Positions 1 to 64,000 of a stretch of 64,000 nt of DNA are shown here, in pieces (within the stretch, counting starts at the first letter, position 1; every line of letters begins with the position of its first letter). A program made the position numbers and the translations under genes. This DNA comes from a virus. The stretch is from the IMG/VR virus record IMGVR_UViG_3300035703_000059, positions 11,407 to 75,406 of that record, one strand, 5' to 3'. The notes below the pieces were generated by a model, which saw only the letters and a program-made list of their open reading frames with translations, ran no database searches and was not told the origin of the DNA.

Positions 1-361
1 CCCGAACTCGGCGCTCGCGGTGCGCTACACGCGCGACCACCCGACCGTCGACCTCTTTCCGTCGAACGAACTGCTGGACCGTCTCCCCGCAGAGGACTGC
101 GACGGGATGGTGGTGCGGCTCGGCGCGCTTCTGCGGGCCATTGGATTCCACGTTCGCACGCGCATTGTGGCGCCGGCCGGAAAGCCGAAACAATGGGCGC
201 ACATCTATCTGATGGTCGCGCCTGTGCCGGGTGTCGCCGACGGATGGTTGCCGCTGGACCCGACGGAGCCGGAGCGCGCGTATCGTGCGCGAAACGCGCC
301 GTTTTGGGAGCCGGGAACGGACCAGATCGATCCGCTGAAACTGGACGGGCCAATCATCTAA
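1..361 (+). CDS. Transglutaminase-like Cys-His-Asp protein (candidate virion maturation protease), 5'-truncated
   Basis: Motifs RYTRD, EDCD (Cys), WAHIY (His), WLPLDPT (Asp); frame is open to the window edge. Confidence 0.75.
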   Translation, partial: PNSALAVRYTRDHPTVDLFPSNELLDRLPAEDCDGMVVRLGALLRAIGFHVRTRIVAPAGKPKQWAHIYLMVAPVPGVADGWLPLDPTEPERAYRARNAPFWEPGTDQIDPLKLDGPII

Positions 362-380
362 GACAACAGGGAGTCCGCGC

Positions 381-701
381 ATGGCCGACAACGGTGAGAA
401 GTTGGAGGGACTGCTCGACGAACGGTATCGCCCGTCGTTTCGACTGATGGTTGGAATGGGCGTAGGGGTGGGCGTGCTGACGTTCCTCATCAGCCAAGCA
501 GAGGCGTTCGTCGAGGCGCGCATCGATAAGCGGGTGCTGGCGGGGAACGCGCTGGTGGAGATTCAGACCAAGCGACTTGAGAAGGTGGAGTACCGGGTCG
601 ACGAGGTTCGCGAGGCGGTGATGGAGATTCGCGCCGACGTGCGGACCTTGCGCGAGTCGCGAAACGTCCCGCCGCCGCCGGCCATCCGAAAGGCGGAGTA
701 G
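381..701 (+). CDS. Single-TM coiled-coil membrane protein
   Basis: GGGAG RBS; TM LMVGMGVGVGVLTFLI; heptad-like C-terminus; N-terminal LEGL motif. Confidence 0.7.
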   Translation: MADNGEKLEGLLDERYRPSFRLMVGMGVGVGVLTFLISQAEAFVEARIDKRVLAGNALVEIQTKRLEKVEYRVDEVREAVMEIRADVRTLRESRNVPPPPAIRKAE

Positions 702-704
702 CCG

Positions 705-1910
705 ATGTCGTGTGAGGTCGTCGCCGGAGAAGCCGCAGACGGTTCCGTCGTGTTGACGGACAATCAATGCCGCACGCTCGACATTCAGAACGTGCTGGCG
801 TTGTCCGACGGGGCCGGAAACCACGCGGCCTGCGGCTCCAAGGCGTGCGTCTACGAGACGAGCGACCCGTCCACGCTGGTCAAGGTGACGAGCGATTGGA
901 TGGACGTGTGGGCGCTGAAAAAGACGGCCGGGATGGCGGACGTCGTTCCCGTGAAGCGGATGTTCAAGCTGAAGGGGAAGCGGCGTTCGGTGAACGGAGT
1001 GGCCGAGAACGCGCTGTACGCCATCGAGGTCGCCCGCGCGCAGCCGCTATCGAAGCGCGACGAGTTGTTCCTCAACACGACGGCGTTCGACGCGATCACG
1101 CTCTACTTCGACCAGATGCTCCTCCCCGGCGTCTCGCCGAAGAGCGTCATTGATTTTCGCGAGTCGTGTCGAAAGACGGTGGATGCGGCGCGGCGCGGCG
1201 GGAAGCCGTACATGACGACGCCGCAGGCCGACCAAGCGGCGTGCGAGGCCGTGACGAGCGACGCGCTCGATGCGGTGGAGCGGATGGCGAAGCGCGGCGT
1301 CTACTTCACCGACGCCCACGCGGGAAATTGGGGCCGGTACAACGGGCGGCTGGTGGCGCTCGATCTTGGGCTTTCAGCACCGCGAGGGACACGGACCCCG
1401 AAGGTGCCAGAACTTGAAGGGATGGGCGCGATGAACGACCGGAAGATGCAAAACATGGTGCTGTTCGGCGCGGGCGCGCTGATTCTGTTCCTGCTTCTGC
1501 GGCCGAAGAAGGCCAAGGCGGAGACGTCGCTGCCCGGCAGCGGCACCGGCAGCGGGGAGTCGATCTCGTCGCTCGGCGAGCGGCCCATCGCGCTCGACCC
1601 CGCGTTCGCGAGGGCTTACGGCCCCGTCAAGGCGTACACGGTTCGCCGGGGTGACAGCCTGTCGAGGATCGCCCAGCGCGAGTTTATGACTGAGGAACTG
1701 TGGCCGTTCCTGTGGGACATCAACCGGACGGCGACGCAGTTCGCGGTTCCCGATGCGCTGGAAATCGGCCAGACCATCTACGTCCCGACGCGAGGCTCAA
1801 CGAATCGGGCATACTACACGCGGTTCGACGCGCACAAGACGTGGTACATGAGCGGCGGTCGCGGTGTTCCGCCGGAGTCTGTTTCTTCGTTCACCGTCAT
1901 CGCGCTCTGA
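705..1910 (+). CDS. Protein-kinase-like domain - TM - LysM fusion
   Basis: GSKACVY..LVKVT, DAHAGNW, ALDLG kinase-fold motifs; TM MVLFGAGALILFLLL; LysM YTVRRGDSLSRIA..LEIGQTIYVP. Confidence 0.75.
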   Translation: MSCEVVAGEAADGSVVLTDNQCRTLDIQNVLALSDGAGNHAACGSKACVYETSDPSTLVKVTSDWMDVWALKKTAGMADVVPVKRMFKLKGKRRSVNGVAENALYAIEVARAQPLSKRDELFLNTTAFDAITLYFDQMLLPGVSPKSVIDFRESCRKTVDAARRGGKPYMTTPQADQAACEAVTSDALDAVERMAKRGVYFTDAHAGNWGRYNGRLVALDLGLSAPRGTRTPKVPELEGMGAMNDRKMQNMVLFGAGALILFLLLRPKKAKAETSLPGSGTGSGESISSLGERPIALDPAFARAYGPVKAYTVRRGDSLSRIAQREFMTEELWPFLWDINRTATQFAVPDALEIGQTIYVPTRGSTNRAYYTRFDAHKTWYMSGGRGVPPESVSSFTVIAL

Positions 1911-1921
1911 GGAGTTGGCCC

Positions 1922-2578
1922 ATGTTCGCCCTTCGATATGACCGTCGCCCCGCGCGGCCGACCAACCTCGGCGAGCCGCTGACCGGCGGCACGGCGCTGT
2001 TCCTGTACCTCGGCGGGGGCGCGCTGCTCCTGTCGCTGTTTGGGCGCGGGAAGAAAAAGGCGGCCGACACGTCGACTTCTACTTCACCGTCGCCGACGTC
2101 TGATTCTGCGGCGGGGGCGATACGAGATGCGGCCAATCGGGTCGCTGACTTCACTCCTCCCCAGCTTGCGCCGTTCGTTCCGCCGGGGGGGTTTCTCATA
2201 CTGGCGCCCGACATCATCCAGTTGGCGAAGGGGTCGTTCGCGAAGCGCGTGGGCGGACGCTGGTACATCGGGGGCGAGGGCGCGGAGGAGAAGAACCCGG
2301 AGTTCACGCCGGAATGGTGGCGGAGCAACGAATCCGCAGACGTGAAGGACCGCGTCAACAGCGTGGGCTACGAGCGGTGCCGAAGCCTTCGGAACTACTC
2401 GACGAAACAGCCGAATACCAAGGCGGACTGCGCGCACCTCATCAGCGGGGAGAGCATGGAATACTGCGTGTTCAAGAAGAACGTGCGGGCGTCGGCTGAA
2501 GAACTGAACAAGAACTGCGCGGGCAAGCTGCCGAACGACATTTACATCGCACAGGACACCGGCACCTACGGGTGGTGA
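1922..2578 (+). CDS. Membrane-anchored putative virion protein
   Basis: GAGGAG RBS before ATG 1922; N-terminal TM; 4 Cys in the C-terminal part. Confidence 0.65.
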   Translation: MFALRYDRRPARPTNLGEPLTGGTALFLYLGGGALLLSLFGRGKKKAADTSTSTSPSPTSDSAAGAIRDAANRVADFTPPQLAPFVPPGGFLILAPDIIQLAKGSFAKRVGGRWYIGGEGAEEKNPEFTPEWWRSNESADVKDRVNSVGYERCRSLRNYSTKQPNTKADCAHLISGESMEYCVFKKNVRASAEELNKNCAGKLPNDIYIAQDTGTYGW

Positions 2579-2589
2579 GGAGAGAATCG

Positions 2590-3015
2590 ATGGCGCTTGA
2601 TCCAGAGGTCGCACGTCGCTTCGACGACGTGGAGAAGTTGCTCAAGCTGGTGCTGATGGCATCGGGGTCGTCGTTGCCGACGACGAGCGTGGCGACGAGT
2701 TTTTCGGGCAATCAGATCGGGACGACGGACCGCTATCTGAACCTGTGGACGAACACCTACGACCGGCTCATCGCGCTGAAGATCGTGGGCGCGTTCGCGA
2801 TTCCGGGTGCGACGGCGAAGCTGTCGCTGGAGCAGTCGGATGCGGGGCTGATCGAGGTGCTGTCGTCGACCGGCAAGGTCATCAGCGACACCATCTGGCT
2901 CAAGCCGGGGCAGCGGCTCTTCATCAACACGAACGACGTCGTGTTCACGCTGAACGGTTCGACGTTCAGCGTCCTCATGTTCGACGGCATCAACTACATG
3001 GAGTTCGTGCGATGA
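2590..3015 (+). CDS. Small beta-rich structural protein (penton/jelly-roll-like?)
   Basis: GGAGAGAATCG-ATG start; alternating hydrophobic beta-strand pattern. Confidence 0.55.
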   Translation: MALDPEVARRFDDVEKLLKLVLMASGSSLPTTSVATSFSGNQIGTTDRYLNLWTNTYDRLIALKIVGAFAIPGATAKLSLEQSDAGLIEVLSSTGKVISDTIWLKPGQRLFINTNDVVFTLNGSTFSVLMFDGINYMEFVR

Positions 3016-4016
3016 CCCTCTCCCGCGTGCGTCAGTTCGTCCTGTCGATTCACCGTGAAATCGTGGTGGCGTTCCTCGCGGCGTTGACGGTGACGTTCGC
3101 CGACTGTGCGGCGCAGGCGCAGATCGTCCAGCCGCAGTACGTCCGCCCATCGAAGGGCGCGAGCGTGTTCGTGTTCCCCGGCGCGGACGGCAAGGGGCTT
3201 CCGGCCAACACGAACATCCTCACGAACACCAGCGCCGTCTACGACTTCTCGGCGTTTGAGTCGGCGCAGGTTTTCGTCTCCGCGCAGACGACGTCGGGTG
3301 CAGCGTGCGCGGCCTCGTTCGCCACGGTCACGATCATCGCGCAGGGTTCGTTTAGCAAGACGACGGGATTCGTGAACGTCGCCGACCCCTACGGCGCTTA
3401 CACGCAGACGGCCTTTGGTGCGTTCGCCGATGCGTACTCGTTGAGTGACCTGCCGACCTACGTCAAGTTCTCGGCGGGGACGGGCGCGAACGCGGATGCG
3501 TCGTGCCGGCTTCAGATCAACATCATCCCGGTGCCGTTCGCCTCGACGGCCAACGTGCAGGGGCGAGTGGCGGCAAACGGGACGTTCCTCGGCGCGTACC
3601 CGGTCCTCATGGGTGGCTCGGACTACGTCGCTCCGCCAAACCAGCGTGCGCGGATGCTGAAGGTGGACTCCAACGGCGCGATCAGCGCGACGACGTTGAG
3701 CAGTCGGTACTTCTACACGAACCAGACCCTCACATCGATTCCGTCGGGCGCGGCGACGCGCGTCTTGACGGTGACGGTGGCAGAGGAGGGCGCGCGGCTT
3801 CAGAACGCCGGAAACCAGACCCTCTACTGCGGGTTCGCGTCGACGGCGTCCTCGGCGTCGTACAGCTTCGCGCTCAAGGCGTCGGCGTCGCCCGACGACG
3901 GCACCGGCGGCGTCATCGACCTGCCATACAAGGGTCAGCCGACGAGCGGCATCTGGTGCGCGGTCAGCGGCGTGACGGCCGGTACGCTCGCGTCGTTCAC
4001 CTACGTCCACCCGTAA
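3012..4016 (+). CDS. Beta-rich spike/vertex-like protein with N-terminal hydrophobic segment
   Basis: ATGA overlap; signal-like N-terminus; Ser/Thr/Ala/Gly-rich beta strands. Confidence 0.55.
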   Translation: MTLSRVRQFVLSIHREIVVAFLAALTVTFADCAAQAQIVQPQYVRPSKGASVFVFPGADGKGLPANTNILTNTSAVYDFSAFESAQVFVSAQTTSGAACAASFATVTIIAQGSFSKTTGFVNVADPYGAYTQTAFGAFADAYSLSDLPTYVKFSAGTGANADASCRLQINIIPVPFASTANVQGRVAANGTFLGAYPVLMGGSDYVAPPNQRARMLKVDSNGAISATTLSSRYFYTNQTLTSIPSGAATRVLTVTVAEEGARLQNAGNQTLYCGFASTASSASYSFALKASASPDDGTGGVIDLPYKGQPTSGIWCAVSGVTAGTLASFTYVHP

Positions 4017-4026
4017 GGAGTCATCG

Positions 4027-4260
4027 ATGGCAGAGCTTCCGAAGAAGAACTCCAAGAGCGCGGTCGCGCTTGCGTTTGCGCTGGGGACCGGCGCGGGTGC
4101 CGGCGGGCATCAGCTTTCCGTGAACTCGCCGGTCCATCTGACGACGATGGGCGAGACGCCGATTGCCGACGAGTGGGTGTGCGAGCCGGAGGGGGGCATT
4201 TTCGACGCCCCGGTCATTTGCAGGTACAAGACGGTGTCCGCACCGGACGCTGGAAACTAA
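4027..4260 (+). CDS. Small membrane-associated protein
   Basis: AAGGAG RBS, ATCGATG start, hydrophobic N-terminus, Cys pair. Confidence 0.6.
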   Translation: MAELPKKNSKSAVALAFALGTGAGAGGHQLSVNSPVHLTTMGETPIADEWVCEPEGGIFDAPVICRYKTVSAPDAGN

Positions 4261-4272
4261 AGGAGACGAGTC

Positions 4273-5754
4273 ATGGCACAGGTTCAGCTTGAAGAACTGA
4301 TTTACGCAGAGAGTCTCGACAACAGCGCGGGTCCGCAATACGATCTTCCGCTGCTGAGTGTGGACATCGGTCCCGCGACGTGGGTCGGCACGATGGGTGA
4401 CGGCAGCGTGACGCCGCTGTCCAAGTATTTTGCCGCGCAGCTTCAGCGGGCGGCGGCTCTCGTCAACCCGTCCGACGCGCTGCCCTTGTTCAAGGCGTTG
4501 GTGAGCATCCAGACGCTCAAGAACGGCCAGCCTACCCCGGCGGTGGGCGGAAGCTCGGTTGGCAGCGTCGTGACGTTCTACGCCACGATTCCGGCCGCGT
4601 ACATCGGGTCGTTCGTGTGGGGCATGACGCCCGACTCGACCGGCGGCTGGGCGCTTCCCGGTGGAGGAGCGGCTGGTGGCGGCGGTGGCGGAGGGGGTGC
4701 GCCGAGTGGTCCCGCTGGCGGCGTGCTGGACTACGTTGAAATCGATGGCGTCACGAACCCCTCGACCTACCCCAACCCGAACGGCCTTGCGGTGGTGGTG
4801 GACGACGGCGGCGGCGTTTGGCGAATCCCCGTTCGCAACAACGATCCGGGGAAAACCACCTTGGCGATTGGTCCCGACGCAAACAATCCGTTTAGCGGTG
4901 GCACCGAGACTTGGAGTTTCCGAGGGCCGGACGGGGCCGCGACCAACGATCCGCTGATCAATGCCGACGACGGCGTGAAGGCTGAGATTCGCTCTGGTCG
5001 TGGCGGCGATAGTTTGCCGAACGATGTGACGGCGACCGCGAACGGCGGCGCCGGGGCGGAACTTTACGTTTGGGCCGGCGACGGTGGTCAAGGCGGTGGT
5101 GGTGGTGGCGCTGCGGGCGGTGGCGGTGGCGTAACTGTGCGCGCCGGATATGGCGGCCCCGGAGGCGCGGGTGTCGCTGGCGGGCCACCCGGTGACGGCG
5201 GTGACGCGGGGATTACCGCCGGATACGGCGGCACCGGGTCCGCTACCCATCCAGCAGGAAAAGGCGGTCGGCTTCTTCTCTACGCTGGTGACGCCGGAAG
5301 CGACGTCGGTGGCGGCGTTGGAGCCGGTGGGAATGTCATCATCAAGGGCGGTAATCGGTCTGACAACGGCGCCGCCGGGAACAACGGCCGAATTTTGCAC
5401 GACTCCGTTTCGTCTTTCGCGGCGCTTCAAAGCGTCAACATCACCGCCGTAACGACTCAGTTCGGGTTCGTGAACAGCCCGGTCATCGCCATCGACAGCG
5501 ACGCGGCCTACGTCATGGCCCCGGCCGGCAAGCTGATCGAGGACGGAAGCGAGGACGGCGACACCGTGACGATCCAGAACGTCGGCATCTTCGCGATCAC
5601 GCTTCAAGGTGAGGCGACGTCTGCCGGCTCGAACCTTCTGATCGGCGGCGGATCATCGAGGCAGCTCAGCCCCAACGGCGGAAACATCACGCTGCGATGG
5701 TCCGACAATTTCACCAAGTGGATCGAGATCGCCTTCGCGGGGTCTGTGACCTAG
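4273..5754 (+). CDS. Glycine-rich fibre/receptor-binding-like protein
   Basis: AGGAG RBS; repeated (hydrophobic)x-AG-x-GG units and poly-Gly tracts; beta-rich C-terminal domain. Confidence 0.6.
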   Translation: MAQVQLEELIYAESLDNSAGPQYDLPLLSVDIGPATWVGTMGDGSVTPLSKYFAAQLQRAAALVNPSDALPLFKALVSIQTLKNGQPTPAVGGSSVGSVVTFYATIPAAYIGSFVWGMTPDSTGGWALPGGGAAGGGGGGGGAPSGPAGGVLDYVEIDGVTNPSTYPNPNGLAVVVDDGGGVWRIPVRNNDPGKTTLAIGPDANNPFSGGTETWSFRGPDGAATNDPLINADDGVKAEIRSGRGGDSLPNDVTATANGGAGAELYVWAGDGGQGGGGGGAAGGGGGVTVRAGYGGPGGAGVAGGPPGDGGDAGITAGYGGTGSATHPAGKGGRLLLYAGDAGSDVGGGVGAGGNVIIKGGNRSDNGAAGNNGRILHDSVSSFAALQSVNITAVTTQFGFVNSPVIAIDSDAAYVMAPAGKLIEDGSEDGDTVTIQNVGIFAITLQGEATSAGSNLLIGGGSSRQLSPNGGNITLRWSDNFTKWIEIAFAGSVT

Positions 5755-5780
5755 TTCGGTCATCAACTAGGAGCGCATCG

Positions 5781-6182
5781 ATGGCGTCGTGTCCGGTCAT
5801 CCGCAAAGAGTTTCAGCGCCTCACGAACATGAGCGCCGCTGAGATTCGGTCGTGGGCGAAGGATGACCGGGCGAAGTGCTTTTCGCAGAAGGCAACGCGG
5901 CGACGGCTCACGCAGCCCTCAATCTATCGAGGGCATCGTGTGCCGTCGCTCGCGAACCTTCGCAAGCGCGCCTTCACGGGGGCGTGGTCGGAAGAGGACT
6001 GCTGGTACGGGAACATCGTCAACGGGTTCAACAAGCGGTTCTTGAAGATGAAGCAGAAGCACGGCTGTACGGACGGGATCGTCGTCGCGCTGCGGAATTG
6101 GGGCCACCAGCCGAAGTCGTGCGCGGTCCCGACGAAGAAATGCAAGCGCGAGCATGAGCCGCGCGTATCGAAGAAGGGATGA
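5781..6182 (+). CDS. DUF3140-like basic protein
   Basis: F..LTNMSAAEIRSW and LRNWGHQP match the recalled NM..E...W / L.NWGHDP signature. Confidence 0.55.
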   Translation: MASCPVIRKEFQRLTNMSAAEIRSWAKDDRAKCFSQKATRRRLTQPSIYRGHRVPSLANLRKRAFTGAWSEEDCWYGNIVNGFNKRFLKMKQKHGCTDGIVVALRNWGHQPKSCAVPTKKCKREHEPRVSKKG

Positions 6183-6186
6183 GGCC

Positions 6187-7101
6187 ATGACGCGGCTTGA
6201 GGCACAGCGGGATGTCGAGACGGCGCAGCTACAAGCGGAGGCGAAGTATCAGTCCCTTCTGAACCAGCAACGCACGGCGGGACGCAGGGCTGTCGCAGCG
6301 AGCAAGGTGTCCGCGATCAAGACGAACCTCATCGATGTCGCGGAGAAGGCACAGAAGGCGGTGCTGGACTCCGAGAAGCTGATCGCGGGCAACATCGGCA
6401 CCTACGGCATCGCCAGCGGAGCGCTTCGTCGGGAGATCGAGAACAACATCGCCTACGCCAAGCGGTTCACGACGTTGTTCGTGCAGGCCGCGCGGGACTT
6501 CAAAGAAACGGGGCAGTTTTTCCGGGTGGCAGGGTCGTCGCGCGATCCGGCGGGCCTTACGGTCGTGGGCGACCAGTTCAACAGCGGCACCTTGCTTGCG
6601 AACTACGTTGACTTGACCTACGCGACGTCGGTGGCTCTCGGCGCGCAGGGCGACTCGTTGCAGGGCGGCGTCATCACCAACCTGTTCCCGAACTTGACCG
6701 ACGCCGTGGCGGTGCCGCTGATGAAGGGTGTCGCGGGGCTGTGGGACGTCGTCAAGACGCTGGGGCAGGCCGGCGTCGATATGGCACAGTTCCTCGCCGA
6801 CATTCTCAAGAAGCTGCCGAAGATTGGCGGGTTCGCGCTCGATTGGCTTCCGTGGGTGCTGGCGGTCGTGATCATCGGCCCGCCGCTCATTCGCATCATT
6901 CTCGCGGGTCGTCGGCGCGGTGCAGACGCGGCGCTGGAAGAGACAGGCGCGACGTTGACTGAGGGGCGCGAGGCGATCACCAGCGGCGCGCGAAAGGCGG
7001 GGTCGATGGCCGTTCGCGGGGGCAAGGTGGCGGCGGCGGCCTACACCGGAAATCCCGCGCTTGCAATCTCTGGATTGTCGAAACGCGCACGTCGCCGGTA
7101 A
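6187..7101 (+). CDS. Helical membrane protein (putative virion)
   Basis: Coiled-coil N-terminus, TM WLPWVLAVVIIGPPLI, C-terminal ISGLSKRARRR. Confidence 0.65.
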   Translation: MTRLEAQRDVETAQLQAEAKYQSLLNQQRTAGRRAVAASKVSAIKTNLIDVAEKAQKAVLDSEKLIAGNIGTYGIASGALRREIENNIAYAKRFTTLFVQAARDFKETGQFFRVAGSSRDPAGLTVVGDQFNSGTLLANYVDLTYATSVALGAQGDSLQGGVITNLFPNLTDAVAVPLMKGVAGLWDVVKTLGQAGVDMAQFLADILKKLPKIGGFALDWLPWVLAVVIIGPPLIRIILAGRRRGADAALEETGATLTEGREAITSGARKAGSMAVRGGKVAAAAYTGNPALAISGLSKRARRR

Positions 7102-7110
7102 AGTGAAAGA

Positions 7111-7440
7111 ATGGCCTACGGCGCTCGTCAGAACTTGATGATTCGGTCCTATCTGCTCATCGCGGCGAAGCTCGGTGGGTGGACGAAGGACGCGGGAGCC
7201 GATGGCGCGGCCTACGTCTCGCCGGCACAGAATCCCAACCGGGAAAAAGGTGGGGTGTGTCGGAACTGTGCCTTCTGGAACGGGTCCGACGGGTGCGCGA
7301 TTGTGAAGGGGCCGATTGCCGCCGAAGGGCTGTGCAAGCTGTGGGTCATCGATGAGTCGCGGCTGGGGGCCGGGCGCGTCGATGGCCGTCTCGCCGGTCG
7401 ACCGATGTCGCTTGAGGTCGTGCCGCCCAAACGTCGCTGA
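7111..7440 (+). CDS. HiPIP-like 4-Cys protein
   Basis: Y-x12-CRNCAFW-x5-CAIVKGPIAAEGLCKLW matches the HiPIP C-x2-C..C..G.C..W pattern. Confidence 0.6.
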   Translation: MAYGARQNLMIRSYLLIAAKLGGWTKDAGADGAAYVSPAQNPNREKGGVCRNCAFWNGSDGCAIVKGPIAAEGLCKLWVIDESRLGAGRVDGRLAGRPMSLEVVPPKRR

Positions 7441-7515
7441 AGTGCGAAGCCCCGCCGGTGTGCAGCCGGCGAGGCTTCATTTTGACTCTGCGACGGAGGG
7501 GCGCTCGGTCAAAGG

Positions 7516-7590
7516 TGGCTGGCGGGGTAGGAGTCGAACCTACGGCCACGCGATTAACAGTCGCGCGCTCTGCCTCTGAGCTACCCGCCA
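7516..7590 (-). tRNA. trnN: tRNA-Asn(GTT)
   Basis: Minus strand TGGCGGG-TAGCTCAGAGGCAGAGC-GCGCGACTGTTAATCGCG-TGGCC-GTAGGTTCGACTCCTAC-CCCGCCA-G-CCA: full cloverleaf, U1-A72, G73, encoded CCA. Confidence 0.95.
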
Positions 7591-7600
7591 ATCGATGCCG

Positions 7601-7629
7601 TTCCTACCGGCGTTCGCCGCTTCCGTCAA
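7601..7629 (-). promoter_or_regulatory. Putative sigma-70 promoter of the tRNA
   Basis: TTGACG-N17-TAGGAA ending 10 nt before the tRNA 5' end. Confidence 0.45.
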
Positions 7630-7649
7630 GAGCGGGTAAACTGCCCGCC

Positions 7650-8093
7650 ATGCCGGTTCAACGTGTCAGCGGACAAGCGTTCGGGGGGATCGTGGACGAC
7701 GCGTTGCGCGCGGTCGTTCCGCAGGCGGTGACGCGCGTCGAGTTTCGTACCTCGCTCACGCCGCCGTCGACCATCGCCACGACGGAGTCGATTCTGGCGG
7801 CGATGATTCGCGGCGACACCGCCGAGAACGCGCCTCCGCCGACGACGGCCGCCGAGAGAGCAGAGCCGTCATACTCGGCGTCGCAGAAGTTCTTTGCGGC
7901 ACTCAAGCCGACCTTCATGGTGGAGTCGCCGACGTTCGGGCGGCGTATCTACGCGCCCTACGGCGTGGCCGGACCAAAAGATTTCGTTCGTGGGCAGCGG
8001 ACCTTCATCGGCGGCCTCGTCGTGATGTCGCTGGGCCTTGTGGGCCTCGGCTACGCGCTTGGCTATGCCGTGGGCCGCACGATGCCCCGCTAG
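7650..8093 (+). CDS. C-terminally anchored membrane protein
   Basis: C-terminal TM FIGGLVVMSLGLVGLGYALGYAV. Confidence 0.6.
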   Translation: MPVQRVSGQAFGGIVDDALRAVVPQAVTRVEFRTSLTPPSTIATTESILAAMIRGDTAENAPPPTTAAERAEPSYSASQKFFAALKPTFMVESPTFGRRIYAPYGVAGPKDFVRGQRTFIGGLVVMSLGLVGLGYALGYAVGRTMPR

Positions 8094-8133
8094 ATTTTTC
8101 GCGTGCGGTGGACGCGCGCAACAGGAGTCGTCG

Positions 8134-8802
8134 ATGGCGAAAGGCATGAAGTCGGAGGCGGAGCGTCGCGCCGGGTGGCTCGCGAAGCAGCAGAAGTTCG
8201 CGGAGGCCATCGCGAAGCAGCGCGCGATGCGCGACTTCCAGTTTCCCGAAGACCGTCCGCCGCTTCGGCAGGACTCGCTCGTCAAAGGGGAGCGGCCGGA
8301 GGCTCTGCGTAGCCCCGGCGTGGCGTACCTGTGCAACTGCGGCCGTGCAGCGCGCGAGGGCGCGTCCTGCGTGTGCGAGGTCGATCCGCGCGTCCTGCGG
8401 CGCGAGGTGAGCAAGACGAACGCGCAGCGGGAGCGCCGTAAGCGGAGCATCGAGCGCAAGCTGCGTGGGTCGAAAATCGGGCAGGAAGAGCGCGCGGATC
8501 TTGAGCGCGAACTCGCCGAGATTCAAGACTTCTACGTCACCGCGCGGAACCGCACGGAGGCGAACCTTGTCGCCGAAGGACGCGTCGCGGGCAAGAAGGC
8601 CGGGCCGCGTCAGAAGAAGCTGAAGGGCAAGCTGGAGGCGAAGACGGTGGCGCCGGGCGTCGTTCGCCGGACGCGCGTGGACGGGCTTGAGGCGGTGGGC
8701 GACCGGGGCGTCATCAGCATTTGGACGCTGGGTTCCATCTTGCTCATCGGCGTGGGCGTCTACGCGGTTTACAGCACGTTCCAGAAAGAGCCGAAGGCGT
8801 AA
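8134..8802 (+). CDS. Basic protein with CxC..CxC motif and C-terminal TM
   Basis: AGGAG RBS, TCGATG start; CNC..CVC; VDGL motif before the TM. Confidence 0.65.
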   Translation: MAKGMKSEAERRAGWLAKQQKFAEAIAKQRAMRDFQFPEDRPPLRQDSLVKGERPEALRSPGVAYLCNCGRAAREGASCVCEVDPRVLRREVSKTNAQRERRKRSIERKLRGSKIGQEERADLERELAEIQDFYVTARNRTEANLVAEGRVAGKKAGPRQKKLKGKLEAKTVAPGVVRRTRVDGLEAVGDRGVISIWTLGSILLIGVGVYAVYSTFQKEPKA

Positions 8803-8805
8803 TCG

Positions 8806-9498
8806 ATGGCCGCATTGGCGAATGAGCGCGTCCTCATCATCGGCGACTCGATCACCGTCGGGTCGTTCGGTTCACGCTTGGAGCGGCGCTTCAAAGACGA
8901 GGGCGCGACCGTCAAGCGCGACGCGAAGAGCGGGCGCGCGACGACGTGGTTCTACGCGGACGCGGGCAAGCTGGACGCGGGCCGATTGCCCGGCCTCGCG
9001 GCGTTCAATCCGACGACGGTCATCATCGCGCTGGGGACGAACGATGCGGGGATGTTCACGACGAACGTCGAGCGCGCCAAGAGGTTCTTCGGCAAGGTGA
9101 TCGCCGACCTGCGTGACAACGCGGCGGCTCCGCCGACGTTCTGGTGGGTGACGGCGCCGGCCTTCGACTCGCGCGCGAAGAACGTGGACGCGTCGTGGAT
9201 CGACGCGCAGATTCGCGCCGTTTCGCCGCTGTTCGACAACGTCATCGACGCGCGTGCGCTGACGAGCGATATGACGGCGAAATCGGATGGGCGCACGTCC
9301 GACCTCATCCACTTCACGACGAACGGCGGCGCGCGGTACGCCGACCGCGTGTTCGATGCGTTCATGCAGAAGCGCGGAAAGACGCCCGACGTGGCGCCCC
9401 CGAAGCTGCCTTCGAAGGTCGAGCCGATGACCGTGGGTCTGTTCGTGGCGGCGGCCCTCATCGCTTACGCGGTGTGGGTGTCGCGGAGGCGCGGATGA
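8806..9498 (+). CDS. SGNH/GDSL hydrolase with C-terminal membrane anchor
   Basis: IIGDSIT, SG, ALGTND and DLIH blocks; C-terminal TM followed by RRR. Confidence 0.85.
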   Translation: MAALANERVLIIGDSITVGSFGSRLERRFKDEGATVKRDAKSGRATTWFYADAGKLDAGRLPGLAAFNPTTVIIALGTNDAGMFTTNVERAKRFFGKVIADLRDNAAAPPTFWWVTAPAFDSRAKNVDASWIDAQIRAVSPLFDNVIDARALTSDMTAKSDGRTSDLIHFTTNGGARYADRVFDAFMQKRGKTPDVAPPKLPSKVEPMTVGLFVAAALIAYAVWVSRRRG

Positions 9499-9974
9499 AG
9501 CGGGTCTGCCTGCCCGTGCGGAACAAGAAGGGCGTGTGCGCGCGTGTCGATGCCGAAACAGCCAAGTGGGCGAAGGCGATGACGTGGCACGTCCACAAGG
9601 GGTACGTCGCGACGACGCTCGGCAGCGGGAGCGAGGCGCAGCGGCTCTACCTGCATCGATTACTGGTGCCGACGGACGAGGCCGTGGTCGACCACAAGAA
9701 CGGCGACCGTCTCGATAACCGGCTCGGCAATCTGCGTCCGGCGTCCACCTCGCAGAACGGCGCGAACGTCTCGCGGCTGTCGACGAACAAGTCGGGATTC
9801 AAGGGCGTCGTGAAGCACGGTCGAAAGTTCCGCGCCTACGTTCACAAGAGCGGACGGACGCAGTACCTCGGCACGTTCGACACCGCGAAAGAGGCGGCGT
9901 GCGAGTACGACCGGAACGCAAAAAAGCTGTTTGGGCGATTCGCCAAGACGAACAAGGTCAAGTGCGGCGACTGA
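9495..9974 (+). CDS. HNH endonuclease with AP2 DNA-binding domain
   Basis: LHRL..VDHKNGDRLDNRLGNLR..SQN; NKSGFKGV..YLGTFDTAKEAACEYD. Confidence 0.9.
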   Translation: MKRVCLPVRNKKGVCARVDAETAKWAKAMTWHVHKGYVATTLGSGSEAQRLYLHRLLVPTDEAVVDHKNGDRLDNRLGNLRPASTSQNGANVSRLSTNKSGFKGVVKHGRKFRAYVHKSGRTQYLGTFDTAKEAACEYDRNAKKLFGRFAKTNKVKCGD

Positions 9975-10077
9975 CGCACGTTGACTTTCAACCATCGATT
10001 CTCAGACCATGAGGTCACGCCGCACCGTCGACTCGGTGCTCTGACGGGATGTCCCGCAGAAAGTAAGGAGAAATCTC

Positions 10078-10416
10078 ATGGCCGCTATCGCTGCAATCTC
10101 CAACGTCGCCTACGGCGACCGCTCGGTGTCGTTCACCGCCGTTTCGGCCGGTGTTGCTGACACCCTCGACTTCTCGGTCATCGCCGCCGCGCTGACCGCC
10201 GCTGGCGTGGCTTCCAGCACGATCAAGAGCTTCCTGTCGACGTCGCACACCGACGCCGCCGGCACGATGGCCGCGATTGCCGCCGCTGGCGGTCTGGTCG
10301 CCGGTCTGACCACGGGCAACGTCGCCGCGTTCGTCTCGGCCGACAACCAGCTTACGCTGCCCCTCGCGGCGACGTGGCAGGTCCGTATCGCGCTGGCCCA
10401 CACCATCAGCGCCTAA
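10078..10416 (+). CDS. Small Ala-rich structural protein
   Basis: AAGGAG RBS; strongly biased codon usage; TTGACT promoter-like element at 9981. Confidence 0.65.
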   Translation: MAAIAAISNVAYGDRSVSFTAVSAGVADTLDFSVIAAALTAAGVASSTIKSFLSTSHTDAAGTMAAIAAAGGLVAGLTTGNVAAFVSADNQLTLPLAATWQVRIALAHTISA

Positions 10417-10451
10417 TTCGCGGGCTGACCGCATCGACACGGAGGGAATCG

Positions 10452-10661
10452 ATGGCAACCAAGAAGAAAAGCACGAAGCGGCCGGCGAAGAAGGGGAGCG
10501 CCAAGGTGTCGCTGAAGGGTCTGGCGGCTCTGCCGCACAAGGATCGCTTCAAGAAGATCGCGCAGTCCTGCCAGCTTGAGGTCACGGCCGGGGGCAAGTC
10601 GCGCGCGAAAGAAGTCGGCAAGTGCATGAAGCGTGAGTTCAAGGCGTTGAAAGACGCGTAA
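10452..10661 (+). CDS. Lys-rich basic (DNA-condensing-like) protein
   Basis: GGAGG RBS, ATCGATG; MATKKKSTKRPAKK; LKGL motif; Cys pair. Confidence 0.65.
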   Translation: MATKKKSTKRPAKKGSAKVSLKGLAALPHKDRFKKIAQSCQLEVTAGGKSRAKEVGKCMKREFKALKDA

Positions 10662-10742
10662 GTCAACCCCTACACGCCCCCACATTGACTTTCGAAGATG
10701 AACTTCGAAAGGATGGGGGCAGCAGAAAGAAGGAGACACCCC

Positions 10743-11378
10743 ATGTACGACTACGGCATGAACGGTTTTGCGGGTCTGATGGACGACATCAAGTCGAGCG
10801 CCGGTGAGGCGTTCGCTGGCGGCGCCGGCCTCGTTGTCGGCGTGAGCCTTGCCAAGTTCGTCACCGCCAAGGTGGACAAGGCGGTTTCGGAGATGGAGGC
10901 GGGCGCTGGGAAGGACGCGCTCGGCTACGTCACCCCGGCCATCCCGCTGGTTCTCGGCCTTGCGCTGTACGCGAAGTTCCGCAACAGCCCGTCGCTCGCG
11001 GCTCGCAGCCTCGGCGCGGCGAACGGCGCGGGCATGATCGCCTTCTCGCTGGCGACCTACGCCAAGAAGCTGATCGGCCTGTCGAAGAGCGAGGGCGCCA
11101 CGGCGGCGGCCAGCTACATCGGCCTCGGCGCGGTGGACACCTACGAGTCCCCGATCCTCGCCGGCCTCGGCAACTACGGCCCGATCAGCGAGTACCTCCG
11201 CCCCAGCCTCGGCGCTTACGGGATGCGGTCGCCGGGCGCTCCGGTGTTCGTCGAGGACGCTGGCATGGCCGGCGCCCCGACGCAGTTCCAAGAGGTTCGT
11301 GGCAGCGTGAACGGCCTGCACGGCGCTCCGTCGTCCATCGAGATTGTTCCTTCCGCTCTTTCCTCGGTTCTGATGTAA
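10743..11378 (+). CDS. Multi-TM membrane protein preceding the capsid gene
   Basis: AAGGAG RBS; three hydrophobic helices; several xGL/xGF/xGM motifs. Confidence 0.7.
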   Translation: MYDYGMNGFAGLMDDIKSSAGEAFAGGAGLVVGVSLAKFVTAKVDKAVSEMEAGAGKDALGYVTPAIPLVLGLALYAKFRNSPSLAARSLGAANGAGMIAFSLATYAKKLIGLSKSEGATAAASYIGLGAVDTYESPILAGLGNYGPISEYLRPSLGAYGMRSPGAPVFVEDAGMAGAPTQFQEVRGSVNGLHGAPSSIEIVPSALSSVLM

Positions 11379-11457
11379 GAAGCCCCGCGCCGGCATCGAT
11401 GCCGGTGCATTGACCCCCAACTGACGCCTGCGGGCGTCGCTCGACAGGAGAACTACA

Positions 11458-12093
11458 ATGGCCGTTCTGCGTCCCACTTCCGAAACTGGCGTGTACGAGG
11501 TCGAAGGTCTTGGCACCAAGATCCGTTTGATCGAATGGCGTGCCGGCTCCTTCTATGACTCGGTGGCCTTCGCCGCCGGCGCCATCACCCCCGGCACCAA
11601 CCAGCTTCTCTTCCAGAACCTCCAGAACAAGAACCGCCAGCACACCAATCTCGACAACAACGCTGGCCGTCTGCCCGCGCTGACCGAGCTGATCTGCAAC
11701 CGTATCGGCGCGCACATCACGCAGGCCGTCGGCAGCAGCGTCACCGTCGACACCGACATCATCCAGCTTGCTCACGCGGCTTATATGCAGGTCTTCGTGA
11801 ACCAAGATCGCCGGGTCGCGGACCAGCCGCTCTACACCTTCCAGAGCGGCTACGGCATCACCGGCACCACGACCCGCAACGCCACCGGCGTTGTGACGAC
11901 CGGCGTCGCGTCGGCCGCTGCGGCTCCGCAGCTTCTCGTCGCGCAGCCCATCGGCCCGAACGACGCGCTGACCGGCAAGATTCAGGTTGACGCGGCGACG
12001 TGGATCGCCGGCTACGCGAACCCCTCGCTGGCCGCGACCAACGTCGTGACCGTGTTCCTCGACGGCCTCATCAAGAAGCCGCAGGGCGCGTAA
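11458..12093 (+). CDS. Putative major capsid protein, single jelly-roll type
   Basis: 211 aa, all-beta pattern; FYDS..LLFQ..HTNL..GRLP and C-terminal VFLDGL resemble vertical SJR capsid proteins; highly biased codons, strong RBS. Confidence 0.6.
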   Translation: MAVLRPTSETGVYEVEGLGTKIRLIEWRAGSFYDSVAFAAGAITPGTNQLLFQNLQNKNRQHTNLDNNAGRLPALTELICNRIGAHITQAVGSSVTVDTDIIQLAHAAYMQVFVNQDRRVADQPLYTFQSGYGITGTTTRNATGVVTTGVASAAAAPQLLVAQPIGPNDALTGKIQVDAATWIAGYANPSLAATNVVTVFLDGLIKKPQGA

Positions 12094-12209
12094 GTCTCCC
12101 CGACCATCGATTCCCCCGTCGATGGGGGCGCGAGCCGTCAATCCTCACGGATTGGCGGCTTTCGCCTTTGTGGGGTATGCTCGCCGCGACTCACCCGTAA
12201 GGAGACTCC

Positions 12210-12782
12210 ATGCAGATCGCACCGCCTCCCGATAACGCCTATATCCAGACGCTTACGTCGCGGATCATCGAAGGCCGAACGATCACGCCCTACGACTATC
12301 GCGCGATGGTGCTTCCGCTCTACACCACGCTGTCGACGTCGCAGCCCATCGGAAGCGCGACCTACACGATCCCGACGAATATGCGCTTCCGCGTGCGAAG
12401 CATCCTGCCGCACGTTGCGCCGCTCCGCGTGTCGGCGGAGACGATTGCGAACCCCGGCAACTTTGCTCCGCAGAACGTGGCGGGTGACGTGTTCGACGGC
12501 GGCGACGTCATCGACCGTCTCTATGCGAAGGCGATGAACTGCCGCATCAACATCGCGATGCAGAGCCGCGCGTTCGACCTCACCTACAACCAAGCGTTCG
12601 CGATCTCGGACCTCATGGCGGAGAACGGACAGGGTCCGAGCTTCCTCGATATGCCGGGTCTGATTCTGCAAGGAACGACCATCGACTTGAACGCCGCGCT
12701 CATCGATACCGACGCCGACGTGATCGGCAGCCCGACCGAGTACGGCATCGTTCTCGTCGGCGCCTTCATCCGCGTGGACTAA
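12210..12782 (+). CDS. Putative second jelly-roll capsid protein
   Basis: YTIPTNMRFRV, LYAKAMNCRI and C-terminal TEYGIVLVGAFIR; paralog of the next ORF. Confidence 0.55.
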   Translation: MQIAPPPDNAYIQTLTSRIIEGRTITPYDYRAMVLPLYTTLSTSQPIGSATYTIPTNMRFRVRSILPHVAPLRVSAETIANPGNFAPQNVAGDVFDGGDVIDRLYAKAMNCRINIAMQSRAFDLTYNQAFAISDLMAENGQGPSFLDMPGLILQGTTIDLNAALIDTDADVIGSPTEYGIVLVGAFIRVD

Positions 12783-12793
12783 GGGGAAAAACC

Positions 12794-13432
12794 GTGGCGA
12801 TTCTGACTCCCGCTCCGATCAACTTTCAGCAGAAAATCCGCAGCGAACTTGCGGAGGCTCTGCGGCTGAACTTCGGCGACATCTTTCCGACCATCCTGCA
12901 CCTTCGGGTGACGCTGGGCGGGACGCTGAACCCCGGACCGCCCCCGACGGTGACGCTGCCGACCCCCGGCAACGACATCTTCCGCATCCCCGGCGACTAC
13001 TCGCTGCTCGTCGGCGAGATTCGCGGCCACATCGCGCTCAACGAACTGTCGCAGGAGTCGACGACGGCTCCGACGAACACGGGCCTTCTGAACATCGCCG
13101 GTGTGCGTAACCGCGTCGTCGCCAAGGCGCTGAACGCGCGCATGGTGCTGGTCAACGCGGACCGCGACAATCTGAAGTTCGTGGAGACGGACATCGCGAA
13201 CAGCGCGAACCCGCTGGGCATCAGCGCGAACCTCTGCCTCGCGAACCTGCTCCCGGCGGCCGGTGGCTCCCCGATCAAGCTGATCGGGGACGGCGACGTC
13301 ATGCCGCTCATCGTGCCGGGCAACGAGCGCATCAAGCTGACCGTCGCACTCAACGACGAGAACGCGTCGCTGGGCCAGACGGAGTACGGACTGACGCTGA
13401 TGGGCGCCTTCGTGCGTTCGCGGGGTAGCTGA
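12794..13432 (+). CDS. Putative third jelly-roll capsid protein
   Basis: FRIPGDYSLLV, VVAKALNARM and C-terminal TEYGLTLMGAFVR; clear paralog of 12210..12782. Confidence 0.55.
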   Translation: MAILTPAPINFQQKIRSELAEALRLNFGDIFPTILHLRVTLGGTLNPGPPPTVTLPTPGNDIFRIPGDYSLLVGEIRGHIALNELSQESTTAPTNTGLLNIAGVRNRVVAKALNARMVLVNADRDNLKFVETDIANSANPLGISANLCLANLLPAAGGSPIKLIGDGDVMPLIVPGNERIKLTVALNDENASLGQTEYGLTLMGAFVRSRGS

Positions 13433-15225
13433 TGAAAACGGTCGCCGACCAAGTGCGTGAAATCCGCGCCGCTCTCATCGCGCAGCACAAGCGCGAGGGC
13501 GTCGGCGACATCGCCTCCGCGAAGATGCAGACCGAGCGCGAACTGGCGCTCACGAAGATCTACGGGGGCGTCCCCGGCTACTACGGCCCGCCGCCGCCCT
13601 CGCGTGGTCTGAGTGCGGTGTCGAACGCGATCTGCCCGCCGGGATTCAAGCGGGACCGCGTCTCCAATCAATGCACCGTCGCCATCGAAGAGAACCCGTC
13701 GTACCTGCCGGGCATCACCGAGTTCCAAGGCCCGACGCTGATGCAGAACTCGCGCGTCGACAACTTCGTCATGCAGGCGCCGAAGTTCCGTGCGCCGACG
13801 ATGCTGTCGGGCCTCGGTGATCTGTCGACTGATGCCCCGTGGCCGGCGTATACCGCGACTGAGTTGACGTGCAACGCGTTCAGCGGAGACGATGGGTATG
13901 CGAAATGGTCGATGTCGCAAAAAGTCAACCAAGCGGTAATCAAATGGGTGGCCTACTGGAGAAATCCGAATAACACCAGCCCCTCCGGCGGCACCGTATC
14001 TTCTCTTCGCGCCGATTTGATCACGGAGAGGGATGTCACGGACGAATTCAAAAACGCGGTTCGCAAGCGAAACCCCTGTCGCCCCTCTCACATCGATGCG
14101 CTAGTCCGCGCCTTCCCGCCGGGCCGTGGGGCCGGCGTGCTGGCGTGTGAGACAACCTATGAGTGCGCCAAGTACGGCAAGGTCTGCGTGAACGGGGTGT
14201 GCGAGGGTCAGTTAGTGTTCTGCGAGAAGACTGATGACTGCCAGAAGCTCGACTTTACCTACGTCTGCTCCAACGAAATCAGCTCCGTTCGTCCCCAGCC
14301 GCACGCGATATATAGTGCGCCTTACTGCACGCCAGCCCGCGCTAACGAAGTTGCGTTGTGGTCGGCCAAGAAGCGTGCAGCGGCGGCGGCAGCAACGGCT
14401 GAAGCTCGCGCCTTGCAGCAATCCGCGAATCGCGCCCAGCAGGCCCGTCAGCGTGCCGCATCCGGTGCTTCGGCACGAACGGCGGCCATCGAGAGCGCCA
14501 TACCCAGCATTTCTGCGTCGAAGTCTGCGGGGCGCGCGCGGGCAGCCGTTGCCGCAGCGGCAGCAGCAGCGGCGGCTCGCGGCGTTGGTCCGGGGACATC
14601 GACGATGTCGCCGGCCGATGCAGCGGCTCGTCAGCGCGCGGCGGCGGCCGTAGCTGCGGCGGCGGCTGTGGCGCGAGGACGCGGCCTTACGCCGGGAGCA
14701 GGCGCGGCGGCGGCCGATATGTCGCGCGCGGGCCAGCAGGCCACCGCCGACGCGGCGGCAGCGCAGGCGGCGCGTCAATCGTCGGCCGACAAGGCGGCGT
14801 GCCGACCGGAGTGCAAGACGGGCGAGGTCGCGGAGCGCATCCCCGGCACGAAGTGCTATCGATGCGTCGTTCCGCCGCTCCCGACCGACACGAAGCCACC
14901 CGAAACCAAGGTGTGCGACCCCGGATTCGTTCTCAACGCCGACGGCGGCTGCGTTCCGGCCACGCAAATCGAGCGTCCGCCGGAGTGTCCGGCGTGTCCG
15001 AAGGTGCGATGCCCGTCGTGTCCGCCCCAGCAGTCGTGTCCGACCTGCCCGCCGTGTGACGTCACCGGCGGATACGGTGGCAGCGGCGGCGGCGGTAGCG
15101 GCGGCGGTGGGGGTGGCGGCGTCACCTACATCGACAAAGAGTGTCCGGCCTGCCTTCAGAAGAAACCGAGCATTTGGCCGTGGGTGGTCGCCGGCGTTGC
15201 GACCCTCTACGCTGTCACCCGATAA
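13432..15225 (+). CDS. Large Cys-rich/Ala-rich protein with C-terminal TM
   Basis: LSGLG motif; Cys repeats (CETTYEC..CVNGVC; CPxCP); Ala-rich helix; C-terminal TM. Confidence 0.75.
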   Translation: MKTVADQVREIRAALIAQHKREGVGDIASAKMQTERELALTKIYGGVPGYYGPPPPSRGLSAVSNAICPPGFKRDRVSNQCTVAIEENPSYLPGITEFQGPTLMQNSRVDNFVMQAPKFRAPTMLSGLGDLSTDAPWPAYTATELTCNAFSGDDGYAKWSMSQKVNQAVIKWVAYWRNPNNTSPSGGTVSSLRADLITERDVTDEFKNAVRKRNPCRPSHIDALVRAFPPGRGAGVLACETTYECAKYGKVCVNGVCEGQLVFCEKTDDCQKLDFTYVCSNEISSVRPQPHAIYSAPYCTPARANEVALWSAKKRAAAAAATAEARALQQSANRAQQARQRAASGASARTAAIESAIPSISASKSAGRARAAVAAAAAAAAARGVGPGTSTMSPADAAARQRAAAAVAAAAAVARGRGLTPGAGAAAADMSRAGQQATADAAAAQAARQSSADKAACRPECKTGEVAERIPGTKCYRCVVPPLPTDTKPPETKVCDPGFVLNADGGCVPATQIERPPECPACPKVRCPSCPPQQSCPTCPPCDVTGGYGGSGGGGSGGGGGGGVTYIDKECPACLQKKPSIWPWVVAGVATLYAVTR

Positions 15226-15236
15226 GGAGAATCGAT

Positions 15237-16544
15237 ATGGCTAACAATCGTCGAAACGTGGTCCCCAGCCAGATTGCCCCCCAGCTTATGCAGATGCGCG
15301 ATCTGTCTGCCGGCAACGACATCTACCGTCAGTCGCGCCGCGCCGTCGAGGCGATGGCCGCGCTGGAGCGTCGGCGTCAAATTCTGACGTCGAAGGGCTA
15401 CGTCTCTGAGGCGGGCCGCACGTTGCAGGGCATGGCGGATGTGTTCGCCGCCGCTCCGACGCTGCCGGAACTGGAGAACGCGATCAAGCAGCTTCTCCCC
15501 GACGGCTCCATCGTCAGCGGTCGCGAGTATTACGACCGCATCCAGAAGCAACTGAACCCGGTCTGGTACAACGGCGGCTACTCCCGCCCCTCGGACTTCA
15601 ACGAGTTCGTCAAGCAGAACCTCAAGGTGACGAACTACCCGGCCGAGTACCAGCCCTACGTCATGCCGGGCGTGCAGGCCGCGTCGTACTTCTACGTCAC
15701 GCAGCAGGCGCAGAAGGCCGGTTCGGCTCTCAGCGGCTTCAGCCCCGCTCCGCGCAGCGTCGTCGAGGGCGCGCGCATGGAGGAGCAGGCGCGCAAGAAG
15801 GCTGTGGCGCTGATGGCGCTCGCGGGCCTTGGGCGAATCGGTAAGGGCGTTGAGCGTTGCTGGGGATTCAACTGCCCCGACGAGACGGGTGACTTTGAGT
15901 TCACGGTTCCCGCGTCGATTGTGAATTCCAAGCTGACGGGCATCGATTACTTGAAGATGAACACGTCATGGATGTCGGGGACGGCGGGATGCCAGACCGA
16001 AATCACCAATAAGTCCGGCGGCAAGGTGTTCGGCCTCGCCATCGATGACGGCGACTCAAACAGCTACAACAACGCCAACGCGATCCGTCGAGTGAAGGCC
16101 GCCGCCGTCGCGCAGGCGCTCTACAAGGTGGGCGGCGAGGCGTACTTGACGCTTCCCAACCTCTACACCTATGGCGCCATGAAGGCGCATGACGTGCGAG
16201 AGCTTGAGCAGCTTATCCGCACCTATGGTACGGCAGACCGGATTGCAGCCAGCGCACAGAAACCGCCCGACACGTTGTTCGGGGACGGGTCGAGTTCTCG
16301 GTCGAGTAGCTGTAAATTCGACATGGGTAAGATGCCCTCGCTGGACGACGTGGCGAAGGTTTGGGACACCGTTTCGTCGCGGATTCCCGGCGGCGGCGGA
16401 GAGGTGACTCCTCCTCCGGGCGGCGACACGCCTCCCCCCGACGACGAGGAGAAGGGCGGGATCGATGCGCTGACGATGGTCGGCGTCGTCGGCGTCCTCG
16501 CCCTCGGCGGCATCGCGCTCTACTTCGCGCGCCAGAACCGATAG
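15237..16544 (+). CDS. C-terminally anchored virion protein
   Basis: AAGGAG RBS; LQGM, LSGF and LAGLG motifs; Pro/Gly linker and C-terminal TM. Confidence 0.75.
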   Translation: MANNRRNVVPSQIAPQLMQMRDLSAGNDIYRQSRRAVEAMAALERRRQILTSKGYVSEAGRTLQGMADVFAAAPTLPELENAIKQLLPDGSIVSGREYYDRIQKQLNPVWYNGGYSRPSDFNEFVKQNLKVTNYPAEYQPYVMPGVQAASYFYVTQQAQKAGSALSGFSPAPRSVVEGARMEEQARKKAVALMALAGLGRIGKGVERCWGFNCPDETGDFEFTVPASIVNSKLTGIDYLKMNTSWMSGTAGCQTEITNKSGGKVFGLAIDDGDSNSYNNANAIRRVKAAAVAQALYKVGGEAYLTLPNLYTYGAMKAHDVRELEQLIRTYGTADRIAASAQKPPDTLFGDGSSSRSSSCKFDMGKMPSLDDVAKVWDTVSSRIPGGGGEVTPPPGGDTPPPDDEEKGGIDALTMVGVVGVLALGGIALYFARQNR

Positions 16545-16554
16545 GAGGCGTGTC

Positions 16555-16812
16555 ATGGCTTGTTCCGCAGACGTTTTGACGAAGTACCCGGCCGGCACGC
16601 TTGAGAACTACAAGCGGTATCCCAACGTCCAGTTCGCGAATGAGTGCTGGTACGGCTACGACGGCGTCAACACGGTCGTTTGGGCGCAAGATCCCGCCGT
16701 GCTTTACAAGGGGCAGGTCGACGACAAGATGAGCACCACGCAGATGATCGGGTGGGGCGTTCTTGGCCTCGCCCTCGTCTACGGGATCTGGTCAGCGTCG
16801 AAGAGCCGATAA
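16555..16812 (+). CDS. Small C-terminally anchored protein
   Basis: GGAGG RBS; Cys pair; C-terminal TM. Confidence 0.7.
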   Translation: MACSADVLTKYPAGTLENYKRYPNVQFANECWYGYDGVNTVVWAQDPAVLYKGQVDDKMSTTQMIGWGVLGLALVYGIWSASKSR

Positions 16813-16824
16813 CCGGGAGAAGCC

Positions 16825-17412
16825 GTGGCCGAAACTCGTCGATTTTCACAGGCCAACGACTTCGGATTCGTCAACCGTCAAGACGACGAGGTGATGTGCG
16901 CCGCAAGCGGCGCCGTGCCGTATCGGACGGTCTGCCAAGTCATCGATGACGCGGCGATCTACTACGCAACCGCCGGGGAAGGCGCCCTGCTCGACATCCG
17001 GCGCTGGTACAGCCAAAGCCCCGAATTCTTCCCCGGCTCGTTCCTCCCGGCGGGCGCGATTCCGGCGTTCTACCGGGCGATTCTGGCGCGTGCGTTTTTC
17101 GCCGAGTTTGGCGGCGCGAACTTCGTCCCGACGCTTCGGCAGATGATCGTCGTGCTGAACATGGTCGAGGAACCGCGCGGGCGTGAGGACGACTACGCCA
17201 AGACGCGGACGGCGGTGAAGGCGATCCTCGGCGTGTGCGAAAAGACGTTCAACGGACAGCCCGCGTGCAGTCCGGGGGAAATATCGTGGGCCGCAGAGCG
17301 GATGAACGCCCTTGATCGGGCAGAAACCGCCGGCCCCGGCGTCAACATGATGCTCATCGCCGTTCCGGCGCTCTTGTTTGCGGGCGCGCTGCTGCTTCGG
17401 CGGCGCGGGTAG
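16825..17412 (+). CDS. C-terminally anchored protein
   Basis: GTG start with GGGAG; 4 Cys; TM followed by RRRG. Confidence 0.7.
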   Translation: MAETRRFSQANDFGFVNRQDDEVMCAASGAVPYRTVCQVIDDAAIYYATAGEGALLDIRRWYSQSPEFFPGSFLPAGAIPAFYRAILARAFFAEFGGANFVPTLRQMIVVLNMVEEPRGREDDYAKTRTAVKAILGVCEKTFNGQPACSPGEISWAAERMNALDRAETAGPGVNMMLIAVPALLFAGALLLRRRG

Positions 17413-17421
17413 GGGAACGCG

Positions 17422-19521
17422 ATGGCCGACAACGAGAACACCACACCGCCGGGATTCGTCAGCACCTTTCCCGTGTTCGCTGAGTGCGATTCCATTCTGC
17501 GCGCAACGCGGGAGGGCATCGGTCTTTTGACGGGTGGGGAAGAGGGCAGGCGCCGGGTCGATGTGAAGTACCTTCGATGCCAGCTTCTCACGCAGAGCCG
17601 GACCGAACTTGGAGATCGGTCGCTGCTCCAGTTTCCGCTGTGGTGGGACTGCCGGCCGACGAGCGGCACCTTCGATCCGGGTGACGTTTTGCGGCGGGCC
17701 TACGCAAAATACACGCAGAAAGACCCCAACTCTGCGGACATCGGATTCATCGCAGGCATCCTTCGCGAGATCGACGACCTTCAAGAGGGGGGCGGCTCCA
17801 GCGAGGACCGGGCCAACTACGAGGGAAACGCGGGTTCGTACACCATCATTCAGAACCTCCTGCTGGCCCTCTCCGACTTCCCTCGGCAGGGGTCGGACGG
17901 ACGCGCGAACCTTGAGACAATCGTCGATTTGTCGCTGCGCGTGACCGACTCGATCAAAGACATCATCGTCAAAGCGTTTCCGGCGGCGGGCGGCGTCGGC
18001 GACAACGTCGTCCGCATCCTCAAGATTTTCCTCGACGGCATCTTCTACATGGGTGACGCGGTCGCCGAGGAGAAGGCGCTGCGGACCGAGATGGCCTCGC
18101 GGCTAATCTCCGACGAACGCGTGACGAACGTCGGCGGCGGCTACGAGAAGTTCTACGGCAACCGGCCATCGATGATCACGACCCGGTCGTGGTGCGCTGC
18201 CGGAAACGCTGCGCGCGACAACTACCTCGCCCCCGGAACGAACGGCGCGTACCTTCGGGCGAAGACCCGATACGATGACGCGCGGCGGTTCTTGGACACG
18301 TTCGCCGCGATGCTTGAGCGGACGCAGGGCGAGTCGACGCCGAAGACGCGCGAGCGGGTATTCGCACGATTCCAGCTAATCGGAAGCTGGATGCTGGCGT
18401 ATGCCGCCGACGAGGTATGGCTGTCGGATTACATTACCTACGACACCATCTTCGACCGCCTTCGATTGTCGGCGGCAGACGCGGTCGTGAAGGTGACGTT
18501 TGAGCCGAGGCTCATCGAGTTCAAGCGCCTCTACCCGTATTCGGCGCGGGCGGCGACTCGTCTTGAGTGCGATTACCCCGACTGCGACACGGATTTCTGG
18601 ATTCCGTTTTGGGCGGACACGAAAGCCGGAAACTGGAATCTGAAAACCGGAACTGCCGACATCGGTGTGACGGAAAAGGCGATCAGAGACGCGACGAACA
18701 TCACCTTCGACTTTTACGCCACCGCGATTCCGAAGCGAAGCGTGACCGGGCGCCGGTACAACAGCTACAAGTCGAAGTCGGTCGTGGACGTGTCGCTTAC
18801 GGTCATGCCGCTTGTGAACACGCTGTATGAGTGGGCGCGAGCCGCTGCCCCTACATGGGGGAAGATTAAGCAATACAATCTGATCCGTTACGCGCTGACC
18901 GGGTACGCGACCGGCGCCGTCAAAGACTTCGGCGAGTACGCGAAGAACCGCATCGATGTCTACGACCCGGCGTTTCGCCAGAGGTTCATCGACACCCCGC
19001 TGACGTGGCAGCAGATCGCGCTCTACATCATCGCCGGGCGCACGGACCTTGGGCCGCAGCCGAGGCCGGAAGAGTTCAACGTCGCGGCGACGCGGTGTCC
19101 CGGCGGCTCGTCGGACACGTCCTGCCTGCCCTGCGAGAAGATCAAGAATCGGCGCCCCATCGGCGCACGGGAAGTCCAAATCCCGATGCTCGTCGGCTAC
19201 ACGCCGCCTCTGGCGACGTTCGTCGGCAGCACGAACTATCGGGGTTCGGTGGAGTACGCGGCGTGGCGAAAGGCGCTCGTCGATGCGGGTTATCCGGGGT
19301 ACTACATCGACTGCATCGAACGTGACGTGACGTGGGTGTCCTCGCGGGCTGGCGAGGTGATTTCGGTTCGTCCGCCGCCGCCGCTCGTCGTCAGTCTACC
19401 GCTGGCCGCTGTGCCGAAGCCCCGCGCGGTGCGGACGTCGGACATTCCCGAACTCACCGGAATCACCCGGCCGCTCGTCGCCGAGATCGCGGGGCCGATG
19501 CTGCCTCGAAGGACTCGATAA
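17422..19521 (+). CDS. Large hypothetical protein (699 aa), putative virion/entry protein
   Basis: Long ORF in the structural operon; no family recognised. Confidence 0.7.
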   Translation: MADNENTTPPGFVSTFPVFAECDSILRATREGIGLLTGGEEGRRRVDVKYLRCQLLTQSRTELGDRSLLQFPLWWDCRPTSGTFDPGDVLRRAYAKYTQKDPNSADIGFIAGILREIDDLQEGGGSSEDRANYEGNAGSYTIIQNLLLALSDFPRQGSDGRANLETIVDLSLRVTDSIKDIIVKAFPAAGGVGDNVVRILKIFLDGIFYMGDAVAEEKALRTEMASRLISDERVTNVGGGYEKFYGNRPSMITTRSWCAAGNAARDNYLAPGTNGAYLRAKTRYDDARRFLDTFAAMLERTQGESTPKTRERVFARFQLIGSWMLAYAADEVWLSDYITYDTIFDRLRLSAADAVVKVTFEPRLIEFKRLYPYSARAATRLECDYPDCDTDFWIPFWADTKAGNWNLKTGTADIGVTEKAIRDATNITFDFYATAIPKRSVTGRRYNSYKSKSVVDVSLTVMPLVNTLYEWARAAAPTWGKIKQYNLIRYALTGYATGAVKDFGEYAKNRIDVYDPAFRQRFIDTPLTWQQIALYIIAGRTDLGPQPRPEEFNVAATRCPGGSSDTSCLPCEKIKNRRPIGAREVQIPMLVGYTPPLATFVGSTNYRGSVEYAAWRKALVDAGYPGYYIDCIERDVTWVSSRAGEVISVRPPPPLVVSLPLAAVPKPRAVRTSDIPELTGITRPLVAEIAGPMLPRRTR

Positions 19522-20325
19522 ATGGACACCCCCATCTACAAGCGCGCATGGTTCTGGGTCGTCGTCGGTGGGGCGATTCTCCTCGCCATCCGCCGCAAGC
19601 AGGTCGAACTGACCCCTCCGCCGAAGCTGCCGGGGCCGGAGGTCGCGCCTCCGTCGGGGTCGGCGTCGATTGACCCGTTCCGCACGACGAACCTGTCGGC
19701 CGAGCAGGAGCGCGCGTTCATCGCCGCCCTGCCGAGAGCCGGCCAGCAGTACGGCGCGCTGTTCGCACAGGCGGGTCGCGAGAAGGGCATCTCGCCGCTC
19801 TTGCTCGCGGCCATCTGCGAGACGGAGACGTACTACGGCGAGGCGGCGGCGTGCAAAGGCAAGGGTCCGGCCTGCGAGGGAACGCTCGCCGACGACTTCG
19901 GCCTCATGCAGATCAACAGCAAGGCGCACCCGGAGTTCTTCAAGCGAAGCGTCAACGGCACGCCCGCGTGGAAGGTGCCGCTGGAAAACATCCGCTACGG
20001 TGCCGAGGTCTGGAACTCGTCGCTCGCATCGATGCGCGGGCGTCCGAACTCCAGCGGCAAGGTCGACGTCGGCGCGCGGCGAGCCGCGCAGCTTCTCGTC
20101 AAGCCGGGCAAGTACCCCGACCCGCGTCCGATGGACATCGATCTCGCACGCTGGGCCGCGACTTCGGGCTACAATGCAGGACCGATGGCGGCAATCATCG
20201 CGGTGGCGGCGGACAGGTCGCCGGACGCCGTGACGCACGGCAGCAAGTACGGCAAGACGGTTCTGGACAAGCTGGGGAGAATCTTCAACAAGACGGTCGA
20301 GAACTTGAACCGGGGAGCACAATGA
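19522..20325 (+). CDS. Membrane-anchored lytic transglycosylase (SLT family)
   Basis: N-terminal TM; AAICETET (catalytic E), GLMQIN, GYNAG. Confidence 0.85.
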   Translation: MDTPIYKRAWFWVVVGGAILLAIRRKQVELTPPPKLPGPEVAPPSGSASIDPFRTTNLSAEQERAFIAALPRAGQQYGALFAQAGREKGISPLLLAAICETETYYGEAAACKGKGPACEGTLADDFGLMQINSKAHPEFFKRSVNGTPAWKVPLENIRYGAEVWNSSLASMRGRPNSSGKVDVGARRAAQLLVKPGKYPDPRPMDIDLARWAATSGYNAGPMAAIIAVAADRSPDAVTHGSKYGKTVLDKLGRIFNKTVENLNRGAQ

Positions 20326-20519
20326 GCGCGCCGAAAGTGATCAAGACGATGCAGTTTCCGACGCCGACAGCGGCGAAGCAGTACCTCGCGCAGATGGGGG
20401 CGCAGTACCGCAAGATCGACGAGTTGACCGGCAAGCCGCTCTACAAGACCCCGGCGGGCATCGTGTTCCGCCCGTCGTCACCGCAGGCGCTTGAAGTGCT
20501 TGCGAACTGTGTGTGCTAG
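20322..20519 (+). CDS. Small hypothetical protein
   Basis: GGGGAG RBS, ATGA overlap; ends CVC. Confidence 0.6.
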   Translation: MSAPKVIKTMQFPTPTAAKQYLAQMGAQYRKIDELTGKPLYKTPAGIVFRPSSPQALEVLANCVC

Positions 20520-20528
20520 GAGTCATCG

Positions 20529-20900
20529 ATGGCCGATATGATTGCGATGCTGAACGGGCTGGGCGCCTACGGCGAGTTTCCGATTGGGGACGTCGATCCG
20601 GCGACGAGCGCGCGCATCGGCCAGACCTCGCCGGGGACGGGCCTGTCGAACGAGCAGATCACCGTCTACAACCCGCAGCCGTACACGCTGGGGAAGATCG
20701 ACGACGAGGAAGAGGGTCTGAGCGGGACGACGTGGCTGTTCATCGTGCTGGGCCTCGGCGCTGCGGCGTGGGGCATCTCCAAGATGGTCAAGTCTGCGTC
20801 GCCGGAGCCGGGCGAGGACTTCCTCGACGGCATCGCCGAGCCGGAGATGATCGAACTCAACGCGCCCCCCGCACGCACGCGGGGCAAGGGGAAGCGATGA
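20529..20900 (+). CDS. Single-TM protein
   Basis: ATCGATG start; MLNGLGA motif; central TM. Confidence 0.7.
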   Translation: MADMIAMLNGLGAYGEFPIGDVDPATSARIGQTSPGTGLSNEQITVYNPQPYTLGKIDDEEEGLSGTTWLFIVLGLGAAAWGISKMVKSASPEPGEDFLDGIAEPEMIELNAPPARTRGKGKR

Positions 20901-21127
20901 CGCTTGAGCAATTTCTCGCCGACGACCGGACCCGCGAACTGATGACGCGCATCGTCAACGGTGAGCCGCCGAAGTCGGCTGTGGCCGGACTCGCGGGAAA
21001 CGTGCTGGCCGCAGAACTTGCGAAGTTGATGGGCGTTCCGCCGCCCCCGATGACGCAGGCATCGAAGCAAACGGTGACGGTCAAAGCGACGCCCGACGTG
21101 GTCGACGCAGAATTCAAAGAGGTGTGA
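20897..21127 (+). CDS. Small hypothetical protein
   Basis: ATGA overlap; ends VVDAEFKEV. Confidence 0.6.
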   Translation: MTLEQFLADDRTRELMTRIVNGEPPKSAVAGLAGNVLAAELAKLMGVPPPPMTQASKQTVTVKATPDVVDAEFKEV

Positions 21128-21128
21128 G

Positions 21129-21521
21129 ATGGCTCGCGAAGTGAACTACTACCAGTTGGCGGCTCTTGGGGCGGACGCCTGTCCCGCCAACATGAGGACG
21201 GTGCAGAAGCCCGACGGCGGCGTCGAGTGCGTGCCGCTGGAAGGTCCGGCTCCGCAGGGCTACCTCGCGCGGATCAAGGGCGCCGCGACGACCGAAGAGT
21301 TGTCGGCGGTCTACAACGGCGCGCTCGTTGACCCGGCGGTGTCTCGCGAGATGCTGAAGGAACTCGGCGAAGCCTACGCGTGGAAGTACGCCGAACTGAC
21401 GACGAGGCCGGGCAAGAAGGGGCTGCGTTGGCACCATGCGTTCTACGTCGTCGGCGTCGCGCTCCTCTGGAACGCGTGGCGCAAGTCGCAGGGCAAGCCG
21501 TTCAATCCGTTTTCACGGTAG
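21129..21521 (+). CDS. C-terminally anchored protein
   Basis: GAGG RBS; Cys pair; C-terminal TM. Confidence 0.65.
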   Translation: MAREVNYYQLAALGADACPANMRTVQKPDGGVECVPLEGPAPQGYLARIKGAATTEELSAVYNGALVDPAVSREMLKELGEAYAWKYAELTTRPGKKGLRWHHAFYVVGVALLWNAWRKSQGKPFNPFSR

Positions 21522-21532
21522 GGGAGATACCG

Positions 21533-21823
21533 ATGAAGCCGATGCTGACGTTCGTCTACATGGATGGGTGCGGGGCGTGCGAGACGGCGAAGCCGGAACT
21601 CGACGCGTTCAAGGCCGCGCACCCGGAGATCGCCATTCGACGAATCGACCTTCTCGCGGTCCGCTGGCCGGAGGGGTCGTGGGCGCCGACGGCGACGCCG
21701 ACCTATCTCGCGGAGTTCGGGAACCGTCGGCCGGTGGGGTACGTCGGCGCGCTCAAGAAGGCGCAGATCGAGCAGTTCCTTCGTGAAGCCGCGCCGCGAC
21801 TCGGACTCGCGGCTCCGTTCTGA
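21533..21823 (+). CDS. Thioredoxin-fold protein (CGAC)
   Basis: FVYMDGCGACETAKP and cis-Pro motif ATPT. Confidence 0.85.
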   Translation: MKPMLTFVYMDGCGACETAKPELDAFKAAHPEIAIRRIDLLAVRWPEGSWAPTATPTYLAEFGNRRPVGYVGALKKAQIEQFLREAAPRLGLAAPF

Positions 21824-21832
21824 GGCGCATCG

Positions 21833-22150
21833 ATGACTCTCCTCGCCATCCTCGCCATCGGATTCGCCGCCGCCGGCCTCGCGCTCGTCGTTCGCGCGCT
21901 CGTCCCGACGCTGTGGCTCCTCATCAAGCCGTTCTCCTGCGACCTCTGTATGTCGTGGTGGGGGTCGGTGGTGTTCACGCTTCTCGCCGGGGAGTGGTCC
22001 GTGGACGCGCTGACGGGCCTGTTCGGAGGCGTCGCAGTCTCGGTCGCGATGCTGAAGGTCGTCTCTTCGTTGTCCGATGTGGGCGCCGCGCCCCCGCCCA
22101 CGTTGTCGGATTCCCCCGACTTGGGCGATACTTTTCCCGAAAAGGAGTGA
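21833..22150 (+). CDS. Membrane CxxC protein (DUF1360-like)
   Basis: Three hydrophobic helices with KPFSCDLCMSWW. Confidence 0.65.
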   Translation: MTLLAILAIGFAAAGLALVVRALVPTLWLLIKPFSCDLCMSWWGSVVFTLLAGEWSVDALTGLFGGVAVSVAMLKVVSSLSDVGAAPPPTLSDSPDLGDTFPEKE

Positions 22151-22154
22151 CCCC

Positions 22155-23000
22155 ATGTTCTCTTCCGGCAATCCCGAACTGATGTCCGCCCTCGCCGGCA
22201 TCGCGCGCCTCGGCGCCGCGCCGAGCGTGACCAAGCGTGCGAAGAAGCTGCCCGCAGAAGCGCGCGCGGAGTTGAGGTCGATTCAGAAGCGGTTTGCCGA
22301 TGATCGCAAGGCCGCCATCGAAGCGCTGTTCGCGAAGTACCCCGCAGCGAAGATGCTGTCGCCGAAGGAGATGAGCGAGATTCGGCAGGTCGTCGATCTC
22401 TTCATCCTCAACGACGACTCCAAGGTGACGTCGTCGGGCGTGCAGTCGGACGGCGGCATGACGCTCAAGGTCGGCGGCAAGGTCGTCGCCGAGCGCAAGG
22501 CTCCGTACTCCCGATTCATGCGCGTCTGTGCCGGCGAGTTCGGTGCGGATATGACCAGCCGCCGCGCGGCGAACGCGCTGCTCGACGCGCTGGGCGCGGG
22601 CCTCTCGTTCCGTGACCGCGACGGTCGCGCGTTCATCACCCCGAAGGGGCGCGGCGCCGGTCGTCTGGTGTCCGAGTCGGCGTGCCACACCGTCGAGGTC
22701 AACGCTTCGATGCGTAACCGCGCAGTCGCCAACGTGAACCGCGCCATCCGCGAAGCCGGTCTGGACATCCAGCGGTTCGCCATGCCGACCGAGGGCGCAT
22801 CGGCGACGTCGCCGGTGCAGCGCGCGGTCGCGGCTCGCGAGGCGACGGCTGCGGCCGAGCGCGCAGCGGTGGCCGAGGCGTATCGTGGAAGTCAGTCGGC
22901 GGCGGCGCAGTACGAGTCGATGGTTTCGCGCCCCACCAAGCGTCAGCAGGCTGCACGGAAGGCGGCGGCGACCCGCCGTCGGAACGCGTCGCGTCGATAG
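22155..23000 (+). CDS. Basic Ala/Arg-rich protein (core-like)
   Basis: AAGGAG RBS; LAGI motif; C-terminal AARKAAATRRRN. Confidence 0.7.
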   Translation: MFSSGNPELMSALAGIARLGAAPSVTKRAKKLPAEARAELRSIQKRFADDRKAAIEALFAKYPAAKMLSPKEMSEIRQVVDLFILNDDSKVTSSGVQSDGGMTLKVGGKVVAERKAPYSRFMRVCAGEFGADMTSRRAANALLDALGAGLSFRDRDGRAFITPKGRGAGRLVSESACHTVEVNASMRNRAVANVNRAIREAGLDIQRFAMPTEGASATSPVQRAVAAREATAAAERAAVAEAYRGSQSAAAQYESMVSRPTKRQQAARKAAATRRRNASRR

Positions 23001-23069
23001 TCAGTCAACCTTGCGGCGTAGACCGCACAACAAGCGGCACCCCCGCCGCGCAAGAAACAGGAGGCCGTT

Positions 23070-23258
23070 ATGGCTGCAAAGCGTCCGAAGAAGGTGATGG
23101 CGAAGATCAAGGGCAAGAAGATGGAGTGCAAGCTGAACTGGAAGGGCAAGGATCCCAAGAAGAAGCCGAAGGCGTCCTGCAAGCCCGTCGTCGCCAAGAA
23201 GGCCTCCAAGAAGAAGGCCTCCAAGAAGAAGAGCAGCAAGAAGTCGAGCAAGAAGTAA
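23070..23258 (+). CDS. Very Lys-rich histone-H1-like protein
   Basis: GGAGG RBS; KKASKKKASKKKSSKK; Cys pair. Confidence 0.75.
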   Translation: MAAKRPKKVMAKIKGKKMECKLNWKGKDPKKKPKASCKPVVAKKASKKKASKKKSSKKSSKK

Positions 23259-23341
23259 TCGACGCCCTGCACCACTAGGGTCGATGAACGCAGGGGTCGT
23301 CGGACAGGTGCCGACGGCCCCTCGTCTTTACGGAGGAATCG

Positions 23342-23677
23342 ATGGAACCGACACCGTTCACAGGCAGCTTGACGTTCGATCACGTTCTCGCGTTTCTCGG
23401 CGCGCTGGTGCCGCTGATGAGCGCGCTCGCGGCGTTCCTCAACCACAAGGTCCGCGTCAGCGGGACGGCGTCGCCGTTCCTGCTCAACGCGGCGGCGGCG
23501 GTGAACGTGCTGGCCGTCAACGTCGACAAGGCGACCCAGCTTGCGAAGCTCGCACGCGGTCTGCCGGTGCCGTCGACTCCCGCACCGGCGGCTCCCGCCG
23601 TGGTGGACGTCGGCGCAGCGGCCGTTGAGCCGGCGCCTGCGGGTCAGCCGGAAGTGTGTCCGACGTGCGGGCGCTAA
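23342..23677 (+). CDS. Putative holin-like membrane protein
   Basis: GGAGG-AATCG-ATG; two hydrophobic helices; ends CPTCGR. Confidence 0.5.
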   Translation: MEPTPFTGSLTFDHVLAFLGALVPLMSALAAFLNHKVRVSGTASPFLLNAAAAVNVLAVNVDKATQLAKLARGLPVPSTPAPAAPAVVDVGAAAVEPAPAGQPEVCPTCGR

Positions 23678-23937
23678 TCGCGTCGGTGGTGACGGGGCTG
23701 GTCGTCGCGCTTTCGACGGCTGCCCTGTTCCTGCTCCGCGTCATCCCTCGCCGGGACGAGGAGCAGCGTCAGCGGGCGGAGGCATTGGCCGCCGACCTGC
23801 GGCGGAAGATCGAGGAAGCCAAGGCCGCTCGCGCGGCGGCGGTCGCGCAGCAGGTCGCGGTGGTGACGCAGGCCGGCGAGGCGGACAAGAGCGCCGACTC
23901 CGTGGGCGTCGCGAACCGAATCATCGGAGGCTCGTGA
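23656..23937 (+). CDS. N-terminal TM plus coiled coil (spanin-like?)
   Basis: TM followed by a helical domain; start uncertain. Confidence 0.45.
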   Translation: MSDVRALIASVVTGLVVALSTAALFLLRVIPRRDEEQRQRAEALAADLRRKIEEAKAARAAAVAQQVAVVTQAGEADKSADSVGVANRIIGGS

Positions 23938-24158
23938 TGCAGAACCAGAAGAACACCCAGCTTGTTCGCATGGCCGACGTGTTCGTCATCGGCCCGCTGA
24001 TGACCTACGGCGGACTCCGCATGATGAAGAGCGGCGAGAAGCTGCTCGGCCTCACGCTCGCGGCGTTCGGTCTGGCGACCGTCGTCTATAACGGCGTGAA
24101 CTACATCGATATGAAAGAAGCGCTCGACCGAGAGGACCGCATCGATGGGCCGATTTGA
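23937..24158 (+). CDS. Small two-TM protein
   Basis: GGAGG RBS, TGATG overlap; DVFVIGP..VYNGVNY. Confidence 0.6.
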   Translation: MQNQKNTQLVRMADVFVIGPLMTYGGLRMMKSGEKLLGLTLAAFGLATVVYNGVNYIDMKEALDREDRIDGPI

Positions 24159-24594
24159 GTGGGTCTTGATCGCGCTGTACGGCGCGCTCCTCGCGTGGAT
24201 TCCGATGTGCCACGACGCGCGCGCCGACGAGGCGTGCCGGGCAGTCGGCGACACCGTCGTCTGCCAGCGCGCGGGGTTCGACACGCTCGTCGACAAGTGC
24301 GTGGACGCCGACACGCGGGCCAAGGTCTGCTCGATCAATCTCTTTGAGGCGGTCCGCCAGCGCGACGAGTCGCGCGCGGCGTTCGACGCCTGTGCGGCAG
24401 CGCCGCGCCCCGTGCCTCCGCCCCCGCCGGAGCCGTCCCGGCGTCCGCTGGTGGCCGTGGCCGTCGCTGCGGCAGGTGCGGCGGCTGTCGCCCTGTCGGC
24501 GACGCTCGACGTGCCTGTGGGCGCCCGTGCGGCCCTCGCAGGGGCCGGCGTGCTGGGCATGGGCGCGGGTGTCGGCCTCGCGGTGGCGTGGTAG
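24145..24594 (+). CDS. Cys-containing membrane protein (lysis accessory?)
   Basis: N-terminal signal, Cys-containing helix, Pro linker, two C-terminal TMs. Confidence 0.55.
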   Translation: MGRFEWVLIALYGALLAWIPMCHDARADEACRAVGDTVVCQRAGFDTLVDKCVDADTRAKVCSINLFEAVRQRDESRAAFDACAAAPRPVPPPPPEPSRRPLVAVAVAAAGAAAVALSATLDVPVGARAALAGAGVLGMGAGVGLAVAW

Positions 24595-24640
24595 GCTCGC
24601 GGGGACACCGCGCAACTGATTGCGCCAACAGGAGTCATCG

Positions 24641-24922
24641 ATGGCAGCCAAGAAGAAGAGGAAGTCCTCGTCGAAACGCAAGATGACGGAGGCGCAGTAC
24701 CGCGCTGCCGTGCGCGCAGGACGTATCGTTCCGGCCAACTACCAAGCGGCCGTGATGGCCGACGTTGATGACGAGTGGAACCGGGCCGTGCGCCGGCAGC
24801 AGGGCGTCGGCGGGCTTACCAGCCCCGACGGCGTCATGGGATTGGCCGTCGGCGCGGTGATCGGAATCGTGGGCGCGCTCCTGTGGAAAGCGTCGAGCGA
24901 CATCGCGAAGAAAGACGCGTAG
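24641..24922 (+). CDS. Basic protein with C-terminal TM
   Basis: AGGAG, ATCGATG; MAAKKKRK; VGGL motif before the TM. Confidence 0.65.
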   Translation: MAAKKKRKSSSKRKMTEAQYRAAVRAGRIVPANYQAAVMADVDDEWNRAVRRQQGVGGLTSPDGVMGLAVGAVIGIVGALLWKASSDIAKKDA

Positions 24923-24949
24923 CAATCGCGCAACCGGCCGGGAGAAACG

Positions 24950-24993
24950 AAAAAAGGGGGGCGACGGCGAAAGATGCCGTCGCCCCCCGTTTC
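24950..24993. terminator. Intrinsic terminator between convergent operons
   Basis: 13-bp stem GGGGGGCGACGGC/GCCGTCGCCCCCC; A6 on the left, GTTT on the right. Confidence 0.8.
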
Positions 24994-25006
24994 CTTCGAT
25001 GCCGTT

Positions 25007-25297
25007 CTACTCGCCGAGTTCGTAGGGGCCGTCGGACGCGCGCACGAACTCCGGCGCGTAGTACCGATACCGGCGGACCATCGAGGTCATGCCTTCCGGC
25101 ACGAAGTATTCGAAGCGCCGCGCGAGGAGCCGGCGCTTGACCAGTTCGTTCGCGCGCTGGGCGAGGCCGCGCTTGGTGCGCGTGCCTGCGGTCTGAGCAG
25201 CGAGGACGTCGTAAGCCTCATCGATGGTGATGCCGACAACGCCGGTCGCACGGGTGGCGTCGAGGAAGATGGGGTCGATGATCGAGATTCGGGCCAT
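25007..25297 (-). CDS. Small winged-helix-like protein
   Basis: GGAG RBS; ITIDEAYD..RANELVKRRLL. Confidence 0.5.
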   Translation of the reverse strand: MARISIIDPIFLDATRATGVVGITIDEAYDVLAAQTAGTRTKRGLAQRANELVKRRLLARRFEYFVPEGMTSMVRRYRYYAPEFVRASDGPYELGE

Positions 25298-25298
25298 G

Positions 25299-26291
25299 TT
25301 ACTTTCTCCGCAGCACGTCGGCCGCGCTGCCTTTCGTGAAGGGGTTGTTTCGGCGGTCGTACATCTCAAGGGTTTCGGTTCGCTTGTGGCCGGTGGTCTG
25401 CATCGTGGCGCTGTCGGCGACGCCGCGCGCACGGGCCTCGGTGACGTGTCCGGCGCGCAGGCTGTGGCCGCTGAACGTGGTGCCGTCGAGTCCGGCGCGG
25501 TCGGCCGTGCTTTTGACGATGAGGGCGACGCTCTGCGGTGAGAGCGCCTTCGCGCGCACCCCGCCCTCGCGGGCAAGGGGGCGGAACACCGGGCCGTTCG
25601 CGATGCCAGCCTCTCGCATCCAAGCGGCGAGGGCGGACGCCGCGCAGGTCGGGCCGCCGATGTAGGGGATCGCCTTGTCGAGTCCGGCGCCCCGCTGGTC
25701 GGTCTTGGACCGGCGCACCGTGACGACGACGCCCTCCTGCGACCATCGAAGGTCGCGGGCTTCCAGCGCGCACAGTTCGGACCGGCGGAACGCCCCGGCG
25801 TAACCGACGAGCAAGATCGCCCGCGCGCGCCGGGCCTCAAGGTCGGTCCGGTCGCCGAACGTGGCGACCATCGCTTCGATGGCGTCGAACGTCGCAGGCG
25901 CCTTCGCCTCGACGCGGATGCCGAACGTGGCCTCGACGCCCTTCATGGCCGTCTTGACCGCCTCGGTCGAGCAGGGGTTCGGCAGGCTCTTGACCCCGTG
26001 CATCTTGCCGATGGCCGCGAGCCGCCGCCGCAGGGACGACGGCTTGAGGGTGTCGGCCCGCGCGACGAGGTAGGCGACGACGGTGCGCGGGTCGGCGGGC
26101 AGGTTGGAGCTTCGATGCTCGCGGCAGAAGTCCGAGAAGTCCGCCCAATCGGCCCGGTACGCCCGCTGCGTGTTCTTCGGCACCGCGCGCTCGACGTAGC
26201 CGCGCGCGGCCTCAAGAGCGGGCGCGAGGGCGGCGAGGTCGGCGGTCGGCACGGGGCCGGAGAGAACGAGCGCGTCGGGTTTCTTGGGCAT
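25299..26291 (-). CDS. Tyrosine recombinase, Cre-like family
   Basis: NTQRAY..W..F; AFRRSEL, RSKTDQ, GHSLRAG, TGH..Y catalytic residues. Confidence 0.92.
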   Translation of the reverse strand: MPKKPDALVLSGPVPTADLAALAPALEAARGYVERAVPKNTQRAYRADWADFSDFCREHRSSNLPADPRTVVAYLVARADTLKPSSLRRRLAAIGKMHGVKSLPNPCSTEAVKTAMKGVEATFGIRVEAKAPATFDAIEAMVATFGDRTDLEARRARAILLVGYAGAFRRSELCALEARDLRWSQEGVVVTVRRSKTDQRGAGLDKAIPYIGGPTCAASALAAWMREAGIANGPVFRPLAREGGVRAKALSPQSVALIVKSTADRAGLDGTTFSGHSLRAGHVTEARARGVADSATMQTTGHKRTETLEMYDRRNNPFTKGSAADVLRRK

Positions 26292-26390
26292 GACGAACCT
26301 CGGAAAAGAGGGGGGCGACGCGAGTCGGAGGGGTGAGGGCAGCGGTGGATTCACGCGCCGCCAACCGACCCACGTCGCCCCCTTTGCGGG

Positions 26391-26558
26391 CTACGGGAAA
26401 AGGATGGCGTACAGGATGCCAAGCACCGTGACAACGCCGATTACGGTCCCGGCGTCGGGGCCGGTCGGGGGGAAGTCCATCGCGAGGGCAACGGTCCGCG
26501 CCCATCGAAGGCGGCGCTCTTCGGGAGTCAGTTCGTCAGTTCGTCGGTCGGTCGGCAT
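26391..26558 (-). CDS. Small membrane protein
   Basis: C-terminal TM; AAGGG RBS. Confidence 0.45.
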   Translation of the reverse strand: MPTDRRTDELTPEERRLRWARTVALAMDFPPTGPDAGTVIGVVTVLGILYAILFP

Positions 26559-26621
26559 GGTCGTTCCCTTCGGGGAGGGGTCCAGCGGGGGGCGGGGCTG
26601 CCCCGGCCGCTGACCGGCCTC

Positions 26622-26649
26622 GCTAGTGATAACACCGCTTATCGCTACT
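26622..26649. promoter_or_regulatory. dif/lox-like 28-bp recombinase site overlapping a promoter
   Basis: GCTAGTGATAA-CACCGC-TTATCGCTACT: inverted arms, ATAA-N6-TTAT; minus-strand TTGTCA-N17-TATCAC overlaps it. Confidence 0.6.
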
Positions 26650-26714
26650 GACAAGCAAGACCCCTTGCCTGCCAGCCCCCAGCCGGGGGCTTCTGTTCGT
26701 GCGTTCAGTTCGGG

Positions 26715-27032
26715 TTAGCCGGCGCGGAAGGACGCGCAGACGACACCCGGCGCGATGCCGTCTGCCGCTGTGCCGACCAGTTCGACCGCCACCTTGGCCG
26801 GGTCGCTGATCCACGAGCTAGAGCTGTATCCGACGCGCTCGACGCATTGGTCGCGGTAGTCCCACCGCTCGCCCCAAGCGTTGTAGTGGTGCTTCTCCTT
26901 GTTGGGCGCCCCCTTTACGCTGCCATCGCTGGGATGCATCTTGCGGGCAGTCTCCTCATCGGGGGCGGCGACGACGGCGCTTTCGTAGGTGTCATAGCCG
27001 CGTGCGGTGCTGTGGATTCGGTACAGGTTCAT
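26715..27032 (-). CDS. Hypothetical phage protein
   Basis: GGAGAGAATCG-ATG; GYDTYESAVVAA..VVCASF. Confidence 0.75.
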   Translation of the reverse strand: MNLYRIHSTARGYDTYESAVVAAPDEETARKMHPSDGSVKGAPNKEKHHYNAWGERWDYRDQCVERVGYSSSSWISDPAKVAVELVGTAADGIAPGVVCASFRAG

Positions 27033-27238
27033 CGATTCTCTCCTCGCGTCTTGCCGACGCGCTCGTACAGGGGTTTGCCGTTCGCGTCGACGTCGTCCGT
27101 GATGACGTAGACGCCGAACGGCGTCTGAATCTCCTCCGGCGGGTTCGCCGGCAGTCCGTGTGCCTCAATCCACCGGAGCCAATCGTTCGGCGTCCAAAGA
27201 GCGGTGCAGACCGGAGGAACCGGGAATCGAAGGTTCAC
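27029..27238 (-). CDS. Hypothetical protein
   Basis: GGAG with GTG start, coupled to neighbours. Confidence 0.5.
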   Translation of the reverse strand: MNLRFPVPPVCTALWTPNDWLRWIEAHGLPANPPEEIQTPFGVYVITDDVDANGKPLYERVGKTRGENR

Positions 27239-27519
27239 GGCGTCTCCTTGAGCGCCTCGCGCGCGTCGATGGTGTCCTGCACCCGATTGACGATGGCGGT
27301 CAGTTCGTCGGCGACCTCGGCGAGACGGAACATCCTCTGTCGATGCTCGTCGAGCGCCGCCTGCCACGCGACGACGCCCTGCGGGTAGTAGTCGCGATGG
27401 TTCGGTGCGTTCATGGCAATCGCGCGGATCGCGTCCCGCACGGCGACGAGCGCATCCTCGTACCCGTCGCGCAGCGCCTCTGCCGACGTGCCGTTCAAGT
27501 GAATGGTCGGGTGAATCAT
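27235..27519 (-). CDS. Hypothetical phage protein
   Basis: GGAGG RBS; PTIHLNGTS..PNHRDYYPQG. Confidence 0.75.
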   Translation of the reverse strand: MIHPTIHLNGTSAEALRDGYEDALVAVRDAIRAIAMNAPNHRDYYPQGVVAWQAALDEHRQRMFRLAEVADELTAIVNRVQDTIDAREALKETP

Positions 27520-27520
27520 C

Positions 27521-27742
27521 TCAGTCCTCCTTCTGTGTCTCGGTGGCCCACGTCACCGATATGTATGTCGCCGCCGCTACCAGCCCGGCGATGAACGCCT
27601 TTTGCTCCTCCTTCGATGCGAACCGATACCGTTTCGTCGGGAGCCACGCCCCGTTGAACCTGTCGACATCGACCTTGAATGGCCGCACCGCCCGCTTCTT
27701 TGCTGCGGGGGCCGCGCGCACACTCTTCTCCGCCATCACCAC
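27521..27742 (-). CDS. Hypothetical protein
   Basis: GAGGAG RBS; contiguous operon. Confidence 0.6.
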   Translation of the reverse strand: MVMAEKSVRAAPAAKKRAVRPFKVDVDRFNGAWLPTKRYRFASKEEQKAFIAGLVAAATYISVTWATETQKED

Positions 27743-28029
27743 TCCTCACCAGCGGGGCTGTTCAGCCACCGCTCCGTCATCTCGCGCTCGCGCTCGCGGG
27801 CGCCTTTGAGCCACCGCATCCGTTCGATGTCGTTCGCCAATCGAACCTCGTCCGGTCGCGCGGTGACGACCGTCGACATCCGCTGCATGAGTTCGGTCTG
27901 CACCAGCACGCCGCCGGCATAGACGCTGCCTTCGAAGGTGCCTACCGCCCCGGCGTGAGGACCGGAGCCGGTGACGACCACGACATCCCCGGCCTCCAGT
28001 TCGTTCCCCGCTGCATCGATGACCTGCAT
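27736..28029 (-). CDS. KOW/SH3-like small protein
   Basis: LEAGDVVVVTGSGPHAGAVG; TGATG coupling. Confidence 0.6.
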   Translation of the reverse strand: MQVIDAAGNELEAGDVVVVTGSGPHAGAVGTFEGSVYAGGVLVQTELMQRMSTVVTARPDEVRLANDIERMRWLKGAREREREMTERWLNSPAGEEW

Positions 28030-28208
28030 CAGTTCCACACTCCCGACGCCGCCGCCTCGCGAACGGCATCCCACATCCGCGCTTCCAGCAGCGCGTGAAG
28101 CCTCAGTTGTTCCAGCGTCTCCGCAGAGAGGTGGTCCGCGTTCGCGCATCGCTCTCCGCAGAACGTCCCCGTCGTCGTCGGCTTGCTGCACACCAAGCAC
28201 TCAAACAT
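28029..28208 (-). CDS. 59-aa Zn-ribbon protein (absent from the ORF track)
   Basis: GGAGGCTTCG-ATG; MFECLVCSKPTTTGTFCGERC..; stop overlaps the next ATG. Confidence 0.65.
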   Translation of the reverse strand: MFECLVCSKPTTTGTFCGERCANADHLSAETLEQLRLHALLEARMWDAVREAAASGVWN

Positions 28209-28251
28209 CGAAGCCTCCTCGCGGCGCGTGGCCGCTTCCTGTGGTGGTCCG

Positions 28252-29361
28252 TTAGGCCGACGCGAACTCCACGTCGAGCCGCGCCTCTGCCCGCATCTGG
28301 CGATGGCTCTGGTGGTTCCAATCCTTCAAGACGTTGACGGGCATGACGACCGCGACCTCGCCGTTCTGGCCTTCGATGACCAGCGGCTCGCGCGGCGAGC
28401 GGTAGACCACCGACACCCGTTCGCCCGGCGGCACCGCGAGGGCGAGGTACTGCTTGTTGACGCGCAGCCACTCCTCGTCGGCGAACTGTACGAACTCCTC
28501 GTTGCCCCCGACGACGCCTTCGATGTGGACGGGCGGCGTCGGCGAGTCGCTGAAGAACGCCGCACGGTCGGGGCGAAGCGAGAGGTTCAGCACGCGCGTC
28601 TTCTCACGGGTGTTCGCCGGCAGCGGCTTGCCATCGGGGTCATGCGTCGTCGCGGCTTCGACGGCCGAGAGGAGATCGGCCGGCGTCGTGTCGAGGTGGA
28701 CCGTCTCATCGTGCTGGCGGTACAGGGGAACGGTCGAGGAGAAGATGTCGACGAGGCCCATCGGCATCGTGTCCGTCTTCTCCGCGCGGACCGAGAGCCG
28801 CGCTTCGATGGGGCCGCCCCGGATGAGGAGCGAGACGAGGCGCGAGTCGCGCGAGAGGCGGATGGTCGTCTGCCTCGGTGCCAGCGTGAACAGGCGGACG
28901 AACAGCGCGAGCATCCCACCCGGCACGCGGAACGTCGGGAAGTCGGACGGCACGCCGCACGGCGCCGTGTGAAGCCGCTTGCCGTCGCTGACGTACATCC
29001 GCCCCGCGTGAACGTAGACGCTGAACAACATATCGGTGCCGAGTTCGAAGAAGTCCTTTCGAGCCTCGGCGCCCTCGGTGTAGGCCCACGCGGAGACGAA
29101 CGGGATGACATCGACGGCCACGGCGTCGTGCGGCGCGGGGCCGAGAGACGAGACACCGGGCGACGACTCGACGGCGAACACCTTGGGCTTCGACCGCATG
29201 AACTCCGGCAGCGCATCGATGTCGCCGCGAAGCCGAAGCTCCGCGCGCGGCTCGCCGGGGGCGAACTCGTCGCCCATGACCAAATCGATGCCGTCGTCGG
29301 CGACGACCGCCGTGACCTGCCCGACACCCGTGAATCCCTTGAACAGCTTGTCAGCCTTCAT
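28252..29361 (-). CDS. DNA sliding clamp (DnaN beta)-like protein
   Basis: 369 aa; VSDGKRL (cf. ATDGHRL), VNKQYL, PLVI..VVMPV. Confidence 0.65.
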   Translation of the reverse strand: MKADKLFKGFTGVGQVTAVVADDGIDLVMGDEFAPGEPRAELRLRGDIDALPEFMRSKPKVFAVESSPGVSSLGPAPHDAVAVDVIPFVSAWAYTEGAEARKDFFELGTDMLFSVYVHAGRMYVSDGKRLHTAPCGVPSDFPTFRVPGGMLALFVRLFTLAPRQTTIRLSRDSRLVSLLIRGGPIEARLSVRAEKTDTMPMGLVDIFSSTVPLYRQHDETVHLDTTPADLLSAVEAATTHDPDGKPLPANTREKTRVLNLSLRPDRAAFFSDSPTPPVHIEGVVGGNEEFVQFADEEWLRVNKQYLALAVPPGERVSVVYRSPREPLVIEGQNGEVAVVMPVNVLKDWNHQSHRQMRAEARLDVEFASA

Positions 29362-29587
29362 CGGTCATATCCTCTCGCGCACGCTGGCGCTGAAACTTGC
29401 CCCACGTCTTTGCGGCAGCCTCGTTGAAGGCCGCCGGGTCTGCTTCCATCTGAAGGGCGACGGTTAGTCCGTACACGTCGTCCCACTTGAGCCGGAGCGG
29501 CTTCGCCTCGCCTGTCTCGACGAACGCGTGCCACAGCTCCTCGGCCCACTCACGGCCGACCGTCTTGGATTCTCTGAGCGTCAGCAT
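29351..29587 (-). CDS. Hypothetical protein
   Basis: GAGGCTTCG-ATG. Confidence 0.65.
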   Translation of the reverse strand: MLTLRESKTVGREWAEELWHAFVETGEAKPLRLKWDDVYGLTVALQMEADPAAFNEAAAKTWGKFQRQRAREDMTDEG

Positions 29588-29594
29588 CGAAGCC

Positions 29595-29924
29595 TCACGT
29601 CGGATAGATGCCGGAGTACCAAGAGGTCGCCTGCTCCGCGAATACCCCGTGAGGCAAGAGCGCGGCCATGACGGCTTCGATGCCGCGCGCGTAGCCGTAG
29701 TCCCAGTTGAAATAGGGCGCGTGGTCGCCGCCGTCGTGGACGACGATCAACACGGCGTTCTGCGCGTAGTCCTCGCCACGCTCCCGCCACTCGGCCGGCG
29801 AATAGAACGCCTTGCATCCCCCGGTGTCGAGCGCGTTCCGCTTCTCCAACAGCGCGACGATGGCGTTGTACGCGGCCACGCCCTTCGCACACAGCCCTTC
29901 CGGCATCTCCAGTTCTTTACGCAT
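29595..29924 (-). CDS. Hypothetical phage protein
   Basis: GGAGAGAATCG-ATG; GGCKAFYSP.EW..RGE.Y..VHDGG. Confidence 0.75.
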   Translation of the reverse strand: MRKELEMPEGLCAKGVAAYNAIVALLEKRNALDTGGCKAFYSPAEWRERGEDYAQNAVLIVVHDGGDHAPYFNWDYGYARGIEAVMAALLPHGVFAEQATSWYSGIYPT

Positions 29925-29934
29925 CGATTCTCTC

Positions 29935-30231
29935 CTACTGCCCGATGAGGGCGATGGTCCCGTCGACCGAGACGTGTCCCGCGCGTTCGATAGCCTCGAT
30001 GAGTTCGGGCGATGCCGTGAAGGGCTTGCCCAAGTAAAGAAGGTGGTGGCTGTACGCGCCGCCCGCGTGAACCGCGAAGAGGCCGTCGCCCGTGTTGAGA
30101 TCGACGCGCGCGATGGCGTCGTCGGCTTGAATGAGGGCCAGCCTGTCCGTGGGCTTGCGCGGATAGACGACGCACTCGCGGACCTTGCGCGTGCCGGGGA
30201 ACTTGACCGTAACCTTGTCGAAGCGTGCCAT
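29935..30231 (-). CDS. Hypothetical protein
   Basis: GGAGACATCG-ATG. Confidence 0.7.
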   Translation of the reverse strand: MARFDKVTVKFPGTRKVRECVVYPRKPTDRLALIQADDAIARVDLNTGDGLFAVHAGGAYSHHLLYLGKPFTASPELIEAIERAGHVSVDGTIALIGQ

Positions 30232-30298
30232 CGATGTCTCCTCGCGGGGCGCGCTTCGATGCGCGCTCCCGCTTCCTGTGAATGTTGAACGTGCCGAA

Positions 30299-30652
30299 CT
30301 AGCCGTCGCCGTACCGGGAGAAGTTGATGAGTCTCAACTCCTCTCCGTTCGCGTCGGTCCACGCGATCTGTTCCGGCGTGTAGTCGACGAAGAACTCATC
30401 GTCGGTGTCGCCTTTGCGCGTCGAGGCGTAGCCCAGCGCAAACCGCTTCGCATCGATGCCGTCGACCGTATCGGCCGTTCCAAGCGCGCCGACGAGACGC
30501 ATCCCCGGCGTGTTCGGGCCGAAGATCTCTTTGCCGTTGTCCCGCACGACGACCTCGACTGCGGCAGCGCCGCGCTCATCGAAGCCCGTCTGGAACATCT
30601 CGATCACCATCCCCTTGCGGGGCTTCAGCACTACCACTCGCTCGCGCATCAT
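30299..30652 (-). CDS. Hypothetical protein
   Basis: GGAGG RBS; GDTDDEFF.DYTPEQ..W. Confidence 0.7.
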   Translation of the reverse strand: MMRERVVVLKPRKGMVIEMFQTGFDERGAAAVEVVVRDNGKEIFGPNTPGMRLVGALGTADTVDGIDAKRFALGYASTRKGDTDDEFFVDYTPEQIAWTDANGEELRLINFSRYGDG

Positions 30653-30897
30653 CGCGCCTCCTCCTCTCGCAGTACCTCGGCTTCAGCCGCCGAAATTCGC
30701 TTCTCACCGCACGGCTCGTTCCACGAACAATACGCGCAGAGCGCATAGCCAACGGTGTCCTTCTTGCAGCCGCAGGGACACTCGCATCGATGTTCGTGGT
30801 AGCCCGGCTTCGCGTGCAGCCGGTACGCCTCGTAGAACTCCATCCCGTTCTTGATCGCCTTCCGTAGATTGCGGTGGCAGTCACAACGCTTCGCCAT
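30649..30897 (-). CDS. Cys-rich Zn-binding-like protein
   Basis: CDCH, CECPCGC, CAYC. Confidence 0.65.
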   Translation of the reverse strand: MAKRCDCHRNLRKAIKNGMEFYEAYRLHAKPGYHEHRCECPCGCKKDTVGYALCAYCSWNEPCGEKRISAAEAEVLREEEAR

Positions 30898-30906
30898 CGA
30901 TGCCTC

Positions 30907-31491
30907 CTAGTGGCAGACGCAGAGTTCGTTCAGCTTGCTCTTCGCCGACGCCACGGCCTCTTCGACCAGCCCGTATTCGCGGGCAGCTTCCTCGACCGTC
31001 TCCAGCTTCACCCAGCCCTCGCACTCGATGCCTCCGATAGACGCGCGGCCAAGTTCGACCCCGTTGCGCCACGCCTCGACCGTGACGACGATGCCGAACA
31101 GGTCGCCGGCAGCGAGCTTCGATGCCGCCATGCGCGCGTCGTCCAGCGCATCGCGCCACGCCTCTTGCTCGGAGATGCCGTTACTCATCCGCCACTTGAC
31201 CCGCTCCTCGATCTCGTAGACCGCGAACCAGCCCCAAGCGCGATGCGACGTGCGCTCCCACGACGGCGACCCCTCGCCCCGGTCCACCTTGCGCCACGCG
31301 TCCGGGTTACGGATGAGGAAGGCGCCCTCCGGCGCGTTCTTCTCCTCGCAGAAGACCCCGTAGTGCGAGTAGTCCCACGACTCATCGTAGTCCCACGTCA
31401 CCCGGACATCGAAGCCCTCGACCTCGGCCTTCAGCCCCTCGCGACCGCCGCGCCCCTTCATCTCTTCGAACTTGATCTCGGTGGTGTCCAT
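30907..31491 (-). CDS. Hypothetical acidic protein
   Basis: GGAGTGAATCG-ATG; SIGGIE motif. Confidence 0.7.
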   Translation of the reverse strand: MDTTEIKFEEMKGRGGREGLKAEVEGFDVRVTWDYDESWDYSHYGVFCEEKNAPEGAFLIRNPDAWRKVDRGEGSPSWERTSHRAWGWFAVYEIEERVKWRMSNGISEQEAWRDALDDARMAASKLAAGDLFGIVVTVEAWRNGVELGRASIGGIECEGWVKLETVEEAAREYGLVEEAVASAKSKLNELCVCH

Positions 31492-31495
31492 CGAT

Positions 31496-31816
31496 TCACT
31501 CCTCCCCGTTCGTCGCGGGTTCCAAAAAGTCGACGTGGTAGAAGCCGCCGCCCGGTTCGTAGACCTCGCCTTCCCACTCGATGTCGACGTGCGGGCCGGA
31601 CTTGAAGATCCGCGCCTCCGGTCCGACGTACCCGTATCGATACCGCTTGGTCGCCCGGTGTGTCGGCTCCGGCGCGAGCGCGAAACGAACGCGCAGCCCT
31701 CGCGGAAAGCGCGCCAGCGCCCGCGTGCAATCGCACGGGTCGTCTCGGTGCGGCCGAACCGCGATGCCGCACGCCTCGCAGCGCGGCGGGAACACGTCAT
31801 GCTGATAGCTCATCAT
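31496..31816 (-). CDS. Zn-finger/SH3-like hypothetical protein
   Basis: CEAC..CDC; GGAGG RBS. Confidence 0.6.
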   Translation of the reverse strand: MMSYQHDVFPPRCEACGIAVRPHRDDPCDCTRALARFPRGLRVRFALAPEPTHRATKRYRYGYVGPEARIFKSGPHVDIEWEGEVYEPGGGFYHVDFLEPATNGEE

Positions 31817-32067
31817 CGCGCTGCCTCCTCTTCTTCGGCGCACTCCTCTTCGAACCCATCCGCGCTCAGAGCGAGGAGCGCATCGATGTCGATGCCCTCG
31901 CGCTTGCACAGGTGGCGCAGGTCGCAGAGAAGGTCGCAGGTGAAAGACTCGATCTCTTGGGTCCGGTCCGCCCCGACCAGCACATCGATGCTGTCGTTGT
32001 CGGCGTAGGCAATCACCGCACCCAGCGCGCGCTCCGCGCGGTCGTCGTTCGTAGGTGAACCCGACAT
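31813..32067 (-). CDS. Hypothetical protein
   Basis: DLLCDLRHLC motif; TGATG coupling. Confidence 0.65.
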   Translation of the reverse strand: MSGSPTNDDRAERALGAVIAYADNDSIDVLVGADRTQEIESFTCDLLCDLRHLCKREGIDIDALLALSADGFEEECAEEEEAAR

Positions 32068-32231
32068 CACTCCGCCTCCTCTTCCAGCGTGAGGCACGAC
32101 GGCGGATAGCGCACCGTCGCCCCGTAGCTTCCAGCCAGCCGAACCGTCACCGTCTCCGGCGTCACATCGATGACCCGGCATCGCCGATTCAGCGGGTCAA
32201 CCACCACCATTCCGACAACGAACGCTCCCAT
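32067..32231 (-). CDS. 54-aa SH3/KOW-like protein (absent from the ORF track)
   Basis: GGAGGCTTCG-ATG; MGAFVVGMVVVDPLNRRCRVIDVTPETVTVRL..; stop overlaps the next ATG. Confidence 0.6.
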   Translation of the reverse strand: MGAFVVGMVVVDPLNRRCRVIDVTPETVTVRLAGSYGATVRYPPSCLTLEEEAE

Positions 32232-32336
32232 CGAAGCCTCCACCCGCGCACAACGCGCGACCGCTGGACCCTCGCGAGAAGGCCCAGCGGTCGAGCGGGG
32301 GCCGCGCGCAACCGCGCCGCCCCTCGCGTCGATCCC

Positions 32337-32969
32337 TCACTCCGCCGACGACCACGATTCGACGGCCATCGTTTCCTCGCGGCTGCGCTGCTCCGCACGC
32401 TCCGCCCGCTCCTGCTCGTAGGTGGCAACCAGCCGGCACGCGTCCGGCGCGTAGCACCATCGATTGGTCGGGCAGCGAAGGTTCTGCGGCAGGTCCGACA
32501 CCCACGCGTGCTGCTTCCGATTCCCGTAGCCGCTGCCCGTCCAGTAGACCGGCGAGAAGGGGACGCCCGCCGCCTTCAGCGCGCCCAGCCAGCCCAGCAG
32601 GTTCGTGTCGTACTGCTCGATGTCGAGCGCCTTCAGCACGTCGAGGTGCCGCTTGACGGCATCGATGGTCGCTCGCGTCTGCTCGCGGAACGTCGCGGCG
32701 TAGGGCGCCGAGTACGGCGCACCGCCGACATCCCAGAACGGACCGTGCGCCGTCGAGGCGCGCAGGTCGAGAACCTCCGACACATACTTTCCGTTGTCGT
32801 TACGGTCGAGGCGATGACGCTGGAAGGAAACGTAGATGCTCGACTCGTAGCGGTCCGACTCGTGAGGGAACTTGATCGTCACGGTGTCGTAGTCGTTCGT
32901 CGCGTCGGCGTTGATGATGATCTCCGCCGAATGAAACCCCAGCTTCGCCAACTTGTTCTTCGTAGCCAT
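32337..32969 (-). CDS. Hypothetical protein
   Basis: AGGAGGCATCG-ATG; 210 aa. Confidence 0.75.
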   Translation of the reverse strand: MATKNKLAKLGFHSAEIIINADATNDYDTVTIKFPHESDRYESSIYVSFQRHRLDRNDNGKYVSEVLDLRASTAHGPFWDVGGAPYSAPYAATFREQTRATIDAVKRHLDVLKALDIEQYDTNLLGWLGALKAAGVPFSPVYWTGSGYGNRKQHAWVSDLPQNLRCPTNRWCYAPDACRLVATYEQERAERAEQRSREETMAVESWSSAE

Positions 32970-32978
32970 CGATGCCTC

Positions 32979-33239
32979 CTAGTTGATTCCGCAATACGCG
33001 GCGATGTGACCTTCGGGAATACGAACGAGAACGCGCCAGCCGGCACGAACGTCTTTCGCCTTCGATGGCGGAAGGTGCGCGAGGAAGTCGCCGATGTTGT
33101 CCTCGCTCTGAAGGTAGAGGAGCGCTTCGCCGGAGAGCGGCGGGGCGTCCATCAGCTTGCGGAGCCGCCGTCCCGCCTTGTCCGACTTCGGCTCTATCTC
33201 GACGTGACCGAACCTGTTTTGCTCGACGATGACCAGCAT
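32979..33239 (-). CDS. Hypothetical protein
   Basis: AGGAGGCATCG-ATG. Confidence 0.7.
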   Translation of the reverse strand: MLVIVEQNRFGHVEIEPKSDKAGRRLRKLMDAPPLSGEALLYLQSEDNIGDFLAHLPPSKAKDVRAGWRVLVRIPEGHIAAYCGIN

Positions 33240-33248
33240 CGATGCCTC

Positions 33249-33737
33249 CTAGCGTGACCGAATGATGTGGTGGAAGATGTGCGCGACAAGCTGCGCCTTC
33301 GACTCGACGGAAAGCGCATCGAATCCGTCGCGGACCGACTCGTAGGTGGGCGGCGGCGGAGCCGCCGGACCGATGCCGTTCGCCCGAAGAATGACGGAGA
33401 GCGCTTCGGGATCGCGCGTCTGCATCGCCTTGATGAGATCCGTCCAGTTGAGGCGGAGAGAGGCAGCGACCGCCTCTGCCGTGACCGGAGCATCGATGGG
33501 GACGCCCGCGTGATTCAGACACGAACGCAACGCCAGCGGGTCCGTGTCCTGCATCTCTTTGAGAAGGTCGGTCCAATCGTAGGACGCCACCACGTCGGCC
33601 ACGTCATACACGTTATCGATGCCAACGCTCGACGCCTCGACTATCTCCCGAATGTCGCTCCCGTCGAAATCGTACAGGTCGCTCGCGTCAATCTCGACTT
33701 CCACTTCGACCGTCTTCGTAAAAAGGGGGCGGCCCAT
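33249..33737 (-). CDS. Hypothetical protein with internal duplication
   Basis: WTDLLKEMQDTDPLAL / WTDLIKAMQTRDPEAL repeat. Confidence 0.7.
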   Translation of the reverse strand: MGRPLFTKTVEVEVEIDASDLYDFDGSDIREIVEASSVGIDNVYDVADVVASYDWTDLLKEMQDTDPLALRSCLNHAGVPIDAPVTAEAVAASLRLNWTDLIKAMQTRDPEALSVILRANGIGPAAPPPPTYESVRDGFDALSVESKAQLVAHIFHHIIRSR

Positions 33738-33855
33738 CGATTCTCTCCTCGCCGCGTGATGCGGCTTCCGTGAAACGTCCAACCGTTTCCGTCAGACCCC
33801 AACCATCGATGGCCGGAGGCTGACGGAAACGGCGCGCGGATGCGCGCCGGTCCCC

Positions 33856-35166
33856 TTACGCCGCGAGAGCGAGTTCCACCTTGCGAACGAGATTCTTGTC
33901 GGTGAGGAGCGACCCGGCTTCACGCTCCACCGCGTCGGCATCGAAGGCGCCGCGCCACCGGAAGCCTTCGTGAACGGAACGCGTCACCGCGTTCACCACG
34001 TCGGCGCGCGTGAACCCCGGCTCCTCCATCCAAGCGGATAGAAGGCCAGCCGCCACCTCGGTTTCCTTTCCGGGGAGCGAGAGGATCTTCGCCTTCGATA
34101 GCCCTTCGAAGAACCGATTGGCCGGCATCCCGTCGGTCAGAAGGATCTCGGACCGTGCCTGTCCCCAATCGTGCCGGAACGCGCCGAACTTCACTTCGGC
34201 TTCGGCGAACGCCGACGCCAGCGCGACGTGAATCTCGGTCGGGGCGCCGACGTGCTTCAGCGAGAACAACGCGTGCTTCAGTTGGCCGATGACGATGAGG
34301 TTCAAGCATCGATTCCGCCACGCCACAAGCTCGCCCGTGATGGCGCCCTCGCGAACGTCGTTCGCGCGGAGCCTCAGACCGATCTTGAAAACGTCACCGG
34401 CCGCCAGATCCACCACTTGATCCGGCATCGAGAGGAAGTCGAGCGCCAGCCGCTCGCCGTCGTATCGAACGTCGCCCTTCCACGTCTGCATCAGATCGGC
34501 CGACGACGAGAGGAGCGACGCTAGAACCATGTCGGCATCGAAGGCCGTGTATTTCGTAGAGGCGATCCGGTACACCTCCGGCCGTTCCAGCGTCCGCCCA
34601 TCGATACCCACCTCGCGATAGGCCGCCACAAGCTGCTTCGACTCGCGAGGCAGGTAGTCGTTCAACATCGCCGCACGGACCGCGAGCGAAGCGTGCGGGG
34701 CGTGCGCCGCCGCGAACCGGGGCGCGTCGGGACAAAGGCCGAAGGCGTGTTCCCATGCCGTCGGCGTCAGATCCACGTCCATCCCGTTCAACGTCACCGC
34801 GCCCGTTTTGGCATCGAAGCCGACGAGGCTCAGATCCATCTCGGTTTCGGCGCGATTCTCCCGCTGAATCGCCTTCAGCCGGTCATAAGCCGCCGTCGCG
34901 CCGTCGGGCATCGAGTCGATCTTTCGCCGCTCGATAGTGAAGTTACGGACGCCGGTTTCGTTCACGCGCGACCCGGCCGGATAGATTGGGTCCGTCCGCG
35001 CCGCCGCCTCCTCGCCGAAAGTCTCGACAAGCGCGCGACGCTGGCGAGCGATACGCGCCGCCGCCACCGTCGAAACCGTGCCAGCCTCGCCCGTCATGGT
35101 AACAGGCGACTTCGCCTTGCCCTTCGCGCCGCCCACGATCTCGCCGTTCGTTTTGACGATCTGCAT
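33856..35166 (-). CDS. DUF932-like protein
   Basis: ASTKYTAFD, WRNRCLNL, LKHVG motifs. Confidence 0.65.
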   Translation of the reverse strand: MQIVKTNGEIVGGAKGKAKSPVTMTGEAGTVSTVAAARIARQRRALVETFGEEAAARTDPIYPAGSRVNETGVRNFTIERRKIDSMPDGATAAYDRLKAIQRENRAETEMDLSLVGFDAKTGAVTLNGMDVDLTPTAWEHAFGLCPDAPRFAAAHAPHASLAVRAAMLNDYLPRESKQLVAAYREVGIDGRTLERPEVYRIASTKYTAFDADMVLASLLSSSADLMQTWKGDVRYDGERLALDFLSMPDQVVDLAAGDVFKIGLRLRANDVREGAITGELVAWRNRCLNLIVIGQLKHALFSLKHVGAPTEIHVALASAFAEAEVKFGAFRHDWGQARSEILLTDGMPANRFFEGLSKAKILSLPGKETEVAAGLLSAWMEEPGFTRADVVNAVTRSVHEGFRWRGAFDADAVEREAGSLLTDKNLVRKVELALAA

Positions 35167-35296
35167 CGATTCACCCCTTGCGCGTCAAGCGCGCAAAACA
35201 CGGACCCTCGCCCGTTGAAAGCGTCCCGGCCGACCGAGGCGCTTTCGACGGACGGCGGGGAGCGCGCGCAACGCGCCCCCGCTCGTCCTTCGATTC

Positions 35297-36340
35297 CTAC
35301 CGGCGCATCGAACCAAGCGCCTTCGCCAGCGCGGCGAACTTGCCAGCCTGCGCGGGAGTCGGCGCCCCCCCGTCGATGACGAACGAGAGCGTCATCCACG
35401 CGCCTTGCAACGCCGCCTTCTCGACATCCGACAAGCCCGCCGTGATCACGGCCGCTTGCACGGCCATGACAACCGCGCCGATCTCGTCCATCTTCGGACG
35501 GCCGGAACGCGGACCCGTATCGGCCGGAACATCGGCCGAGTCGCCCTTCGATGCCGCCATGCGCTTCGTTTTGAGCGACGGGGCGATCTCGACTCCCTTC
35601 GCTTCGGCAATCGCAGCGTACACGTCACGCGTCGCGATCTTCGCCGCGCCCCCGTCCGTCGTCTTACGCTTCCCGCTTTCGTCCGTCGCCAGCGCAACGG
35701 CCGCCTTCTGACGTGCAGCCGTGAGGATCGCGTTTTGATCTTCGTGTGGACGCGTAGAAAGCTCCGCGCCCGAAGTCGTCGACAATTCGCCAGCGTTGAC
35801 GGCCGCTTTGATCTCGTCGCTCGCCTTGTCGAGAATGTTGAGGAGATCCTTCAGCCCGTCCACCTTGCGGCCCATAGCGCGGGCCACGTCCGCCTTCGAT
35901 TTCCCGGCCGCCAGCGCCGCCTTCGCCGCACGGGCCTGTGCCATGATCGAAGGCGCCATGCGAACGGCGTTCAATTCGTGCGAGAGAAGGACGCTATCGA
36001 TGTCCGACTTCGGCGCCGCCTTCACCTTGAACGGGATCGTCTTTCGTCCGGCTTCGATAGCGTGCAACGTCCGGCGCCGGCCGTCCTCCACTTCAAGCCG
36101 GCCCTCTTCGTTCACGAACACGATCACGTCGAACATGACGCCGTGCTTCTTGATCGAAGCGAGCGTCACCGGGTCAATCGGATAGGCCGAAAGGTCCGCC
36201 CGTTCGTCGTAACGCGGATGTGCCGCGTCCGTCACGATGAACAATTCCTTCGGATCGATCTCGCCACGGAACCCAACCGGGAAACGCTCGCTCATCGAAG
36301 CCTCCACCGAAACAGTCTCGTTCTTCTTCGCAGCACCCAT
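35297..36340 (-). CDS. ParB/Srx N-terminal-domain protein with HTH
   Basis: LASIKKHGV..V..EDGRRR; ELNAVR; HTH-like SKADVARAMGRK. Confidence 0.8.
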   Translation of the reverse strand: MGAAKKNETVSVEASMSERFPVGFRGEIDPKELFIVTDAAHPRYDERADLSAYPIDPVTLASIKKHGVMFDVIVFVNEEGRLEVEDGRRRTLHAIEAGRKTIPFKVKAAPKSDIDSVLLSHELNAVRMAPSIMAQARAAKAALAAGKSKADVARAMGRKVDGLKDLLNILDKASDEIKAAVNAGELSTTSGAELSTRPHEDQNAILTAARQKAAVALATDESGKRKTTDGGAAKIATRDVYAAIAEAKGVEIAPSLKTKRMAASKGDSADVPADTGPRSGRPKMDEIGAVVMAVQAAVITAGLSDVEKAALQGAWMTLSFVIDGGAPTPAQAGKFAALAKALGSMRR

Positions 36341-36373
36341 CGAAGCCTCCTCGCCGCGAATCGCGGCTTCCTG

Positions 36374-36556
36374 TTAGATCGAGAAATCCAGATCGGACCC
36401 GCCACCGAAAGCCGAGAAGTCGACTCCCGCTTGAGCGCAAGCCCGCACGAACCCGGCCGGGTCCGTCGCCCACATCCTACGAAAAAGCTCTACCCACGAA
36501 AGATTCGGGTCGGCCGCGATGTCCGCCTCCCCGAAAGAATCCGATACGTTCGCCAT
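36374..36556 (-). CDS. First ORF of the early operon, hypothetical
   Basis: GGGGTG RBS; 60 aa. Confidence 0.5.
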   Translation of the reverse strand: MANVSDSFGEADIAADPNLSWVELFRRMWATDPAGFVRACAQAGVDFSAFGGGSDLDFSI

Positions 36557-36571
36557 AATTCACCCCGTATG

Positions 36572-36622
36572 AAAAACCGTCCTATCGGCGGCCCGTCCGA
36601 AAACCGGCCGCCGATAGGACGG
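36572..36622 (-). terminator. Intrinsic terminator upstream of the early operon
   Basis: Perfect 17-bp stem CCGTCCTATCGGCGGCC/GGCCGCCGATAGGACGG followed by U5 on the minus strand. Confidence 0.75.
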
Positions 36623-37312
36623 GGCGCGCGTCACCACGCGCGCCACGTCCCTTGATTTGCTTTCCCCGTTCACTCTACCGATAACAGAGGCGACGCGCCG
36701 TGAGGCTTCCCGATTGGGGCCGCTTGTTCCGATAGTGCCGACGTTACAGAGGCGGATTTCTAGTAGAGGGATCCGCTTGTCGCGACAACGTGCCTTCGAT
36801 ACTTGACGCTCGATTGACCGACGGGAGGCGACCGACAAGCGCGCCGGGAAAATTCACCGGGCGCCGTTCGCGCTTCTCGCCACCTATCGAGCGCTTCGCA
36901 TAGGGAAAGGCTAAAGGGCTTCTATTCGGACCCGCTTCTTCCGCGCGGGTCGCACGATCCGATTCGGACCGTTTTCGTTTTCAGCGCGCCCCCCTTAGTA
37001 GCCTTCGGGGGGGCTTCCTTCTCTATCCCGTTCCGATTCGACACCCCGCGAAGAGGGGGGTGCGCTCGGACCCGATCTAGAGCCTTCGTGACGGGCAACG
37101 GTCCCGTCTTTCGCGCGTCGAATACGCGTCTACTGTATGCAATCGAAGGCTTCGATTGGGTCGCGCGGCTGGCCCGTCCTAAGACGGCGCTTCGCGCTTG
37201 CCTTTCGCGAATCGTTCGACTCCGTTTCCGGTCCGATAGCCTTTCGGCCGATTCGTGCCTTCGATTGTCCGGGGGGCCGGACTAGCAAGCCCCCCCTTCG
37301 TCTAACCTTTCG
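36572..37312 (-). ncRNA. Candidate large structured ncRNA / leader RNA (~740 nt)
   Basis: Bounded by promoters and a terminator; no credible ORF; several hairpins and CGAAAG words on the minus strand. Confidence 0.5.
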
Positions 37313-37318
37313 TCCCTC

Positions 37319-37522
37319 AGTATAGTGCGAGAGGGGTCAAGGTGTCAAGCCCTTTTCGTCTTACCGTCGGGGGCCGTCGTTCAAGCCCCCCAATCTTTCC
37401 CGCTTAGTATATGCGAGAGGGGGCGCGGCGTCAAGCCCCTTTCGCTCTTTTTTCGGTCCCCCGCCTAGCAGGGCGGACCGTCGAACGTGAAAGAGTATGC
37501 CACGGGGCGCCCCCTTACGCAA
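37319..37522 (-). promoter_or_regulatory. Three tandem sigma-70 promoters
   Basis: TTGACA-N18-TATACT (37348-37319), TTGACG-N17-TATACT (37434-37406), TTGCGT-N17-CATACT (37522-37494). Confidence 0.8.
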
Positions 37523-37745
37523 GTAAAAAAAGAAGCCCCCTTGTCGATTCCGGCCGGACGGGGCCAGGGCGCGCCCCCCCTCGCATGATTCTAGGAATAG
37601 AGGCAAATCGATAGGGGGCGCAGTAACTGCGAAAGGACGGCATTATCGGCCCTCTCTCGCATGAAACCTGGGGGCGCGGGGGCCGGGTCCGGGGGGCGCG
37701 GGGGGCCGGACGGCCGGACGGCCGGGTCGCGCGCGCGGAGAAACG

Positions 37746-37774
37746 AAAAACCCCGCGAGCTTTCGCTCGCGGGG
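37746..37774 (-). terminator. Intrinsic terminator of the replication operon
   Basis: CCCCGCGAGC-GAAA-GCTCGCGGGG followed by U5. Confidence 0.85.
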
Positions 37775-37803
37775 GCAGGGCGCAACGCCCTTTTCTCAAT
37801 CAA

Positions 37804-38079
37804 TCAGCGCCAGAATCCCAGCGGCATCGATGGCGCGTCGCCGCCCGCCTCTGCCTCTGTCTCCGCCTTCTTGGGACGGTCGATCTTCGTCAAGCTGGGC
37901 GCTGGCCGCTTGTCCGTGAGAATGACCCACGCATCGATTCCCACTTCCGGCAGGCCGCGCTCCCGATGAAGCTGGTCGAGCTTCTTCGCCGGGACGCGCC
38001 CCTCGTCGATCCACTTCTGAATCGTGCGGCGCGAAACGCCCCACATCTGCGACGCCTGCGATACCGTCAACTGCGCCAT
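37804..38079 (-). CDS. Excisionase/MerR-type HTH protein
   Basis: LTVSQASQMWGVSRRTIQKWIDEGRVPA. Confidence 0.8.
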   Translation of the reverse strand: MAQLTVSQASQMWGVSRRTIQKWIDEGRVPAKKLDQLHRERGLPEVGIDAWVILTDKRPAPSLTKIDRPKKAETEAEAGGDAPSMPLGFWR

Positions 38080-38089
38080 CGGTCACTCC

Positions 38090-39757
38090 CTATCCACGTT
38101 GAATCACGGTCCATCCCGACGGCACCGACGTCGGCCCCACCGGAGACGTCAGTATAACTTGATGAGGGGACTCGCCAAGGGCGGTCATCACCTCGCAGAG
38201 CGTCGCCGGATCGAACGCGCGCTCTTCGGGGATGACGCACGCGTACTGCCCTTCGGTGACGCACGCCGCCGCGAGCGCCGCCATGACCCGCGCCCACTCG
38301 GCACCCGACAACGCCGTGTGCAGGTGTCCGCCGCGCACCAGACCGAACTGGACGACCTCGCGCTCGCCGTCCCGCAATCGAAGGTCGAACACGTCGCCGA
38401 CGGGCAGATTGGCTTGCACCCGCGCGACGAACGACTCCAGCGCCTTCACCAGCAGGGCGCCCATCGCGAGGTCGAGCGCCCCCTTGAGTTCGGCCCACTC
38501 GCCGGCCTGCCGCTCGGCGTCCAGCGCGGTCTTCTGCGCCGTCTGCGCGGTCTGCCATGCCGCCGCGCGGGTCTGAAGCTCGGTGAGGTGCGCCGCTGCC
38601 GCCTCCTGCGCCTTGCGGGCCTCTTCGACGGACTCCAGCGGATCGCGGTCGCCATCAACGACCTTCTCCGCGTCCGCCGCCGATGCCTCCAGCGCCTCGA
38701 CGTCACCTATCGCCCGCTCGGCCGCCGCCCGCGCCTTGTTCGCCAGCGACTCGGCCTCGGCGTAGGCGGCACGCGCTGCCGCGCTCTGCTTGCGGTACTC
38801 GGCGATGGCTTCGTGGTTCGCCCGAATCGGCCCGACCAGCGCGCCCCCGCAGACCAGACACTCCCCGGCGTCAATCGACAACTCGCACACCGACGACACC
38901 CGCGCGAGGTTCGCGTCGTTGTCGGAGGGCTTTTCCAGCGCGTCAAGCTGCGTCTGGCGCTCTTGGAACAGCGCGATCAGCCGCTCCGCCTCGGCGCGCG
39001 CCGTCTCCAGCCGCTCCGCCGTCCGGCCCATGCCATCGAAGGCTTGCTGCGCGGCCATGACCTCGACGAGCCGCTTCTGCGCCTCGGACGCCGCCTTCTT
39101 CGCCGCCTTGATCTCGGAGTCGGTCGGCGGCGCGTTCGCGCCCCCCGTCACCAGCGCCGCCGCGCCCTTCGCCGCCTTCGCCTCGGCCGTCAGCGACCGC
39201 GCCCCCGCGCCCGCCGCCTCCAGAGCCGCCACCAGCGCGTCCGCCGGCAGGATGTCGCGTGGCAACGTCCCCAGCACCTTTTCCAGCGTCTCGCGGAGAT
39301 GGGACGGAACCAGCGAACGCACGTCGTCCAGCGTCAAATCGCCCGACGCCTTCGCCAGCAGGTACTTCCGCGCCGTTTGCGGACTCCCCAGCACCGCCTC
39401 CCGCAAGCTGCGGATGGGCAGCACGTCGGCGTGACAACGATCCGACGGCTTGTCGCCGGTCGCCTTCTTCGCCTTCGCCGTCGACCCCGACGTGCGGTAG
39501 GCCGCGACGACACCGTCGTCGAACGTCGCCAGCGCCTCCAGTTCCTTCGCCCCGTTCTGCGCGAGGCTCATCACGTCCACCTCGCGCGCAACGTCCACCC
39601 GACCCGCGATGTCGCTCGCGCGACCGGTCAACGCCAGTTCGACCGTATTGACGATGGTGGATTTGCCCGACCCGTTCGGCCCCACGACGAGAGTCTTTGC
39701 CCCCAACTCGACGTCGCACCCCTTCTTGACGTTACCTTTCACCCCGACGATGTGCAT
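38090..39757 (-). CDS. SMC/Rad50(SbcC)-like ABC ATPase
   Basis: GPNGSGKST, coiled coil with CLVC hook, LSGAE signature. Confidence 0.85.
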   Translation of the reverse strand: MHIVGVKGNVKKGCDVELGAKTLVVGPNGSGKSTIVNTVELALTGRASDIAGRVDVAREVDVMSLAQNGAKELEALATFDDGVVAAYRTSGSTAKAKKATGDKPSDRCHADVLPIRSLREAVLGSPQTARKYLLAKASGDLTLDDVRSLVPSHLRETLEKVLGTLPRDILPADALVAALEAAGAGARSLTAEAKAAKGAAALVTGGANAPPTDSEIKAAKKAASEAQKRLVEVMAAQQAFDGMGRTAERLETARAEAERLIALFQERQTQLDALEKPSDNDANLARVSSVCELSIDAGECLVCGGALVGPIRANHEAIAEYRKQSAAARAAYAEAESLANKARAAAERAIGDVEALEASAADAEKVVDGDRDPLESVEEARKAQEAAAAHLTELQTRAAAWQTAQTAQKTALDAERQAGEWAELKGALDLAMGALLVKALESFVARVQANLPVGDVFDLRLRDGEREVVQFGLVRGGHLHTALSGAEWARVMAALAAACVTEGQYACVIPEERAFDPATLCEVMTALGESPHQVILTSPVGPTSVPSGWTVIQRG

Positions 39758-39950
39758 TTTCTCTCCCCGATTGCGCTCGACGTAACCCGTCGAGCAGTAG
39801 TGGATGTGGTGACATCCCTTCGCGTAACCAGCGGTAAACCGACCGCTGACTTGCCCCCGTTGCTTTGGCGATCTGATCCATCGTCCAGCCCTTGTCGAGC
39901 AACGCTTGGACGATTTGTGCGGCCTCTTGTGCCTGTGATGTGCGCGGCAT
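39732..39950 (-). CDS. XRE/Cro-like HTH regulator
   Basis: GWTMDQIAKATGASQRSVYRW; upstream TTGACA-N17-CATACC (40012-39984). Confidence 0.8.
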   Translation of the reverse strand: MPRTSQAQEAAQIVQALLDKGWTMDQIAKATGASQRSVYRWLREGMSPHPLLLDGLRRAQSGRENAHRRGER

Positions 39951-40008
39951 GACGGTACTCCCGGCGAGATTCAATGCCGCGAGGGTATGCCACCTTCTAT
40001 TGTACCTG

Positions 40009-40431
40009 TCAAGTGTCAATCCACCATCCGGTGGTGTAGTCCTCTGGATCGTCCACCACAATCTCGACAGCGCGCTCGATCTTCGCCGGCTTGTTCTCGT
40101 CGGCCACCGCGCGCGTCATCACCAGCACCGGGCGCCCCTGCCCCATCGCCGACGACACCACGGCCTGCGTCGCCGCTCCGATGGTCCGGCCGGGAACCAG
40201 AATCGCGTCGTAGAATGGCTGGCGCGTCGACATATCGATTCTCGCCACCACGTCCAGCGCCCACGACTTCCAGCCGCCCGCGCTTGCCGCGTACTGGAAA
40301 TAGTCGTCCCGACCAGAGACGAACGTCGCCTCCCCCAGCCCCTCGTCGTCGAACAGCGCCGCCGCGTCCGCAATCCACGCCGCCGTCTCGGCCTCGTCCA
40401 TCGATTTCGGGTGTGCGAAAAAGACCCTCAT
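40009..40431 (-). CDS. Nucleoside-deoxyribosyltransferase-like fold protein
   Basis: RVFFAHP..YDAILV..IGAAT..A..GRPVLV pattern. Confidence 0.45.
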   Translation of the reverse strand: MRVFFAHPKSMDEAETAAWIADAAALFDDEGLGEATFVSGRDDYFQYAASAGGWKSWALDVVARIDMSTRQPFYDAILVPGRTIGAATQAVVSSAMGQGRPVLVMTRAVADENKPAKIERAVEIVVDDPEDYTTGWWIDT

Positions 40432-40730
40432 CAGTCGTCTCCCCGGTTGATCAACGTCACCGCGTCCTCGGCCCCCGACTCCAACTCCGCGATGCGCTCG
40501 GACAATTGCGCCACAATCGCGCGGTACGTCTCAATCTGGTGTTGCACCGGGTCGGGGCAGTCGTCGGTGTATCCCGGCCAATTCACCGCCGAGAACTGGT
40601 CCGCGCCCCACAGGTAGAGGAAATACTCCCCGAACTCCATCGACTCACACAGCGCGGCCACGATCCGCCCGATGTAGTTCGTCTTCTCCTCATGCGTCAT
40701 TCCGTCCGTCACTTCTTTGTCCAGCAGCAT
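40431..40730 (-). CDS. Hypothetical protein
   Basis: Coupled to polA. Confidence 0.55.
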   Translation of the reverse strand: MLLDKEVTDGMTHEEKTNYIGRIVAALCESMEFGEYFLYLWGADQFSAVNWPGYTDDCPDPVQHQIETYRAIVAQLSERIAELESGAEDAVTLINRGDD

Positions 40731-43381
40731 CAGACCTCACTCCATCGAAGCCCAATCTTGGGCTTCGCCGCAAAGGACACGTCCGGCAAACCCGGCACGG
40801 TCCGGTTCATCGCTTCCTTGATCATTCGCGCGACCGTGTTCGCATCGCACTCGCACCCCGGCGGGCAGAATCCGAACTCGCGCTCCTTCTCGATCACCTT
40901 GCCGTCCGCATCCAGCGGCCGGTACTCGTCGTGCGGACACGGCACCTCAAACGTCAACGCGTCGTGGCATTGGTTGACGAGGCCCGTCCCCGGCCCCCAC
41001 AACTCGCACTTGAGCGGACCTTCGACGAGGTCGAACGTCGCCATGTGGATGATGTGCGCGCCCGCGCTCTGGACGCCGAAATTGATGATCTCGTTGAACT
41101 TCTCGCCGTCGAGGAAGTCACGCCGACGGCCGAGAACCGGGTCGACGATGTACCCCACCGTCCGATAGGTGTCCAAGCACTCGTCCCACCACTTCTGAAG
41201 CTGCGGAATCTCCCGCAGCCACCGCTTCCGAAGCGTGGCGACTTGATTCAGCGTCAAGTCGGGGTACATCAGCGTGCCGTCCGCGTTCTCCGCGCTCGTC
41301 ACCAGCCCATGCACCGTCTCGTCGCCGGAGCCATAGAACGACGCGTAAGCGATGCTCTTCGCGATTTTTCGCAGCTTGTCCCATTGGTCCGACTTCGGCA
41401 CCAGCCCGTCGAACTGCTTTCCGAACATCATCGATGCCGTCTGCGCGTGCGGATCGCCGCCAGCCGAAAACGTCTCCAAGTAGCGCGGGATTTGGGCCAC
41501 CGACGCGATGATCCGAAGCTCCAACTGGTCCGCGTCCGCGCCCACCAGCACCCGCCCCGGCTCCGCTTTCACCAGCGCCCGCAGGTGCTTCGGGAAGTTC
41601 TGGGCGTTCGGATTCGATGACGACAGCCGGCCCGACGTCGTCCCGTGCGCGTTGTAGTCCGGGTGAATCCGCCCGTCCGGCAGAATGAGGCCGCGAGCCG
41701 CCTCATCCTGCTCGTCCTCGCTGCGAAACTGCACCCCATCGACCGGCTGGCCGTAGGGGACGAGCCGCGTGACGTAGGTGCCGTACTCCTTCGCCACCTT
41801 GCGATACCGTCGCAAGGAATCGATGAACTTCACGATGTTCTCGCGGTCCCGGTTCTGCGTCCGCAGCAGGCGAAGCGACTCGTCCGACGTCGAGGGGTCG
41901 CCCAGCTTCGTCATCTCGGCCGGCGTCAGCCCCCACTTGTCGAAAAGCAGGTCGCGAATCTGATAGGTGCTGTTCGGATTGAGGTTCGGATTCTCGGCGT
42001 TGACGCGCGTCTCCGCGAGGTAGTCGGCGATCTTGACCCGAAGCTCGTCCGACACCTTGTTCCGCAGCGGCCGGTCCACCCACATCCCCGTCCGATGCAG
42101 GTCCGCGCAAATCGCCTGCACCCGATGGTCGAATCCCACGACGTTTTCCTGCCGCCGCAGCTTCACCGCGTCCGCCAGCTTCGGCATCACGCGCGCCGTC
42201 ACCACGCAGTCGACGGCACAGTAGGTCGTCAACTCCTCGTCGGTCTGCGCCACCTCCGCCGTGTGCGCGGCCTTCCATGACGTGACGTCGGTGTAGACGC
42301 TGCCGATGTACCCCAGCTTGTGCGGCAGTTCGCTCTCGACGCTGCGGTGCAAAAGGATGGTGTCGAGGAGCGGCTTCGGCGTGACGCCGAAATGCTGCTC
42401 GATGACGATGCGGTCGAAGTACCCCGCGTTGTGGCCGACCTTCAGCTTCGTGTCATCGATGAAGAAGTCCCGCAGGATGCCCCGCAGCCGCAGCAGGTCC
42501 GACGCGGTGTACCACGGCGGATCGACGAGCGAACCGTTCGGGCCTTCGATGCTCTTGAGCGAGACGACGATGGACGCGTTCTCGTTCGCGATGCCCACGC
42601 ACTTGAGTTCCGCGATGAGCGGGTCGTCGAACGTCGTCTCGACGTCGTAGATGTACGGGATGTCCGTGCGCGCGAGGAACGCCTCGACCTCGTCGGGCGA
42701 CGGCGTCAAATCGATGTACGGGTGCTGCCAGCCCAGCCCACCCCGGAACCATCGGAACGCGCGTGACAGGTCGCTGCGGAACGCCCGCGTCCAGCGCCGC
42801 GCCCGCAGCACGAACGCGGGGTGCAGCGTCGGCAGCACCTTCACGTCCTTCGGCTTGTCGCCGCCGGTGATGAAGTTCCCGATGACGTCGAACCGGCCCT
42901 CGACCGGGCCACCGCGAATCTCGGTGACGCTCGCCGCCTGCCCCGTCACCGCTTGGAAGGCGATCTTCCCCAGCGTGATGATGTTCTTCGTCTGGCCGAT
43001 GTCGTGCATCAGCCTCGGTCGGCAGCAATCGATGGGGTGCGGCAGGGGGTCTTCTTTCGCCGCGATCCGCTTCTTGTTGTCCCGCGACAGCTTCACCAGC
43101 ACGCGGTCCAGTTCGTTCTCTGGTGGCCGGCACGCGAGGGCCGTCGTGATCGAGACGGCGCCGCGCGGGATGCCCACCGCCTTCAGCGACTCGTTGAACT
43201 CGATGCCTGCCGAGTCGACGAGCGGGCGCTGCTCCTCGACGTCCTTCTCACGCGGCGACTCCGTCACGACCACCGCGACAGAACCGGGCCGAATCTCGGC
43301 CGGGACCGGGACACCCGCGCGCGCCTTTCGCAGAACGCACTCGTCGCATCGCGCGCCGTCGTCTCGCGGGTCGTAGATCAT
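40730..43381 (-). CDS. polA: Family A DNA polymerase with N-terminal UDG-like and 3'-5' exonuclease domains
   Basis: UDG-like CDEC, ACRP, TLHPAF; exonuclease YDVET, HNAGYFD, YCAVD; polymerase TSGRLSS, DADQLELR, RKIAKSIAY, HD. Confidence 0.93.
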   Translation of the reverse strand: MIYDPRDDGARCDECVLRKARAGVPVPAEIRPGSVAVVVTESPREKDVEEQRPLVDSAGIEFNESLKAVGIPRGAVSITTALACRPPENELDRVLVKLSRDNKKRIAAKEDPLPHPIDCCRPRLMHDIGQTKNIITLGKIAFQAVTGQAASVTEIRGGPVEGRFDVIGNFITGGDKPKDVKVLPTLHPAFVLRARRWTRAFRSDLSRAFRWFRGGLGWQHPYIDLTPSPDEVEAFLARTDIPYIYDVETTFDDPLIAELKCVGIANENASIVVSLKSIEGPNGSLVDPPWYTASDLLRLRGILRDFFIDDTKLKVGHNAGYFDRIVIEQHFGVTPKPLLDTILLHRSVESELPHKLGYIGSVYTDVTSWKAAHTAEVAQTDEELTTYCAVDCVVTARVMPKLADAVKLRRQENVVGFDHRVQAICADLHRTGMWVDRPLRNKVSDELRVKIADYLAETRVNAENPNLNPNSTYQIRDLLFDKWGLTPAEMTKLGDPSTSDESLRLLRTQNRDRENIVKFIDSLRRYRKVAKEYGTYVTRLVPYGQPVDGVQFRSEDEQDEAARGLILPDGRIHPDYNAHGTTSGRLSSSNPNAQNFPKHLRALVKAEPGRVLVGADADQLELRIIASVAQIPRYLETFSAGGDPHAQTASMMFGKQFDGLVPKSDQWDKLRKIAKSIAYASFYGSGDETVHGLVTSAENADGTLMYPDLTLNQVATLRKRWLREIPQLQKWWDECLDTYRTVGYIVDPVLGRRRDFLDGEKFNEIINFGVQSAGAHIIHMATFDLVEGPLKCELWGPGTGLVNQCHDALTFEVPCPHDEYRPLDADGKVIEKEREFGFCPPGCECDANTVARMIKEAMNRTVPGLPDVSFAAKPKIGLRWSEV

Positions 43382-43384
43382 CGG

Positions 43385-43579
43385 TCAGCCTTTCGTTCGT
43401 TTGGGCGTCCGCCGACAGGGGACGCACATCCCGCTGCGGTTGAAAGCCGCGATGCGGTTTCCACAGCCGGGAATGACGCAGGTCTTTGCGTGGTTCACAC
43501 AACCGGCGCAGTAATCGGTCTGCTTGCTAGATCGAAGATTCAGCGTCTTTCCGCAGCCAAGACAGATGGGCGAACGCAT
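43385..43579 (-). CDS. Small Zn-finger protein
   Basis: Four Cys pairs. Confidence 0.6.
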   Translation of the reverse strand: MRSPICLGCGKTLNLRSSKQTDYCAGCVNHAKTCVIPGCGNRIAAFNRSGMCVPCRRTPKRTKG

Positions 43580-43583
43580 CGCC

Positions 43584-44096
43584 TCACCTCGTCATCAAGT
43601 CGGTGTAGCTGAAGCGCTCTTTGAGGGCTTCGTCGACACCCAGCGGCTCGACGGACAGCTTGATCAACTCGCCGTCGTACAGAAAGATGTGCTTCGGGAC
43701 CGTCACGCGGCCCTCGACGAACGCGATGCCGGTGTCGGTGATCCGCCAGTACCCCGCGTGCGGAGAGTCGGTTTCGGTCGGCGAAAGCACGTTGCCGGTT
43801 GCCTCCTCAACGAGTCCCCAATAACGCATCTTGGCGAAATCCCCGCCGCGCGCGGCGCTGAACCGGGGGCCGAGAGACGAGGGAACGTGAATCCACTCGC
43901 GGATGTCGCCCGCATCCTTGTAGATCTTCCACATCTCGATGAGCGCGCGCGCCATCGCGCTCGTCATGGTCCGCCGGTAGACCTTCGCGAACTGGTCGCA
44001 GCACGGGCAGCGCACTCCGTCATCGATGTTCTGGCGCACCCACTCGCGGGCGCTGTTCAACGTCGTCTCGGTCAGTTCGACCTTCTCGGTTTCCAT
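43584..44096 (-). CDS. Zn-ribbon plus wHTH-like phage protein
   Basis: CPCCDQFAKVYRR..YWGLVE..GYWRITDTG. Confidence 0.7.
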   Translation of the reverse strand: METEKVELTETTLNSAREWVRQNIDDGVRCPCCDQFAKVYRRTMTSAMARALIEMWKIYKDAGDIREWIHVPSSLGPRFSAARGGDFAKMRYWGLVEEATGNVLSPTETDSPHAGYWRITDTGIAFVEGRVTVPKHIFLYDGELIKLSVEPLGVDEALKERFSYTDLMTR

Positions 44097-44245
44097 CGTC
44101 GCCTCCGATTTCGGACAAAAAAGAGGCCGGCTCGCCCCGCCACCGCTGCCGGCCAACTCGCCCTGTCGGCGAGTACCCTGTGATTGGGGATGTGGAGAGG
44201 GTTCACCCCCGCCGTGCGCTCACCACAAGCGCGGACCTCCCGCTA

Positions 44246-44839
44246 CTACTTGCCGAGCATGGCGCGCAGGCCGCCCGCACCGGCCGGCTTCGGAGCCGCC
44301 GTCACGGTCATCGCCGGGGCCGCCGCAGGGGCCGCCGCCTTCGCGGGCGCCTTCACCGACGCCTTGGCGGCGACGGGAGCCGCCGCGACCGCGATCTCCG
44401 TGCCGGTCAGCGACGAGAACGACTCCGGCGTGATGAACTGCCGGTCGCTCTGCGACGTCGGGTCGTTGACGTCCTTCGCCTTGTAGTAGATGTACGCCTC
44501 CTTGCCGTTGAACGTCTCCTCGCTGATCCCGATCTCGCCCGTCTCGATCTGGGCGGCGGTGTACCCGCAGGACAGCAGGGCCGTCTTCCACGACCGCAGG
44601 TTGCCGGCCTTCGTCAGATCGAGGCCGATGAAGAGCCGCGTCTCGACACCCGCGAACGGCCCCTCTGCGATCACCGTCTGGAACCGCACCGACTTCTTGC
44701 CATCCTTGTCGTACTCGATGGCCTCGGTGATGTTCACCTTGTACGCGCCCGTCTCCGGCTCGACGTACCCGGCGCCGGGGTTGCGGGCCTGCACGCCCGC
44801 CACGTTGATCTGCGCCGACCAGTTCTTGTTTTCCGACAT
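44246..44839 (-). CDS. Putative single-stranded DNA-binding protein (DUF669-like)
   Basis: PETGAYKVNITEA; next to a Sak4-like gene; Ala/Pro tail. Confidence 0.6.
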   Translation of the reverse strand: MSENKNWSAQINVAGVQARNPGAGYVEPETGAYKVNITEAIEYDKDGKKSVRFQTVIAEGPFAGVETRLFIGLDLTKAGNLRSWKTALLSCGYTAAQIETGEIGISEETFNGKEAYIYYKAKDVNDPTSQSDRQFITPESFSSLTGTEIAVAAAPVAAKASVKAPAKAAAPAAAPAMTVTAAPKPAGAGGLRAMLGK

Positions 44840-44971
44840 CTTACGCTCCGTTTGCCATCGATGTATCGCGTCCCGTGCGGGTCGACAGCGGTGCCGCCTG
44901 TTTTGCCTCTGTGCGACGAAGAGGGGTCTGAGGGCGTGGGACGATGAGGTTTTGCCCTCGAAATCGTTATC

Positions 44972-45202
44972 CTATCGAGTGAACTTTCGGCGCTTCGTGG
45001 CCGATTTTTCGGCCTTCGCCGCCTTCTTTTTCGGCTTCAGCGGCTTGCGGTCGAACTCCTTGCGGAGAGCCGCAACCGCTTCTCCTGCACCGCACTTGCA
45101 CACGGCCCCAAGGCCCAATTCCAAGGGACAAGTGTGCGTGTGGTTTACGAACTCGATGACATCTCTGATCAACTTCTTCTGCCTTGGTGTGAACCGCTGC
45201 AT
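44972..45202 (-). CDS. Small basic protein
   Basis: AGGAG RBS; H..C..C.C. Confidence 0.55.
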   Translation of the reverse strand: MQRFTPRQKKLIRDVIEFVNHTHTCPLELGLGAVCKCGAGEAVAALRKEFDRKPLKPKKKAAKAEKSATKRRKFTR

Positions 45203-45214
45203 CCCGTACTCCTA

Positions 45215-46117
45215 TCAGCCCAACTTCGGCTTCGGCTTGTCCGTGAACATCGACAGGACGTCGGCTTTCGCGCGCATCAGCACCGCGCGGTCCAGCGAAT
45301 CCCGCAACACCCAGCGGACGTGTAAATCGTTGTCGGTCTGCTCTCTCGCGAGTTCGATGGCCTCCGCGACCAGCCCCGACTCATTCGCCGGGTCGTTGAA
45401 CATCGCGACGGCCAGCGCCTCGACGAGTTCTTCCTGCCACTCCAGCTTCGGGGCGCGCGGTATGACGTACCCCGCGCTCCGCAGAATCTCCGCCACGTTC
45501 ATCGGCGCCCGGTCCGGCGTGACGCCGTGCCTGTCTTTCGTGACCCACGACGGGTCATCGATGGTGCAGCGGTAGCACCCGTGCCAGCCTCGCCGCGTCT
45601 GATCGAACGCGGCACGCAGCACCACGTCGCAGGCCGTCGGCACGTCCTCTGGCAACCGCCCCGGCAGGCGCGGACCGCCGCGAACGAACACCCCGTTGAC
45701 GGTCCGGGGCGTCGATTCGTGCGCCGTGAGGACAACGTGCATCCCCGCGTGCCTCGCGGTGTCGCGGAACTCCAGCACCGCGTCTCGCAGCGCGCCCCAC
45801 AGCTTGAACCCCGAAAACTTCTTCTCAAGCTGTGCAACCGTCGACTCTGCGAGGAGCGAGAAGTCATCGACGATGATGGCCGAGTACCGCTTGTCCTTGC
45901 CGCGCTCACGCACGATCTTGGTCGCGTCGAGTATCGATGCGGCTTCCGTGTGGTCGGGGACGTGGCCGACGACCAGATGGGCCGGCTTGATTGCTCCCGG
46001 TGGGGCGACGAACAGCCCCGTGGGGAACGAGAAGAGGAGGTCCGTGGTCTTTCCGATGCCCGATGGCCCGTAGATCGCGACCACCGCGTTCGCGCCAGAG
46101 AAAGGAGCCGCGCTCAT
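45215..46117 (-). CDS. AAA_24 / Sak4-like ATPase recombinase
   Basis: IYGPSGIGKTT, IIVDDFS, LTAHE, TKDR. Confidence 0.85.
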   Translation of the reverse strand: MSAAPFSGANAVVAIYGPSGIGKTTDLLFSFPTGLFVAPPGAIKPAHLVVGHVPDHTEAASILDATKIVRERGKDKRYSAIIVDDFSLLAESTVAQLEKKFSGFKLWGALRDAVLEFRDTARHAGMHVVLTAHESTPRTVNGVFVRGGPRLPGRLPEDVPTACDVVLRAAFDQTRRGWHGCYRCTIDDPSWVTKDRHGVTPDRAPMNVAEILRSAGYVIPRAPKLEWQEELVEALAVAMFNDPANESGLVAEAIELAREQTDNDLHVRWVLRDSLDRAVLMRAKADVLSMFTDKPKPKLG

Positions 46118-46458
46118 CGTTCACCCGCGCCAATCTTGCTCCGCAGCCTCTCCAACTCAGACTCCAACTCTTCGACGTCGTTCTCAAGGTCCGCCCGCTC
46201 GCTTTGCAGACGCTCGACCTCGTCCTCCAGCTTGATCACGTCCTCGTTCAGAGCGGCGACTTCCTGCCGAAGTTTCGCCACCTCTCCCGGCTTCACCGCC
46301 TCGCCGTCGAGGGCCGACGTGATTTCCTCGGCAATCACTCGCGCGATCTCCCCCGACCGCGCCGGATAGAACACCACCGCCACCGTTCGTCCTGTCGGGT
46401 CTACCACCGTGTTTCCGCGCGCCATCCACGGCGTTGCAGGCATGAGCGACTTGTGCAT
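46114..46458 (-). CDS. Coiled-coil protein
   Basis: GGAG-TAATCG-ATG; heptad repeats. Confidence 0.65.
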   Translation of the reverse strand: MHKSLMPATPWMARGNTVVDPTGRTVAVVFYPARSGEIARVIAEEITSALDGEAVKPGEVAKLRQEVAALNEDVIKLEDEVERLQSERADLENDVEELESELERLRSKIGAGER

Positions 46459-46461
46459 CGA

Positions 46462-47319
46462 TTACTCCCTTGTGATGACGTGCGAAACGTAGACGCCGCC
46501 GGGGACGAGCGTGAAAACGTGCATGGTCTTGCCGTCCAGCTTGAGCAGGGGCGCGATGTTGCCGCCGTCGGGCAGGAACACACCGGCGCTTCGCTCCAGC
46601 GACACCGTCGGCTTGTAGGCCGCAGGCGGGGCAGGCACCGCGCCAGCCTTCTCGGCCGCCGTCGGCTGAATGCCCGTGATTTCGTAGATTTCGCGAATCT
46701 GCTCCTCGCGCGACGCTGACGGCGTCGGCAGGGGAGCGGCCTTCGGAGCGACCTTCGGCTCGACCTTCTTCTTTGGCTTCTCCGCAGGTGCGGGCGAGGG
46801 CTTCGATGCCGGCTTCGGCGCGGGCGCCGTCGCCGCCACGACCTTCTTAGGAGTCCGCTGCTTCCCGTCGTACCCTTCCATCTTCTTGCGAATCGACAGC
46901 ATCGTGTCTGCCGCCGGGACGTAGTCACCGGCCATGATGCGCTGGACGTAGGACTTGGAGAGTTTCAGCAGGTCGGCGAGGTCTTGCGTGATCATCCCGT
47001 GCCGCTTGCGGAACTCCCGCAACTCGCGGGCGATGACCGGCAGCACCAGTTCCTTCGATGGCGGCGTGACCTCGACCGCCTTCGGCATCACGAAGGCCTT
47101 TGCTGCCTGCGCGGCATCGAAGAGAATCTGCTCTCGGCTTTTTCGCTGAATCTGCGCGAGGTAGTCCGCGCGGACCTCATCCGAGAGCGTGCCGATGCTC
47201 TGCTCGATGCCGCTGATGTCGTTGATGGTTCTGCCGGTTGCGAGAGCGAGGTCTACCAGATCGACCTTCAGCATCTCGCGGCGCGCAAACGCCGCCTTAC
47301 CAATCTCTTCTCGGTTCAT
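46462..47319 (-). CDS. Double XRE-HTH regulator
   Basis: RREMLKVDLVDLA..ISGIEQ and FRKRHGMITQDLADLLKLSKSYVQRI. Confidence 0.75.
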   Translation of the reverse strand: MNREEIGKAAFARREMLKVDLVDLALATGRTINDISGIEQSIGTLSDEVRADYLAQIQRKSREQILFDAAQAAKAFVMPKAVEVTPPSKELVLPVIARELREFRKRHGMITQDLADLLKLSKSYVQRIMAGDYVPAADTMLSIRKKMEGYDGKQRTPKKVVAATAPAPKPASKPSPAPAEKPKKKVEPKVAPKAAPLPTPSASREEQIREIYEITGIQPTAAEKAGAVPAPPAAYKPTVSLERSAGVFLPDGGNIAPLLKLDGKTMHVFTLVPGGVYVSHVITRE

Positions 47320-47381
47320 CTCATGTCCTCACCCAGCTTCGCCGGGCTTCCTGTGCCGACCGCCTCGATCAGCGTGACGAC

Positions 47382-47412
47382 CTTATACCGTAGGCTTTTG
47401 ACGAATGTCAAA
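47382..47412 (-). promoter_or_regulatory. Promoter with overlapping operator palindrome
   Basis: TTGACA-N18-TATAAG; TTTGAC-GAAT-GTCAAA over the -35 box. Confidence 0.6.
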
Positions 47413-47420
47413 GGAAAAAA

Positions 47421-47762
47421 TCAGCCCCCCTTCACTTTTTTTCGACGCCCCCGAACCACAGCATCAGCGACTTTGCCACCATGACCTGCCCCTTTCCCAG
47501 CAGTTCCTCCACGCGCACCGCCAAGTCCTCGTCCACGAACGCCGCCTCGCACCCCGGCACTTCCATCCGCCGAAACCCCTGCGGCGCTGCGCTTTCGTTT
47601 ACGGGCAGGACGAATATTGCTTCCATCACTCAACTCCTTCACCGGCGCCACGACCGGCAACATCGACACACAGAACGGATACCCGCTGCACGCCCACACT
47701 TGACCGTGTTTCCCGACCCGAATCTTCATCGCGCTCGCACAGCGCGGACACGCCGGAGTCAT
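47421..47762 (-). CDS. Topoisomerase-type C4 Zn-ribbon protein (C-terminus overlaps alternative ORF 47432..47629)
   Basis: CPRCASAM..WACSGYPFC. Confidence 0.55.
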   Translation of the reverse strand: MTPACPRCASAMKIRVGKHGQVWACSGYPFCVSMLPVVAPVKELSDGSNIRPARKRKRSAAGVSADGSAGVRGGVRGRGLGGARGGTAGKGAGHGGKVADAVVRGRRKKVKGG

Positions 47763-48052
47763 TCGTCATCTCTCGGCGTCTCGACGAACCGCGCAAGCGT
47801 TCCTGCACCACTCACCGCAGAGTCATACGCGTCGGCAATCGCCACGCGCATCTTCTCGGCGCCCCGCGCGAACGCGCGGTCCTGCTCCTCGACGCGGCGC
47901 GCCAACAACTCGACCCGTTCCAGCGCGGAAGCAAGCTGTTCGCGCGCCAAATCACGCTGTTTCGTCGTCAACTGGTACAGCGCGTTCGACACGGTGTAGT
48001 CGTTCTTCCACCGCTCGGCCTCGGCCTTCAACTGTGCTTCTCGCAAGATCAT
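47759..48052 (-). CDS. Coiled-coil hypothetical protein
   Basis: Overlapping operon ORF; QRDLAR motif. Confidence 0.55.
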   Translation of the reverse strand: MILREAQLKAEAERWKNDYTVSNALYQLTTKQRDLAREQLASALERVELLARRVEEQDRAFARGAEKMRVAIADAYDSAVSGAGTLARFVETPRDDE

Positions 48053-48220
48053 GTGAGCTTCCCTCGCGTCACTTCGTACTCGCAGTACCGTGTGCCGCGT
48101 GGCTTGACCTCGCGACCTCGCTTCTTCTCCGCTCTTTCGCACGCCCGGCAAATCTCGCGGCCTCGCAGCAGCGTCACGCCGTCGCAGGCGGTCTGCGCCG
48201 GACAAATCCGAACCGTCGTC

Positions 48221-48574
48221 TCAAGGATGCCCCGATGTCCCATCGTGATTCTCCGCGCGAATCTGCTCTTCGTAATGCTCCAGCGCGTACCGAATCGACT
48301 CCATCGTCGCCACCGCACGCGGTCCCCAAGTCCACTTCCCCTCTATCGAATTCGGCCCCGCACCGGCGAAGAAATCGCGCGCCGGCCGCACCCACCGCCG
48401 GCCCATGTTCCGGTCCTTGTAGATGACGCACAACGTCAAGTCGTCCTCGCGAATCACCAGCCCGCAGATGACGTAAACCGTGTTCCGACCTCGGTGCAGG
48501 ACCGTGATGTCCAGCCCTTCGATGCTCTCCATCACCCGCGACACGTCGAAGACGCGGTCCGGCACCCGGCTCAT
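48221..48574 (-). CDS. DUF1653-like protein
   Basis: H....Y.I......D....VIY......WVRP..DF. Confidence 0.65.
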   Translation of the reverse strand: MSRVPDRVFDVSRVMESIEGLDITVLHRGRNTVYVICGLVIREDDLTLCVIYKDRNMGRRWVRPARDFFAGAGPNSIEGKWTWGPRAVATMESIRYALEHYEEQIRAENHDGTSGHP

Positions 48575-51352
48575 CGCGTCTCTCCCGCCGCCAGCTTCAG
48601 CACGACCCACAGCTTCTTCGCAAGGTCGGGATTCCGTTCCAGCGCCTCCGTCATCTGCGCGATGGCCCAACGGTCCTCCGCCACGCGATCCTTCGGGTCC
48701 ACCGTCCCACCGCACAGGTCGCACTCCTCGCAGCCACCACATCCCTCCCGAACGTAAGTCGTCATCACTTGCCTCCCTTCACGACGGTCCGGCTGTCGAG
48801 CGCCGTCATATGACCCCACTCGTCCCGCAGCGCGAACATCAGTTCGTCGCGCGTGTAGCCCATATGCCGCGCCATGACGGCGACGGAGAGCAGAGTCGTC
48901 TTGATCGCCCCCGCATCCCGCACACCCGCCGGCACGGCCGCCATCGCCTCTTTCGTCGCCCCGATCACCGACTGACGCAACTCCGGCGTCATGATTTCCA
49001 TCTTAGTGGTCATTCTCGCCCCTTCTCGTCCGAGTCACTTCGAACATCTCTTGGTAGAAATCGATGCGTCCCTGCATCAGTTCGACCTTGGTTTCCAACA
49101 GCGCCAGCGCCAGCGACAATCGATGCACCTCGTCGCTCATCGTCCGGCGCCACGCCTCGACGTCTTGCTCCCCGATCATCCCGCGACCTCCCTCTTGTCC
49201 AGCAGGCACTCCGCGTGCGCGTCCTCAAATGCTCGCAGCATCGCCGACAAGTCCCGCACCGGCATCGGGAGCAGCAGGCGCAAATCAGCCCGACACTCCT
49301 CGCACACCAGCGGCATAACGACCGCGTCCCTTACCATTGTTTGCTCGCCGATTACCACCGCCATCTGCGCCCCCTATTGCGATTCCCACGCCTTCGTCTC
49401 GGACATCAACGCCTTCGCCTCGTCGCTCGACTTGCCGAAGTGCCGTTGGATGGTGTGCCGGCAGAGTCTTTCACTCTCGTCCTTCTGCCCGGCGACGCAC
49501 ATCGCACCGAGGAAGCCGCAGGCGACGAGGAGAACGGCCACCAGAGTCACGTCAACGCCGTCACGCATCGATGCCCTCCTTCTTAGGGTACAGCGCCGTG
49601 CGCGCGATGCGCGCCGCCGCGTGAACCTTGTCGCTCGCGCTGCTCGTCGACTCGTATTCCATGAGCGAGATTTGGGCGAGCGCGTTCCGCAGCCGCTTGA
49701 TCTCGCGTTCGCTGTCGGCCGTCTCCAGCGCCGTCGCAATCCGCTTCGCCGTGTCCATGATCCCGAACATCACGGCTCTCCCTTTTCGACGCGCAGTTCC
49801 AGCTTCAACAGTTCCGTCATGCGCCGCTCGGCCCGATTCAACGCCTTCAGCGCCGCGTCCTTCTTCGCGACCTCTGCGGCGAACGCGAGGTCGATGGCTT
49901 CCTTCTTCGTCAACCCGACGCGAAGTTCCGTGCGCTCGTCCTTTCGTATTCGGAAGCGGTAGTCGAAGGCCGCTTTTGCGGCGTAGCTGTCGTCAACAGC
50001 GATTCGGTCGCCTGTCGCGATGTACCCCTTCGGCCCCTTGACTGCCTCACCGCGATACAGCGTCGGGGTTTCCTTCTTCCACTCGCGCTCGATCTCCATG
50101 CCCCAATCGATGCCCCACAACTCCACGACCTTCTTTTCAGCGGCCATCACTCTTCTCCTCCCTCGTCTGGCACAGGAATCCCCGCCAAACACCGGGCCTC
50201 TGTTCGCCCCGAAATACGTCCCAATCGAAACGCCGTCTCCGCAGCTTGGTCGACATCGGCCCTGTGCGTCTTCATGGCAAGGTGGAACACGCCCCCCGTG
50301 ACAAGAAAACCAGACGCCACTCCGGCCAAAAATGCGTACAACATCAGTCACTCCCCCATCCGTCCGCGCCGTCCCATTCGGCCCACGGACTGTCGTTTGG
50401 GTCGAACACGTCGCCCCATTGAATCGGACACTCTGAACCGTCGAGTTCCCGCGTCCCGCGACACTTGGGGAACGCCATGCACCCCAAGAACTTGCCCCTC
50501 TCCCGCCGGTTCGTTCGGACCACCATCTCACCCGCGCATCGCGGACACGCGTGCTCGACCTTCGATGGCAGCTTGACGCCCCACGCGCCCATCACTTGTC
50601 CCCCTTGTCGAGTTCCGTGATGAGCGCGTCGGCGTAGCGCACCGCTTCCGACGCGTGCCACTCGATGTCGAGTCCGGTCAGATTCTCCTTCGAATTCGCC
50701 AGAATCCCCTGCATCGCCGCCGTCGCGATGCGCTCACGCCGCCCTGCTTCCGGCGCGGCCACGCGCAGCTTCTCGATCTCGGCCTTCAGCGTTTCGGCTT
50801 CCTGCCGGACCGCGTAGACCTCGTTGTCCCGCTCATGGACGCCCATAATCGCCGCGCTACCCGCCTCACACGCATCTGCGAGTCCCGGCATCTTCACGTC
50901 GTTTCTCAGCCACGACGCCGCCTGCTTCAGCTTCCCCGCCATATCCTCATGCCACGGTGTCATCACTTCTCCCCCGTCGTCTGTTCCAGAATCTCTGCCG
51001 CCTTCGCACACGCCGCGTCCGAGTCCGCAAACTCACCCGGCGCCGTCACCGTTCCGTCGGGCCAGTAGACGTTCAGCACCCACGTTTTCAGCGGCGTCGG
51101 CAACACCTCAAACCGCAACCGGCGCCCGTAGTGGTAGGCCATGAGTCGGAACGGGCGCCCGCGAGTGTCGTTCCGACTGTGCCAACGCAGAATCGGTTTC
51201 CCCTCCAGCTCCTCGTCAATCTCTTGGATCAACTCCTCATACATCGGAACGATGCTATCGATGGGCCGGCAGATCGAAAACGAGTCGTCGGTGTCGTCGA
51301 GGCACAGCTTCGCTCGACACAGCAGTTCCTCCAGCCTCTCTTCCCGCGTCAT
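48571..51352 (-). other. Run of ~11 small translationally coupled hypothetical ORFs (48571-48765, 48765-49013, 49003-49179, 49176-49364, 49374-49568, 49561-49773, 49770-50147, 50147-50344, 50344-50592 Zn ribbon, 50592-50963, 50963-51352)
   Basis: Each has a GGAG-type RBS and most overlap by TGATG/ATGA; 50344-50592 has CPRC..FLGCMAFPKC. Confidence 0.65.
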
Positions 51353-52176
51353 CACTCCTCCACCGTCGCCGTAATCACGGCACTCTCGCCCCACCGACAA
51401 ATCTCATACGCCTCGCACGTCCCGTAGGCCGTGACGCACGTCTGCTCCGACAACGCCTTCGGCCAATCCCACGGGTCTGTGTCCGACAACGAGTCGATGA
51501 CCCGCCGCGCGTGCGCCACCGACAACGTGAACTTCTGCCGGGCCACCGGCGCGGGGTCCACGACCTGCCTCGACATCTCGCCGGACAGCGAGACGAGATT
51601 CAGCTTCACGCCGCCGAACTCGGAGCCGTAGACCGCCGCTCCGAAGTTCTGCATCCCAAGGAACTGCCCCGACAACGTGTACCGCAGCGGAATCTTGGCA
51701 TCGATGCGCCCGACGGTCTTGTGGTCCCAAATGTAGACCTTGCCGTTCGGCTCCCGCACGACGAGGTCGAGCCTCTGCGTGAACGGCTGTCCCGCAATAT
51801 CCGCGCGGAACACCTCTTCGATGGCCATCGGCTCCACGCGCTCCGACGCGTAGTGCGCCGCGTACTTGCGGTAGAGCAGGTGGATTTCCTCGACGTATGC
51901 CTCGCCGCCAATCTTCTTCGCCGTCTCGACCACCGCGTCATACGGCAGCGCCCACTCGCCGGGGTCACGGCCCTCTTGCTGCGACTGCATCCGCGCGTAG
52001 TGCTGCGCGAGCGCCGCGTGCATCAGCGACCCTCGCAGCAGCGGCGCCGACTTGGTCTTTTGCAGCACGTTGAGCCGGAACTTGTAGGCGAACAACTGCG
52101 GACACCGCAGCGCCGTCTCGACCGCGTGCCAACCCCATTCCCCCGACGAGCCGGCATCGATGATTTTCCCGGTCAT
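51352..52176 (-). CDS. PD-(D/E)xK Cas4/RecB-like exonuclease
   Basis: RCP, RGSLMH, E..RLDL..WDHKT, Q, C-terminal C..C..Y..C. Confidence 0.85.
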   Translation of the reverse strand: MTGKIIDAGSSGEWGWHAVETALRCPQLFAYKFRLNVLQKTKSAPLLRGSLMHAALAQHYARMQSQQEGRDPGEWALPYDAVVETAKKIGGEAYVEEIHLLYRKYAAHYASERVEPMAIEEVFRADIAGQPFTQRLDLVVREPNGKVYIWDHKTVGRIDAKIPLRYTLSGQFLGMQNFGAAVYGSEFGGVKLNLVSLSGEMSRQVVDPAPVARQKFTLSVAHARRVIDSLSDTDPWDWPKALSEQTCVTAYGTCEAYEICRWGESAVITATVEE

Positions 52177-52364
52177 TTACCCTCCGTATTCTTCGGGACG
52201 TAGCGATCCATCTTCGTCTCGACCGAGAAGGGGCTGTTCGCCAGCCCCAGCGCGCGCTGAAGTTCGCGCACGCGCCCGACGAGACGGTGGACCGTCTCGA
52301 CTCCCGCGCCGTTGTACCGGGTGGCGTTGATGGCAATCTCGTTGAGTTCCTGCTCTGAAATCAT
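52173..52364 (-). CDS. Hypothetical protein
   Basis: GGAGG RBS; coupled. Confidence 0.55.
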   Translation of the reverse strand: MISEQELNEIAINATRYNGAGVETVHRLVGRVRELQRALGLANSPFSVETKMDRYVPKNTEGK

Positions 52365-52873
52365 GATTTGTCCTCCGGCGTCGGTAGGGCGCGCAGTTCT
52401 TCGGCTATGTCATCGGCACCCCACCCAAAGGACGCCTCGTTGCACACCCTCAGAGACGCCTCGCGCATCGCTTCCGCGCCGCGCTGGTAGGCTGCTGCTT
52501 CAGCGCGCTTTCGCTGGCCGGCTCTCTCAGCAAAGCCATCCCATATCGCATCGGCCTCCAGCATAAGCCGCGCGCGGTTTTCGGCGGCAGCAGCTCCCGC
52601 CATTTCAAGCCAGTCCCGCTTCAGCCGCTCGACCTCGGCTCGCGCCTCGTCGCGCTGCTTCTCCATCGCCCACAACTCTTCCAGCGTGACTCCCAGCTTC
52701 TTGATTGCCTCGTCGCGCTGCTGCTTGAGAACAGCCCCGCCCCACGGTTCCCCGTCAATCGCGGCGCGGAGTGTCTCGACCTCGGCCCGCGCTTCGTCGC
52801 GCTCGCGGAGCGCCGCGTCCAGCTTCGCGGTCAGCTCTCGCTGGTACTCGTAAATGGGTCCGCTTCCGCTCAT
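52361..52873 (-). CDS. Coiled-coil protein, paralog 1
   Basis: RDEARAEV x2; AAYQRGAEAMREA. Confidence 0.65.
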   Translation of the reverse strand: MSGSGPIYEYQRELTAKLDAALRERDEARAEVETLRAAIDGEPWGGAVLKQQRDEAIKKLGVTLEELWAMEKQRDEARAEVERLKRDWLEMAGAAAAENRARLMLEADAIWDGFAERAGQRKRAEAAAYQRGAEAMREASLRVCNEASFGWGADDIAEELRALPTPEDKS

Positions 52874-53304
52874 GGCTTCACCTCCGGCAGCGGCAGGGCG
52901 CGGATTTTCTGACCCGCCCCAGCTAACGACAGGGTGATGCCGTTCGCTGAGATGCGCGGGCTATTCGCCTCAATGTAGGCGGCAGCCGCCTCGCGCATGG
53001 CTTCCGCGCCGCGTTGGTAGGCCGCCGCGACCTCGGCCCGCGCTTCGAGGCGCTGCTGTTGAGCTTTAATCATGCGGCGCTGCGCGTCCCCCTGCGCCCA
53101 CGCCGCCCTGTCCGCGATATCTTGGAGTGTTTCGCATCGGGCGCACTCACCCACCGGCTCCGCGAGCGCGGCGTCGATGCGACGAGCGAGGTTGCACGCC
53201 CAGCATGGACAAGTCAGAAGATGGTGGACGACTTCTTCGCCCTCATCGAAAAGGCCATCTCGCGCTTCCGCGAGCAGCGCCCTCAGTTTCGTTTCATTGG
53301 TCAT
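52870..53304 (-). CDS. Coiled-coil protein, paralog 2
   Basis: KLRALLA, DAALAEP, ARCETL..AWAQGDAQRRMI, AAYQRGAEAMREA. Confidence 0.65.
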   Translation of the reverse strand: MTNETKLRALLAEARDGLFDEGEEVVHHLLTCPCWACNLARRIDAALAEPVGECARCETLQDIADRAAWAQGDAQRRMIKAQQQRLEARAEVAAAYQRGAEAMREAAAAYIEANSPRISANGITLSLAGAGQKIRALPLPEVKP

Positions 53305-53937
53305 CTACTTATCCCCCAGAGCGGACAGTCCCGCCGCATACGCGCCTTGGCGCTCAAGCGTGTAAACGTCATCGCAGTCAAGCCCCTCATGCGAACATCC
53401 GGGTAGGCACGCCGCCCGCAGCGCTCCGGCAAGTACCTCAGTTCGTTCACGCAGCAACGCCAGTTCGGCCCGCGCTTCGTCGCGCTGCTTCTGCGCCTCA
53501 ATCATGCGCCGCTGCGCGTCCCCCTGCGCCCACGCCGTCTTGTCTGCGAGGTCACGCAGAGTTTCGCATCGGGCAAGGGCATCATCGCGCTCCTGCTTCA
53601 GCGCATCGATGACGCGGGCCGAGTCGCACGCATCGCATTGGTGCTTGCCGGGGCGAACCTCGGTCAGCGTGTGACCGCAATCGGCGCAAACGGGCGCCGC
53701 CGGCTCCGCGAGCGCGGCGTCGATGTGCTCAACGCAGTACCAGCGGCCATCGGAATCCCGTTTCCGCGTGTTCATTCGGTTGCAGAAAGAGAACTCACAC
53801 TCCACCGGCTCTACCAGCTCCGCGAGCGCGGCATTGATGCAGTCGGCGACCGACGGAATCTCCCGGTCGTATTCCTCGCTGATCACGCCACGCGCCCGCG
53901 CGAGCAGCGCCCGTAGCTTCTCGACTTCACTCGGCAT
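53305..53937 (-). CDS. Coiled-coil/Zn-finger protein, paralog 3
   Basis: KLRALLA, AALAE x2, ARCETL..AWAQGDAQRRMI. Confidence 0.65.
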   Translation of the reverse strand: MPSEVEKLRALLARARGVISEEYDREIPSVADCINAALAELVEPVECEFSFCNRMNTRKRDSDGRWYCVEHIDAALAEPAAPVCADCGHTLTEVRPGKHQCDACDSARVIDALKQERDDALARCETLRDLADKTAWAQGDAQRRMIEAQKQRDEARAELALLRERTEVLAGALRAACLPGCSHEGLDCDDVYTLERQGAYAAGLSALGDK

Positions 53938-54124
53938 TTCGTCCCCCGTTCGTGTCGCACTCGCAATAAAGAAACCCGTTCGGATTACATTCCGCCACCG
54001 GGAAGGGCGCACACTTGGACACGCATTGACGGCAATCCGGCTCGCACACAGCGAGCACCCAGCAGAAAAGCCCTACGATTGCAAGCACGATGACCACCGC
54101 TTGCACTTCATCACGCTGCATCAC
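53927..54124 (-). CDS. Small TM plus Cys-rich protein
   Basis: TM followed by 7 Cys. Confidence 0.5.
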   Translation of the reverse strand: MMQRDEVQAVVIVLAIVGLFCWVLAVCEPDCRQCVSKCAPFPVAECNPNGFLYCECDTNGGRNAE

Positions 54125-54410
54125 AGCACCTCATCCCGCAGCGCCGCGTCCACCTTGCACGCGAGACAGCGTTCGCAATCGATGTCGTGTTCGTCCCACA
54201 GGTGAGCGCACGCGCAATCGCACCCGTTGCGCGAAAGCACGGCCTCGACCCGCTTGATCGCGTTCAGACTCTCCTCACTCATCCTTCTTCTCCCCGTCCA
54301 AAACGAACTCCCACACGAAAATCCCCGTCGTCATCGACATCAACAGCGCCGACGCAATCCTCTCCGCCTCTCCCGTCGCCGTCGGCAACAACAGGAGCGA
54401 CATCAGCCAG

Positions 54411-55532
54411 CTAACCGCCAGCAAGAAGCGCGTGTTCGACACCGCTTTCCTCCGCCGCAGACGTGATGCGCCGTGACGCAATCTCGAAAAACGCGGACTC
54501 GCGCTCGATACCCACGAATCGATACCCGGCCCGCAGCGCCGCCACACCCGTCGACCCCGAACCCGTGAACGGGTCCAGCACCACGCCGTTCGGCGGCGTC
54601 ACCAAACGGACCAGCCACGCCATCAGTTCGCTGTTCTTCACGGTCGGATGGTTGTTCCCCTCGCCCCGGTCCTTCGCGCTCGCCTTGGAAAAGATGTGGA
54701 ACGCCATCGGGTTGCCGCCCTGCTCGACGATTTCCCACACCACGCACTCGCGCGTGCAGCCGTCCGCCACACACTCGTCGTCGTGTTCGAAGATGACGTT
54801 CTTCGGCCAGCGGCCCGTCGTCTCCGTCGCGGGCGCGTCCACCGGCATCCCGACGAGCGCCATGTTGAGCGAGTTCCCGCCCTTCTTGTTCCCCGCGCGG
54901 CCGTTCACCCGGCGCTCCGTTCCGATTTTCGACCCATCGATGTAGAGGCCACCGACGCCCCACTCGACGATGTTCTCGACCAGCGTGCCGATGAGCGGCT
55001 TTCGCGCCAACACGATTGGCTCATGCGCGGGTCCGAGAGCCGACCCCCAGCCCTTCCACCGCTTCGCGAGGTCGCCCTTCGGCTCGTATGCCTCGACGAC
55101 CGTCGGAGCAGACTGCAACGTGCGGCCGTCGGTGAGGTCGTTCCCGGCGACGCTGAACCGCTTTCCCCGGTGGCCTTGCAGACCCGCCGCCTTGTCGAGC
55201 ATCAGCGCGATGTTCTGCGACTTCGGGAACCCGCCGGGCCGAATCCAATGCAGCGAGTCGCGAATCTCAAAGCCGGCGTCCTCGATGGCGCACGCCATCC
55301 GGTGGTAGGTCCGGGGGGCGCCGAACGACACCAGATGCCCGCCCGGCTTGAGCGCCCGCAGCACGTCGCGCCAGAGGTCAACGCTGAACGCGATGCCCGC
55401 GTCGTCCCACGCGCGATTCATGAACGCAATCTCGTAGGGTGGGTCGGTGACGACCGCATCGATGCTGTCGTCGGGAATCTCGGCAAGCTGCTCCCGGCAG
55501 TCGCCGTTCAGCAGGAAAAAACGGTCCATCAC
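54411..55532 (-). CDS. DNA N6-adenine/N4-cytosine methyltransferase (beta class)
   Basis: VTDPPY precedes HPTVK and LDPFTGSGST. Confidence 0.92.
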   Translation of the reverse strand: MMDRFFLLNGDCREQLAEIPDDSIDAVVTDPPYEIAFMNRAWDDAGIAFSVDLWRDVLRALKPGGHLVSFGAPRTYHRMACAIEDAGFEIRDSLHWIRPGGFPKSQNIALMLDKAAGLQGHRGKRFSVAGNDLTDGRTLQSAPTVVEAYEPKGDLAKRWKGWGSALGPAHEPIVLARKPLIGTLVENIVEWGVGGLYIDGSKIGTERRVNGRAGNKKGGNSLNMALVGMPVDAPATETTGRWPKNVIFEHDDECVADGCTRECVVWEIVEQGGNPMAFHIFSKASAKDRGEGNNHPTVKNSELMAWLVRLVTPPNGVVLDPFTGSGSTGVAALRAGYRFVGIERESAFFEIASRRITSAAEESGVEHALLAGG

Positions 55533-57196
55533 GCCACCTCCAGCATCGCCAGCACCGAGTCGACGATTTCGTCCTCGGTCTTGTCCCCGTACATCAGCGA
55601 GTCGGCGAATCCGATGACGCTGTCGTCTTTCGCCACCTCTTCGACGGCGGGCAGCTTGTCGACGAGGATCGACGCCATTCGCTCATCGACCGTGTTCTCG
55701 GCGACGAGATATTCGATGAGGACCGGCCGCTTCTGACCGTGACGGGCGACGCGGCCCTCCCATTGAATGACCTGCCCCGGCGTCCACGGCAGCATCGCGA
55801 CGAGGAAGACGTCCGTGTCTTGGATGTTCATGCCCTCGCCCCACGCGTCGCCGGTGCCGACCAGCACCGCCGGACCGGGGTCCGCCATGTATTTCTGAAG
55901 CTCCTCATCGCGCACGCCGGCCGGCGTCCCGCCGTGACCCGTGAACACGCGCGCGACGTCTCCAACCGCCTTGCGGACGGCGTCGGTCAGCTTTTCGCAA
56001 TCGATGCGCCGGCCGGTGAACACCAGCACCTTCTGACCGGCCTCGACACACTCCTCGATGCGGTCGACGACCGCCGCCCGCTTGCGCGACGCGGCCTCGG
56101 CCAGCCGGACCTCCAGAATGGCCGTCTTGCCGGTCTTGGAGGCCCGCGCCAGTTCCTTCGCGAAGCCGCCCGACGGCGCCGATTGGTCGGCGACGGGAAT
56201 CCGCGTGACGACGCGCCGCTTGGGCGGCAGGTCGCGGTGCGTCACGGAGTACGGGACTTGGTGGACCGCGAGGGAGACGCGGTTCCAGAGTTCGTCGAGA
56301 TTCGACGCGCCCGACGTGTCCAGACCACCGAAAGCGTTTTTCCGTGCGGCGCAATACCGCGCGGTGAAGGACGCCTTGTCCTGCCGGTAGAACGGTCCCC
56401 ATGCGTCCGGCTGGCACAGGTCAAGCTGCGCCCACAGGTCGCGGGTCCGGTCCTTGATGGGCGTCGCCGTCGTCCCCAGCCGGAACTTGACCGCGCGCGA
56501 CAGGACGTAGGCGTGGTACGCCATGTTGTCCCGGTTCTGGAACGCCAGCGACCCATCCTTGCGAGGCACAGCCTCAAACCGCTTGTTCGACTTGGCCTTG
56601 TGGATTTCGTCGAAGATGACGTTCGTCGGCTTCCACTTGACCAGCGCCTCGGCGTGGGCGGGCAGCGTCTCCCAGCCCAGCACCACGAACATCGATTCCT
56701 CCAGCCGCTCCTCGTCGAGCGGCCCCGTGTCCTCGACGACGTAGGCCCGGTGATTCGTGAACCGCTCAATCTCGCGGCCGTAGTTCCGGCGGACCGCCGC
56801 ACGCGTCACGACCACCGTCGCCCCGCCGTTGCCGAGCGCCCAGCAGATGCCGCCCAGCGTCTTGCCGGAGCCGGCGGCCCACAGCAGCATCCCCGACCGC
56901 CGCGACATCGTGAGGATGCCTTCGCGCTGGTACGGCGTGAGGAACGCTGGCACCCATTCCCGCAGGCCACGTTCGGTGAGCGAGTCGATGTCCGTGATGC
57001 CGGGGGGCGGCGAGACGAGAGCCGCCGCCGCGAACTTGACCCCGTACCGATTGCACGCCTCCTCGACCAGCCAAGCACCGTTCTCCGGCGCCAGCACCTC
57101 GCGCGGACCCCGGATGTTGACTCCCGGCAGAGCCGCGAGCGCACCCCGTAGTTCTGGTGGCACCCACCCCAAACTATAACGATAAATCGCGTGCAT
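55529..57196 (-). CDS. SNF2-family helicase
   Basis: TPYQ, GSGKT, DEIH, TATP, GEGMN, QWEGRVARHGQ. Confidence 0.9.
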   Translation of the reverse strand: MHAIYRYSLGWVPPELRGALAALPGVNIRGPREVLAPENGAWLVEEACNRYGVKFAAAALVSPPPGITDIDSLTERGLREWVPAFLTPYQREGILTMSRRSGMLLWAAGSGKTLGGICWALGNGGATVVVTRAAVRRNYGREIERFTNHRAYVVEDTGPLDEERLEESMFVVLGWETLPAHAEALVKWKPTNVIFDEIHKAKSNKRFEAVPRKDGSLAFQNRDNMAYHAYVLSRAVKFRLGTTATPIKDRTRDLWAQLDLCQPDAWGPFYRQDKASFTARYCAARKNAFGGLDTSGASNLDELWNRVSLAVHQVPYSVTHRDLPPKRRVVTRIPVADQSAPSGGFAKELARASKTGKTAILEVRLAEAASRKRAAVVDRIEECVEAGQKVLVFTGRRIDCEKLTDAVRKAVGDVARVFTGHGGTPAGVRDEELQKYMADPGPAVLVGTGDAWGEGMNIQDTDVFLVAMLPWTPGQVIQWEGRVARHGQKRPVLIEYLVAENTVDERMASILVDKLPAVEEVAKDDSVIGFADSLMYGDKTEDEIVDSVLAMLEVA

Positions 57197-57227
57197 CCTT
57201 CATCCCCGTTGCAGCGTGTGCGGGGGC

Positions 57228-57278
57228 TTGTAGCACGGCGTTTTGTCACTTGTCAATCGGAAAGCGACGTGCTAAGAC
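57228..57278. promoter_or_regulatory. Divergent overlapping promoters
   Basis: Plus TTGTCA-N17-TAAGAC; minus TTGACA-N18-TACAAG. Confidence 0.5.
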
Positions 57279-57325
57279 GGCCGCCCTCGTCATATCCGGC
57301 GGGGGCGAGAGAACGGGGAGACAGC

Positions 57326-58669
57326 ATGATTTCGGAACAGGAAGTGTGGGCCGCGTTGCCCGCGCGAGGGTTCGTTCGCAGCTACGTCGAGTACGCCAGC
57401 CAGACCACGGATGCCAACGTCGCGTACCATCTGTCGAGCGCGCTGGCGATTCTGACGCAGACGGTCCCGCTGGACTACTGCGTGCCGTATGCCAGCCCTC
57501 TGTGGGGCAATCTTTTCAGCCTCATCGTCGGCGACTCGTCGAAGAGCCGCAAGACGGCGTCGGTGAACGTGGCCCAGCGCATCCTTCGGGAAGCCCTGCC
57601 GGGGTCGGTGGGCGAGGTGCCGGGGTCGCAGGAAGGGTTGTACGAAAGCCTGCGCGCCCAGCAGCGGCAACTCATCATCTACGGCGAGTTCGGCGAGTTC
57701 CTCGCGAAGGCGGAGCAAGGCTATTTGATGCCGCTGAAGACGGCGTACACGAACCTGTGGGACGCGATTCCGATTGGCCGCGCGCTGGCGAACAGCCGCC
57801 GGGGCGCTGTCAGCGACCCGCGACTCTCGCTCCTCTGCGGCGTCGCCACCGACCTGCTTGAGCGGCACACGGAGGTCGCAGACTGGACCGGCGGGTTCCT
57901 TGCCCGGTTCCTCACCTTTCACGCGGAGCCGGAAAGGCACTACGCCGCCCCGCCCATCGACGACCCGTCGAAGCGCGGCCAGATCGTGAAGTGGGTGAAA
58001 GACCTCGCCGCCCCGCAGGCGCTCCCCGGCCGGTGCCTCTGGCTCGACAAGCACGGCGAAGAACTGTGGGCCGCATGGTGGGAGGATATGGGCAAGGCGC
58101 GTGACCGTGCGAATCGCCGGGTCGCTGCCGCGTGTTCACGCTCGACGAGCATCGCGGCGAAGGTCGCCCTTCTCCTCGCGTGGGACGTCGGGCAGGCCCG
58201 CAGCGGCGCCGATTGGTACGTCGGTGAGCAGGAACTCGCGAGCGCCCTTGCCATCACGAACCTGCACCTCGACAGCGTCATCGAACTCGGCGAGACGGTC
58301 ACGGGGTCAAAGGATATGCGCGACCGCCGGTCGGTTCTGCGCTCGATTGCCGAAGTCCCGACGCCCCTCGGCGTCATCATCAAGACGAGCGACCTGCTCA
58401 AGCGCCGCGTGTCGGAAATCATCGACTCGCTGGTCGAAGAGCGCATGATTCGCATGGAGCGCATCAACGGGCAGGTCTGCTACGTCCGCACGCCGGACGA
58501 GCACCAGATGCTCTTCGATATGGTGAAGTCGCAGGAAGCGGCCGTCGCCGGAGGCGAGTCGGGCAACGTCGTCGCCATGATGCGCCCGCTCCCGAAGCCG
58601 TCGCCCCTCGTTCCGGCAGGCCGGGAAATCGACGAGGACGACATCGATTGGGCGACGTTCGACGGGTAG
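57326..58669 (+). CDS. DUF3987/YfjI-like P-loop protein (replicative helicase-like)
   Basis: NLFSLIVGDSSKSRKT, GSQEGL, EFGEF, LWD, GFLARFL; C-terminal wHTH-like segment. Confidence 0.75.
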   Translation: MISEQEVWAALPARGFVRSYVEYASQTTDANVAYHLSSALAILTQTVPLDYCVPYASPLWGNLFSLIVGDSSKSRKTASVNVAQRILREALPGSVGEVPGSQEGLYESLRAQQRQLIIYGEFGEFLAKAEQGYLMPLKTAYTNLWDAIPIGRALANSRRGAVSDPRLSLLCGVATDLLERHTEVADWTGGFLARFLTFHAEPERHYAAPPIDDPSKRGQIVKWVKDLAAPQALPGRCLWLDKHGEELWAAWWEDMGKARDRANRRVAAACSRSTSIAAKVALLLAWDVGQARSGADWYVGEQELASALAITNLHLDSVIELGETVTGSKDMRDRRSVLRSIAEVPTPLGVIIKTSDLLKRRVSEIIDSLVEERMIRMERINGQVCYVRTPDEHQMLFDMVKSQEAAVAGGESGNVVAMMRPLPKPSPLVPAGREIDEDDIDWATFDG

Positions 58670-58679
58670 GTCTGCGGTC

Positions 58680-59000
58680 TTAGCGCCGATAGCAGGACGA
58701 ACCGAGAAGGCCGGCGACCCCGTCGGCCTTCTTCTTTTTCTCCAGCCGGTTCATCTCGACCTTGATCTCGACCAGCACCACGGCCTCGACGAACAGCGAA
58801 GCGATGAGCGCCTTCTTCGCCAGCGGCTTGAAGCCGTTGCGTTCCCCGGCGACCCATAGGGCCGCGCCGAGAATGACCGCGCGCTGAAGGACGCTGTACC
58901 CGGCCTTGAGTATGCCCTCCGGCTCACCGGCCCAAAAGGCGTGAGCCGACCGGACGGACGGCAGGGTCGGGCAATCGTTGACGGGGTCTAGGTCGGCCAC
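58680..59000 (-). CDS. Small membrane protein (virion-like)
   Basis: TLPS..GEP..R; two hydrophobic helices; VAGL motif. Confidence 0.6.
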   Translation of the reverse strand: MADLDPVNDCPTLPSVRSAHAFWAGEPEGILKAGYSVLQRAVILGAALWVAGERNGFKPLAKKALIASLFVEAVVLVEIKVEMNRLEKKKKADGVAGLLGSSCYRR

Positions 59001-59010
59001 GGGACGCTCC

Positions 59011-59277
59011 CTATCGATTCTTCGCTTCGTTGCGCCCGGCCGCTTTGCCGAACAGGTAAGCCGCGACCACGAATAGGGCGGGTCCGGCGAGCGACTTGAG
59101 GGTGTACCCGGCGGGCGTCATCGCTTGCTCCGTTCGTTGGCGTGCCACGCGAAGGCGACGGCCAGCAGACCGGCGACGAGGACGCCGGTCTTGACTCGGT
59201 CCCACCACTCAAAGTACGCGGCGCCATTCTGCATGGCCGTCGTCGCGTCCTCGGACCATCCGCCTAGCTGCCTCATC
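59011..59277 (-). other. Two very small TM ORFs (59011-59121, 59118-59277)
   Basis: GGAG RBSs; one TM each. Confidence 0.5.
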
Positions 59278-59689
59278 ACGGCTCCACGAACTTCTTGATC
59301 CGCTTGTAGTAGTCCCGGCGCTCGCAGAGGTGGTCGGCGGCGACTCTCGCTGTGTCGCCGACCCGTCCTTTCGTCACGCCGCGATGCTCGCGCTCGACTT
59401 CCATCCCCTCGCGGAGTTCGGCAGGCGTAATCCCGCAGGACTGATACCGCCGGGGCAGCTTCTTGAGGGCGCGCTTCGCTGTGCCGACGGGGATGCGCCC
59501 GTGTGCCGGCAGACCGGCGACCGTCACCCGCGACTCGCCTTTTCGGGGCAGGTGAAGAAGCAGGTAGCCGAGAGCGGTGAGGCTGGCGACGGACCCGGCG
59601 ACGTTGAGCCAATGGGTCCAATCGCGTGTCGGGGAGTCGTCTCCCGACAAGCCGGCCATGCCGCAGTTCCGTCCGCAGGGGCAGGGCAT
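59276..59689 (-). CDS. TM plus DUF5661-like protein
   Basis: ELREGMEVEREH..A.DHL.E..DYY.RI; MAGLSG motif. Confidence 0.7.
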   Translation of the reverse strand: MPCPCGRNCGMAGLSGDDSPTRDWTHWLNVAGSVASLTALGYLLLHLPRKGESRVTVAGLPAHGRIPVGTAKRALKKLPRRYQSCGITPAELREGMEVEREHRGVTKGRVGDTARVAADHLCERRDYYKRIKKFVEP

Positions 59690-59693
59690 CGAT

Positions 59694-60059
59694 TTATCGC
59701 TTGCCCTTCTTCTTGCCCTTCTTCTTGCTGACCTTGAAACTGCCCTTGATCGTGCTGCCCGACTTGATCATCGATACCTTGACGCCGGCCTTCTTGGCGC
59801 TCTTGGCCGAGATGGTCGCGCAGCCCTTACCGAAGGCGACGACGGCGTCCCGCGTCTTGGCGCGCTTTTTCCCGCCCCCGGCGCGGGCCTCGGCGTCGAC
59901 CATACCGGCGGCGTACTCTGCGGCGAGAATCGAGCGGAGCGCGGCCACGCACTTGCCGGCCTTCACGTTCTTCTTCGCGTCTTTGGTCAGCGTGGCGACG
60001 GCCGACGACCCGGCCTTATACATCTTCTTGTGGGCTTTCATCGGGGAACCGAGAGACAT
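59694..60059 (-). CDS. Lys-rich basic protein
   Basis: GAGGAG RBS; K-rich; Cys pair. Confidence 0.7.
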   Translation of the reverse strand: MSLGSPMKAHKKMYKAGSSAVATLTKDAKKNVKAGKCVAALRSILAAEYAAGMVDAEARAGGGKKRAKTRDAVVAFGKGCATISAKSAKKAGVKVSMIKSGSTIKGSFKVSKKKGKKKGKR

Positions 60060-60145
60060 CGGGAACTCCTCGCGGCATAGGGCCGCCGGGTGATAGGCCC
60101 GGCCACTCTACTCCGAAAGGGGCGCTCCGTCGAATCCGCGTGCCG

Positions 60146-60418
60146 TCAGTTCAGCATCCCGCCGGTCGGCGGGGTGCCGCCGGGGGAACCCTTGATCTCG
60201 TCGAGCCGGTCCATCGCCTCGGTCGCGACGGCCCGCATCTTGTCGTGAATGGCCCGCGTGCCAGACTTCCCGGCATCGAAGCGCGAGGCGCCGTATCCGG
60301 CGGCCAGCAGGTCGCCCTCCTCGCCCACGATGACGCCCACGACGACGTAGGCCCGCACGTCGTAGGCGGCAGCGAGTTCACGAACGGCCAGAAAAAACGC
60401 GTCCTCTTTGCGGGCCAT
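60146..60418 (-). CDS. Hypothetical protein
   Basis: GGAGG RBS. Confidence 0.55.
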   Translation of the reverse strand: MARKEDAFFLAVRELAAAYDVRAYVVVGVIVGEEGDLLAAGYGASRFDAGKSGTRAIHDKMRAVATEAMDRLDEIKGSPGGTPPTGGMLN

Positions 60419-60441
60419 CGCCCCTCCGACCGTCAACCATA

Positions 60442-61464
60442 TCACGATTTCGCGATGACCTTGTGGAGCCATTCGTTCGACGCCTTCAGCGCCTTGCGCC
60501 ATTCGGGCATCGTCTCCTCCGGGTCGCTCATCGTCCCGAACCGGCGCGGCTCCGCGTCCTCGATGTCCCCGGCCTCGATTTCCACCGGCCCGACGGAAAC
60601 GGTGGCCGGCTCCCCGACGGCCGGCGGCGCCGTCTCGCGGAACCATCGATAGCGGTCGTCGGGGTCGAGTTCCTTCTTGTCGACGCGGAGCAGCACCGCG
60701 TTCCACTTCGCCACGAACTCCCGCAGGTCGCCGCGCCGCAGGTCGGCAAGCGCCTTTCCGGCGACGCTGAACGCCTTGGGCCGGTCGTACCGGGTCGCGT
60801 TCTCCGCCGTCTGGACGAACCAGCCCATCACCTCCTCCACCTCGGCGAGCGGCCGTTCCGCGTCCGTCATCGCGAGGTAGGTGTCGAACGCGATGCGCTC
60901 CTCGGCGCCGGTCCAGCCGCTCGACAGGTGCGTGACGACGGCCTCGGCCATATCCGGCGGCATCGGGATTTGCCGGAGACGGCGGGTCAGCGGGATGACC
61001 GGGAACGCAGGGTCCGGCTCCGCCTCGCCCCAAACGTAGTCGAGGACCGACATCAGACGACCGCGCTCCCGGTCGCCCAGCGTGCCGAGAATCGCAGGCA
61101 CGTCGGCCCACGTCATCGTTGACAGCCGGTCAAAGCTGAAGGCGACGGAGAGGACGTCGACAGCGTCGGAGAAGATGGACGGCGGGGAGAAGGCATGGCG
61201 GACCGACGCGTAGTCGACGATTTCGATGCCGTGGTCTTTCACCGACTCCCCGATGTGGTGCAGTACCGACCCCAGCTTGGCCCGCATGGTGGCACTCAAG
61301 CTGATTCGGTACAGGTTGACCGCCTCGCCGTCGTTCCACGACTCCGGCGGCAGGCGCAGCACCAGCCGATGGGCGGCGGCGCGGTACGTCTTGATCGTGA
61401 TGCGGTTGGCGAAGGCGCGGTCGAGATAGTGGTCGAACACCAGCTTGAACTCGTCGGGAGTCAT
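60442..61464 (-). CDS. Hypothetical protein with integrase-N-like start
   Basis: GGAGG RBS; F..YL....TIKTY; no catalytic HxxR seen. Confidence 0.6.
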   Translation of the reverse strand: MTPDEFKLVFDHYLDRAFANRITIKTYRAAAHRLVLRLPPESWNDGEAVNLYRISLSATMRAKLGSVLHHIGESVKDHGIEIVDYASVRHAFSPPSIFSDAVDVLSVAFSFDRLSTMTWADVPAILGTLGDRERGRLMSVLDYVWGEAEPDPAFPVIPLTRRLRQIPMPPDMAEAVVTHLSSGWTGAEERIAFDTYLAMTDAERPLAEVEEVMGWFVQTAENATRYDRPKAFSVAGKALADLRRGDLREFVAKWNAVLLRVDKKELDPDDRYRWFRETAPPAVGEPATVSVGPVEIEAGDIEDAEPRRFGTMSDPEETMPEWRKALKASNEWLHKVIAKS

Positions 61465-61489
61465 TTTTTGCCTCCTTTTGGCTGCGACA

Positions 61490-61880
61490 GTATACAGGTA
61501 TACGCGGCAGAGATGCAATCAAAATCGGGGGTGTAGGTAGAAGTTTTGTCGATTCTGCATCTGTGCCACTAGGTAAGTTTTTGCAAGAAAAAGTAGGTAG
61601 AACCTGTGCTGTTACAGAGAACTTATATATACCCAAGTTACCTACTACCTACCCCCTAAAAAATAGCTGCATAAGTATAGGTAAAAAGAAAAATCGTATG
61701 CACTATAAGAGCTTAGGTGATGTAATCTCTCGTTCTAGCTGTTCTCAAGTCTTTCCGAAAAGGGGAAGGTAGGTAGTAGGTAAGTAGGGTATATATAAGT
61801 GCGATGAAACAGCAGAGATTCTACCTACCACACAGATTCTACCTACCCCAGCACTTTCAAAGTTCTACCTACACCCTTCC
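61490..61880. repeat. AT-rich region with ~60-bp inverted repeat and GTAGGTAGAA iterons (origin-like)
   Basis: 61621-61653 vs 61768-61800 match 31/33; GTAGGTAGAA at ~61533 and 61593, its complement at ~61819, 61837 and 61863. Confidence 0.8.
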
Positions 61881-61987
61881 GCAGTAACCCAAGCGCGATC
61901 CGGCGGCACACCGTTCTTCGCCCATCGATGTGAGGACTTTCACTCTGCACTTGCGTTGCATGATCAAGGGCGGCATGGTCGCGCGCC

Positions 61988-62605
61988 ATGCAACGACGCG
62001 ACTCGTCACAACTCCTGTTCGACTTCGCCCGCACACCGGCGTCCGCCCCTGCGCTCACGCTCGTCGAACCACCGCCCGCAGAGCGCGCGCCCGTCGCCGC
62101 GCGGCCCGTCCTTCCCCCGCGACCGGCCTACGGGCCTCGGACCGACGACCCCAAGGTTCGGCTGACCGTCGTCTGGCCGCCGCCGTCGCCTTATGGCGAG
62201 TTTCCGGCACCCCGACCGGGTCCAGACAGCTTCGCGGACGAACTATTCGCTCTGGAGCCAACAGCGGACGATTTTGACGAGTCGCGTCCTCGGACACGCG
62301 GGGACTGCTACGGCAAGCCGCGCCCGTGTCCGTGGGTGTCGTGCCGGTACAACCTGTACCTCGACGTGCGCGAGGACGGGGGGCTGAAGCTGAACTTCCC
62401 CGACAAGGAACCCGACGAGATCACGGCATCGTGCGCGCTCGACTTGGCGGAGGACGGCTCGCGGACGCTGGACGGCATCGCGGCGCTGATGGGCATGAGC
62501 AAGGAGCGTGCGCGGCAGCTTGAGGCTCGCGGCCTTGGAAAGATGCGCGACGGCCTGCCGCGCCGGGACGACGTCACGCGTCTCGACGACACGGATTGGA
62601 TTTGA
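61988..62605 (+). CDS. Sigma-70 region-4 HTH protein with Cys cluster (myxobacterial type)
   Basis: PRTRGDC..PCPWVSCRYNLYLDV..SCALD..TLDGIAALMGMSKERARQLE; start uncertain. Confidence 0.8.
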   Translation: MQRRDSSQLLFDFARTPASAPALTLVEPPPAERAPVAARPVLPPRPAYGPRTDDPKVRLTVVWPPPSPYGEFPAPRPGPDSFADELFALEPTADDFDESRPRTRGDCYGKPRPCPWVSCRYNLYLDVREDGGLKLNFPDKEPDEITASCALDLAEDGSRTLDGIAALMGMSKERARQLEARGLGKMRDGLPRRDDVTRLDDTDWI

Positions 62606-62626
62606 CGTCGCCCCGGTTGCGCGTTG

Positions 62627-62941
62627 TCACCGCGACTTGGCCTTGTAGCCGGTCGGGCAGGACGAACCGCGTCGGGCTTTGATGACGGCGTGCGAGCGCG
62701 TGCCGACGGTGCAGACCATCCGACGGCCGCAGATTTTCTTTCCGCTCTTGGTGGTCTTGCAGCCGCTCTTCTGCGTCTTGGACTTGCCCTTCGGGCATCC
62801 GATCATCACCACGGTCCCCTTGCCACCGGGGATGTAGCGAAATCCGAACTCCTTTGAGAACTCCTTTTTGGGCTTCGTGATCTTGGTGCAGCGCTTCTCC
62901 GGCAGCTTGAGCCGGGTCTTCTTTTTCGCCTTCGATGCCAT
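62627..62941 (-). CDS. Lys/Cys-rich basic protein
   Basis: MASKAKKK; FGFRY..MIGCPKGK..VGTR. Confidence 0.7.
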   Translation of the reverse strand: MASKAKKKTRLKLPEKRCTKITKPKKEFSKEFGFRYIPGGKGTVVMIGCPKGKSKTQKSGCKTTKSGKKICGRRMVCTVGTRSHAVIKARRGSSCPTGYKAKSR

Positions 62942-63357
62942 CACTTGACTCCTTTGAGACTGACGGGTGCGGGACAGGAGAGCAGGTAAACGACCTGCCG
63001 TTTCTTGGTTTCGGTGCGGACGACCTTGCGGGACGCGCGTCCCTTGGCAAGCTGCTTGCGCCAGAAGCCCTCGGACATCTTCGTCCGATAGCCCGAACTG
63101 CCAAGAGGCGCCTTGAACTTGGCACAGGCGGTCTGTGCCGCGAGTTCGTAGATGCGCGTGCCGATGCCCTGCCGGTGGTACTCCGGCCACAGGCCCACGC
63201 TTTCGATTCGGGCAATCGGACCGACGTCGGGAACGTCCTCGGCCCACAGAACGGCGCCGCCGACCCGCTTTCGCCCGTCCATGACACGGATGGGTAGGAT
63301 GTCGAGATTCAACTCCGGGTTGAACTTCCGTCGACCAACGACAACGCGAATAGCCAT
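62941..63357 (-). CDS. GNAT acetyltransferase
   Basis: VGLWPEYHRQGIGTRIY (motif A), S..FW. Confidence 0.8.
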   Translation of the reverse strand: MAIRVVVGRRKFNPELNLDILPIRVMDGRKRVGGAVLWAEDVPDVGPIARIESVGLWPEYHRQGIGTRIYELAAQTACAKFKAPLGSSGYRTKMSEGFWRKQLAKGRASRKVVRTETKKRQVVYLLSCPAPVSLKGVK

Positions 63358-63488
63358 GCGGCACCTCCGACCCGACGACCCTACCCGACTCCCGTCGATT
63401 CGCCCACTTACGAGTTCCCTTCGATTCTGGCTTGACTGACGCGATAAGGTGGTGAAGTTTGCGTGCGTCCCCAACATGGAGGTCCGCG

Positions 63489-63920
63489 ATGGGATGGAAC
63501 CCGCTCAAGACGATTCACGACAGTCAGAAACGCAAGGAATACAAGGCCGTCCTGCTCGGCCTACTGGCACGGACGCAAAAGGCCGGTGACGGGATTCAGA
63601 TCAGTCCCGGCGAGGGCGAGTCGGGCATCTGGTCCCCCGTCATCGAGGAGATCCTCCGAGAGAACCGCCAGTATTCGCTGGCGATGTGGCCGGAAGGACC
63701 GGCCATCGTCCGCACGGCCGACATCGATGCCCTCAACGCCGACTTCCGGCAGGTCAACGAGTCGGCGCAGTTCCTCAACCGTGGCGGACAGGACTTCAAC
63801 ATCGAGGAGATCAAGCCGCGCCCGACCGGCGGCGAACGCGTCAAGGCCGAAGAATGGGAGAAGGAGATTGGGCAGGAACTCGACAAGCCGGGGTACGAAA
63901 ACCCCTTCAAGAAGGAGTAA
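63489..63920 (+). CDS. Hypothetical protein
   Basis: GGAGG RBS; upstream TTGACT at 63432; the next ORF starts at 63924 and runs off the window. Confidence 0.7.
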   Translation: MGWNPLKTIHDSQKRKEYKAVLLGLLARTQKAGDGIQISPGEGESGIWSPVIEEILRENRQYSLAMWPEGPAIVRTADIDALNADFRQVNESAQFLNRGGQDFNIEEIKPRPTGGERVKAEEWEKEIGQELDKPGYENPFKKE

Positions 63921-64000
63921 CCGATGACGGGTCAGCAGAAAACCGTCTCGCCGGAGGCGCAAGACATTCTCGACCGCCTCCGCGAGCATTACCGGCAGCA

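Follow-up and report, generated by a model that had tools for sequence, protein, structure and literature searches.

What kind of particle does a temperate virus build when no tailed-phage head, portal or packaging genes can be recognised in its genome? The question is raised by the window analysed here, a stretch of 64,000 nucleotides (G000:C1:11407-75406) from a genome recovered as a single contig of 75,406 bp. The last 127 bases of the contig repeat the first, and the genome of ~75.3 kb is complete, with a terminal repeat. The 25 kb of co-oriented genes noted in the initial annotation lie within a longer co-oriented block of ~36 kb, which spans window positions 1-24922 plus the preceding 11.4 kb with no break at window position 1. 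GC3-based gene calling placed about 40 plus-strand genes between contig position 51 and window position 24922, and window positions 1-24922 make up about two thirds of this virion-gene arm. The structural arm ends at a tyrosine integrase (25299..26354, minus strand; Pfam Phage_integrase E 5e-12; 55-58% identity in the relatives G001-G003), where a minus-strand lysogeny and replication arm begins. Besides the integrase, this arm encodes a PolA-UDG fusion, Sak4, an SbcC-like protein, a PD-(D/E)XK nuclease, an SNF2 helicase and a DUF3987 primase. We regard the genome as that of a temperate dsDNA virus of a bacterium. The host is placed among bacteria, and no more narrowly, because peptidoglycan enzymes and a sigma-70 region-4 protein are encoded; the Myxococcota host suggested at first found no support.

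The block contains the three ORFs of 190-212 aa at 11458-13432 that had been singled out initially: g031 (11458..12093, 211 aa), g032 (12210..12782, 190 aa) and g033 (12794..13432, 212 aa), all on the plus strand. Their order is identical in each of the 13-15 related metagenome loci that cover the trio, which is the best-conserved portion of the structural arm; the big adjoining ORFs are not conserved. Among virion-block proteins g031 is the most conserved, with 57-89% identity across 13 related loci in constant order and a mean column identity of 75%. Identity of g032 is 38-56% across 14 loci, a count that omits a fifteenth row (L017), which aligned to the g033 homolog of that locus. For g033, 122 homologs at ≥50% identity were found, on contigs of up to 79 kb. 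The family is known from metagenomes alone and is undescribed, with genome sizes of about 66-86 kb; its member G001 (85,791 bp, terminal repeats) is 100% complete by CheckV. No homolog of g031 or g033 is present among 50,697 GenBank phage records.

The initial annotation spoke of three paralogs. Only the second and third ORFs, at 12210 and 12794, proved paralogous (g032 versus g033: BLASTP 30% identity, E 6e-11; hhalign probability 97.9% over 177 columns). Sequence comparison detected no relationship of g031 to g032 or g033, and the superfamily of g031 is a different and larger one, comprising 141 clusters at 50% identity.

Structure models were made directly for g031 (AF2, 118 sequences; pLDDT 94.5, pTM 0.88) and g033 (AF2; pLDDT 80.6). 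Both were predicted to be single jelly rolls, the fold that had been anticipated, and g032 is taken as a putative jelly roll because it is a paralog of g033. The top structural match of g031 was VP4 of SPV1 (6oj0; Z 8.0-8.5, rmsd 3.2-3.3, 137/178 residues aligned), in agreement with Foldseek (E 5e-4, probability 1.0); capsid proteins of HHIV-2, HCIV-1, SH1 and P23-77 matched it at Z 6.5-6.9. The viral matches of g033 were HHIV-2 (6h82_I, Z 7.4), SPV1 (Z 7.4), HCIV-1 (Z 7.0), SH1 (Z 6.8) and P23-77 VP17 (Z 6.6). Among the weaker matches, at Z 5-6, were jelly-roll domains from cement and tail-fibre proteins of tailed phages (Z 5.2-5.7 for KHP40 cement, Z 5-6 for the HFTV1 turret and Z 5.8 for the fibre of phage 7-7-1). 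Non-viral proteins also matched, namely PHM (Z 7.1-8.6 overall, Z 7.8-8.6 against g033) and nucleoplasmin (Z 6-7). The fold matches of these models are thus middling, with viral capsid proteins scoring no better than non-viral jelly rolls. Since the latter score equally or higher, fold by itself leaves a capsid role unproven. The kinship with SH1, HCIV-1 and P23-77 proposed earlier is not borne out: sequence and profile comparisons link the trio to no solved capsid protein, the scores concerned (Z 5.2-7.4) compare with Z 7.1-8.6 for PHM, and the best match of g031 lies with SPV1 VP4. The nearest named neighbours of g031 by protein language model, the PM2 P2 and PRD1 P3 capsid families, scored only 0.76-0.77 and offer a lead and nothing further.

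Because jelly rolls are frequent among non-viral proteins, and because an integrase and a ParB-like protein are encoded, we also considered a plasmid or integrative element in which the jelly rolls have a cellular or secreted function. We judge this highly improbable. Conjugation or plasmid replication genes were not seen, its gene content includes fibres, an endolysin and replication genes of phage type, a terminal repeat is present, its IMG/VR relatives are scored as complete viruses, and the related protein clusters are all labelled viral.

The paralogs g032 and g033 were predicted to form a heterodimer with a complex score of 0.76, against 0.00 for the best control; 58 of 80 solved complexes and 2 of 110 mismatched pairs attain that value. 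Contact agreement between runs was at least 84%, partner pLDDT was at least 84, and the interface comprised 176-209 contacts. As the heterodimer of a duplicated pair, g032 and g033 would work like one double jelly roll.

Scans of all ORFs of at least 250 aa in the genome with Pfam and/or PHROGs gave no match to families of terminases, portals, HK97-type capsids, tail tubes, sheaths or tape measures. The initial annotation had recognised no terminase, portal, HK97 capsid or tail gene in its 25 kb; in the remainder of the contig, with the preceding 11.4 kb, no terminase, portal, HK97 capsid or tail-tube/sheath module was detected either. In the complete G001 genome (85.8 kb), the ten large ORFs scanned contained no terminase, portal, HK97, tail-tube or sheath family, and none of those families occurred in the large ORFs adjoining the trio in four other relatives. 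An A32/FtsK-HerA packaging ATPase, sought in the rest of the contig, was not found either: no FtsK/HerA-type enzyme lies beside the capsid-like genes or elsewhere in the genome, and the Walker A motif is absent from every structural-block protein, its only three carriers in the genome being the SbcC-like, Sak4-like and ParB-like proteins.

These searches bear on the reading that the virus is a very divergent tailed phage (Caudoviricetes), with an HK97 capsid, portal and terminase that evade Pfam and PHROG and with the trio serving as head decoration or cement, or as tail or baseplate parts. HK97 capsid proteins and portals can evade sequence profiles; the large terminase subunit is usually the most conserved and most readily detected gene of tailed phages. 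No terminase was matched in two complete genomes and several partial ones, and the lack of Walker A motifs in the block likewise argues against this reading. The only large block ORF conserved family-wide, g001, is of low complexity and was modelled as disordered (Atlas pLDDT 0.51). Nearly half of the block proteins are membrane-anchored, unlike those of tailed-phage modules. Pointing the other way are the endolysin and fibre-like proteins, the weaker fold matches to cement, turret and tail-fibre jelly rolls, the replication and lysogeny module typical of tailed phages (PolA, Sak4, SNF2 helicase, DUF3987 primase), and the automatic assignment of related clusters to Uroviricota; the last two are counterweights to any tailless reading. 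On balance we consider a divergent tailed phage unlikely.

Membrane anchors were scored by Kyte-Doolittle (KD) hydropathy with a 19-residue window and a threshold of 1.6. A hydrophobic anchor was found in 18 of 40 structural-block proteins compared to 4 of 54 elsewhere in the genome (Fisher p 4e-5). The hydrophobic segments of g003, g006 and g009, which are counted among the 18, are probably beta strands and not transmembrane (TM) helices, and five further anchors are visible below the threshold, C-terminal in g005, g034, g036 and g042 and N-terminal in g039; the initial estimate of more than 15 TM-anchored proteins is therefore about right.

Upstream of the trio, all on the plus strand, lie g013 (705..1910; 401 aa), with a central TM segment at residue 247 and a C-terminal LysM domain (Pfam LysM E 1e-5), and g018 (4273..5754; 493 aa), whose Gly-rich repeats make it a candidate spike or fibre; g018 matched no family, and a similar Gly-rich protein is present in G001. 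Of g020-g023 (6154..8802), g021 is a small Cys-rich protein and the other three have a TM segment (KD 2.0-2.2), which lies at the C-terminus in g022 and g023; homologs of g020-g022 are collinear in G001. A GDSL/SGNH esterase, g024 (8806..9498; Pfam Lipase_GDSL_2 E 2e-13), has a C-terminal TM anchor (KD 2.03 at residue 208), and an ORF with an HNH_3 endonuclease domain (9144..9974; Pfam E 2e-8) marks a region kept upstream of the trio in relatives. The hydrophobic, Gly/Ala-rich membrane protein g030 (10698..11378; 226 aa) has homologs directly upstream of the trio at six loci and also in G001. Ahead of the window, the first 11.4 kb hold fibre genes and the endolysin (VanY). The fibre/spike candidates include two with a common N-terminal module, one collagen-like protein and one coiled coil; PHROG tail-fibre families matched g009 only across its collagen-like repeats.

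Downstream of the trio and on the same strand, the variable large proteins begin with g034 (13432..15225; 597 aa), which is Cys-rich and Ala-rich and had no Pfam, PHROG or PDB match; its sequence is not conserved, and relatives keep ORFs of ~600 aa at its position. Conservation of g035 (15141..16544; 467 aa; C-terminal TM anchor, KD 2.17 at residue 444) is limited to close relatives, and g037 (16825..17412; 195 aa; C-terminal TM anchor, KD 2.32 at residue 173) has homologs in loci L016 and L022. The same two loci carry the soluble g038 (17422..19521; 699 aa), which is not conserved family-wide, is absent from G001-G003, and had no Pfam, PHROG or PDB match. A lytic transglycosylase with an N-terminal TM segment, g039 (19522..20325; Pfam SLT E 5e-8), is a candidate virion-membrane entry enzyme. 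Where the structural block ends, g044 (22077..23000; 307 aa, basic C-terminus) is conserved (41-45% identity in G001 and G002) and matched no family. It is followed by g045 (23070..23258; 62 aa, GC3 0.94), a basic, very Lys-rich protein whose composition suggests a DNA-condensing core protein, and by four small membrane proteins, g046-g049 (23342..24922; 93-149 aa, KD 2.1-2.4), which may be holin-like or virion membrane proteins.

The trio as the only conserved capsid-like genes, the many membrane-anchored proteins and the lack of detectable tailed-phage head, portal and packaging genes together lead us to favour, as the probable explanation, a new lineage of large, tailless, lipid-containing bacterial viruses with a jelly-roll shell. 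From this gene content we infer the capsid role of the trio, an icosahedral shape, the membrane, taillessness and the mode of packaging. Of the poorly described lineage of more than 64 kb envisaged initially, what stands is a 75,406-bp genome from a metagenome-only, probably undescribed family; an SH1-type relative with three paralogs is unsupported. The shell is most likely built of g031, g032 and g033, with the heterodimerising pair as one component; g031, a candidate major or penton capsid protein, may supply the penton or enter the hexons as a second component. A lipid membrane beneath it would hold 15-20 mostly C-terminally anchored proteins from the genes around the trio. Membrane-tethered cell-wall enzymes (SLT, the LysM protein and the GDSL esterase) would act during entry, and the vertices would carry fibres or spikes. 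Because neither a terminase nor an FtsK/HerA-type ATPase was found, we propose that the genome may do without a packaging motor and sit in the particle as a protein-condensed core by analogy with SPV1, perhaps assisted by small Lys/Arg-rich proteins.

Numerous membrane proteins, the missing packaging ATPase and small, very basic proteins that could coat DNA would suit a membrane virus of another shape, such as an enveloped or pleomorphic one, or one whose nucleocapsid is not icosahedral. Its jelly rolls would then be surface or matrix proteins. We think this quite improbable, as g031 and g033 find their nearest viral folds in the shells of icosahedral viruses with an internal membrane, the predicted g032-g033 interface is large (176-209 contacts) and capsomer-like, and a lytic apparatus (VanY endolysin, SLT) is encoded; bacterial and archaeal pleomorphic viruses that bud are, as far as they have been described, released non-lytically.

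Among known systems, the proposed icosahedral lipid-containing virion would resemble that of SPV1 (Portogloboviridae), whose shell of small single jelly-roll proteins covers a lipid layer; membrane-spanning proteins lie below the capsomers, the DNA forms a core condensed by protein, and the genome is circular (PMC8459092). SPV1 VP4 is the best structural match of g031 and also matches g033 (Z 7.4), and the gene functions assigned in SPV1 include no packaging ATPase, as here. SPV1 differs in its hyperthermophilic archaeal host and its 20-kb genome without a polymerase, compared to a bacterial host, 75 kb and an own PolA; it uses one hexamer and one penton protein where three jelly-roll proteins are present here. 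Its proteins show no sequence similarity to the present ones, and a nucleoprotein core is in our case a proposal. The absence of a packaging ATPase is unusual for an icosahedral dsDNA virus of 75 kb.

In Helvetiavirae (Sphaerolipoviridae, Simuloviridae and Matsushitaviridae; SH1, HCIV-1, HHIV-2 and P23-77), an adjacent gene pair encodes small single jelly-roll capsid proteins that pair, and numerous small membrane proteins belong to the internal membrane of the virion, features that the present virus would share. The fold scores (g033 Z 6.6-7.4, g031 Z 6.5-6.9) and the predicted binding of g032 to g033 fit this comparison. However, an FtsK/HerA-type packaging ATPase, a defining feature of the SH1/P23-77 group, was not found here, the present genome is 2.5-4.5 times larger with an extra, unrelated third jelly-roll gene, searches for sequence and profile similarity found none, and their hosts are halophilic archaea or Thermus. 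If the virus is indeed tailless, it would have in common with Tectiviridae and Corticoviridae (PRD1 and PM2) vertex spikes, a lytic transglycosylase, numerous small membrane proteins and an internal membrane; P7 of PRD1 is a virion-associated lytic transglycosylase. Those viruses have genomes of 10-15 kb, and their double jelly-roll capsid protein and A32/P9-type ATPase were not found here. Compared to Caudoviricetes, the present genome has no detectable HK97 capsid, portal, terminase, tail tube, sheath or tape measure; what it has in common with them is the type of its replication and lysogeny arm. The closest match of its PolA is just 26% identical. A tRNA-Asn (GTT) was predicted by ARAGORN on the minus strand at 7516..7590.

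The source record, of which the window covers bases 11407-75406, is a single sequence of 75,406 bp whose final 127 bases repeat the first 127, and a terminal repeat of this kind usually marks a viral genome as complete and either circular or terminally redundant. Because GC content is ~65% throughout, genes were called via third-position GC bias. The calls yielded a plus-strand block of ~36 kb and ~40 genes. The initial annotation had this co-oriented block start at window position 1; the block exists, but it begins at contig position 51 and runs to window position 24922. From 25299 onward the genes lie on the minus strand, starting with a tyrosine integrase. This arm also encodes a ParB-like protein, an SbcC-like ATPase, a DNA polymerase, an SSB-like protein, a Sak4-like AAA_24 protein, an HTH regulator, a PD-(D/E)XK nuclease, a DNA methylase, a SNF2 helicase and a DUF3987 primase. 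The polymerase (40730-43381, minus strand) is a family A enzyme (PolA) that carries a uracil-DNA-glycosylase-superfamily domain at its N-terminus; conservation in relatives is 58-60%, and identity to GenBank phage polymerases reaches 26% at most. The SbcC/Rad50-like ATPase with a CxxC hook (g071, 38090-39757, minus strand) is kept at 46-51% identity in all four genomes, that is, the source and relatives G001-G003. We saw no obvious SbcD/Mre11 partner for it in the source genome, and ~1 kb near its gene (36557-37590) is without a called gene.

Within the plus-strand block, g031 (11458-12093), g032 (12210-12782) and g033 (12794-13432) proved to be real genes, arranged in the same order in every related locus that covers them. 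They had been proposed as three paralogous jelly-roll proteins. Paralogy is clear between g032 and g033 (E 6e-11; hhalign 97.9%), but g031 is unrelated to them by sequence, and hhalign detected no relationship between it and the g033 family. The proposed fold was confirmed in the two structure models made, those of g031 and g033. The g031 model, built from a 118-sequence alignment, is a jelly roll (pLDDT 94.5, pTM 0.88) whose top match is VP4 of Sulfolobus polyhedral virus 1 (SPV1; Z 8.0-8.5, rmsd 3.2-3.3, 137 aligned, Foldseek E 5e-4). This match has 12% identity and stands ~1 Z unit over those to PHM, a non-viral jelly-roll protein (Z 7.0-7.4), with HHIV-2 (6.9), HCIV-1 (6.8), SH1 (6.6) and P23-77 VP17 (6.5) further down. 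The g033 model is likewise a jelly roll (pLDDT 80.6). Its top match is PHM (Z 7.8-8.6), and its viral matches are HHIV-2 (7.4), SPV1 (7.4), HCIV-1 (7.0), SH1 (6.8) and P23-77 VP17 (6.6). Capsid proteins of internal-membrane viruses are prominent among the fold matches of these models, at middling scores. Since the scores are no better than those of non-viral jelly rolls, the fold by itself is no proof of a capsid role. A BFVD search gave weak matches only (TM ≤0.43), to assorted single jelly-roll capsid proteins.

Complex prediction suggests that g032 and g033 bind each other. Their pair scored 0.76 compared to 0.00 for the best control, a score attained by 58 of 80 solved complexes and by 2 of 110 mismatched pairs. 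Contacts agreed between runs to at least 84%, and partner pLDDT was at least 84.

The three genes belong to a family found in metagenomes. IMG/VR and metagenome scans recovered 15 related loci, among them an 85,791-bp genome with terminal repeats that is rated 100% complete (G001); IMG/VR scans with g033 alone, P0135 and P0160 found nothing, and the alignments A4 and A5 proved too diverse to serve in locus scans. At 50% identity or more, g033 has 122 homologs, all unnamed, on contigs of up to 79 kb. The best-conserved member of the trio is g031 (57-89% identity across loci), whose superfamily comprised 141 clusters at 50% identity in an exhaustive profile search, all of them unnamed and the distant members on short contigs. 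Neither g031 nor g033 matched any of 50,697 GenBank phage records. Genes present in all four genomes are those of the trio, of a DUF5872-like protein and of the core for replication and lysogeny; g001, g011 and g044 also recur in one or two relatives. Five large ORFs of the structural arm (g016, g018, g034, g035 and g038) are not common family-wide, and nonetheless large ORFs, of ~600, ~600 and ~1000 aa, always come after the trio in relatives. In one related locus (L018:14494-18816) the third such ORF encodes 1440 aa with a weak match to the translocon-pore protein SseC (E 8e-4), which points tentatively to membrane insertion by these variable proteins. Single-sequence PDB searches with g018, g034, g038 and g001 returned no match.

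A highly divergent tailed phage, in which the jelly-roll proteins would be accessory parts, is the main alternative to a tailless virus. Sequence-profile scans found no terminase, portal, HK97, tail-tube, sheath or tape-measure family in the genome's ORFs of 250 aa or more, in ten large G001 ORFs, or in the large ORFs adjoining the trio in four other relatives. Pfam and PHROG scans of the rest of the contig, where a terminase, portal, HK97 or tail module had been expected to be absent, gave no match to such families, and the 11.4 kb upstream of the window (L001) holds no terminase, portal or capsid module by the same scans. By the profile scans, the genome differs from Caudoviricetes in lacking a large terminase subunit (ATPase plus nuclease). 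We regard the tailed-phage explanation as unlikely and retain it because structure models cover two proteins only, the HK97, portal and terminase negatives elsewhere being those of sequence profiles. Several proteins were considered as portal or terminase and set aside: g001 has no Walker A motif, is of low complexity and has a disordered Atlas model (pLDDT 0.51); g018 is a Gly-rich repeat protein; and g034, g035 and g038 lack family-wide conservation.

The upstream region encodes g001 (798 aa, low complexity), an endolysin with VanY and PG_binding_1 domains, a coiled-coil fibre of 683 aa, g003 (L001:3256-4023, 255 aa) and g009 (L001:8521-10746, 741 aa, with collagen-like GPQ repeats and a long Gly-rich tail). 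The N-terminal 90 residues are common to g003 and g009 (48% identity, E 5e-19) and the two differ beyond. This module has the look of a virion-attachment domain common to exchangeable receptor-binding parts. The PHROG 'tail fibre' matches of g009 (residues 98-393) fall on the GPQ repeats, and the 'tail protein' match of g024 falls on an esterase domain; neither was taken as evidence of a tail. The fibre-type proteins of this region are fibres or spikes, and they do not demonstrate the existence of a tail.

We also searched for a packaging motor. No structural-block protein contains a Walker A motif, and the three Walker-A proteins of the genome are of recombination or partition type. The first, g071, is SbcC/Rad50-like with the CxxC hook in a coiled coil; the second, g078 (45215-46117), is a full-length Sak4-like AAA_24 protein encoded close to the SSB-like gene; and in g067 the 'Walker A' sits in a ParB-like protein. 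The source genome therefore lacks an FtsK/HerA packaging ATPase, and none was found in G001.

The expectation of many membrane-anchored proteins held: hydrophobic anchors, mostly single and C-terminal, were counted in 18 of 40 block proteins and in 4 of 54 from the rest of the genome (p 4e-5). Of the 18, three probably do not represent transmembrane helices, and five more terminal anchors lie just below threshold. Proteins with SLT, LysM and GDSL esterase domains would make up a membrane-tethered wall-degrading set. Judged by the peptidoglycan enzymes and a sigma-70 region-4 protein, the host is bacterial. Nothing supports the Myxococcota host suggested initially: GTDB representative genomes yielded no prophage copy, and the viral tRNA-Asn had no exact match. 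A short protein of the block, g045 (23070-23258, 62 aa), consists mostly of Lys, Ala and Ser and has the highest GC3 of the genome (0.94); with its histone-H1-like composition it may condense DNA. g044 and proteins of G001 have basic tails as well.

Kinship with SH1/P23-77-type viruses, as first proposed, agrees with some features of the genome and not with others. These Helvetiavirae (SH1, HCIV-1, P23-77) have adjacent genes for two heterodimer-forming single jelly-roll major capsid proteins, which stand vertically in a shell with an internal lipid membrane, and encode an FtsK/HerA-superfamily packaging ATPase with the capsid genes. That ATPase is a defining feature of the SH1/P23-77 and PRD1 groups. 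Like them, the present virus has two adjacent genes, the paralogs g032 and g033, with a predicted jelly roll (g033) and a predicted heterodimer; unlike them, the source genome and G001 are without the ATPase. For a membrane under the shell, the hydrophobic anchors of 18 of 40 block proteins are indirect evidence. On homology to VP4/VP7 or VP16/VP17, the fold scores (Z 5.2-7.4) are not above those of non-viral jelly rolls, and profile searches of PDB sequences with alignments A1 and A4 gave no match. For Bamfordvirae (PRD1/PM2), there was no Pfam match to P3, P2 or A32 families, and the sole signal was a weak language-model neighbourhood (0.76-0.77). Portogloboviridae, represented by SPV1, have a single jelly-roll hexamer protein (VP4), a penton protein (VP10), a nucleoprotein core of VP1-coated circular DNA and no packaging ATPase; SPV1 infects archaea (Sulfolobales) and has a genome of ~20 kb without replication enzymes of its own. 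Set beside SPV1, g031 has VP4 as its top fold match, a 62-aa Lys-rich protein and other basic proteins are encoded, and no packaging ATPase was found; the bacterial host and the 75-kb genome with its own PolA, helicase and primase differ from SPV1. The virus is outside both Helvetiavirae and Portogloboviridae, and we found no description of such a group in the literature. It fits best as a previously undescribed form of the jelly-roll, internal-membrane viruses.

The most economical reading, which we consider somewhat probable, is a tailless virus with a shell of three jelly-roll proteins over a protein-rich membrane. Its vertices would bear fibres, and the SLT, LysM and GDSL esterase proteins would degrade the wall while tethered to the membrane. 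The genome may be condensed by protein and enclosed without a motor, as in SPV1 (PMC8459092).

A broader proposal, which we consider less likely than not, is that these viruses form a new high-rank lineage containing the largest known tailless internal-membrane phages, motorless and portoglobovirus-like in architecture. Among dsDNA viruses of bacteria, the known ones that lack a tail and contain lipid are small (about 10-20 kb) and, to our knowledge, every one described carries a packaging ATPase. Members of the proposed lineage would have genomes of 66-86 kb, condensed by basic proteins and wrapped, SPV1-like, by a membrane and a shell of three single jelly-roll proteins, in which the duplicated heterodimer would be a stage on the way to the double jelly roll. 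In them the portoglobovirus architecture would have its first counterpart among bacterial viruses, combined with a replication module of tailed-phage type. If this is true, a widespread metagenome-only family with its own PolA replisome, three jelly-roll capsid genes (one with a 141-cluster superfamily) and no recognisable packaging motor would extend jelly-roll, membrane-containing viruses to larger sizes and further hosts. SPV1, and the step from single to double jelly roll, could then be compared with a bacterial case. The family would further show that current pipelines label such genomes tailed phages because of their replication genes.

Some smaller features of the window were also noted. 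A tRNA-Asn(GTT) gene (7516-7590, minus strand) lies antisense between plus-strand virion genes; ORF 7458-8093 spans its complement, and the true start of that gene is therefore probably near 7647. A region at 21380-22150 has a weak thioredoxin-like match (E 0.0014), adjoins a small CxxC membrane protein and sits in the block with several Cys-rich virion proteins; it may represent a virus-encoded disulfide system. The palindrome CATCGATG occurs 44 times in the window compared to 1.27 expected from shuffles (shuffle maximum, 6), at sites including 4022, 20524, 21828, 24140 and 30229, and many of these sites overlap a start codon, on one strand or the other. The same genome carries an N6/N4 DNA methylase gene (54411-55532), and the palindrome could be a regulatory or methylation motif.

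Follow-up and report, generated by a model that had tools for sequence, protein, structure and literature searches.

A Recurrent L-x-G-L-G Motif on Late Proteins of a Tailless, Membrane-Containing Bacterial Virus and a Transglutaminase-Fold Cysteine Enzyme as Its Candidate Reader

The DNA analyzed here (the window, 64,000 nucleotides) covers bases 11407 to 75406 of the 75,406-bp genome of an undescribed tailless, membrane-containing bacterial virus, and the motif was counted over the genome as a whole. The late block lies on the plus strand and encodes 50 proteins (11,293 amino acids), which are Gly-rich and 20 of which have at least one predicted membrane helix. Domain scans identified cell-wall proteins (SLT, VanY-like, and LysM) in the same genome, and most genes of the virus are without a recognizable family. 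The late blocks of four related viral genomes (G001 to G004) were used for comparison.

The window begins within the gene of P0001, a protein in which a disordered linker connects a membrane anchor at the N terminus to a domain of transglutaminase fold. An initial annotation had recognized a transglutaminase-fold enzyme in the open reading frame at positions 1 to 361, and this identity stands, although the frame represents only the C-terminal 119 of 257 residues. An AF2 model of P0001 (pLDDT 81.6; core, >90) has this fold, with the papain-like alpha/beta core that is also seen in transglutaminases, PNGase, and Rad4, and Cys171, His205, and Asp224, as well as DCD, are invariant in 33 homologs at 43 to 66% identity; the triad has the order Cys-His-Asp and aligns to positions 53 to 108 of the Pfam Transglut_core model. 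The top Foldseek match was PeiP, a phage pseudomurein endoisopeptidase (E 2.4e-4), and all top Foldseek matches were members of the transglutaminase-like superfamily. VIA Z was 12.2 to 3kd4 (rmsd 2.9, 140 aligned residues) and approximately 8 to 9.2 to TG3, PNGase, PeiP, PeiW, TglA, factor XIII, and TG2. Because P0001 itself remained under the gathering threshold of Pfam PF01841 (13.2 bits versus 23, E 0.11), its assignment to the transglutaminase-like superfamily (PF01841, papain-like clan) rests on the fold and on a transitive link through distant homologs (L017 to L022), which are linked to P0001 by BLAST matches of approximately 1e-8 and match Transglut_core with 32 to 52 bits (1e-12 to 1e-13). 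At the level of the modeled fold and this link, membership in the superfamily is confirmed.

[quoted passage not shown] Its anchor is C-terminal, whereas that of P0001 is N-terminal. Two other P0001 homologs carry inteins immediately before the catalytic Cys. P0001 did not match the BTLCP/LapG model PF06035 (MEROPS C93), and no other protease-type domain was found by Pfam and PHROG scans of approximately 60 proteins. The enzyme is absent from the recovered parts of G003 and G004 (both 70 to 76% complete), though both genomes carry the motif described below. Peptidases of the transglutaminase fold among the structural matches were LapG, PeiP/PeiW, vasohibin, and CPR-C4; since the best structural matches also include cell-wall isopeptidases, cross-linking transglutaminases, and acyltransferases, hydrolysis of a protein backbone is just one possible chemistry.

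Table 1. Positions of the P0001 catalytic residues and of motif copies in the window
Feature	Position (strand)	Gene or context
P0001, C-terminal 119 of 257 aa	1..361 (+)	gene L001:10994-11767, start 412 nt upstream of the window
P0001 Cys171	98-100 (+)	catalytic triad
P0001 His205	200-202 (+)	catalytic triad
P0001 Asp224	257-259 (+)	catalytic triad
LEGL(L)	402..416 (+)	gene 381-701; rejected
LEGMG	1413..1427 (+)	LysM-domain protein 705-1910 (LysM, Pfam match)
MNGFA(G)	10758..10772 (+)	residue 6 of multi-pass membrane protein 10743-11378
LAGLG	11157..11171 (+)	Gly/Tyr-rich C-terminal tail of 10743-11378
VNGLH(G)	11307..11321 (+)	third copy in 10743-11378, C-terminal tail
VEGLG	11500..11514 (+)	single jelly-roll capsid protein 11458-12093; probably a turn
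LSGLG	13804..13818 (+)	residue 125 of Cys-rich, tail-anchored 597-aa protein 13432-15225
LQGMA	15423-15437	weaker copy in 15288-16544
LSGFS	15729-15743	weaker copy in 15288-16544
LAGLG	15819..15833 (+)	tail-anchored protein 15288-16544
LNGLG	20550..20564 (+)	residue 8 of protein 20529-20900, N-terminal copy
LAGIA	22191..22205 (+)	residue 13 of protein 22155-23000; variant with final Ala

The initial annotation had described a broad motif, [LMVI]xG[LMFI](G/A/S), as a recurrent signal of virion proteins. The listed peptides do exist, although the numbers given for them are gene starts and not motif positions. In the late block of this genome, the four-residue form was observed 84 times (58 to 62 expected) and the five-residue form 30 times (12 to 13 expected, z 4.6 to 5.4, which holds with local shuffles of 10 to 25 residues), and in early genes the five-residue form was observed 5 times (8 expected). 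The broad motif ranks 108 among 55,508 class patterns in this genome (p 2e-5), and equally extreme patterns were found in the early proteome used as a control; therefore, the window-only excess fails correction for post hoc pattern choice. Besides, an unbiased 9-mer comparison found nothing, and the 20-kb enzyme neighborhoods of two relatives (L002 and L005) showed no motif excess. Thus, the broad motif, above all its four-residue form, is mostly background in the window, and it is not supported as a virion signal, the excess of 84 over approximately 60 being no larger than that of early-gene patterns picked after the fact. Of the copies in the list, roughly half lack conservation, are within membrane helices, or are beyond testing. 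MVGMG, LVGLG, VLGLG, VLGMG, and VMGLA were rejected as tags, lying inside predicted membrane helices.

The excess in late genes, lost for the broad form after correction for pattern choice, was borne out in the relatives for the narrow core L-x-G-L-G, which was specified beforehand and then replicated in the four other genomes. LxG[LM]G occurred 19 times in their late blocks (2.9 expected, z 9.5) and 5 times in their non-late genes (1.8 expected). Over five genomes, LxGLG ranked first of 160,000 exact gapped patterns (23 versus 2.96 expected, p 1.5e-13), and 16 of the 118 late protein families carry it (3.2 +/- 1.7 expected). The forward order was found 23 times, the reversed order 6 times, and the reversed order together with the permutations 3 to 6 times each. 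Leu is strictly preferred at position 4 (23 LxGLG versus 6 LxGVG, 4 LxGIG, 4 LxGAG, and 1 LxGFG), and the residue after the motif is often Ala, Asp, or Ser. The motif codons differ synonymously and the x position is free, which indicates selection on the protein level. The L-x-G-L-G core is thus far beyond chance once the relatives are included, and in this narrowed form the recurrence on late (virion-block) proteins is upheld.

The proposed location of the copies at termini and membrane boundaries agrees with our results as well: N termini and anchor-adjacent linkers are favored, and 21 of the 43 copies outside membrane helices fall within the first 30 residues (15% expected, p 1.5e-7). In the relatives, the motif comes after an N-terminal anchor and a short linker, which is the enzyme's own layout. 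In 33 of 60 P0001 homologs, the disordered linker contains G[LMF]G (shuffled sequences gave 9.1 +/- 2.7), and 19 of the 60 have the full motif there (4.3 expected). SSIP-1 late proteins likewise have G[LMF]G near termini and anchors, with a modest motif excess (6 versus 1.9).

Conservation in homologs, expected for a functional motif, was found for L-x-G-L-G in orthologs of 30 to 56% identity, but not for LEGL and VEGLG. The window's best single example of the tag is LAGLG at 11157, where G141-L142-G143 and Y145 are invariant over five orthologs at 31 to 65% identity, with GLG still unchanged at 31 to 36%. In the same protein, MNGFA(G) is MSGLAG in a 56%-identical homolog, with G11 invariant in the five-member family alignment, and VNGLH(G) aligns with VNGFHGLG, LAGLGSS, and LQGLGST of orthologs; the gene is located directly upstream of the capsid genes. 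The N terminus MA[DE]MIAMLxGLG of the 20529 family is kept in G002 and G003, with the downstream sequence beyond BLAST detection. In the 22155 family, LAG[IL]A is kept in orthologs at 41 to 46% identity, the N-terminal stretches before it differ in length, and the start at 22155 is preceded by an AAGGAG ribosome-binding site. Residues upstream of the motif are conserved too in both families. LEGMG lies approximately 15 residues before the membrane helix, on the opposite side from the LysM domain, and is partly conserved (LAGMRG or LAGNRG in some orthologs, others differing). No ortholog of the LSGLG-bearing protein was found in G001 to G004, and conservation of LAGLG at 15819 is uninformative because the only homolog is 85% identical. 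LEGL(L) was rejected, as its orthologs read IASV, IGAV, IESV, or VKAV, without Gly. VEGLG, absent from the list in the initial annotation, matches the pattern, yet it is probably no tag but a turn of the structure: it is located between strands of the high-confidence capsid model (pLDDT 93.4), for which SPV1 capsid protein 6oj0 was the best match (true gene start, 11458), and its position reads IP[AS][LT]G across 61 family members, the central Gly not being conserved. Judging from tail anchors, LysM polarity, and anchor-flanking charges, the testable window copies and the catalytic domain are both predicted to be on the cytoplasmic side.

We tentatively propose, at a probability of about 40%, that L-x-G-L-G is a recognition signal processed by the viral transglutaminase-fold cysteine enzyme. 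In this family of tailless, internal-membrane, jelly-roll viruses, it would be a short linear signal on unrelated late, mostly membrane-associated proteins, and its most likely reader would be the virus's own membrane-anchored enzyme with the triad Cys171-His205-Asp224. This enzyme may act as a processing protease where the viral membrane faces the cytoplasm and the capsid, and it would there trim short N-terminal peptides, cut tails, free domains from their anchors, and also release its own catalytic domain. Cleavage of the motif, the role of the enzyme in it, the scissile bond, and the timing are what we infer, and the terminal bias, the conservation, and the presence in the enzyme linker fit an uncut docking tag equally well.

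An adenovirus-like maturation system had been suggested for this virus. The type-1 consensus of the adenovirus protease (AVP; adenain, MEROPS C5) is (M/I/L)XGX-G, besides which (M/I/L)XGG-X is used, and sites are found in proteins IIIa, VI, VII, VIII, mu, and TP (PMC3386624). L-x-G-L-G falls within the type-1 consensus and is strongly enriched; for the consensus types in their general form, the excess is only small (z 2.9 and 2.1 in the relatives; 2.2 and 0.9 in this genome). Common to both systems would be one viral cysteine enzyme and one short Gly-centered consensus that recurs on numerous particle proteins, whether at the N terminus, at the C terminus, or internally. Adenovirus virions contain AVP, and the SSIP-1 homolog of P0001 is annotated as structural. 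Adenain has the catalytic order His-Glu-Cys and belongs to clan CE. In contrast, P0001 has an unrelated fold with the order Cys171, His205, Asp224, and its identification as an adenain (C5, clan CE) was rejected; adenain was also missing among the structural matches, which proves nothing by itself. Furthermore, P0001 is anchored in the membrane and is not known to use a peptide or DNA as cofactor, its virus infects bacteria and has single jelly-roll capsid proteins, and cleavage is only predicted. Thus, with enzyme fold and catalytic order differing, the adenovirus-like label is an analogy only.

Other known systems share parts of the proposed processing. LapG (BTLCP, MEROPS C93) detaches an adhesin from the anchor that holds it (PMC3032545). 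It resembles P0001 in its transglutaminase-like Cys-His-Asp fold (VIA Z 7.8 to 4fgo, no better than the Z to other transglutaminase-like proteins) and in cutting a short small-residue motif, by which a protein is released from its anchor. However, LapG is soluble, periplasmic, and calcium-dependent and acts on a di-alanine motif in one giant-adhesin class, whereas P0001 carries a membrane anchor at its N terminus in place of a signal peptide and has no significant Pfam C93 match. PeiP and PeiW (8z4f and 8jx4; VIA Z 9.0 and 8.6), the best or near-best structural matches of P0001, are likewise virus-encoded transglutaminase-fold Cys-His-Asp hydrolases, but they are archaeal-phage lytic enzymes with wall-binding repeats that cut wall isopeptide bonds and have neither a membrane anchor nor a tag system. 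In T4 (capsid-targeting sequence and gp21 prohead protease) and phiKZ (gp175), unrelated head proteins carry short N-terminal signals, which direct their loading into the particle before being cleaved off at a simple consensus. A short N-terminal signal common to unrelated particle proteins is the likeness here, although the T4 and phiKZ enzymes belong to the herpesvirus/HK97 assemblin type of serine proteases, use a Glu-based consensus, and come from tailed phages, which have no membrane.

The main rival to cleavage, only somewhat less probable in our view and already named as an alternative in the initial annotation, is that the motif is a docking or sorting tag, which would bring proteins uncut into the particle by fitting a pocket in a protein of the capsid, scaffold, or membrane, while the enzyme's job would be elsewhere: hydrolyzing cell-wall peptides during entry, cross-linking, or transferring acyl groups. 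Comparable signals would be the cargo-loading peptides of encapsulins or that half of the T4 capsid-targeting sequence which mediates binding. The terminal bias of the copies is consistent with it, and the conserved upstream residues of the 20529 and 22155 families exceed a P4-P1' protease site and hint at a binding element. Several copies per tail in the 10743 family would allow multivalent binding, and the enzyme, which bears the tag and whose SSIP-1 homolog is annotated as a virion protein, could itself be cargo. A pseudomurein endoisopeptidase as the top Foldseek match and the SLT, VanY-like, and LysM proteins would accord with an enzyme acting on the cell wall. Nevertheless, the tag often adjoins an anchor, yet membrane-anchored proteins should need no tag for the viral membrane; no tag receptor has been identified, and the predicted cytoplasmic catalytic face (anchor N-terminal, or C-terminal in SSIP-1) would be awkward for a lysis enzyme.

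It is unlikely that the motif is cut by a host protease or an unrecognized viral one instead of the transglutaminase-fold protein. G-L-G satisfies the small-x-small rule of several membrane proteases, and another protease could hide among the many genes without a recognizable family, but most N-terminal copies lack a preceding signal-peptide-like hydrophobic core, the scans gave no second protease domain, and the enzyme's own linker bears the motif. We also regard as improbable a recurring structural element without a dedicated reader, such as a helix cap or tight turn favored in membrane-proximal or Gly-rich segments; the capsid VEGLG, a modeled turn with a differing family consensus, and the Gly-rich, often membrane-spanning late proteins (20/50) argue for it, whereas the excess was not reproduced by local-composition shuffles or by reversed or permuted controls, and the strict Leu and N-terminal bias are unexpected for a generic turn. 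Because the fold is common to cross-linking transglutaminases and N-acyltransferases, a sortase-like transpeptidase or acyltransferase is chemically compatible, though quite improbable: Cys171 would attack L-x-G-L-G and the acyl-enzyme would be passed to an amine, supplied by the head group of a membrane lipid or by a Lys in a capsid or membrane protein, by which particle proteins might be stitched covalently to the internal membrane or to each other. Finally, a chance or compositional artefact of a loose pattern, to which the failed window-only statistics and the empty 9-mer comparison would point, is hardly credible and is refuted for the core by the replication of the pre-specified motif and its first rank in the unbiased scan; it still holds for many four-residue copies.

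For tailless bacterial viruses with a membrane and jelly-roll capsid proteins, such as PRD1, PM2, the sphaerolipoviruses, and SSIP-1, we know of no description of maturation by proteolysis, and full-text literature searches gave none. Gly-specific cysteine proteases are required by adenoviruses, poxviruses, and ASFV, all of them viruses of eukaryotes that have internal cores or membranes; if cutting at L-x-G-L-G is shown, this virus group would have arrived convergently at an equivalent of the adenovirus system with an enzyme of another fold. A conserved tag on at least 16 unrelated families, together with a conserved particle-associated cysteine enzyme, leads to a testable hypothesis for the loading or ripening of membrane proteins, and the cultured relative SSIP-1 makes the tag idea testable. 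Moreover, the tag may be a practical marker of particle proteins in viruses where almost no gene has a recognizable family.

The source contig, of which the window covers bases 11407-75406, is a single viral sequence of 75,406 bp with a direct repeat of 127 bp at its termini, and, because its G+C content is about 65%, genes were called with a codon model. Family scans placed phage-type replication genes in the minus-strand (early) half, and the plus-strand (late) block, from genome position 1 to window position 24,922, encodes 50 proteins. Pfam and PHROG scans of about 60 proteins, which recognized few families overall, found no terminase, portal, HK97-type capsid, or second protease. Besides, 20 of the 50 plus-strand-block proteins have a predicted membrane helix, many of these helices being C-terminal, compared with 5 of 66 proteins from the remaining half. 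A 211-amino-acid late protein, folded from a 61-sequence alignment, was predicted to be a jelly-roll (pLDDT 93.4); structure searches ranked the capsid protein of Sulfolobus polyhedral virus 1, which contains a membrane, as its best match, ahead of numerous jelly-roll coat proteins from other viruses. The lack of a recognizable terminase, portal, or HK97-type capsid, the membrane-helix bias, and the capsid match indicate a tailless virus, probably with an internal membrane, whose particle module is the plus-strand block. Neither a megablast search of the first 24.9 kb nor a tblastn search with the 699-amino-acid late protein matched any phage record; PDB chain sequence searches with that protein and a 798-amino-acid protein found nothing, and no provirus emerged when genome contigs were scanned with the capsid alignment.

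Locations of the features discussed (window positions unless prefixed L001, the DNA upstream of the window)
Feature	Location	Strand
Family A DNA polymerase, helicase, primase, methyltransferase, ParB, integrase, AAA_24 protein, PD-(D/E)XK nuclease	minus-strand half	minus
SLT transglycosylase, VanY-like endolysin, LysM protein, SGNH hydrolase	plus-strand block	plus
Two large proteins, probable host-recognition insert	L001:6326-10746	
P0001 gene, 257 amino acids	L001:10994-11767	
Final 119 residues of P0001	1-361	
Cys171 codon	98-100	
His205 codon	200-202	
Asp224 codon	257-259	
LysM-domain protein with motif	705-1910	
tRNA-Asn	7516-7590	minus
SGNH/GDSL hydrolase with C-terminal membrane anchor	8815-9498	
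HNH endonuclease within the late block	9474-9974	
10743 family member	10743-11378	
Jelly-roll capsid protein	11458-12093	
Three adjacent capsid genes	11458-12093, 12210-12782, 12794-13432	
Variable cassette	13432-19521	
20529 family member	20529-20900	
Thioredoxin-like protein	21533-22150	
22155 family member	22155-23000	
SbcC-like protein	38090-39757	
AAA_24 protein	45215-46084	

The jelly-roll gene is the first of three adjacent genes of about 200 codons; its product is a single jelly-roll, and clustering of its family at 50% leaves 138 representatives. A C-terminal strand, TEYG..L.GAF, is common to the products of the other two genes, and all three genes are kept in the related genomes G002 to G004. 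Five consecutive late genes, including those for a 597-amino-acid Cys-rich protein and the 699-amino-acid protein, have no BLAST homolog in the relatives G001 to G004, in which the capsid and SLT genes on either side are nevertheless kept; the region is a variable cassette within the particle module. Between the conserved 798-amino-acid protein and the enzyme, in DNA preceding the window, lie two large proteins that are missing at that position in the relative L005; one carries collagen-like repeats matching phage tail-fibre families (phrog_819, 1e-21), and the pair is probably a host-recognition insert. [quoted passage not shown] SP9-1, carries a Walker A motif, and no homolog of it was seen here. 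A thioredoxin-like protein (weak Pfam match, E 8e-4) adjoins a small membrane protein, both being kept in G002 to G004. Cys-rich composition is frequent among the late proteins, and P0001 has two extra invariant cysteines.

The initial annotation had called the first ORF of the window a transglutaminase-fold enzyme, and this assignment was correct. The ORF is the C-terminal part of P0001, whose family alignment shows a membrane helix at the N terminus, then a hypervariable linker, and then a catalytic domain in which DCD (Cys171), His205, Asp224, and two more cysteines are invariant. All structural matches of the AF2 model (pLDDT 81.6; core above 90, linker below 50) were transglutaminase-like proteins: Foldseek gave PeiP (E 2.4e-4), TglA, a Cytophaga cysteine protease, TG2/TG3, PNGase, and Rad4, and VIA-align gave Z scores of 12.2 to the putative protease 3kd4, 8.4 to 9.2 to TG3, PNGase, PeiP, PeiW, factor XIII, and TG2, and 7.8 to LapG and an N-acetyltransferase. 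P0001 itself fell below the Pfam Transglut_core threshold (E 0.11), distant relatives match that family at 1e-12 to 1e-13, and a PDB chain sequence search with the enzyme profile found nothing. Its metagenomic homologs number 65, none of them named or carrying a Pfam domain. Two homologs (P0036 from a metagenome and L012:1267-3408) contain an intein directly ahead of the catalytic Cys, with the junction AGD|C...HN|CDD; of the two inteins, one is of the mini type and the other has room for a homing endonuclease. Inteins usually sit in the active sites of indispensable proteins.

Copies of a broad motif, [LMVI]xG[LMFI](G/A/S), had been listed as a recurrent feature of the virion proteins, and all are present in the sequence. 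In late proteins of this genome the 4-residue form occurs 84 times versus about 60 expected, and the 5-residue form 30 times versus 12 to 13 (z about 5), an excess that persists when shuffling is confined to blocks of 10 to 25 residues and is not found in early proteins. Since the motif had been picked after inspection of the sequence, we ranked it among 55,508 identically shaped patterns with the early proteome as a control; it came 108th in the late set, and the early set yielded equally extreme post hoc patterns. The significance of the late excess was lost on this correction, and, judged on the window alone, the finding would be marginal. The GLG tripeptide is not in excess in this genome (13 versus 9.25), and an all-against-all 9-mer comparison of late proteins found no shared segment beyond shuffles, so that any tag must be short. 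Homolog searches with the two most motif-rich window proteins gave one relative each (56% and 85% identity). No motif excess was found in the 20-kb enzyme neighborhoods of the relatives L002 and L005; the excess seen in this genome likewise lies away from the enzyme, downstream around the capsid genes.

The motif finding was replicated in relatives. Three IMG/VR records were obtained with the capsid-protein alignment and one with the enzyme alignment, and all four (G002, complete at 85.8 kb with terminal repeats, G003, G004, and G001) were analyzed entire. Their three capsid genes, integrase, and replication core are shared with this genome, but many of the late genes show no detectable homology to it. 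The late blocks of these relatives hold 19 copies of LxG[LM]G versus 2.9 expected (z 9.5; non-late genes, 5 versus 1.8), 32 of [LMVI]xG[LMF]G versus 10.7, and 72 of the broad 5-residue form versus 42.7 (non-late genes, 33 versus 29). When all 160,000 exact a-x-b-c-d patterns were ranked without prior selection, LxGLG came first both in the relatives (18 versus 2.26, P = 4e-11) and across the five genomes (23 versus 2.96, P = 1.5e-13). With homologs collapsed, it is found in 16 of 118 late families, where 3.2 ± 1.7 were expected and 300 shuffles reached at most 9; reversed and permuted patterns of the same composition occur 3 to 6 times. At position 4, Leu is strongly favored over Val, Ile, Ala, Phe, and Met. 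Synonymous changes occur in three of the four fixed codons and the x position is free, which shows that selection acts on the peptide and rules out a DNA-level site, such as a promoter at gene starts. Among all copies in the five genomes, the second Leu is CTC in 81% (48% genome-wide), and CTG follows only GGG, never GGC, a bias that fits avoidance of CCWGG after GGC. Among early proteins (window 25000-64000), Ile-Asp-Ala occurs 17 times versus 3.45 expected, probably as the protein-level shadow of an ATCGAT-containing palindrome. Besides, the tail of the 10743-family proteins holds a second repeated element, [LM]xGAPxQ[VF]Q (over five genomes, LxGAP 15 versus 2.3 expected and PxQVQ 8 versus 0.3).

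A number of copies did not hold up: LEGL (gene 381) is not conserved in orthologs, five copies lie inside membrane helices, and VEGLG of the capsid protein, absent from the initial list, aligns with IP[AS][LT]G in its family. Others are kept in orthologs. The 10743 family retains GLG and a subsequent Tyr at 31 to 36% identity, the 20529 family retains MA[DE]MIAMLxGLG with the remainder diverged past BLAST detection, and the 22155 family retains LAG[IL]A. Membrane-helix copies aside, 21 of 43 fall within the first 30 residues (P = 1.5e-7); others are at extreme C termini or are separated from an N-terminal anchor by a short charged linker, the latter being the layout of P0001 itself. The enzyme linker, otherwise hypervariable in length and sequence, carries G[LMF]G in 33 of 60 homologs (9.1 expected) and the full motif in 19 (4.3 expected).

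We infer a link between enzyme and motif and, at a probability of roughly 40%, favor P0001 as a processing protease acting at the tag. It is the only protease-type protein recognized, Pfam and PHROG scans of about 60 proteins having shown no other, and its family places the motif between anchor and catalytic domain. LapG, a transglutaminase-fold peptidase, cuts a small-residue motif and frees a protein from its anchor (PMC3032545), and LxGLG conforms to the adenovirus type-1 consensus (PMC3386624). Charges flanking the anchor predict a cytoplasmic catalytic domain, and the testable window copies, in N-terminal parts of tail-anchored proteins and, in the LysM-domain protein, on the side opposite that domain, would lie on the same side. 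The SSIP-1 structural protein gp34 (so annotated) is homologous to P0001 (tblastn 5e-4, phmmer 7e-10, profile 5e-12) and is tail-anchored, so that its catalytic domain would also face the cytoplasm; SSIP-1 late proteins show a modest motif excess (6 versus 1.9), and tag-like sequences there include NRGLGA in gp37, RAGLGL in ORF52, LKGIA in gp46, and MGGFS in gp53.

The same facts are equally explained by a docking tag that is not cut, the main rival and only somewhat less probable; conserved residues ahead of the motif in two families suggest binding, and transglutaminase-like folds also occur in wall isopeptidases, cross-linkers, and acyltransferases. A complex prediction of the enzyme domain with the 10743-11378 tail, run without controls, gave no verdict either way (score 0.00). 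Other readings of the tag rank lower still. We found no literature linking a transglutaminase-like enzyme to jelly-roll capsid viruses or to phage particle maturation. In its logic the proposed pairing is akin to the maturation systems of adenovirus, T4, and phiKZ, although both the enzyme fold and the virus group differ.

Follow-up and report, generated by a model that had tools for sequence, protein, structure and literature searches.

A viral gene whose product joins a kinase-like domain, a transmembrane (TM) segment and a LysM domain raises the question of what the C-terminal half does for the kinase. The gene lies in an uncultured, 75-kb virus with a bacterial host, within the window, i.e., the whole stretch of 64,000 nucleotides analyzed here (positions 11,407 to 75,406 of IMG/VR record IMGVR_UViG_3300035703_000059). 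A sequence-only reading of this DNA took the protein either for a peptidoglycan sensor resembling PknB and the plant LysM receptor-like kinases (LysM-RLKs), or for a polyprotein from which the kinase is released. The analysis described below leads to a different emphasis. The product is a single-pass membrane protein whose N-terminal 240 residues are predicted to form a minimal kinase that is catalytically competent and of the phage T7 kinase (T7K) type, and the fusion most likely ties this kinase to the host cell envelope.

Architecture of the Fusion Protein

The open reading frame begins with an ATG codon preceded by a Shine-Dalgarno (SD)-like site, and a protein identical to its product is on record with a PF01476 assignment. 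The VKVT, DAHAGN, LDLG and LEGMG motifs, the TM segment and the LysM domain were each found at the positions given in the sequence-only reading (Table 1), and the order of kinase, TM and LysM was borne out by a family profile, an AF2 model, structure searches and the Pfam LysM match. This match to PF01476 scores 25.9 bits (E = 9.6e-6), above the Pfam gathering cut-off of 20.9, and phrog_380 matches the same domain (E = 7.8e-7). The model contains the fold elements expected of LysM (strands 308-312 and 357-361, helices 319-327 and 330-340; pLDDT >90), including a long second helix ("LWPFLWDxNR"). Beyond the domain, R373 is invariant across the fused kinase-TM-LysM set.

Table 1. Features of the kinase-TM-LysM gene and its neighbors, in window coordinates.
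Feature	Position	Strand	Basis
Upstream membrane-anchored transglutaminase-like Cys-His-Asp enzyme, 3' part	2..361	+	Weak Transglut_core match; synteny
106-aa TM and coiled-coil protein	381..701	+	Open frame
Kinase-TM-LysM fusion, whole ORF, 401 aa	705..1910	+	Open frame
Minimal protein-kinase-like domain, aa 1-241	705..1427	+	Profile, model, structure and hhalign matches
Gly-rich-loop equivalent ACGSKACVY, aa 42-50	828..854	+	G44 at least 90% conserved
K60, β3 lysine in VKVT (aa 59-62)	882..884	+	Present in at least 90% of 135 sequences
Catalytic loop DAHAGN, aa 203-208	1311..1328	+	Conservation; overlays HRDLKPEN of solved kinases
DFG-like motif DLG, aa 220-222 (within LDLG, 219-222)	1362..1370	+	Conserved; aligned to DFG
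End-of-domain motif VPELEGMG, aa 234-241 (LEGMG, 237-241)	1404..1427	+	Family-wide boundary motif
GAAGGG, an SD-like site (1416-1421), with the M243 ATG codon (1431-1433)	1416..1433	+	Possible internal start
Hydrophobic transmembrane segment, aa 251-265	1455..1499	+	Hydropathy; model helix 246-264
Basic stretch RPKKAKA, aa 266-272, signal-peptidase-I-like site	1500..1520	+	A-x-A in homologues; PKKAKA conserved
LysM domain, aa 311-361, β-α-α-β	1635..1787	+	Pfam, phrog_380, model
Conserved helix C-terminal to LysM, aa 368-382	1806..1850	+	Model; R373
218-aa protein with basic N-terminus, NLG, TM and basic flank	1922..2578	+	Open frame
147-aa conserved syntenic downstream gene	2572..3015	+	tblastn

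The junction between the two halves is covered at depth 18 in the likely source run with zero differences. It is also bridged by a contig of 270 bases that comes from an independent study and spans 1257-1526 with three differences, and at least eight relatives of just 27-47% identity have the same architecture (seen in P0002, P0022, P0062, P0082, P0095, P0101, P0146 and locus L005). The independent metagenome contig and the recurrence of the fusion in distant relatives rule out a sequencing or assembly artefact, which the sequence-only reading had named as a possible undoing of its claim. The sequence occurs in subsurface and freshwater habitats, and no RNA run is listed as containing the stretch.

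Fold and Active Site of the Kinase Domain

Searched against Pfam, the query gave no Pkinase (PF00069) match at E ≤ 1, and its N-terminus alone gave no kinase match in Pfam, NCBIfam or PDB sequences. A profile of the family, on the other hand, matches PDB kinases at E = 3.5e-7, in alignments that pair the catalytic loops and place DLG on DFG. The AF2 model computed with a multiple sequence alignment has a pLDDT of 86.9, while the one from the single sequence reached 38 and was unusable. In a structural comparison (VIA), the former matches PKR (Z = 11.6, rmsd 3.2 Å over 150 residues), and 90 chains reach a Z of at least 8. When 48,161 chains were searched without bias, kinases took all of the first 50 places, and Foldseek returned 72 kinase/APH matches at E ≤ 1e-3. 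Together with the conserved motifs, these matches substantiate the N-terminal kinase fold.

D203 is invariant in 135 aligned relatives, and K60, H205, N208, D220, G222 and L237 are each conserved in at least 90% of them. A pseudokinase was ruled out, as every catalytic residue is conserved. The domain consists of an N-lobe, three helices, the catalytic loop and the DFG-like motif, and it is without an activation segment or any later part of the C-lobe; the model and the structural alignments end at about DFG+10 to +20. It thus has the features of the protein kinase-like (PKL) superfamily (bilobal fold, β3 Lys, catalytic Asp followed at +5 by Asn, metal-binding Asp of a DFG-like motif), whereas those of canonical Hanks-type kinases (activation segment, APE, helices F-I, a Pfam gathering score) are missing. 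Weak Pkinase matches occur in just 21 of the 135 relatives.

Profile comparison suggests that the domain is a distant relative of phage T7 gp0.7 kinase. Aligned with hhalign, the family profile matches T7 gp0.7 with a probability of 95.8% (E = 6.5e-9) over 65 N-lobe columns only, pairing ACGSKACVY with GNGHFSAAY of T7K and K60 with the lysine of its VIK motif; the catalytic loop gives E = 0.25. Structural neighbors in BFVD include T7-type "protein kinase" entries.

A Kinase Family With Exchangeable C-Termini

Relatives of the kinase form 146 clusters at 50% identity, a large, uncharacterized sister family of T7K with the same catalytic loop. Most carry the label Uroviricota (tailed phages). 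The majority are stand-alone kinases that terminate in LxG and a polybasic tail; five members have only a TM at the C-terminus, and at least eight have TM-LysM. The C-terminal modules change at a boundary motif found family-wide, hydrophobic-P-x-L-x-G-x-[G/R], in which the L is present in 122 of 135 members and the G two residues later in 106 of 135. LxG with a polybasic tail is also found on non-kinase ORFs and is portable among proteins of related contigs. In the model, L237 packs onto the domain (pLDDT ~87) with a β-bridge at 236-237, which suggests a structural role for LxG.

On this pattern, the part after the boundary may be regarded as an exchangeable address, consisting of a polybasic tail, a bare TM or TM-LysM. 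A C-terminus that is swapped freely among relatives is likely to be an address or anchor and not a signaling input. The resolution of a kinase-domain tree was too poor to tell a single fusion origin from multiple ones.

Other searches contributed little. A word-based homologue search found the protein itself as the sole match, and residues 243-401 alone gave none. Comparison of the query, P0002 and P0022 with GenBank phages by tblastn yielded at most a baseplate LysM of an Enterococcus phage. In IMG/VR, neither the single protein nor A3 retrieved a match, scans of genome contigs with A2 and A4 found no prophage copy and no host clue, and Pfam gave nothing useful on P0147 and P0148. A literature search for a phage kinase-LysM protein returned plant receptor papers only.

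Genome Neighborhood and Synteny

The sequence-only reading had proposed that relatives be checked for the two halves as separate genes, and in syntenic viruses they are indeed separate neighbors. In locus L011, the corresponding syntenic slot is filled by two kinases that stand alone and by TM-LysM as a gene of its own, and L007 has TM-LysM with the kinase absent. The fusion appears to unite two proteins that are encoded separately, as neighbors, in syntenic relatives. Such fusion and fission connect, in the "Rosetta stone" sense, two viral genes that otherwise have no annotation.

The upstream Cys-His-Asp gene begins at genome position 10994 and has 66 relatives; C171, H205 and D224 are invariant in 21 homologues, the gene is syntenic in L005, L007 and L011, and its profile has no match in the PDB. 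The stop codon of the 106-aa protein gene lies 4 nt ahead of the kinase start, and a homologue of this protein is encoded elsewhere in L011. Downstream, the 218-aa protein has no Pfam match, and the 147-aa gene has counterparts of 41-47% identity (tblastn) in L005, L006, L007 and L011. The kinase-LysM gene has an envelope-related setting, in that its strand also encodes a VanY endolysin, an SLT transglycosylase, a GDSL esterase and the transglutaminase-like enzyme. The gene sits in a putative, late-looking morphogenesis arm and not among early genes, in which it differs from T7 gp0.7.

A Probable Envelope-Anchored Kinase

The reading that best accounts for these observations, and that is held with somewhat more belief than doubt, is that a T7K-like kinase uses TM-LysM as an envelope anchor or localizer, as opposed to a ligand-gated sensor, and phosphorylates envelope-proximal proteins. 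A fusion of separately encoded neighbors that would fix the kinase at the envelope argues for such a role of the TM-LysM half. By the presumed topology, the kinase would lie at the inner membrane of the host on its cytoplasmic side, and the LysM module, across the membrane from it, would bind peptidoglycan, so that the enzyme is held at the cell envelope. By analogy with T7K, it could there phosphorylate host or viral proteins during infection, with host take-over, counter-defense or envelope remodeling as conceivable ends.

The flank that follows the TM is consistently basic (RPKKAKAE). In the query, L005 and L007 it carries more positive charge than the flank preceding the TM, contrary to what the positive-inside rule expects of a protein with N-in/C-out orientation, and this makes the topology uncertain. 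Furthermore, the conserved A-x-A and LxG motifs and an internal SD-like site hint at products other than, or derived from, the full-length protein.

Two Possible Products From One Open Reading Frame

This last point leads to an account that is unlikely, although it deserves serious weight, namely that the ORF yields two proteins, by a signal peptidase I cut, by a protease cut at LEGM/G, or by initiation at M243. In the first of these routes, host signal peptidase I would cut after A-K-A (270-272), so that the kinase stays tail-anchored and the LysM protein is set free in the periplasm. A corresponding pattern is present (L-L-L-R-P-K-K-A-K-A/E), and A-x-A after the hydrophobic run, with Pro at -6, was detected by script in 9 of 11 homologues and by eye in a tenth (P0062, ASA). 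With shuffled linkers the corresponding count is 2.6, and it reached nine in 1 of 2000 shuffles, a statistic that overstates independence because the homologues are related. The motif is kept as AKA, ARA, ASA or AQA though surrounding residues vary, and natural relatives terminate just past the TM (P0008, P0009, P0012 and P0029). However, the c-region is unusually basic, and lysines there are unusual for Sec signal peptides.

The second route would free a soluble kinase by means of a viral protease, for which the syntenic upstream Cys-His-Asp enzyme is a candidate. The consensus of the adenovirus protease is (M/I/L)XGX-G, and LEGMG fits it, with P4 = L and P2 = G. Conservation of the L and G, the occurrence of the motif with a polybasic tail on non-kinase ORFs and the synteny of the candidate enzyme in three loci agree with this route. 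In this genome, LxG[LM]G occurs 4 times against 1.0 expected and LxGxG 19 times against 10.1, which is a modest enrichment. Against cleavage, L237 is packed in the model and most family members end after the motif, so that a structural role explains its conservation, and the proposed cutter is a candidate protease of transglutaminase-like type lacking a solved-structure match. No adenain-like enzyme was identified in the genome.

The third route would add a separate TM-LysM pre-protein of 159 aa by internal initiation. The SD-like site at M243 has a duplex energy of -8.0 kcal/mol, within the top 7% of internal ATGs, and stand-alone TM-LysM homologues begin at the residue equivalent to M243. 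An SD this good is nevertheless found at 7% of internal ATGs, and the Glu-Gly codons of the boundary motif force SD-like bases. Two further processing signals were ruled out: a sortase/exosortase-type sorting signal, given the 136 further residues after the TM, and a Tat signal, given that stand-alone TM-LysM proteins carry KK and not RR before the hydrophobic run.

Other Functions Considered

It is improbable that the protein is a virion component, or a pre-made effector, carried by the internal membrane of a tailless, membrane-containing virion and brought together with the genome into the next host, where the kinase would act before viral gene expression and LysM would engage peptidoglycan at entry. 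Consistent with it are the co-oriented arm, which encodes fibre-like, SLT and VanY proteins and many TM proteins and is without a recognizable terminase, portal or HK97 capsid; the portability of LxG and basic tail among proteins of related contigs; and an Atlas neighbor of the TM-LysM half, a virus cluster in which Preplasmiviricota is the most frequent phylum (score 0.89; a lead only). The kinase family as a whole is, however, mostly labelled Uroviricota. In addition, a kinase that is cytoplasmic during assembly would face the capsid, with LysM on the side of the lumen, which is the wrong orientation for binding the wall at entry. In a more elaborate version, which is very doubtful, L-x-G-x would direct both maturation cleavage and packaging in a bacterial virus that has no tail but contains a membrane: the kinase would enter the virion through its polybasic tail or TM-LysM anchor, be freed by the syntenic membrane-bound Cys-His-Asp protein as candidate cutter and be delivered, ready-made for the next host, as a T7K-like effector.

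Slightly more improbable than a virion component is a small-molecule, lipid or sugar kinase, which would phosphorylate a membrane-bound envelope precursor in the manner of Kdo kinase/WaaP or resemble UbiB/ABC1. The D-x-H-x-G-N loop pattern is also present in ABC1, and its resemblance to ABC1/UbiB-type atypical kinases makes a non-protein substrate possible. Weak matches among the 135 members are to ABC1 (30), APH (3) and Kdo (1), Foldseek returned aminoglycoside phosphotransferases at E ~1e-4, an Atlas structural neighbor has Kdo in 81% of its members, and the membrane anchor would place the active site at the lipid surface. On the other side, protein kinases rank highest by Z among the structural matches, the model is without the substrate-binding C-terminal helical subdomain of APH or ChoK type, and T7K, the nearest characterized sequence relative, is a protein kinase with the DxHxGN loop (PMC13645617).

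There remains the true receptor kinase, in which LysM would sense external peptidoglycan or muropeptides and switch on the cytoplasmic kinase as in PknB/PASTA or plant LysM receptors; it is very unlikely. The layout of kinase, one TM and a wall-glycan-binding domain is analogous, and PknB and YabT are among the structural matches (Z = 7.7). In the form given, the sensor claim of the sequence-only reading nevertheless lacks support. The kinase stops ~20 residues past the DFG-like motif and has no activation segment, so the usual kinase switch is absent. Relatives carry a bare basic tail or bare TM, and the halves are separate in L011. A single LysM stands where PASTA would be, and the domain order is the reverse of that in the plant receptors.

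Comparison With Known Systems

PknB shares with the query the N-terminal kinase, the one TM and the C-terminal peptidoglycan-binding module, and its kinase domain matches structurally (Z = 7.7, rmsd 3.6 Å over 143 residues). The query differs in being viral, in lacking the activation loop, the post-DFG region and PASTA (no Pfam match at E ≤ 1), and in having a C-terminal module that is exchangeable or dispensable in relatives. Plant LysM-RLKs such as CERK1 and NFR1/5 also unite a kinase, a TM and LysM on a single chain, and their LysM binds a glycan that contains GlcNAc, but in them three LysMs are N-terminal and the kinase, a full one of RD or non-RD type, is C-terminal (PMC6207691), as opposed to one LysM in reversed order. 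Their topology is that of eukaryotic secretory proteins, and homology to the query is limited to domain superfamilies.

Small kinase folds without a canonical activation segment are also found in Rio2 (Z = 8.2), archaeal TkArkI (Z = 8.2) and ABC1/UbiB, although these have other helical inserts, no TM-LysM and no significant sequence match to the query. The LysM domain weakly matches NF008399 (PRK11198) of the YgaU/Kbp type, far below the model cut-off, but the query has no BON domain and its LysM is preceded by a TM and the conserved PKKAKA. Likewise, the LysM of the relative P0146 matches Phage_tail_X, far below the model cut-off.

The closest comparison is with T7K. Both are phage-encoded minimal kinase domains of ~240 aa that end ~20-27 residues after the metal-binding Asp. 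In T7K, DMHSGN is followed after 12 residues by DPV, and in the query DAHAGN is followed by DLG, which begins 12 residues past N208. DPV in place of DFG characterizes T7K homologues (PMC13645617), whereas the query and its family have DLG, with G222 at least 90% conserved. T7 gp0.7 belongs to Pfam PF27024, no PHROG kinase family matches the query, and the 75-kb virus is not T7-like.

T7K is a hyper-promiscuous kinase that disarms many bacterial defenses, and its C-terminal domain binds DNA, steers the kinase and decides which proteins it reaches; no alternative domains were found in T7K homologues (PMC13645617). This basic, DNA-binding region is comparable to the polybasic tails of most query relatives, and the query has TM-LysM in place of the shut-off/DNA-binding domain. 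One kinase core with exchangeable C-terminal addresses would be a new and simple rule for the sister family, and the protein described here may be a naturally occurring example of a kinase addressed to the membrane and cell wall instead of to DNA. If the kinase is active, phage kinases could be aimed at the envelope, e.g., at membrane-bound defenses or at the machinery of wall synthesis and division, and kinase-TM-LysM would provide a compact tool for envelope-localized phosphorylation.

A viral gene fusing a kinase domain to a TM-LysM module

The virus record, of which the window covers bases 11407-75406, is complete (75,406 bp, with direct terminal repeats), and the fused gene is an open frame lying 4 nt beyond the stop of the preceding small gene and 12 nt before the next gene; these short gaps place it within a co-oriented, operon-like run. 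Every element named by a sequence-only reading, comprising three kinase-fold motifs, LEGMG, a transmembrane (TM) helix and a LysM domain, was found in its product, and the LysM domain also matches the LysM portion of an endolysin PHROG. That the fusion might be a sequencing artefact, a concern of the same reading, is rejected: a 74.6-kb contig of the probable source run spans the region at a depth of 18 with zero differences, and a 270-base contig from an unrelated study, with three differences, bridges positions 1257-1526 and takes in the stretch from the catalytic loop through LEGMG and the TM to the AKA site. Near-identical pieces of the region occur in freshwater and drinking-water runs.

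Features of the fused gene and its product (aa, residues) and envelope-directed genes nearby (L004, the virus's own genome)
Feature	Position	Strand	Remarks
ORF encoding 401 aa	705..1910	+	open frame
VKVT	aa 59-62		
DAHAGN	aa 203-208		
LDLG	aa 219-222		
LEGMG	aa 237-241		
Hydrophobic helix	aa 251-265		
LysM domain	aa 311-361		Pfam 25.9 bits vs cut-off 20.9, E 9.6e-6
GDSL-type esterase, SLT lytic transglycosylase, VanY plus PG_binding_1 endolysin	window 8806-9498, 19522-20325; L004:2527-3243	same strand	

The N-terminal half is a minimal kinase

When the query was searched alone, Pfam, NCBIfam and PDB sequences gave no match to a kinase. Run exhaustively with aa 1-240 on 1.84 billion cluster representatives, HMMER yielded 146 relatives at E 1e-3 or better (21/146 at E 1e-10 or better), and conservation was computed on an alignment of 135 of them. 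D203 is invariant, and conservation reaches 90% or more at Q21, G44, K60, T62, D64, D67, C155, G198, H205, N208, G210, G214, D220, G222 and L237. These positions are where a kinase would be expected to have its Gly-rich loop, beta-3 lysine, catalytic Asp (with Asn at +5) and metal-binding Asp. Matches of the family profile to solved protein kinases begin at E 3.5e-7 and pair DxHxGN with the catalytic loop and LDLG with DFG; weak matches among the 135 members are to ABC1 (30/135) and Pkinase (21/135). Four cysteines (C43, C48, C155 and C180) do not vary in the seven closest relatives, nor do C22 and C180 in the fused set; such conservation is unusual in a cytoplasmic kinase and could reflect a metal site or disulfides.

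The AlphaFold2 model built with the alignment has a mean pLDDT of 86.9, both domains exceeding 90. The 72 PDB chains that Foldseek returned at E 1e-3 or better are without exception protein kinases or aminoglycoside phosphotransferases. VIA-align matched the kinase model to PKR at Z 11.6 (rmsd 3.2 A, 150 residues), and 90 chains had a Z of at least 8. When 48,161 representative chains were searched independently of Foldseek, the top 50 (Z 7.6-9.5) were all kinases, with PknB, YabT, Rio2 and an archaeal minimal kinase among them. The kinase fold first proposed from motifs is upheld by conserved catalytic residues, the family profile, a confident model and structure searches. The structural alignments reach from the N-lobe through the DFG region and then end; L237 lies only about 17 residues beyond D220, so the domain lacks the activation segment and helices F-I.

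One kinase core with exchangeable C-termini

About 17 residues past the DFG-like Asp, family members carry the motif hydrophobic-P-x-L-x-G-x-[G/R] (L in 122/135, G in 106/135), and most end at a median of about 13 residues past it, in a tail that is 44% Lys/Arg. Five members (P0008, P0009, P0012, P0026, P0029) have a C-terminal TM in place of this polybasic tail, and at least eight members (the query, P0002, P0022, P0062, P0082, P0095, P0101, P0146), plus metagenome locus L005, have a TM and LysM. Relatives bearing TM-LysM share only 27-47% identity with the query. The module has invariant residues of its own (S318, I322, A323, W333, P334, L336, W337, D338, N340, R341), and its TM is followed by a 'PKKAKA' stretch. 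In the poorly resolved kinase-domain tree, the query pairs with P0002 in a clade of stand-alone kinases, apart from other fused members; a single origin of the fusion is possible.

The family also includes giant proteins in which the kinase is repeated three to six times. A low-GC viral contig encodes one of 2255 aa (L003:5109-11876), with three copies of the kinase domain (family HMM E 1.8e-70) and other domains, and several further giants (1100-2300 aa, 3-6 matched stretches) are among the family matches. An ORF on another contig (L006:427-1206) is 91% identical to P0095 aa 205-404, covering kinase end, TM and LysM, with the first 200 kinase residues replaced by unrelated sequence; this ORF is a decayed fusion or else the product of chimeric assembly.

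The two halves occur as separate genes in a conserved slot

Gene order around the fusion is kept, with a transglutaminase-like gene upstream of the slot and two genes, of 147 aa and about 420 aa, on its downstream side. On L005 the slot holds the fused gene. The sequence-only reading had asked whether the halves are separate genes in relatives, and they are: on L011, a 43-kb IMG/VR contig, the syntenic slot opens with a pair of stand-alone, polybasic-tailed kinases, continues with a small TM protein and closes with TM-LysM as a gene of its own. In the L007 slot, a 248-aa protein that is not a kinase and ends '...VLAGRPKSRRMASRRRSR' is accompanied by a small TM protein and by TM-LysM, again stand-alone; no kinase was found anywhere on this 7-kb contig. 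The fusion joins two proteins that elsewhere travel together.

The upstream gene (window 2-361, starting at genome 10994; L004:10994-11764) encodes a 257-aa protein, anchored in the membrane, whose residues C171, H205 and D224 are invariant and have a transglutaminase-core-like spacing. Its 66 homologues, all metagenomic, are 43-64% identical, and it is always directly upstream of the kinase/TM-LysM slot; a sequence search of solved structures gave no match to this Cys-His-Asp protein. A recurrent layout (basic run, [NRH]-L-G, about 10 residues, hydrophobic helix, basic flank) begins small membrane proteins of the virus group (window 1922-2578; L007:3530-4075; L011 about 9330-9817) and is also present in linkers of the fused kinases P0082, P0095, P0101 and L005; it may be a common membrane-targeting signal.

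Topology, processing and alternative readings

The TM is consistently followed by a basic flank, which in the query, L005 and L007 carries more positive charge than the flank preceding the TM, an unusual pattern for an N-in/C-out protein. A signal-peptidase-I site after the TM fits the stretch found there, in which Pro at -6 and A-x-A (AKA, ARA, ASA or AQA) were detected by script in 9/11 homologues and by eye in a tenth; shuffled linkers gave 2.6 A-x-A, and nine were reached in 1/2000 shuffles. Cleavage would leave a free periplasmic LysM protein and a tail-anchored kinase resembling P0008 and P0029. An internal start at M243 giving a separate TM-LysM product is also possible: an SD-like GAAGGG lies 9 nt upstream (-8.0 kcal/mol; called starts, median -6.35), ranking it in the top 7% of internal ATGs, and stand-alone TM-LysM proteins begin at the equivalent residue.

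The kinase might conceivably act on a small molecule or lipid, given the ABC1, APH and Kdo similarities. The LxG motif could itself be a cleavage or packaging signal, since LxG and polybasic tails recur on non-kinase ORFs of related contigs and LxG[LM]G is modestly enriched in the whole proteome (4 vs 1.0 expected, reached in 4/300 shuffles; LxGxG, 19 vs 10.1); with Leu at P4 and Gly at P2, the motif is also reminiscent of the consensus for the adenovirus protease. A structural role is nevertheless the simpler reading, because the model packs L237 against the domain (pLDDT about 87). The L-x-G and Arg-rich ending of stand-alone kinases (P0072 and P0142 end 'RRMASRRR...') is found on ORFs L007:2744-3490, L007:402-1289 and L006:69-596, as in '...VLAGRPKSRRMASRRRSR', and looks like a portable C-terminal module. 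Three more LxGLG sites (LAGLG, LAGLG, LNGLG) lie in + strand proteins at window 10698-11378, 15141-16544 and 20529-20900. The kinase-TM-LysM observation is confirmed and its first interpretation partly supported; the peptidoglycan-sensing receptor kinase proposed there is unlikely, because the activation segment is absent and the C-terminal module is exchangeable among relatives.

Proposed role and comparison with the T7 kinase

The kinase is taken to be active and cytoplasmic because it lacks a signal peptide and needs ATP, with the LysM domain presumably extracytoplasmic and bound to peptidoglycan. The TM-LysM part would then be an address fixing a T7-like kinase at the envelope, where envelope-proximal host or viral proteins might be phosphorylated to serve take-over, counter-defence or remodelling of the envelope. 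Envelope-directed functions abound in the surrounding arm, including a VanY plus PG_binding_1 endolysin, SLT transglycosylase, GDSL esterase, the membrane-bound Cys-His-Asp enzyme and fibre-like proteins; no recognisable tailed-phage morphogenesis genes were found in it, and the large ORFs 13432-15225, 15141-16544 and 17422-19521 had no match in Pfam or PHROG. To our knowledge this architecture is unreported for phage kinases, and it was not found in the literature searched. The architecture, fold, conserved catalytic residues, modularity and synteny are shown directly. The finding extends the recent T7 kinase story in a testable direction, its function resting on inference throughout.

BFVD neighbours of the kinase domain are phage proteins, T7-type 'protein kinase' entries among them, and ESM Atlas gave the same leads. 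By hhalign, the family profile aligns with T7 gp0.7 over 65 N-lobe columns (probability 95.8%, E 6.5e-9); the catalytic-loop alignment taken alone is not significant (E 0.25). On these sequence comparisons, the T7 kinase appears to be the nearest characterised relative. Both kinase domains span ~240 aa, and the D-M-H-S-G-N loop of T7, with the Asp of DPV 12 residues on, corresponds to D-A-H-A-G-N in the query, with the Asp of DLG 12 residues on. In T7 an Arg/Lys-rich region follows the kinase domain. The T7 enzyme is a hyper-promiscuous dual-specificity kinase whose DNA-binding C-terminal domain gives it a bias toward nucleic-acid-binding proteins; T7 kinase homologues are nearly all viral and DPV-bearing, and alternative domains were not found among them (PMC13645617). 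That DNA-binding domain, or the basic tails, would be the counterpart address, fixing the kinase on nucleic acid. The query is best described as a phage minimal kinase of the T7 type with a membrane and cell-wall address. Because it has DLG and different C-termini despite the common core, we file the query family as a distant sister group, outside the T7 kinase family proper.
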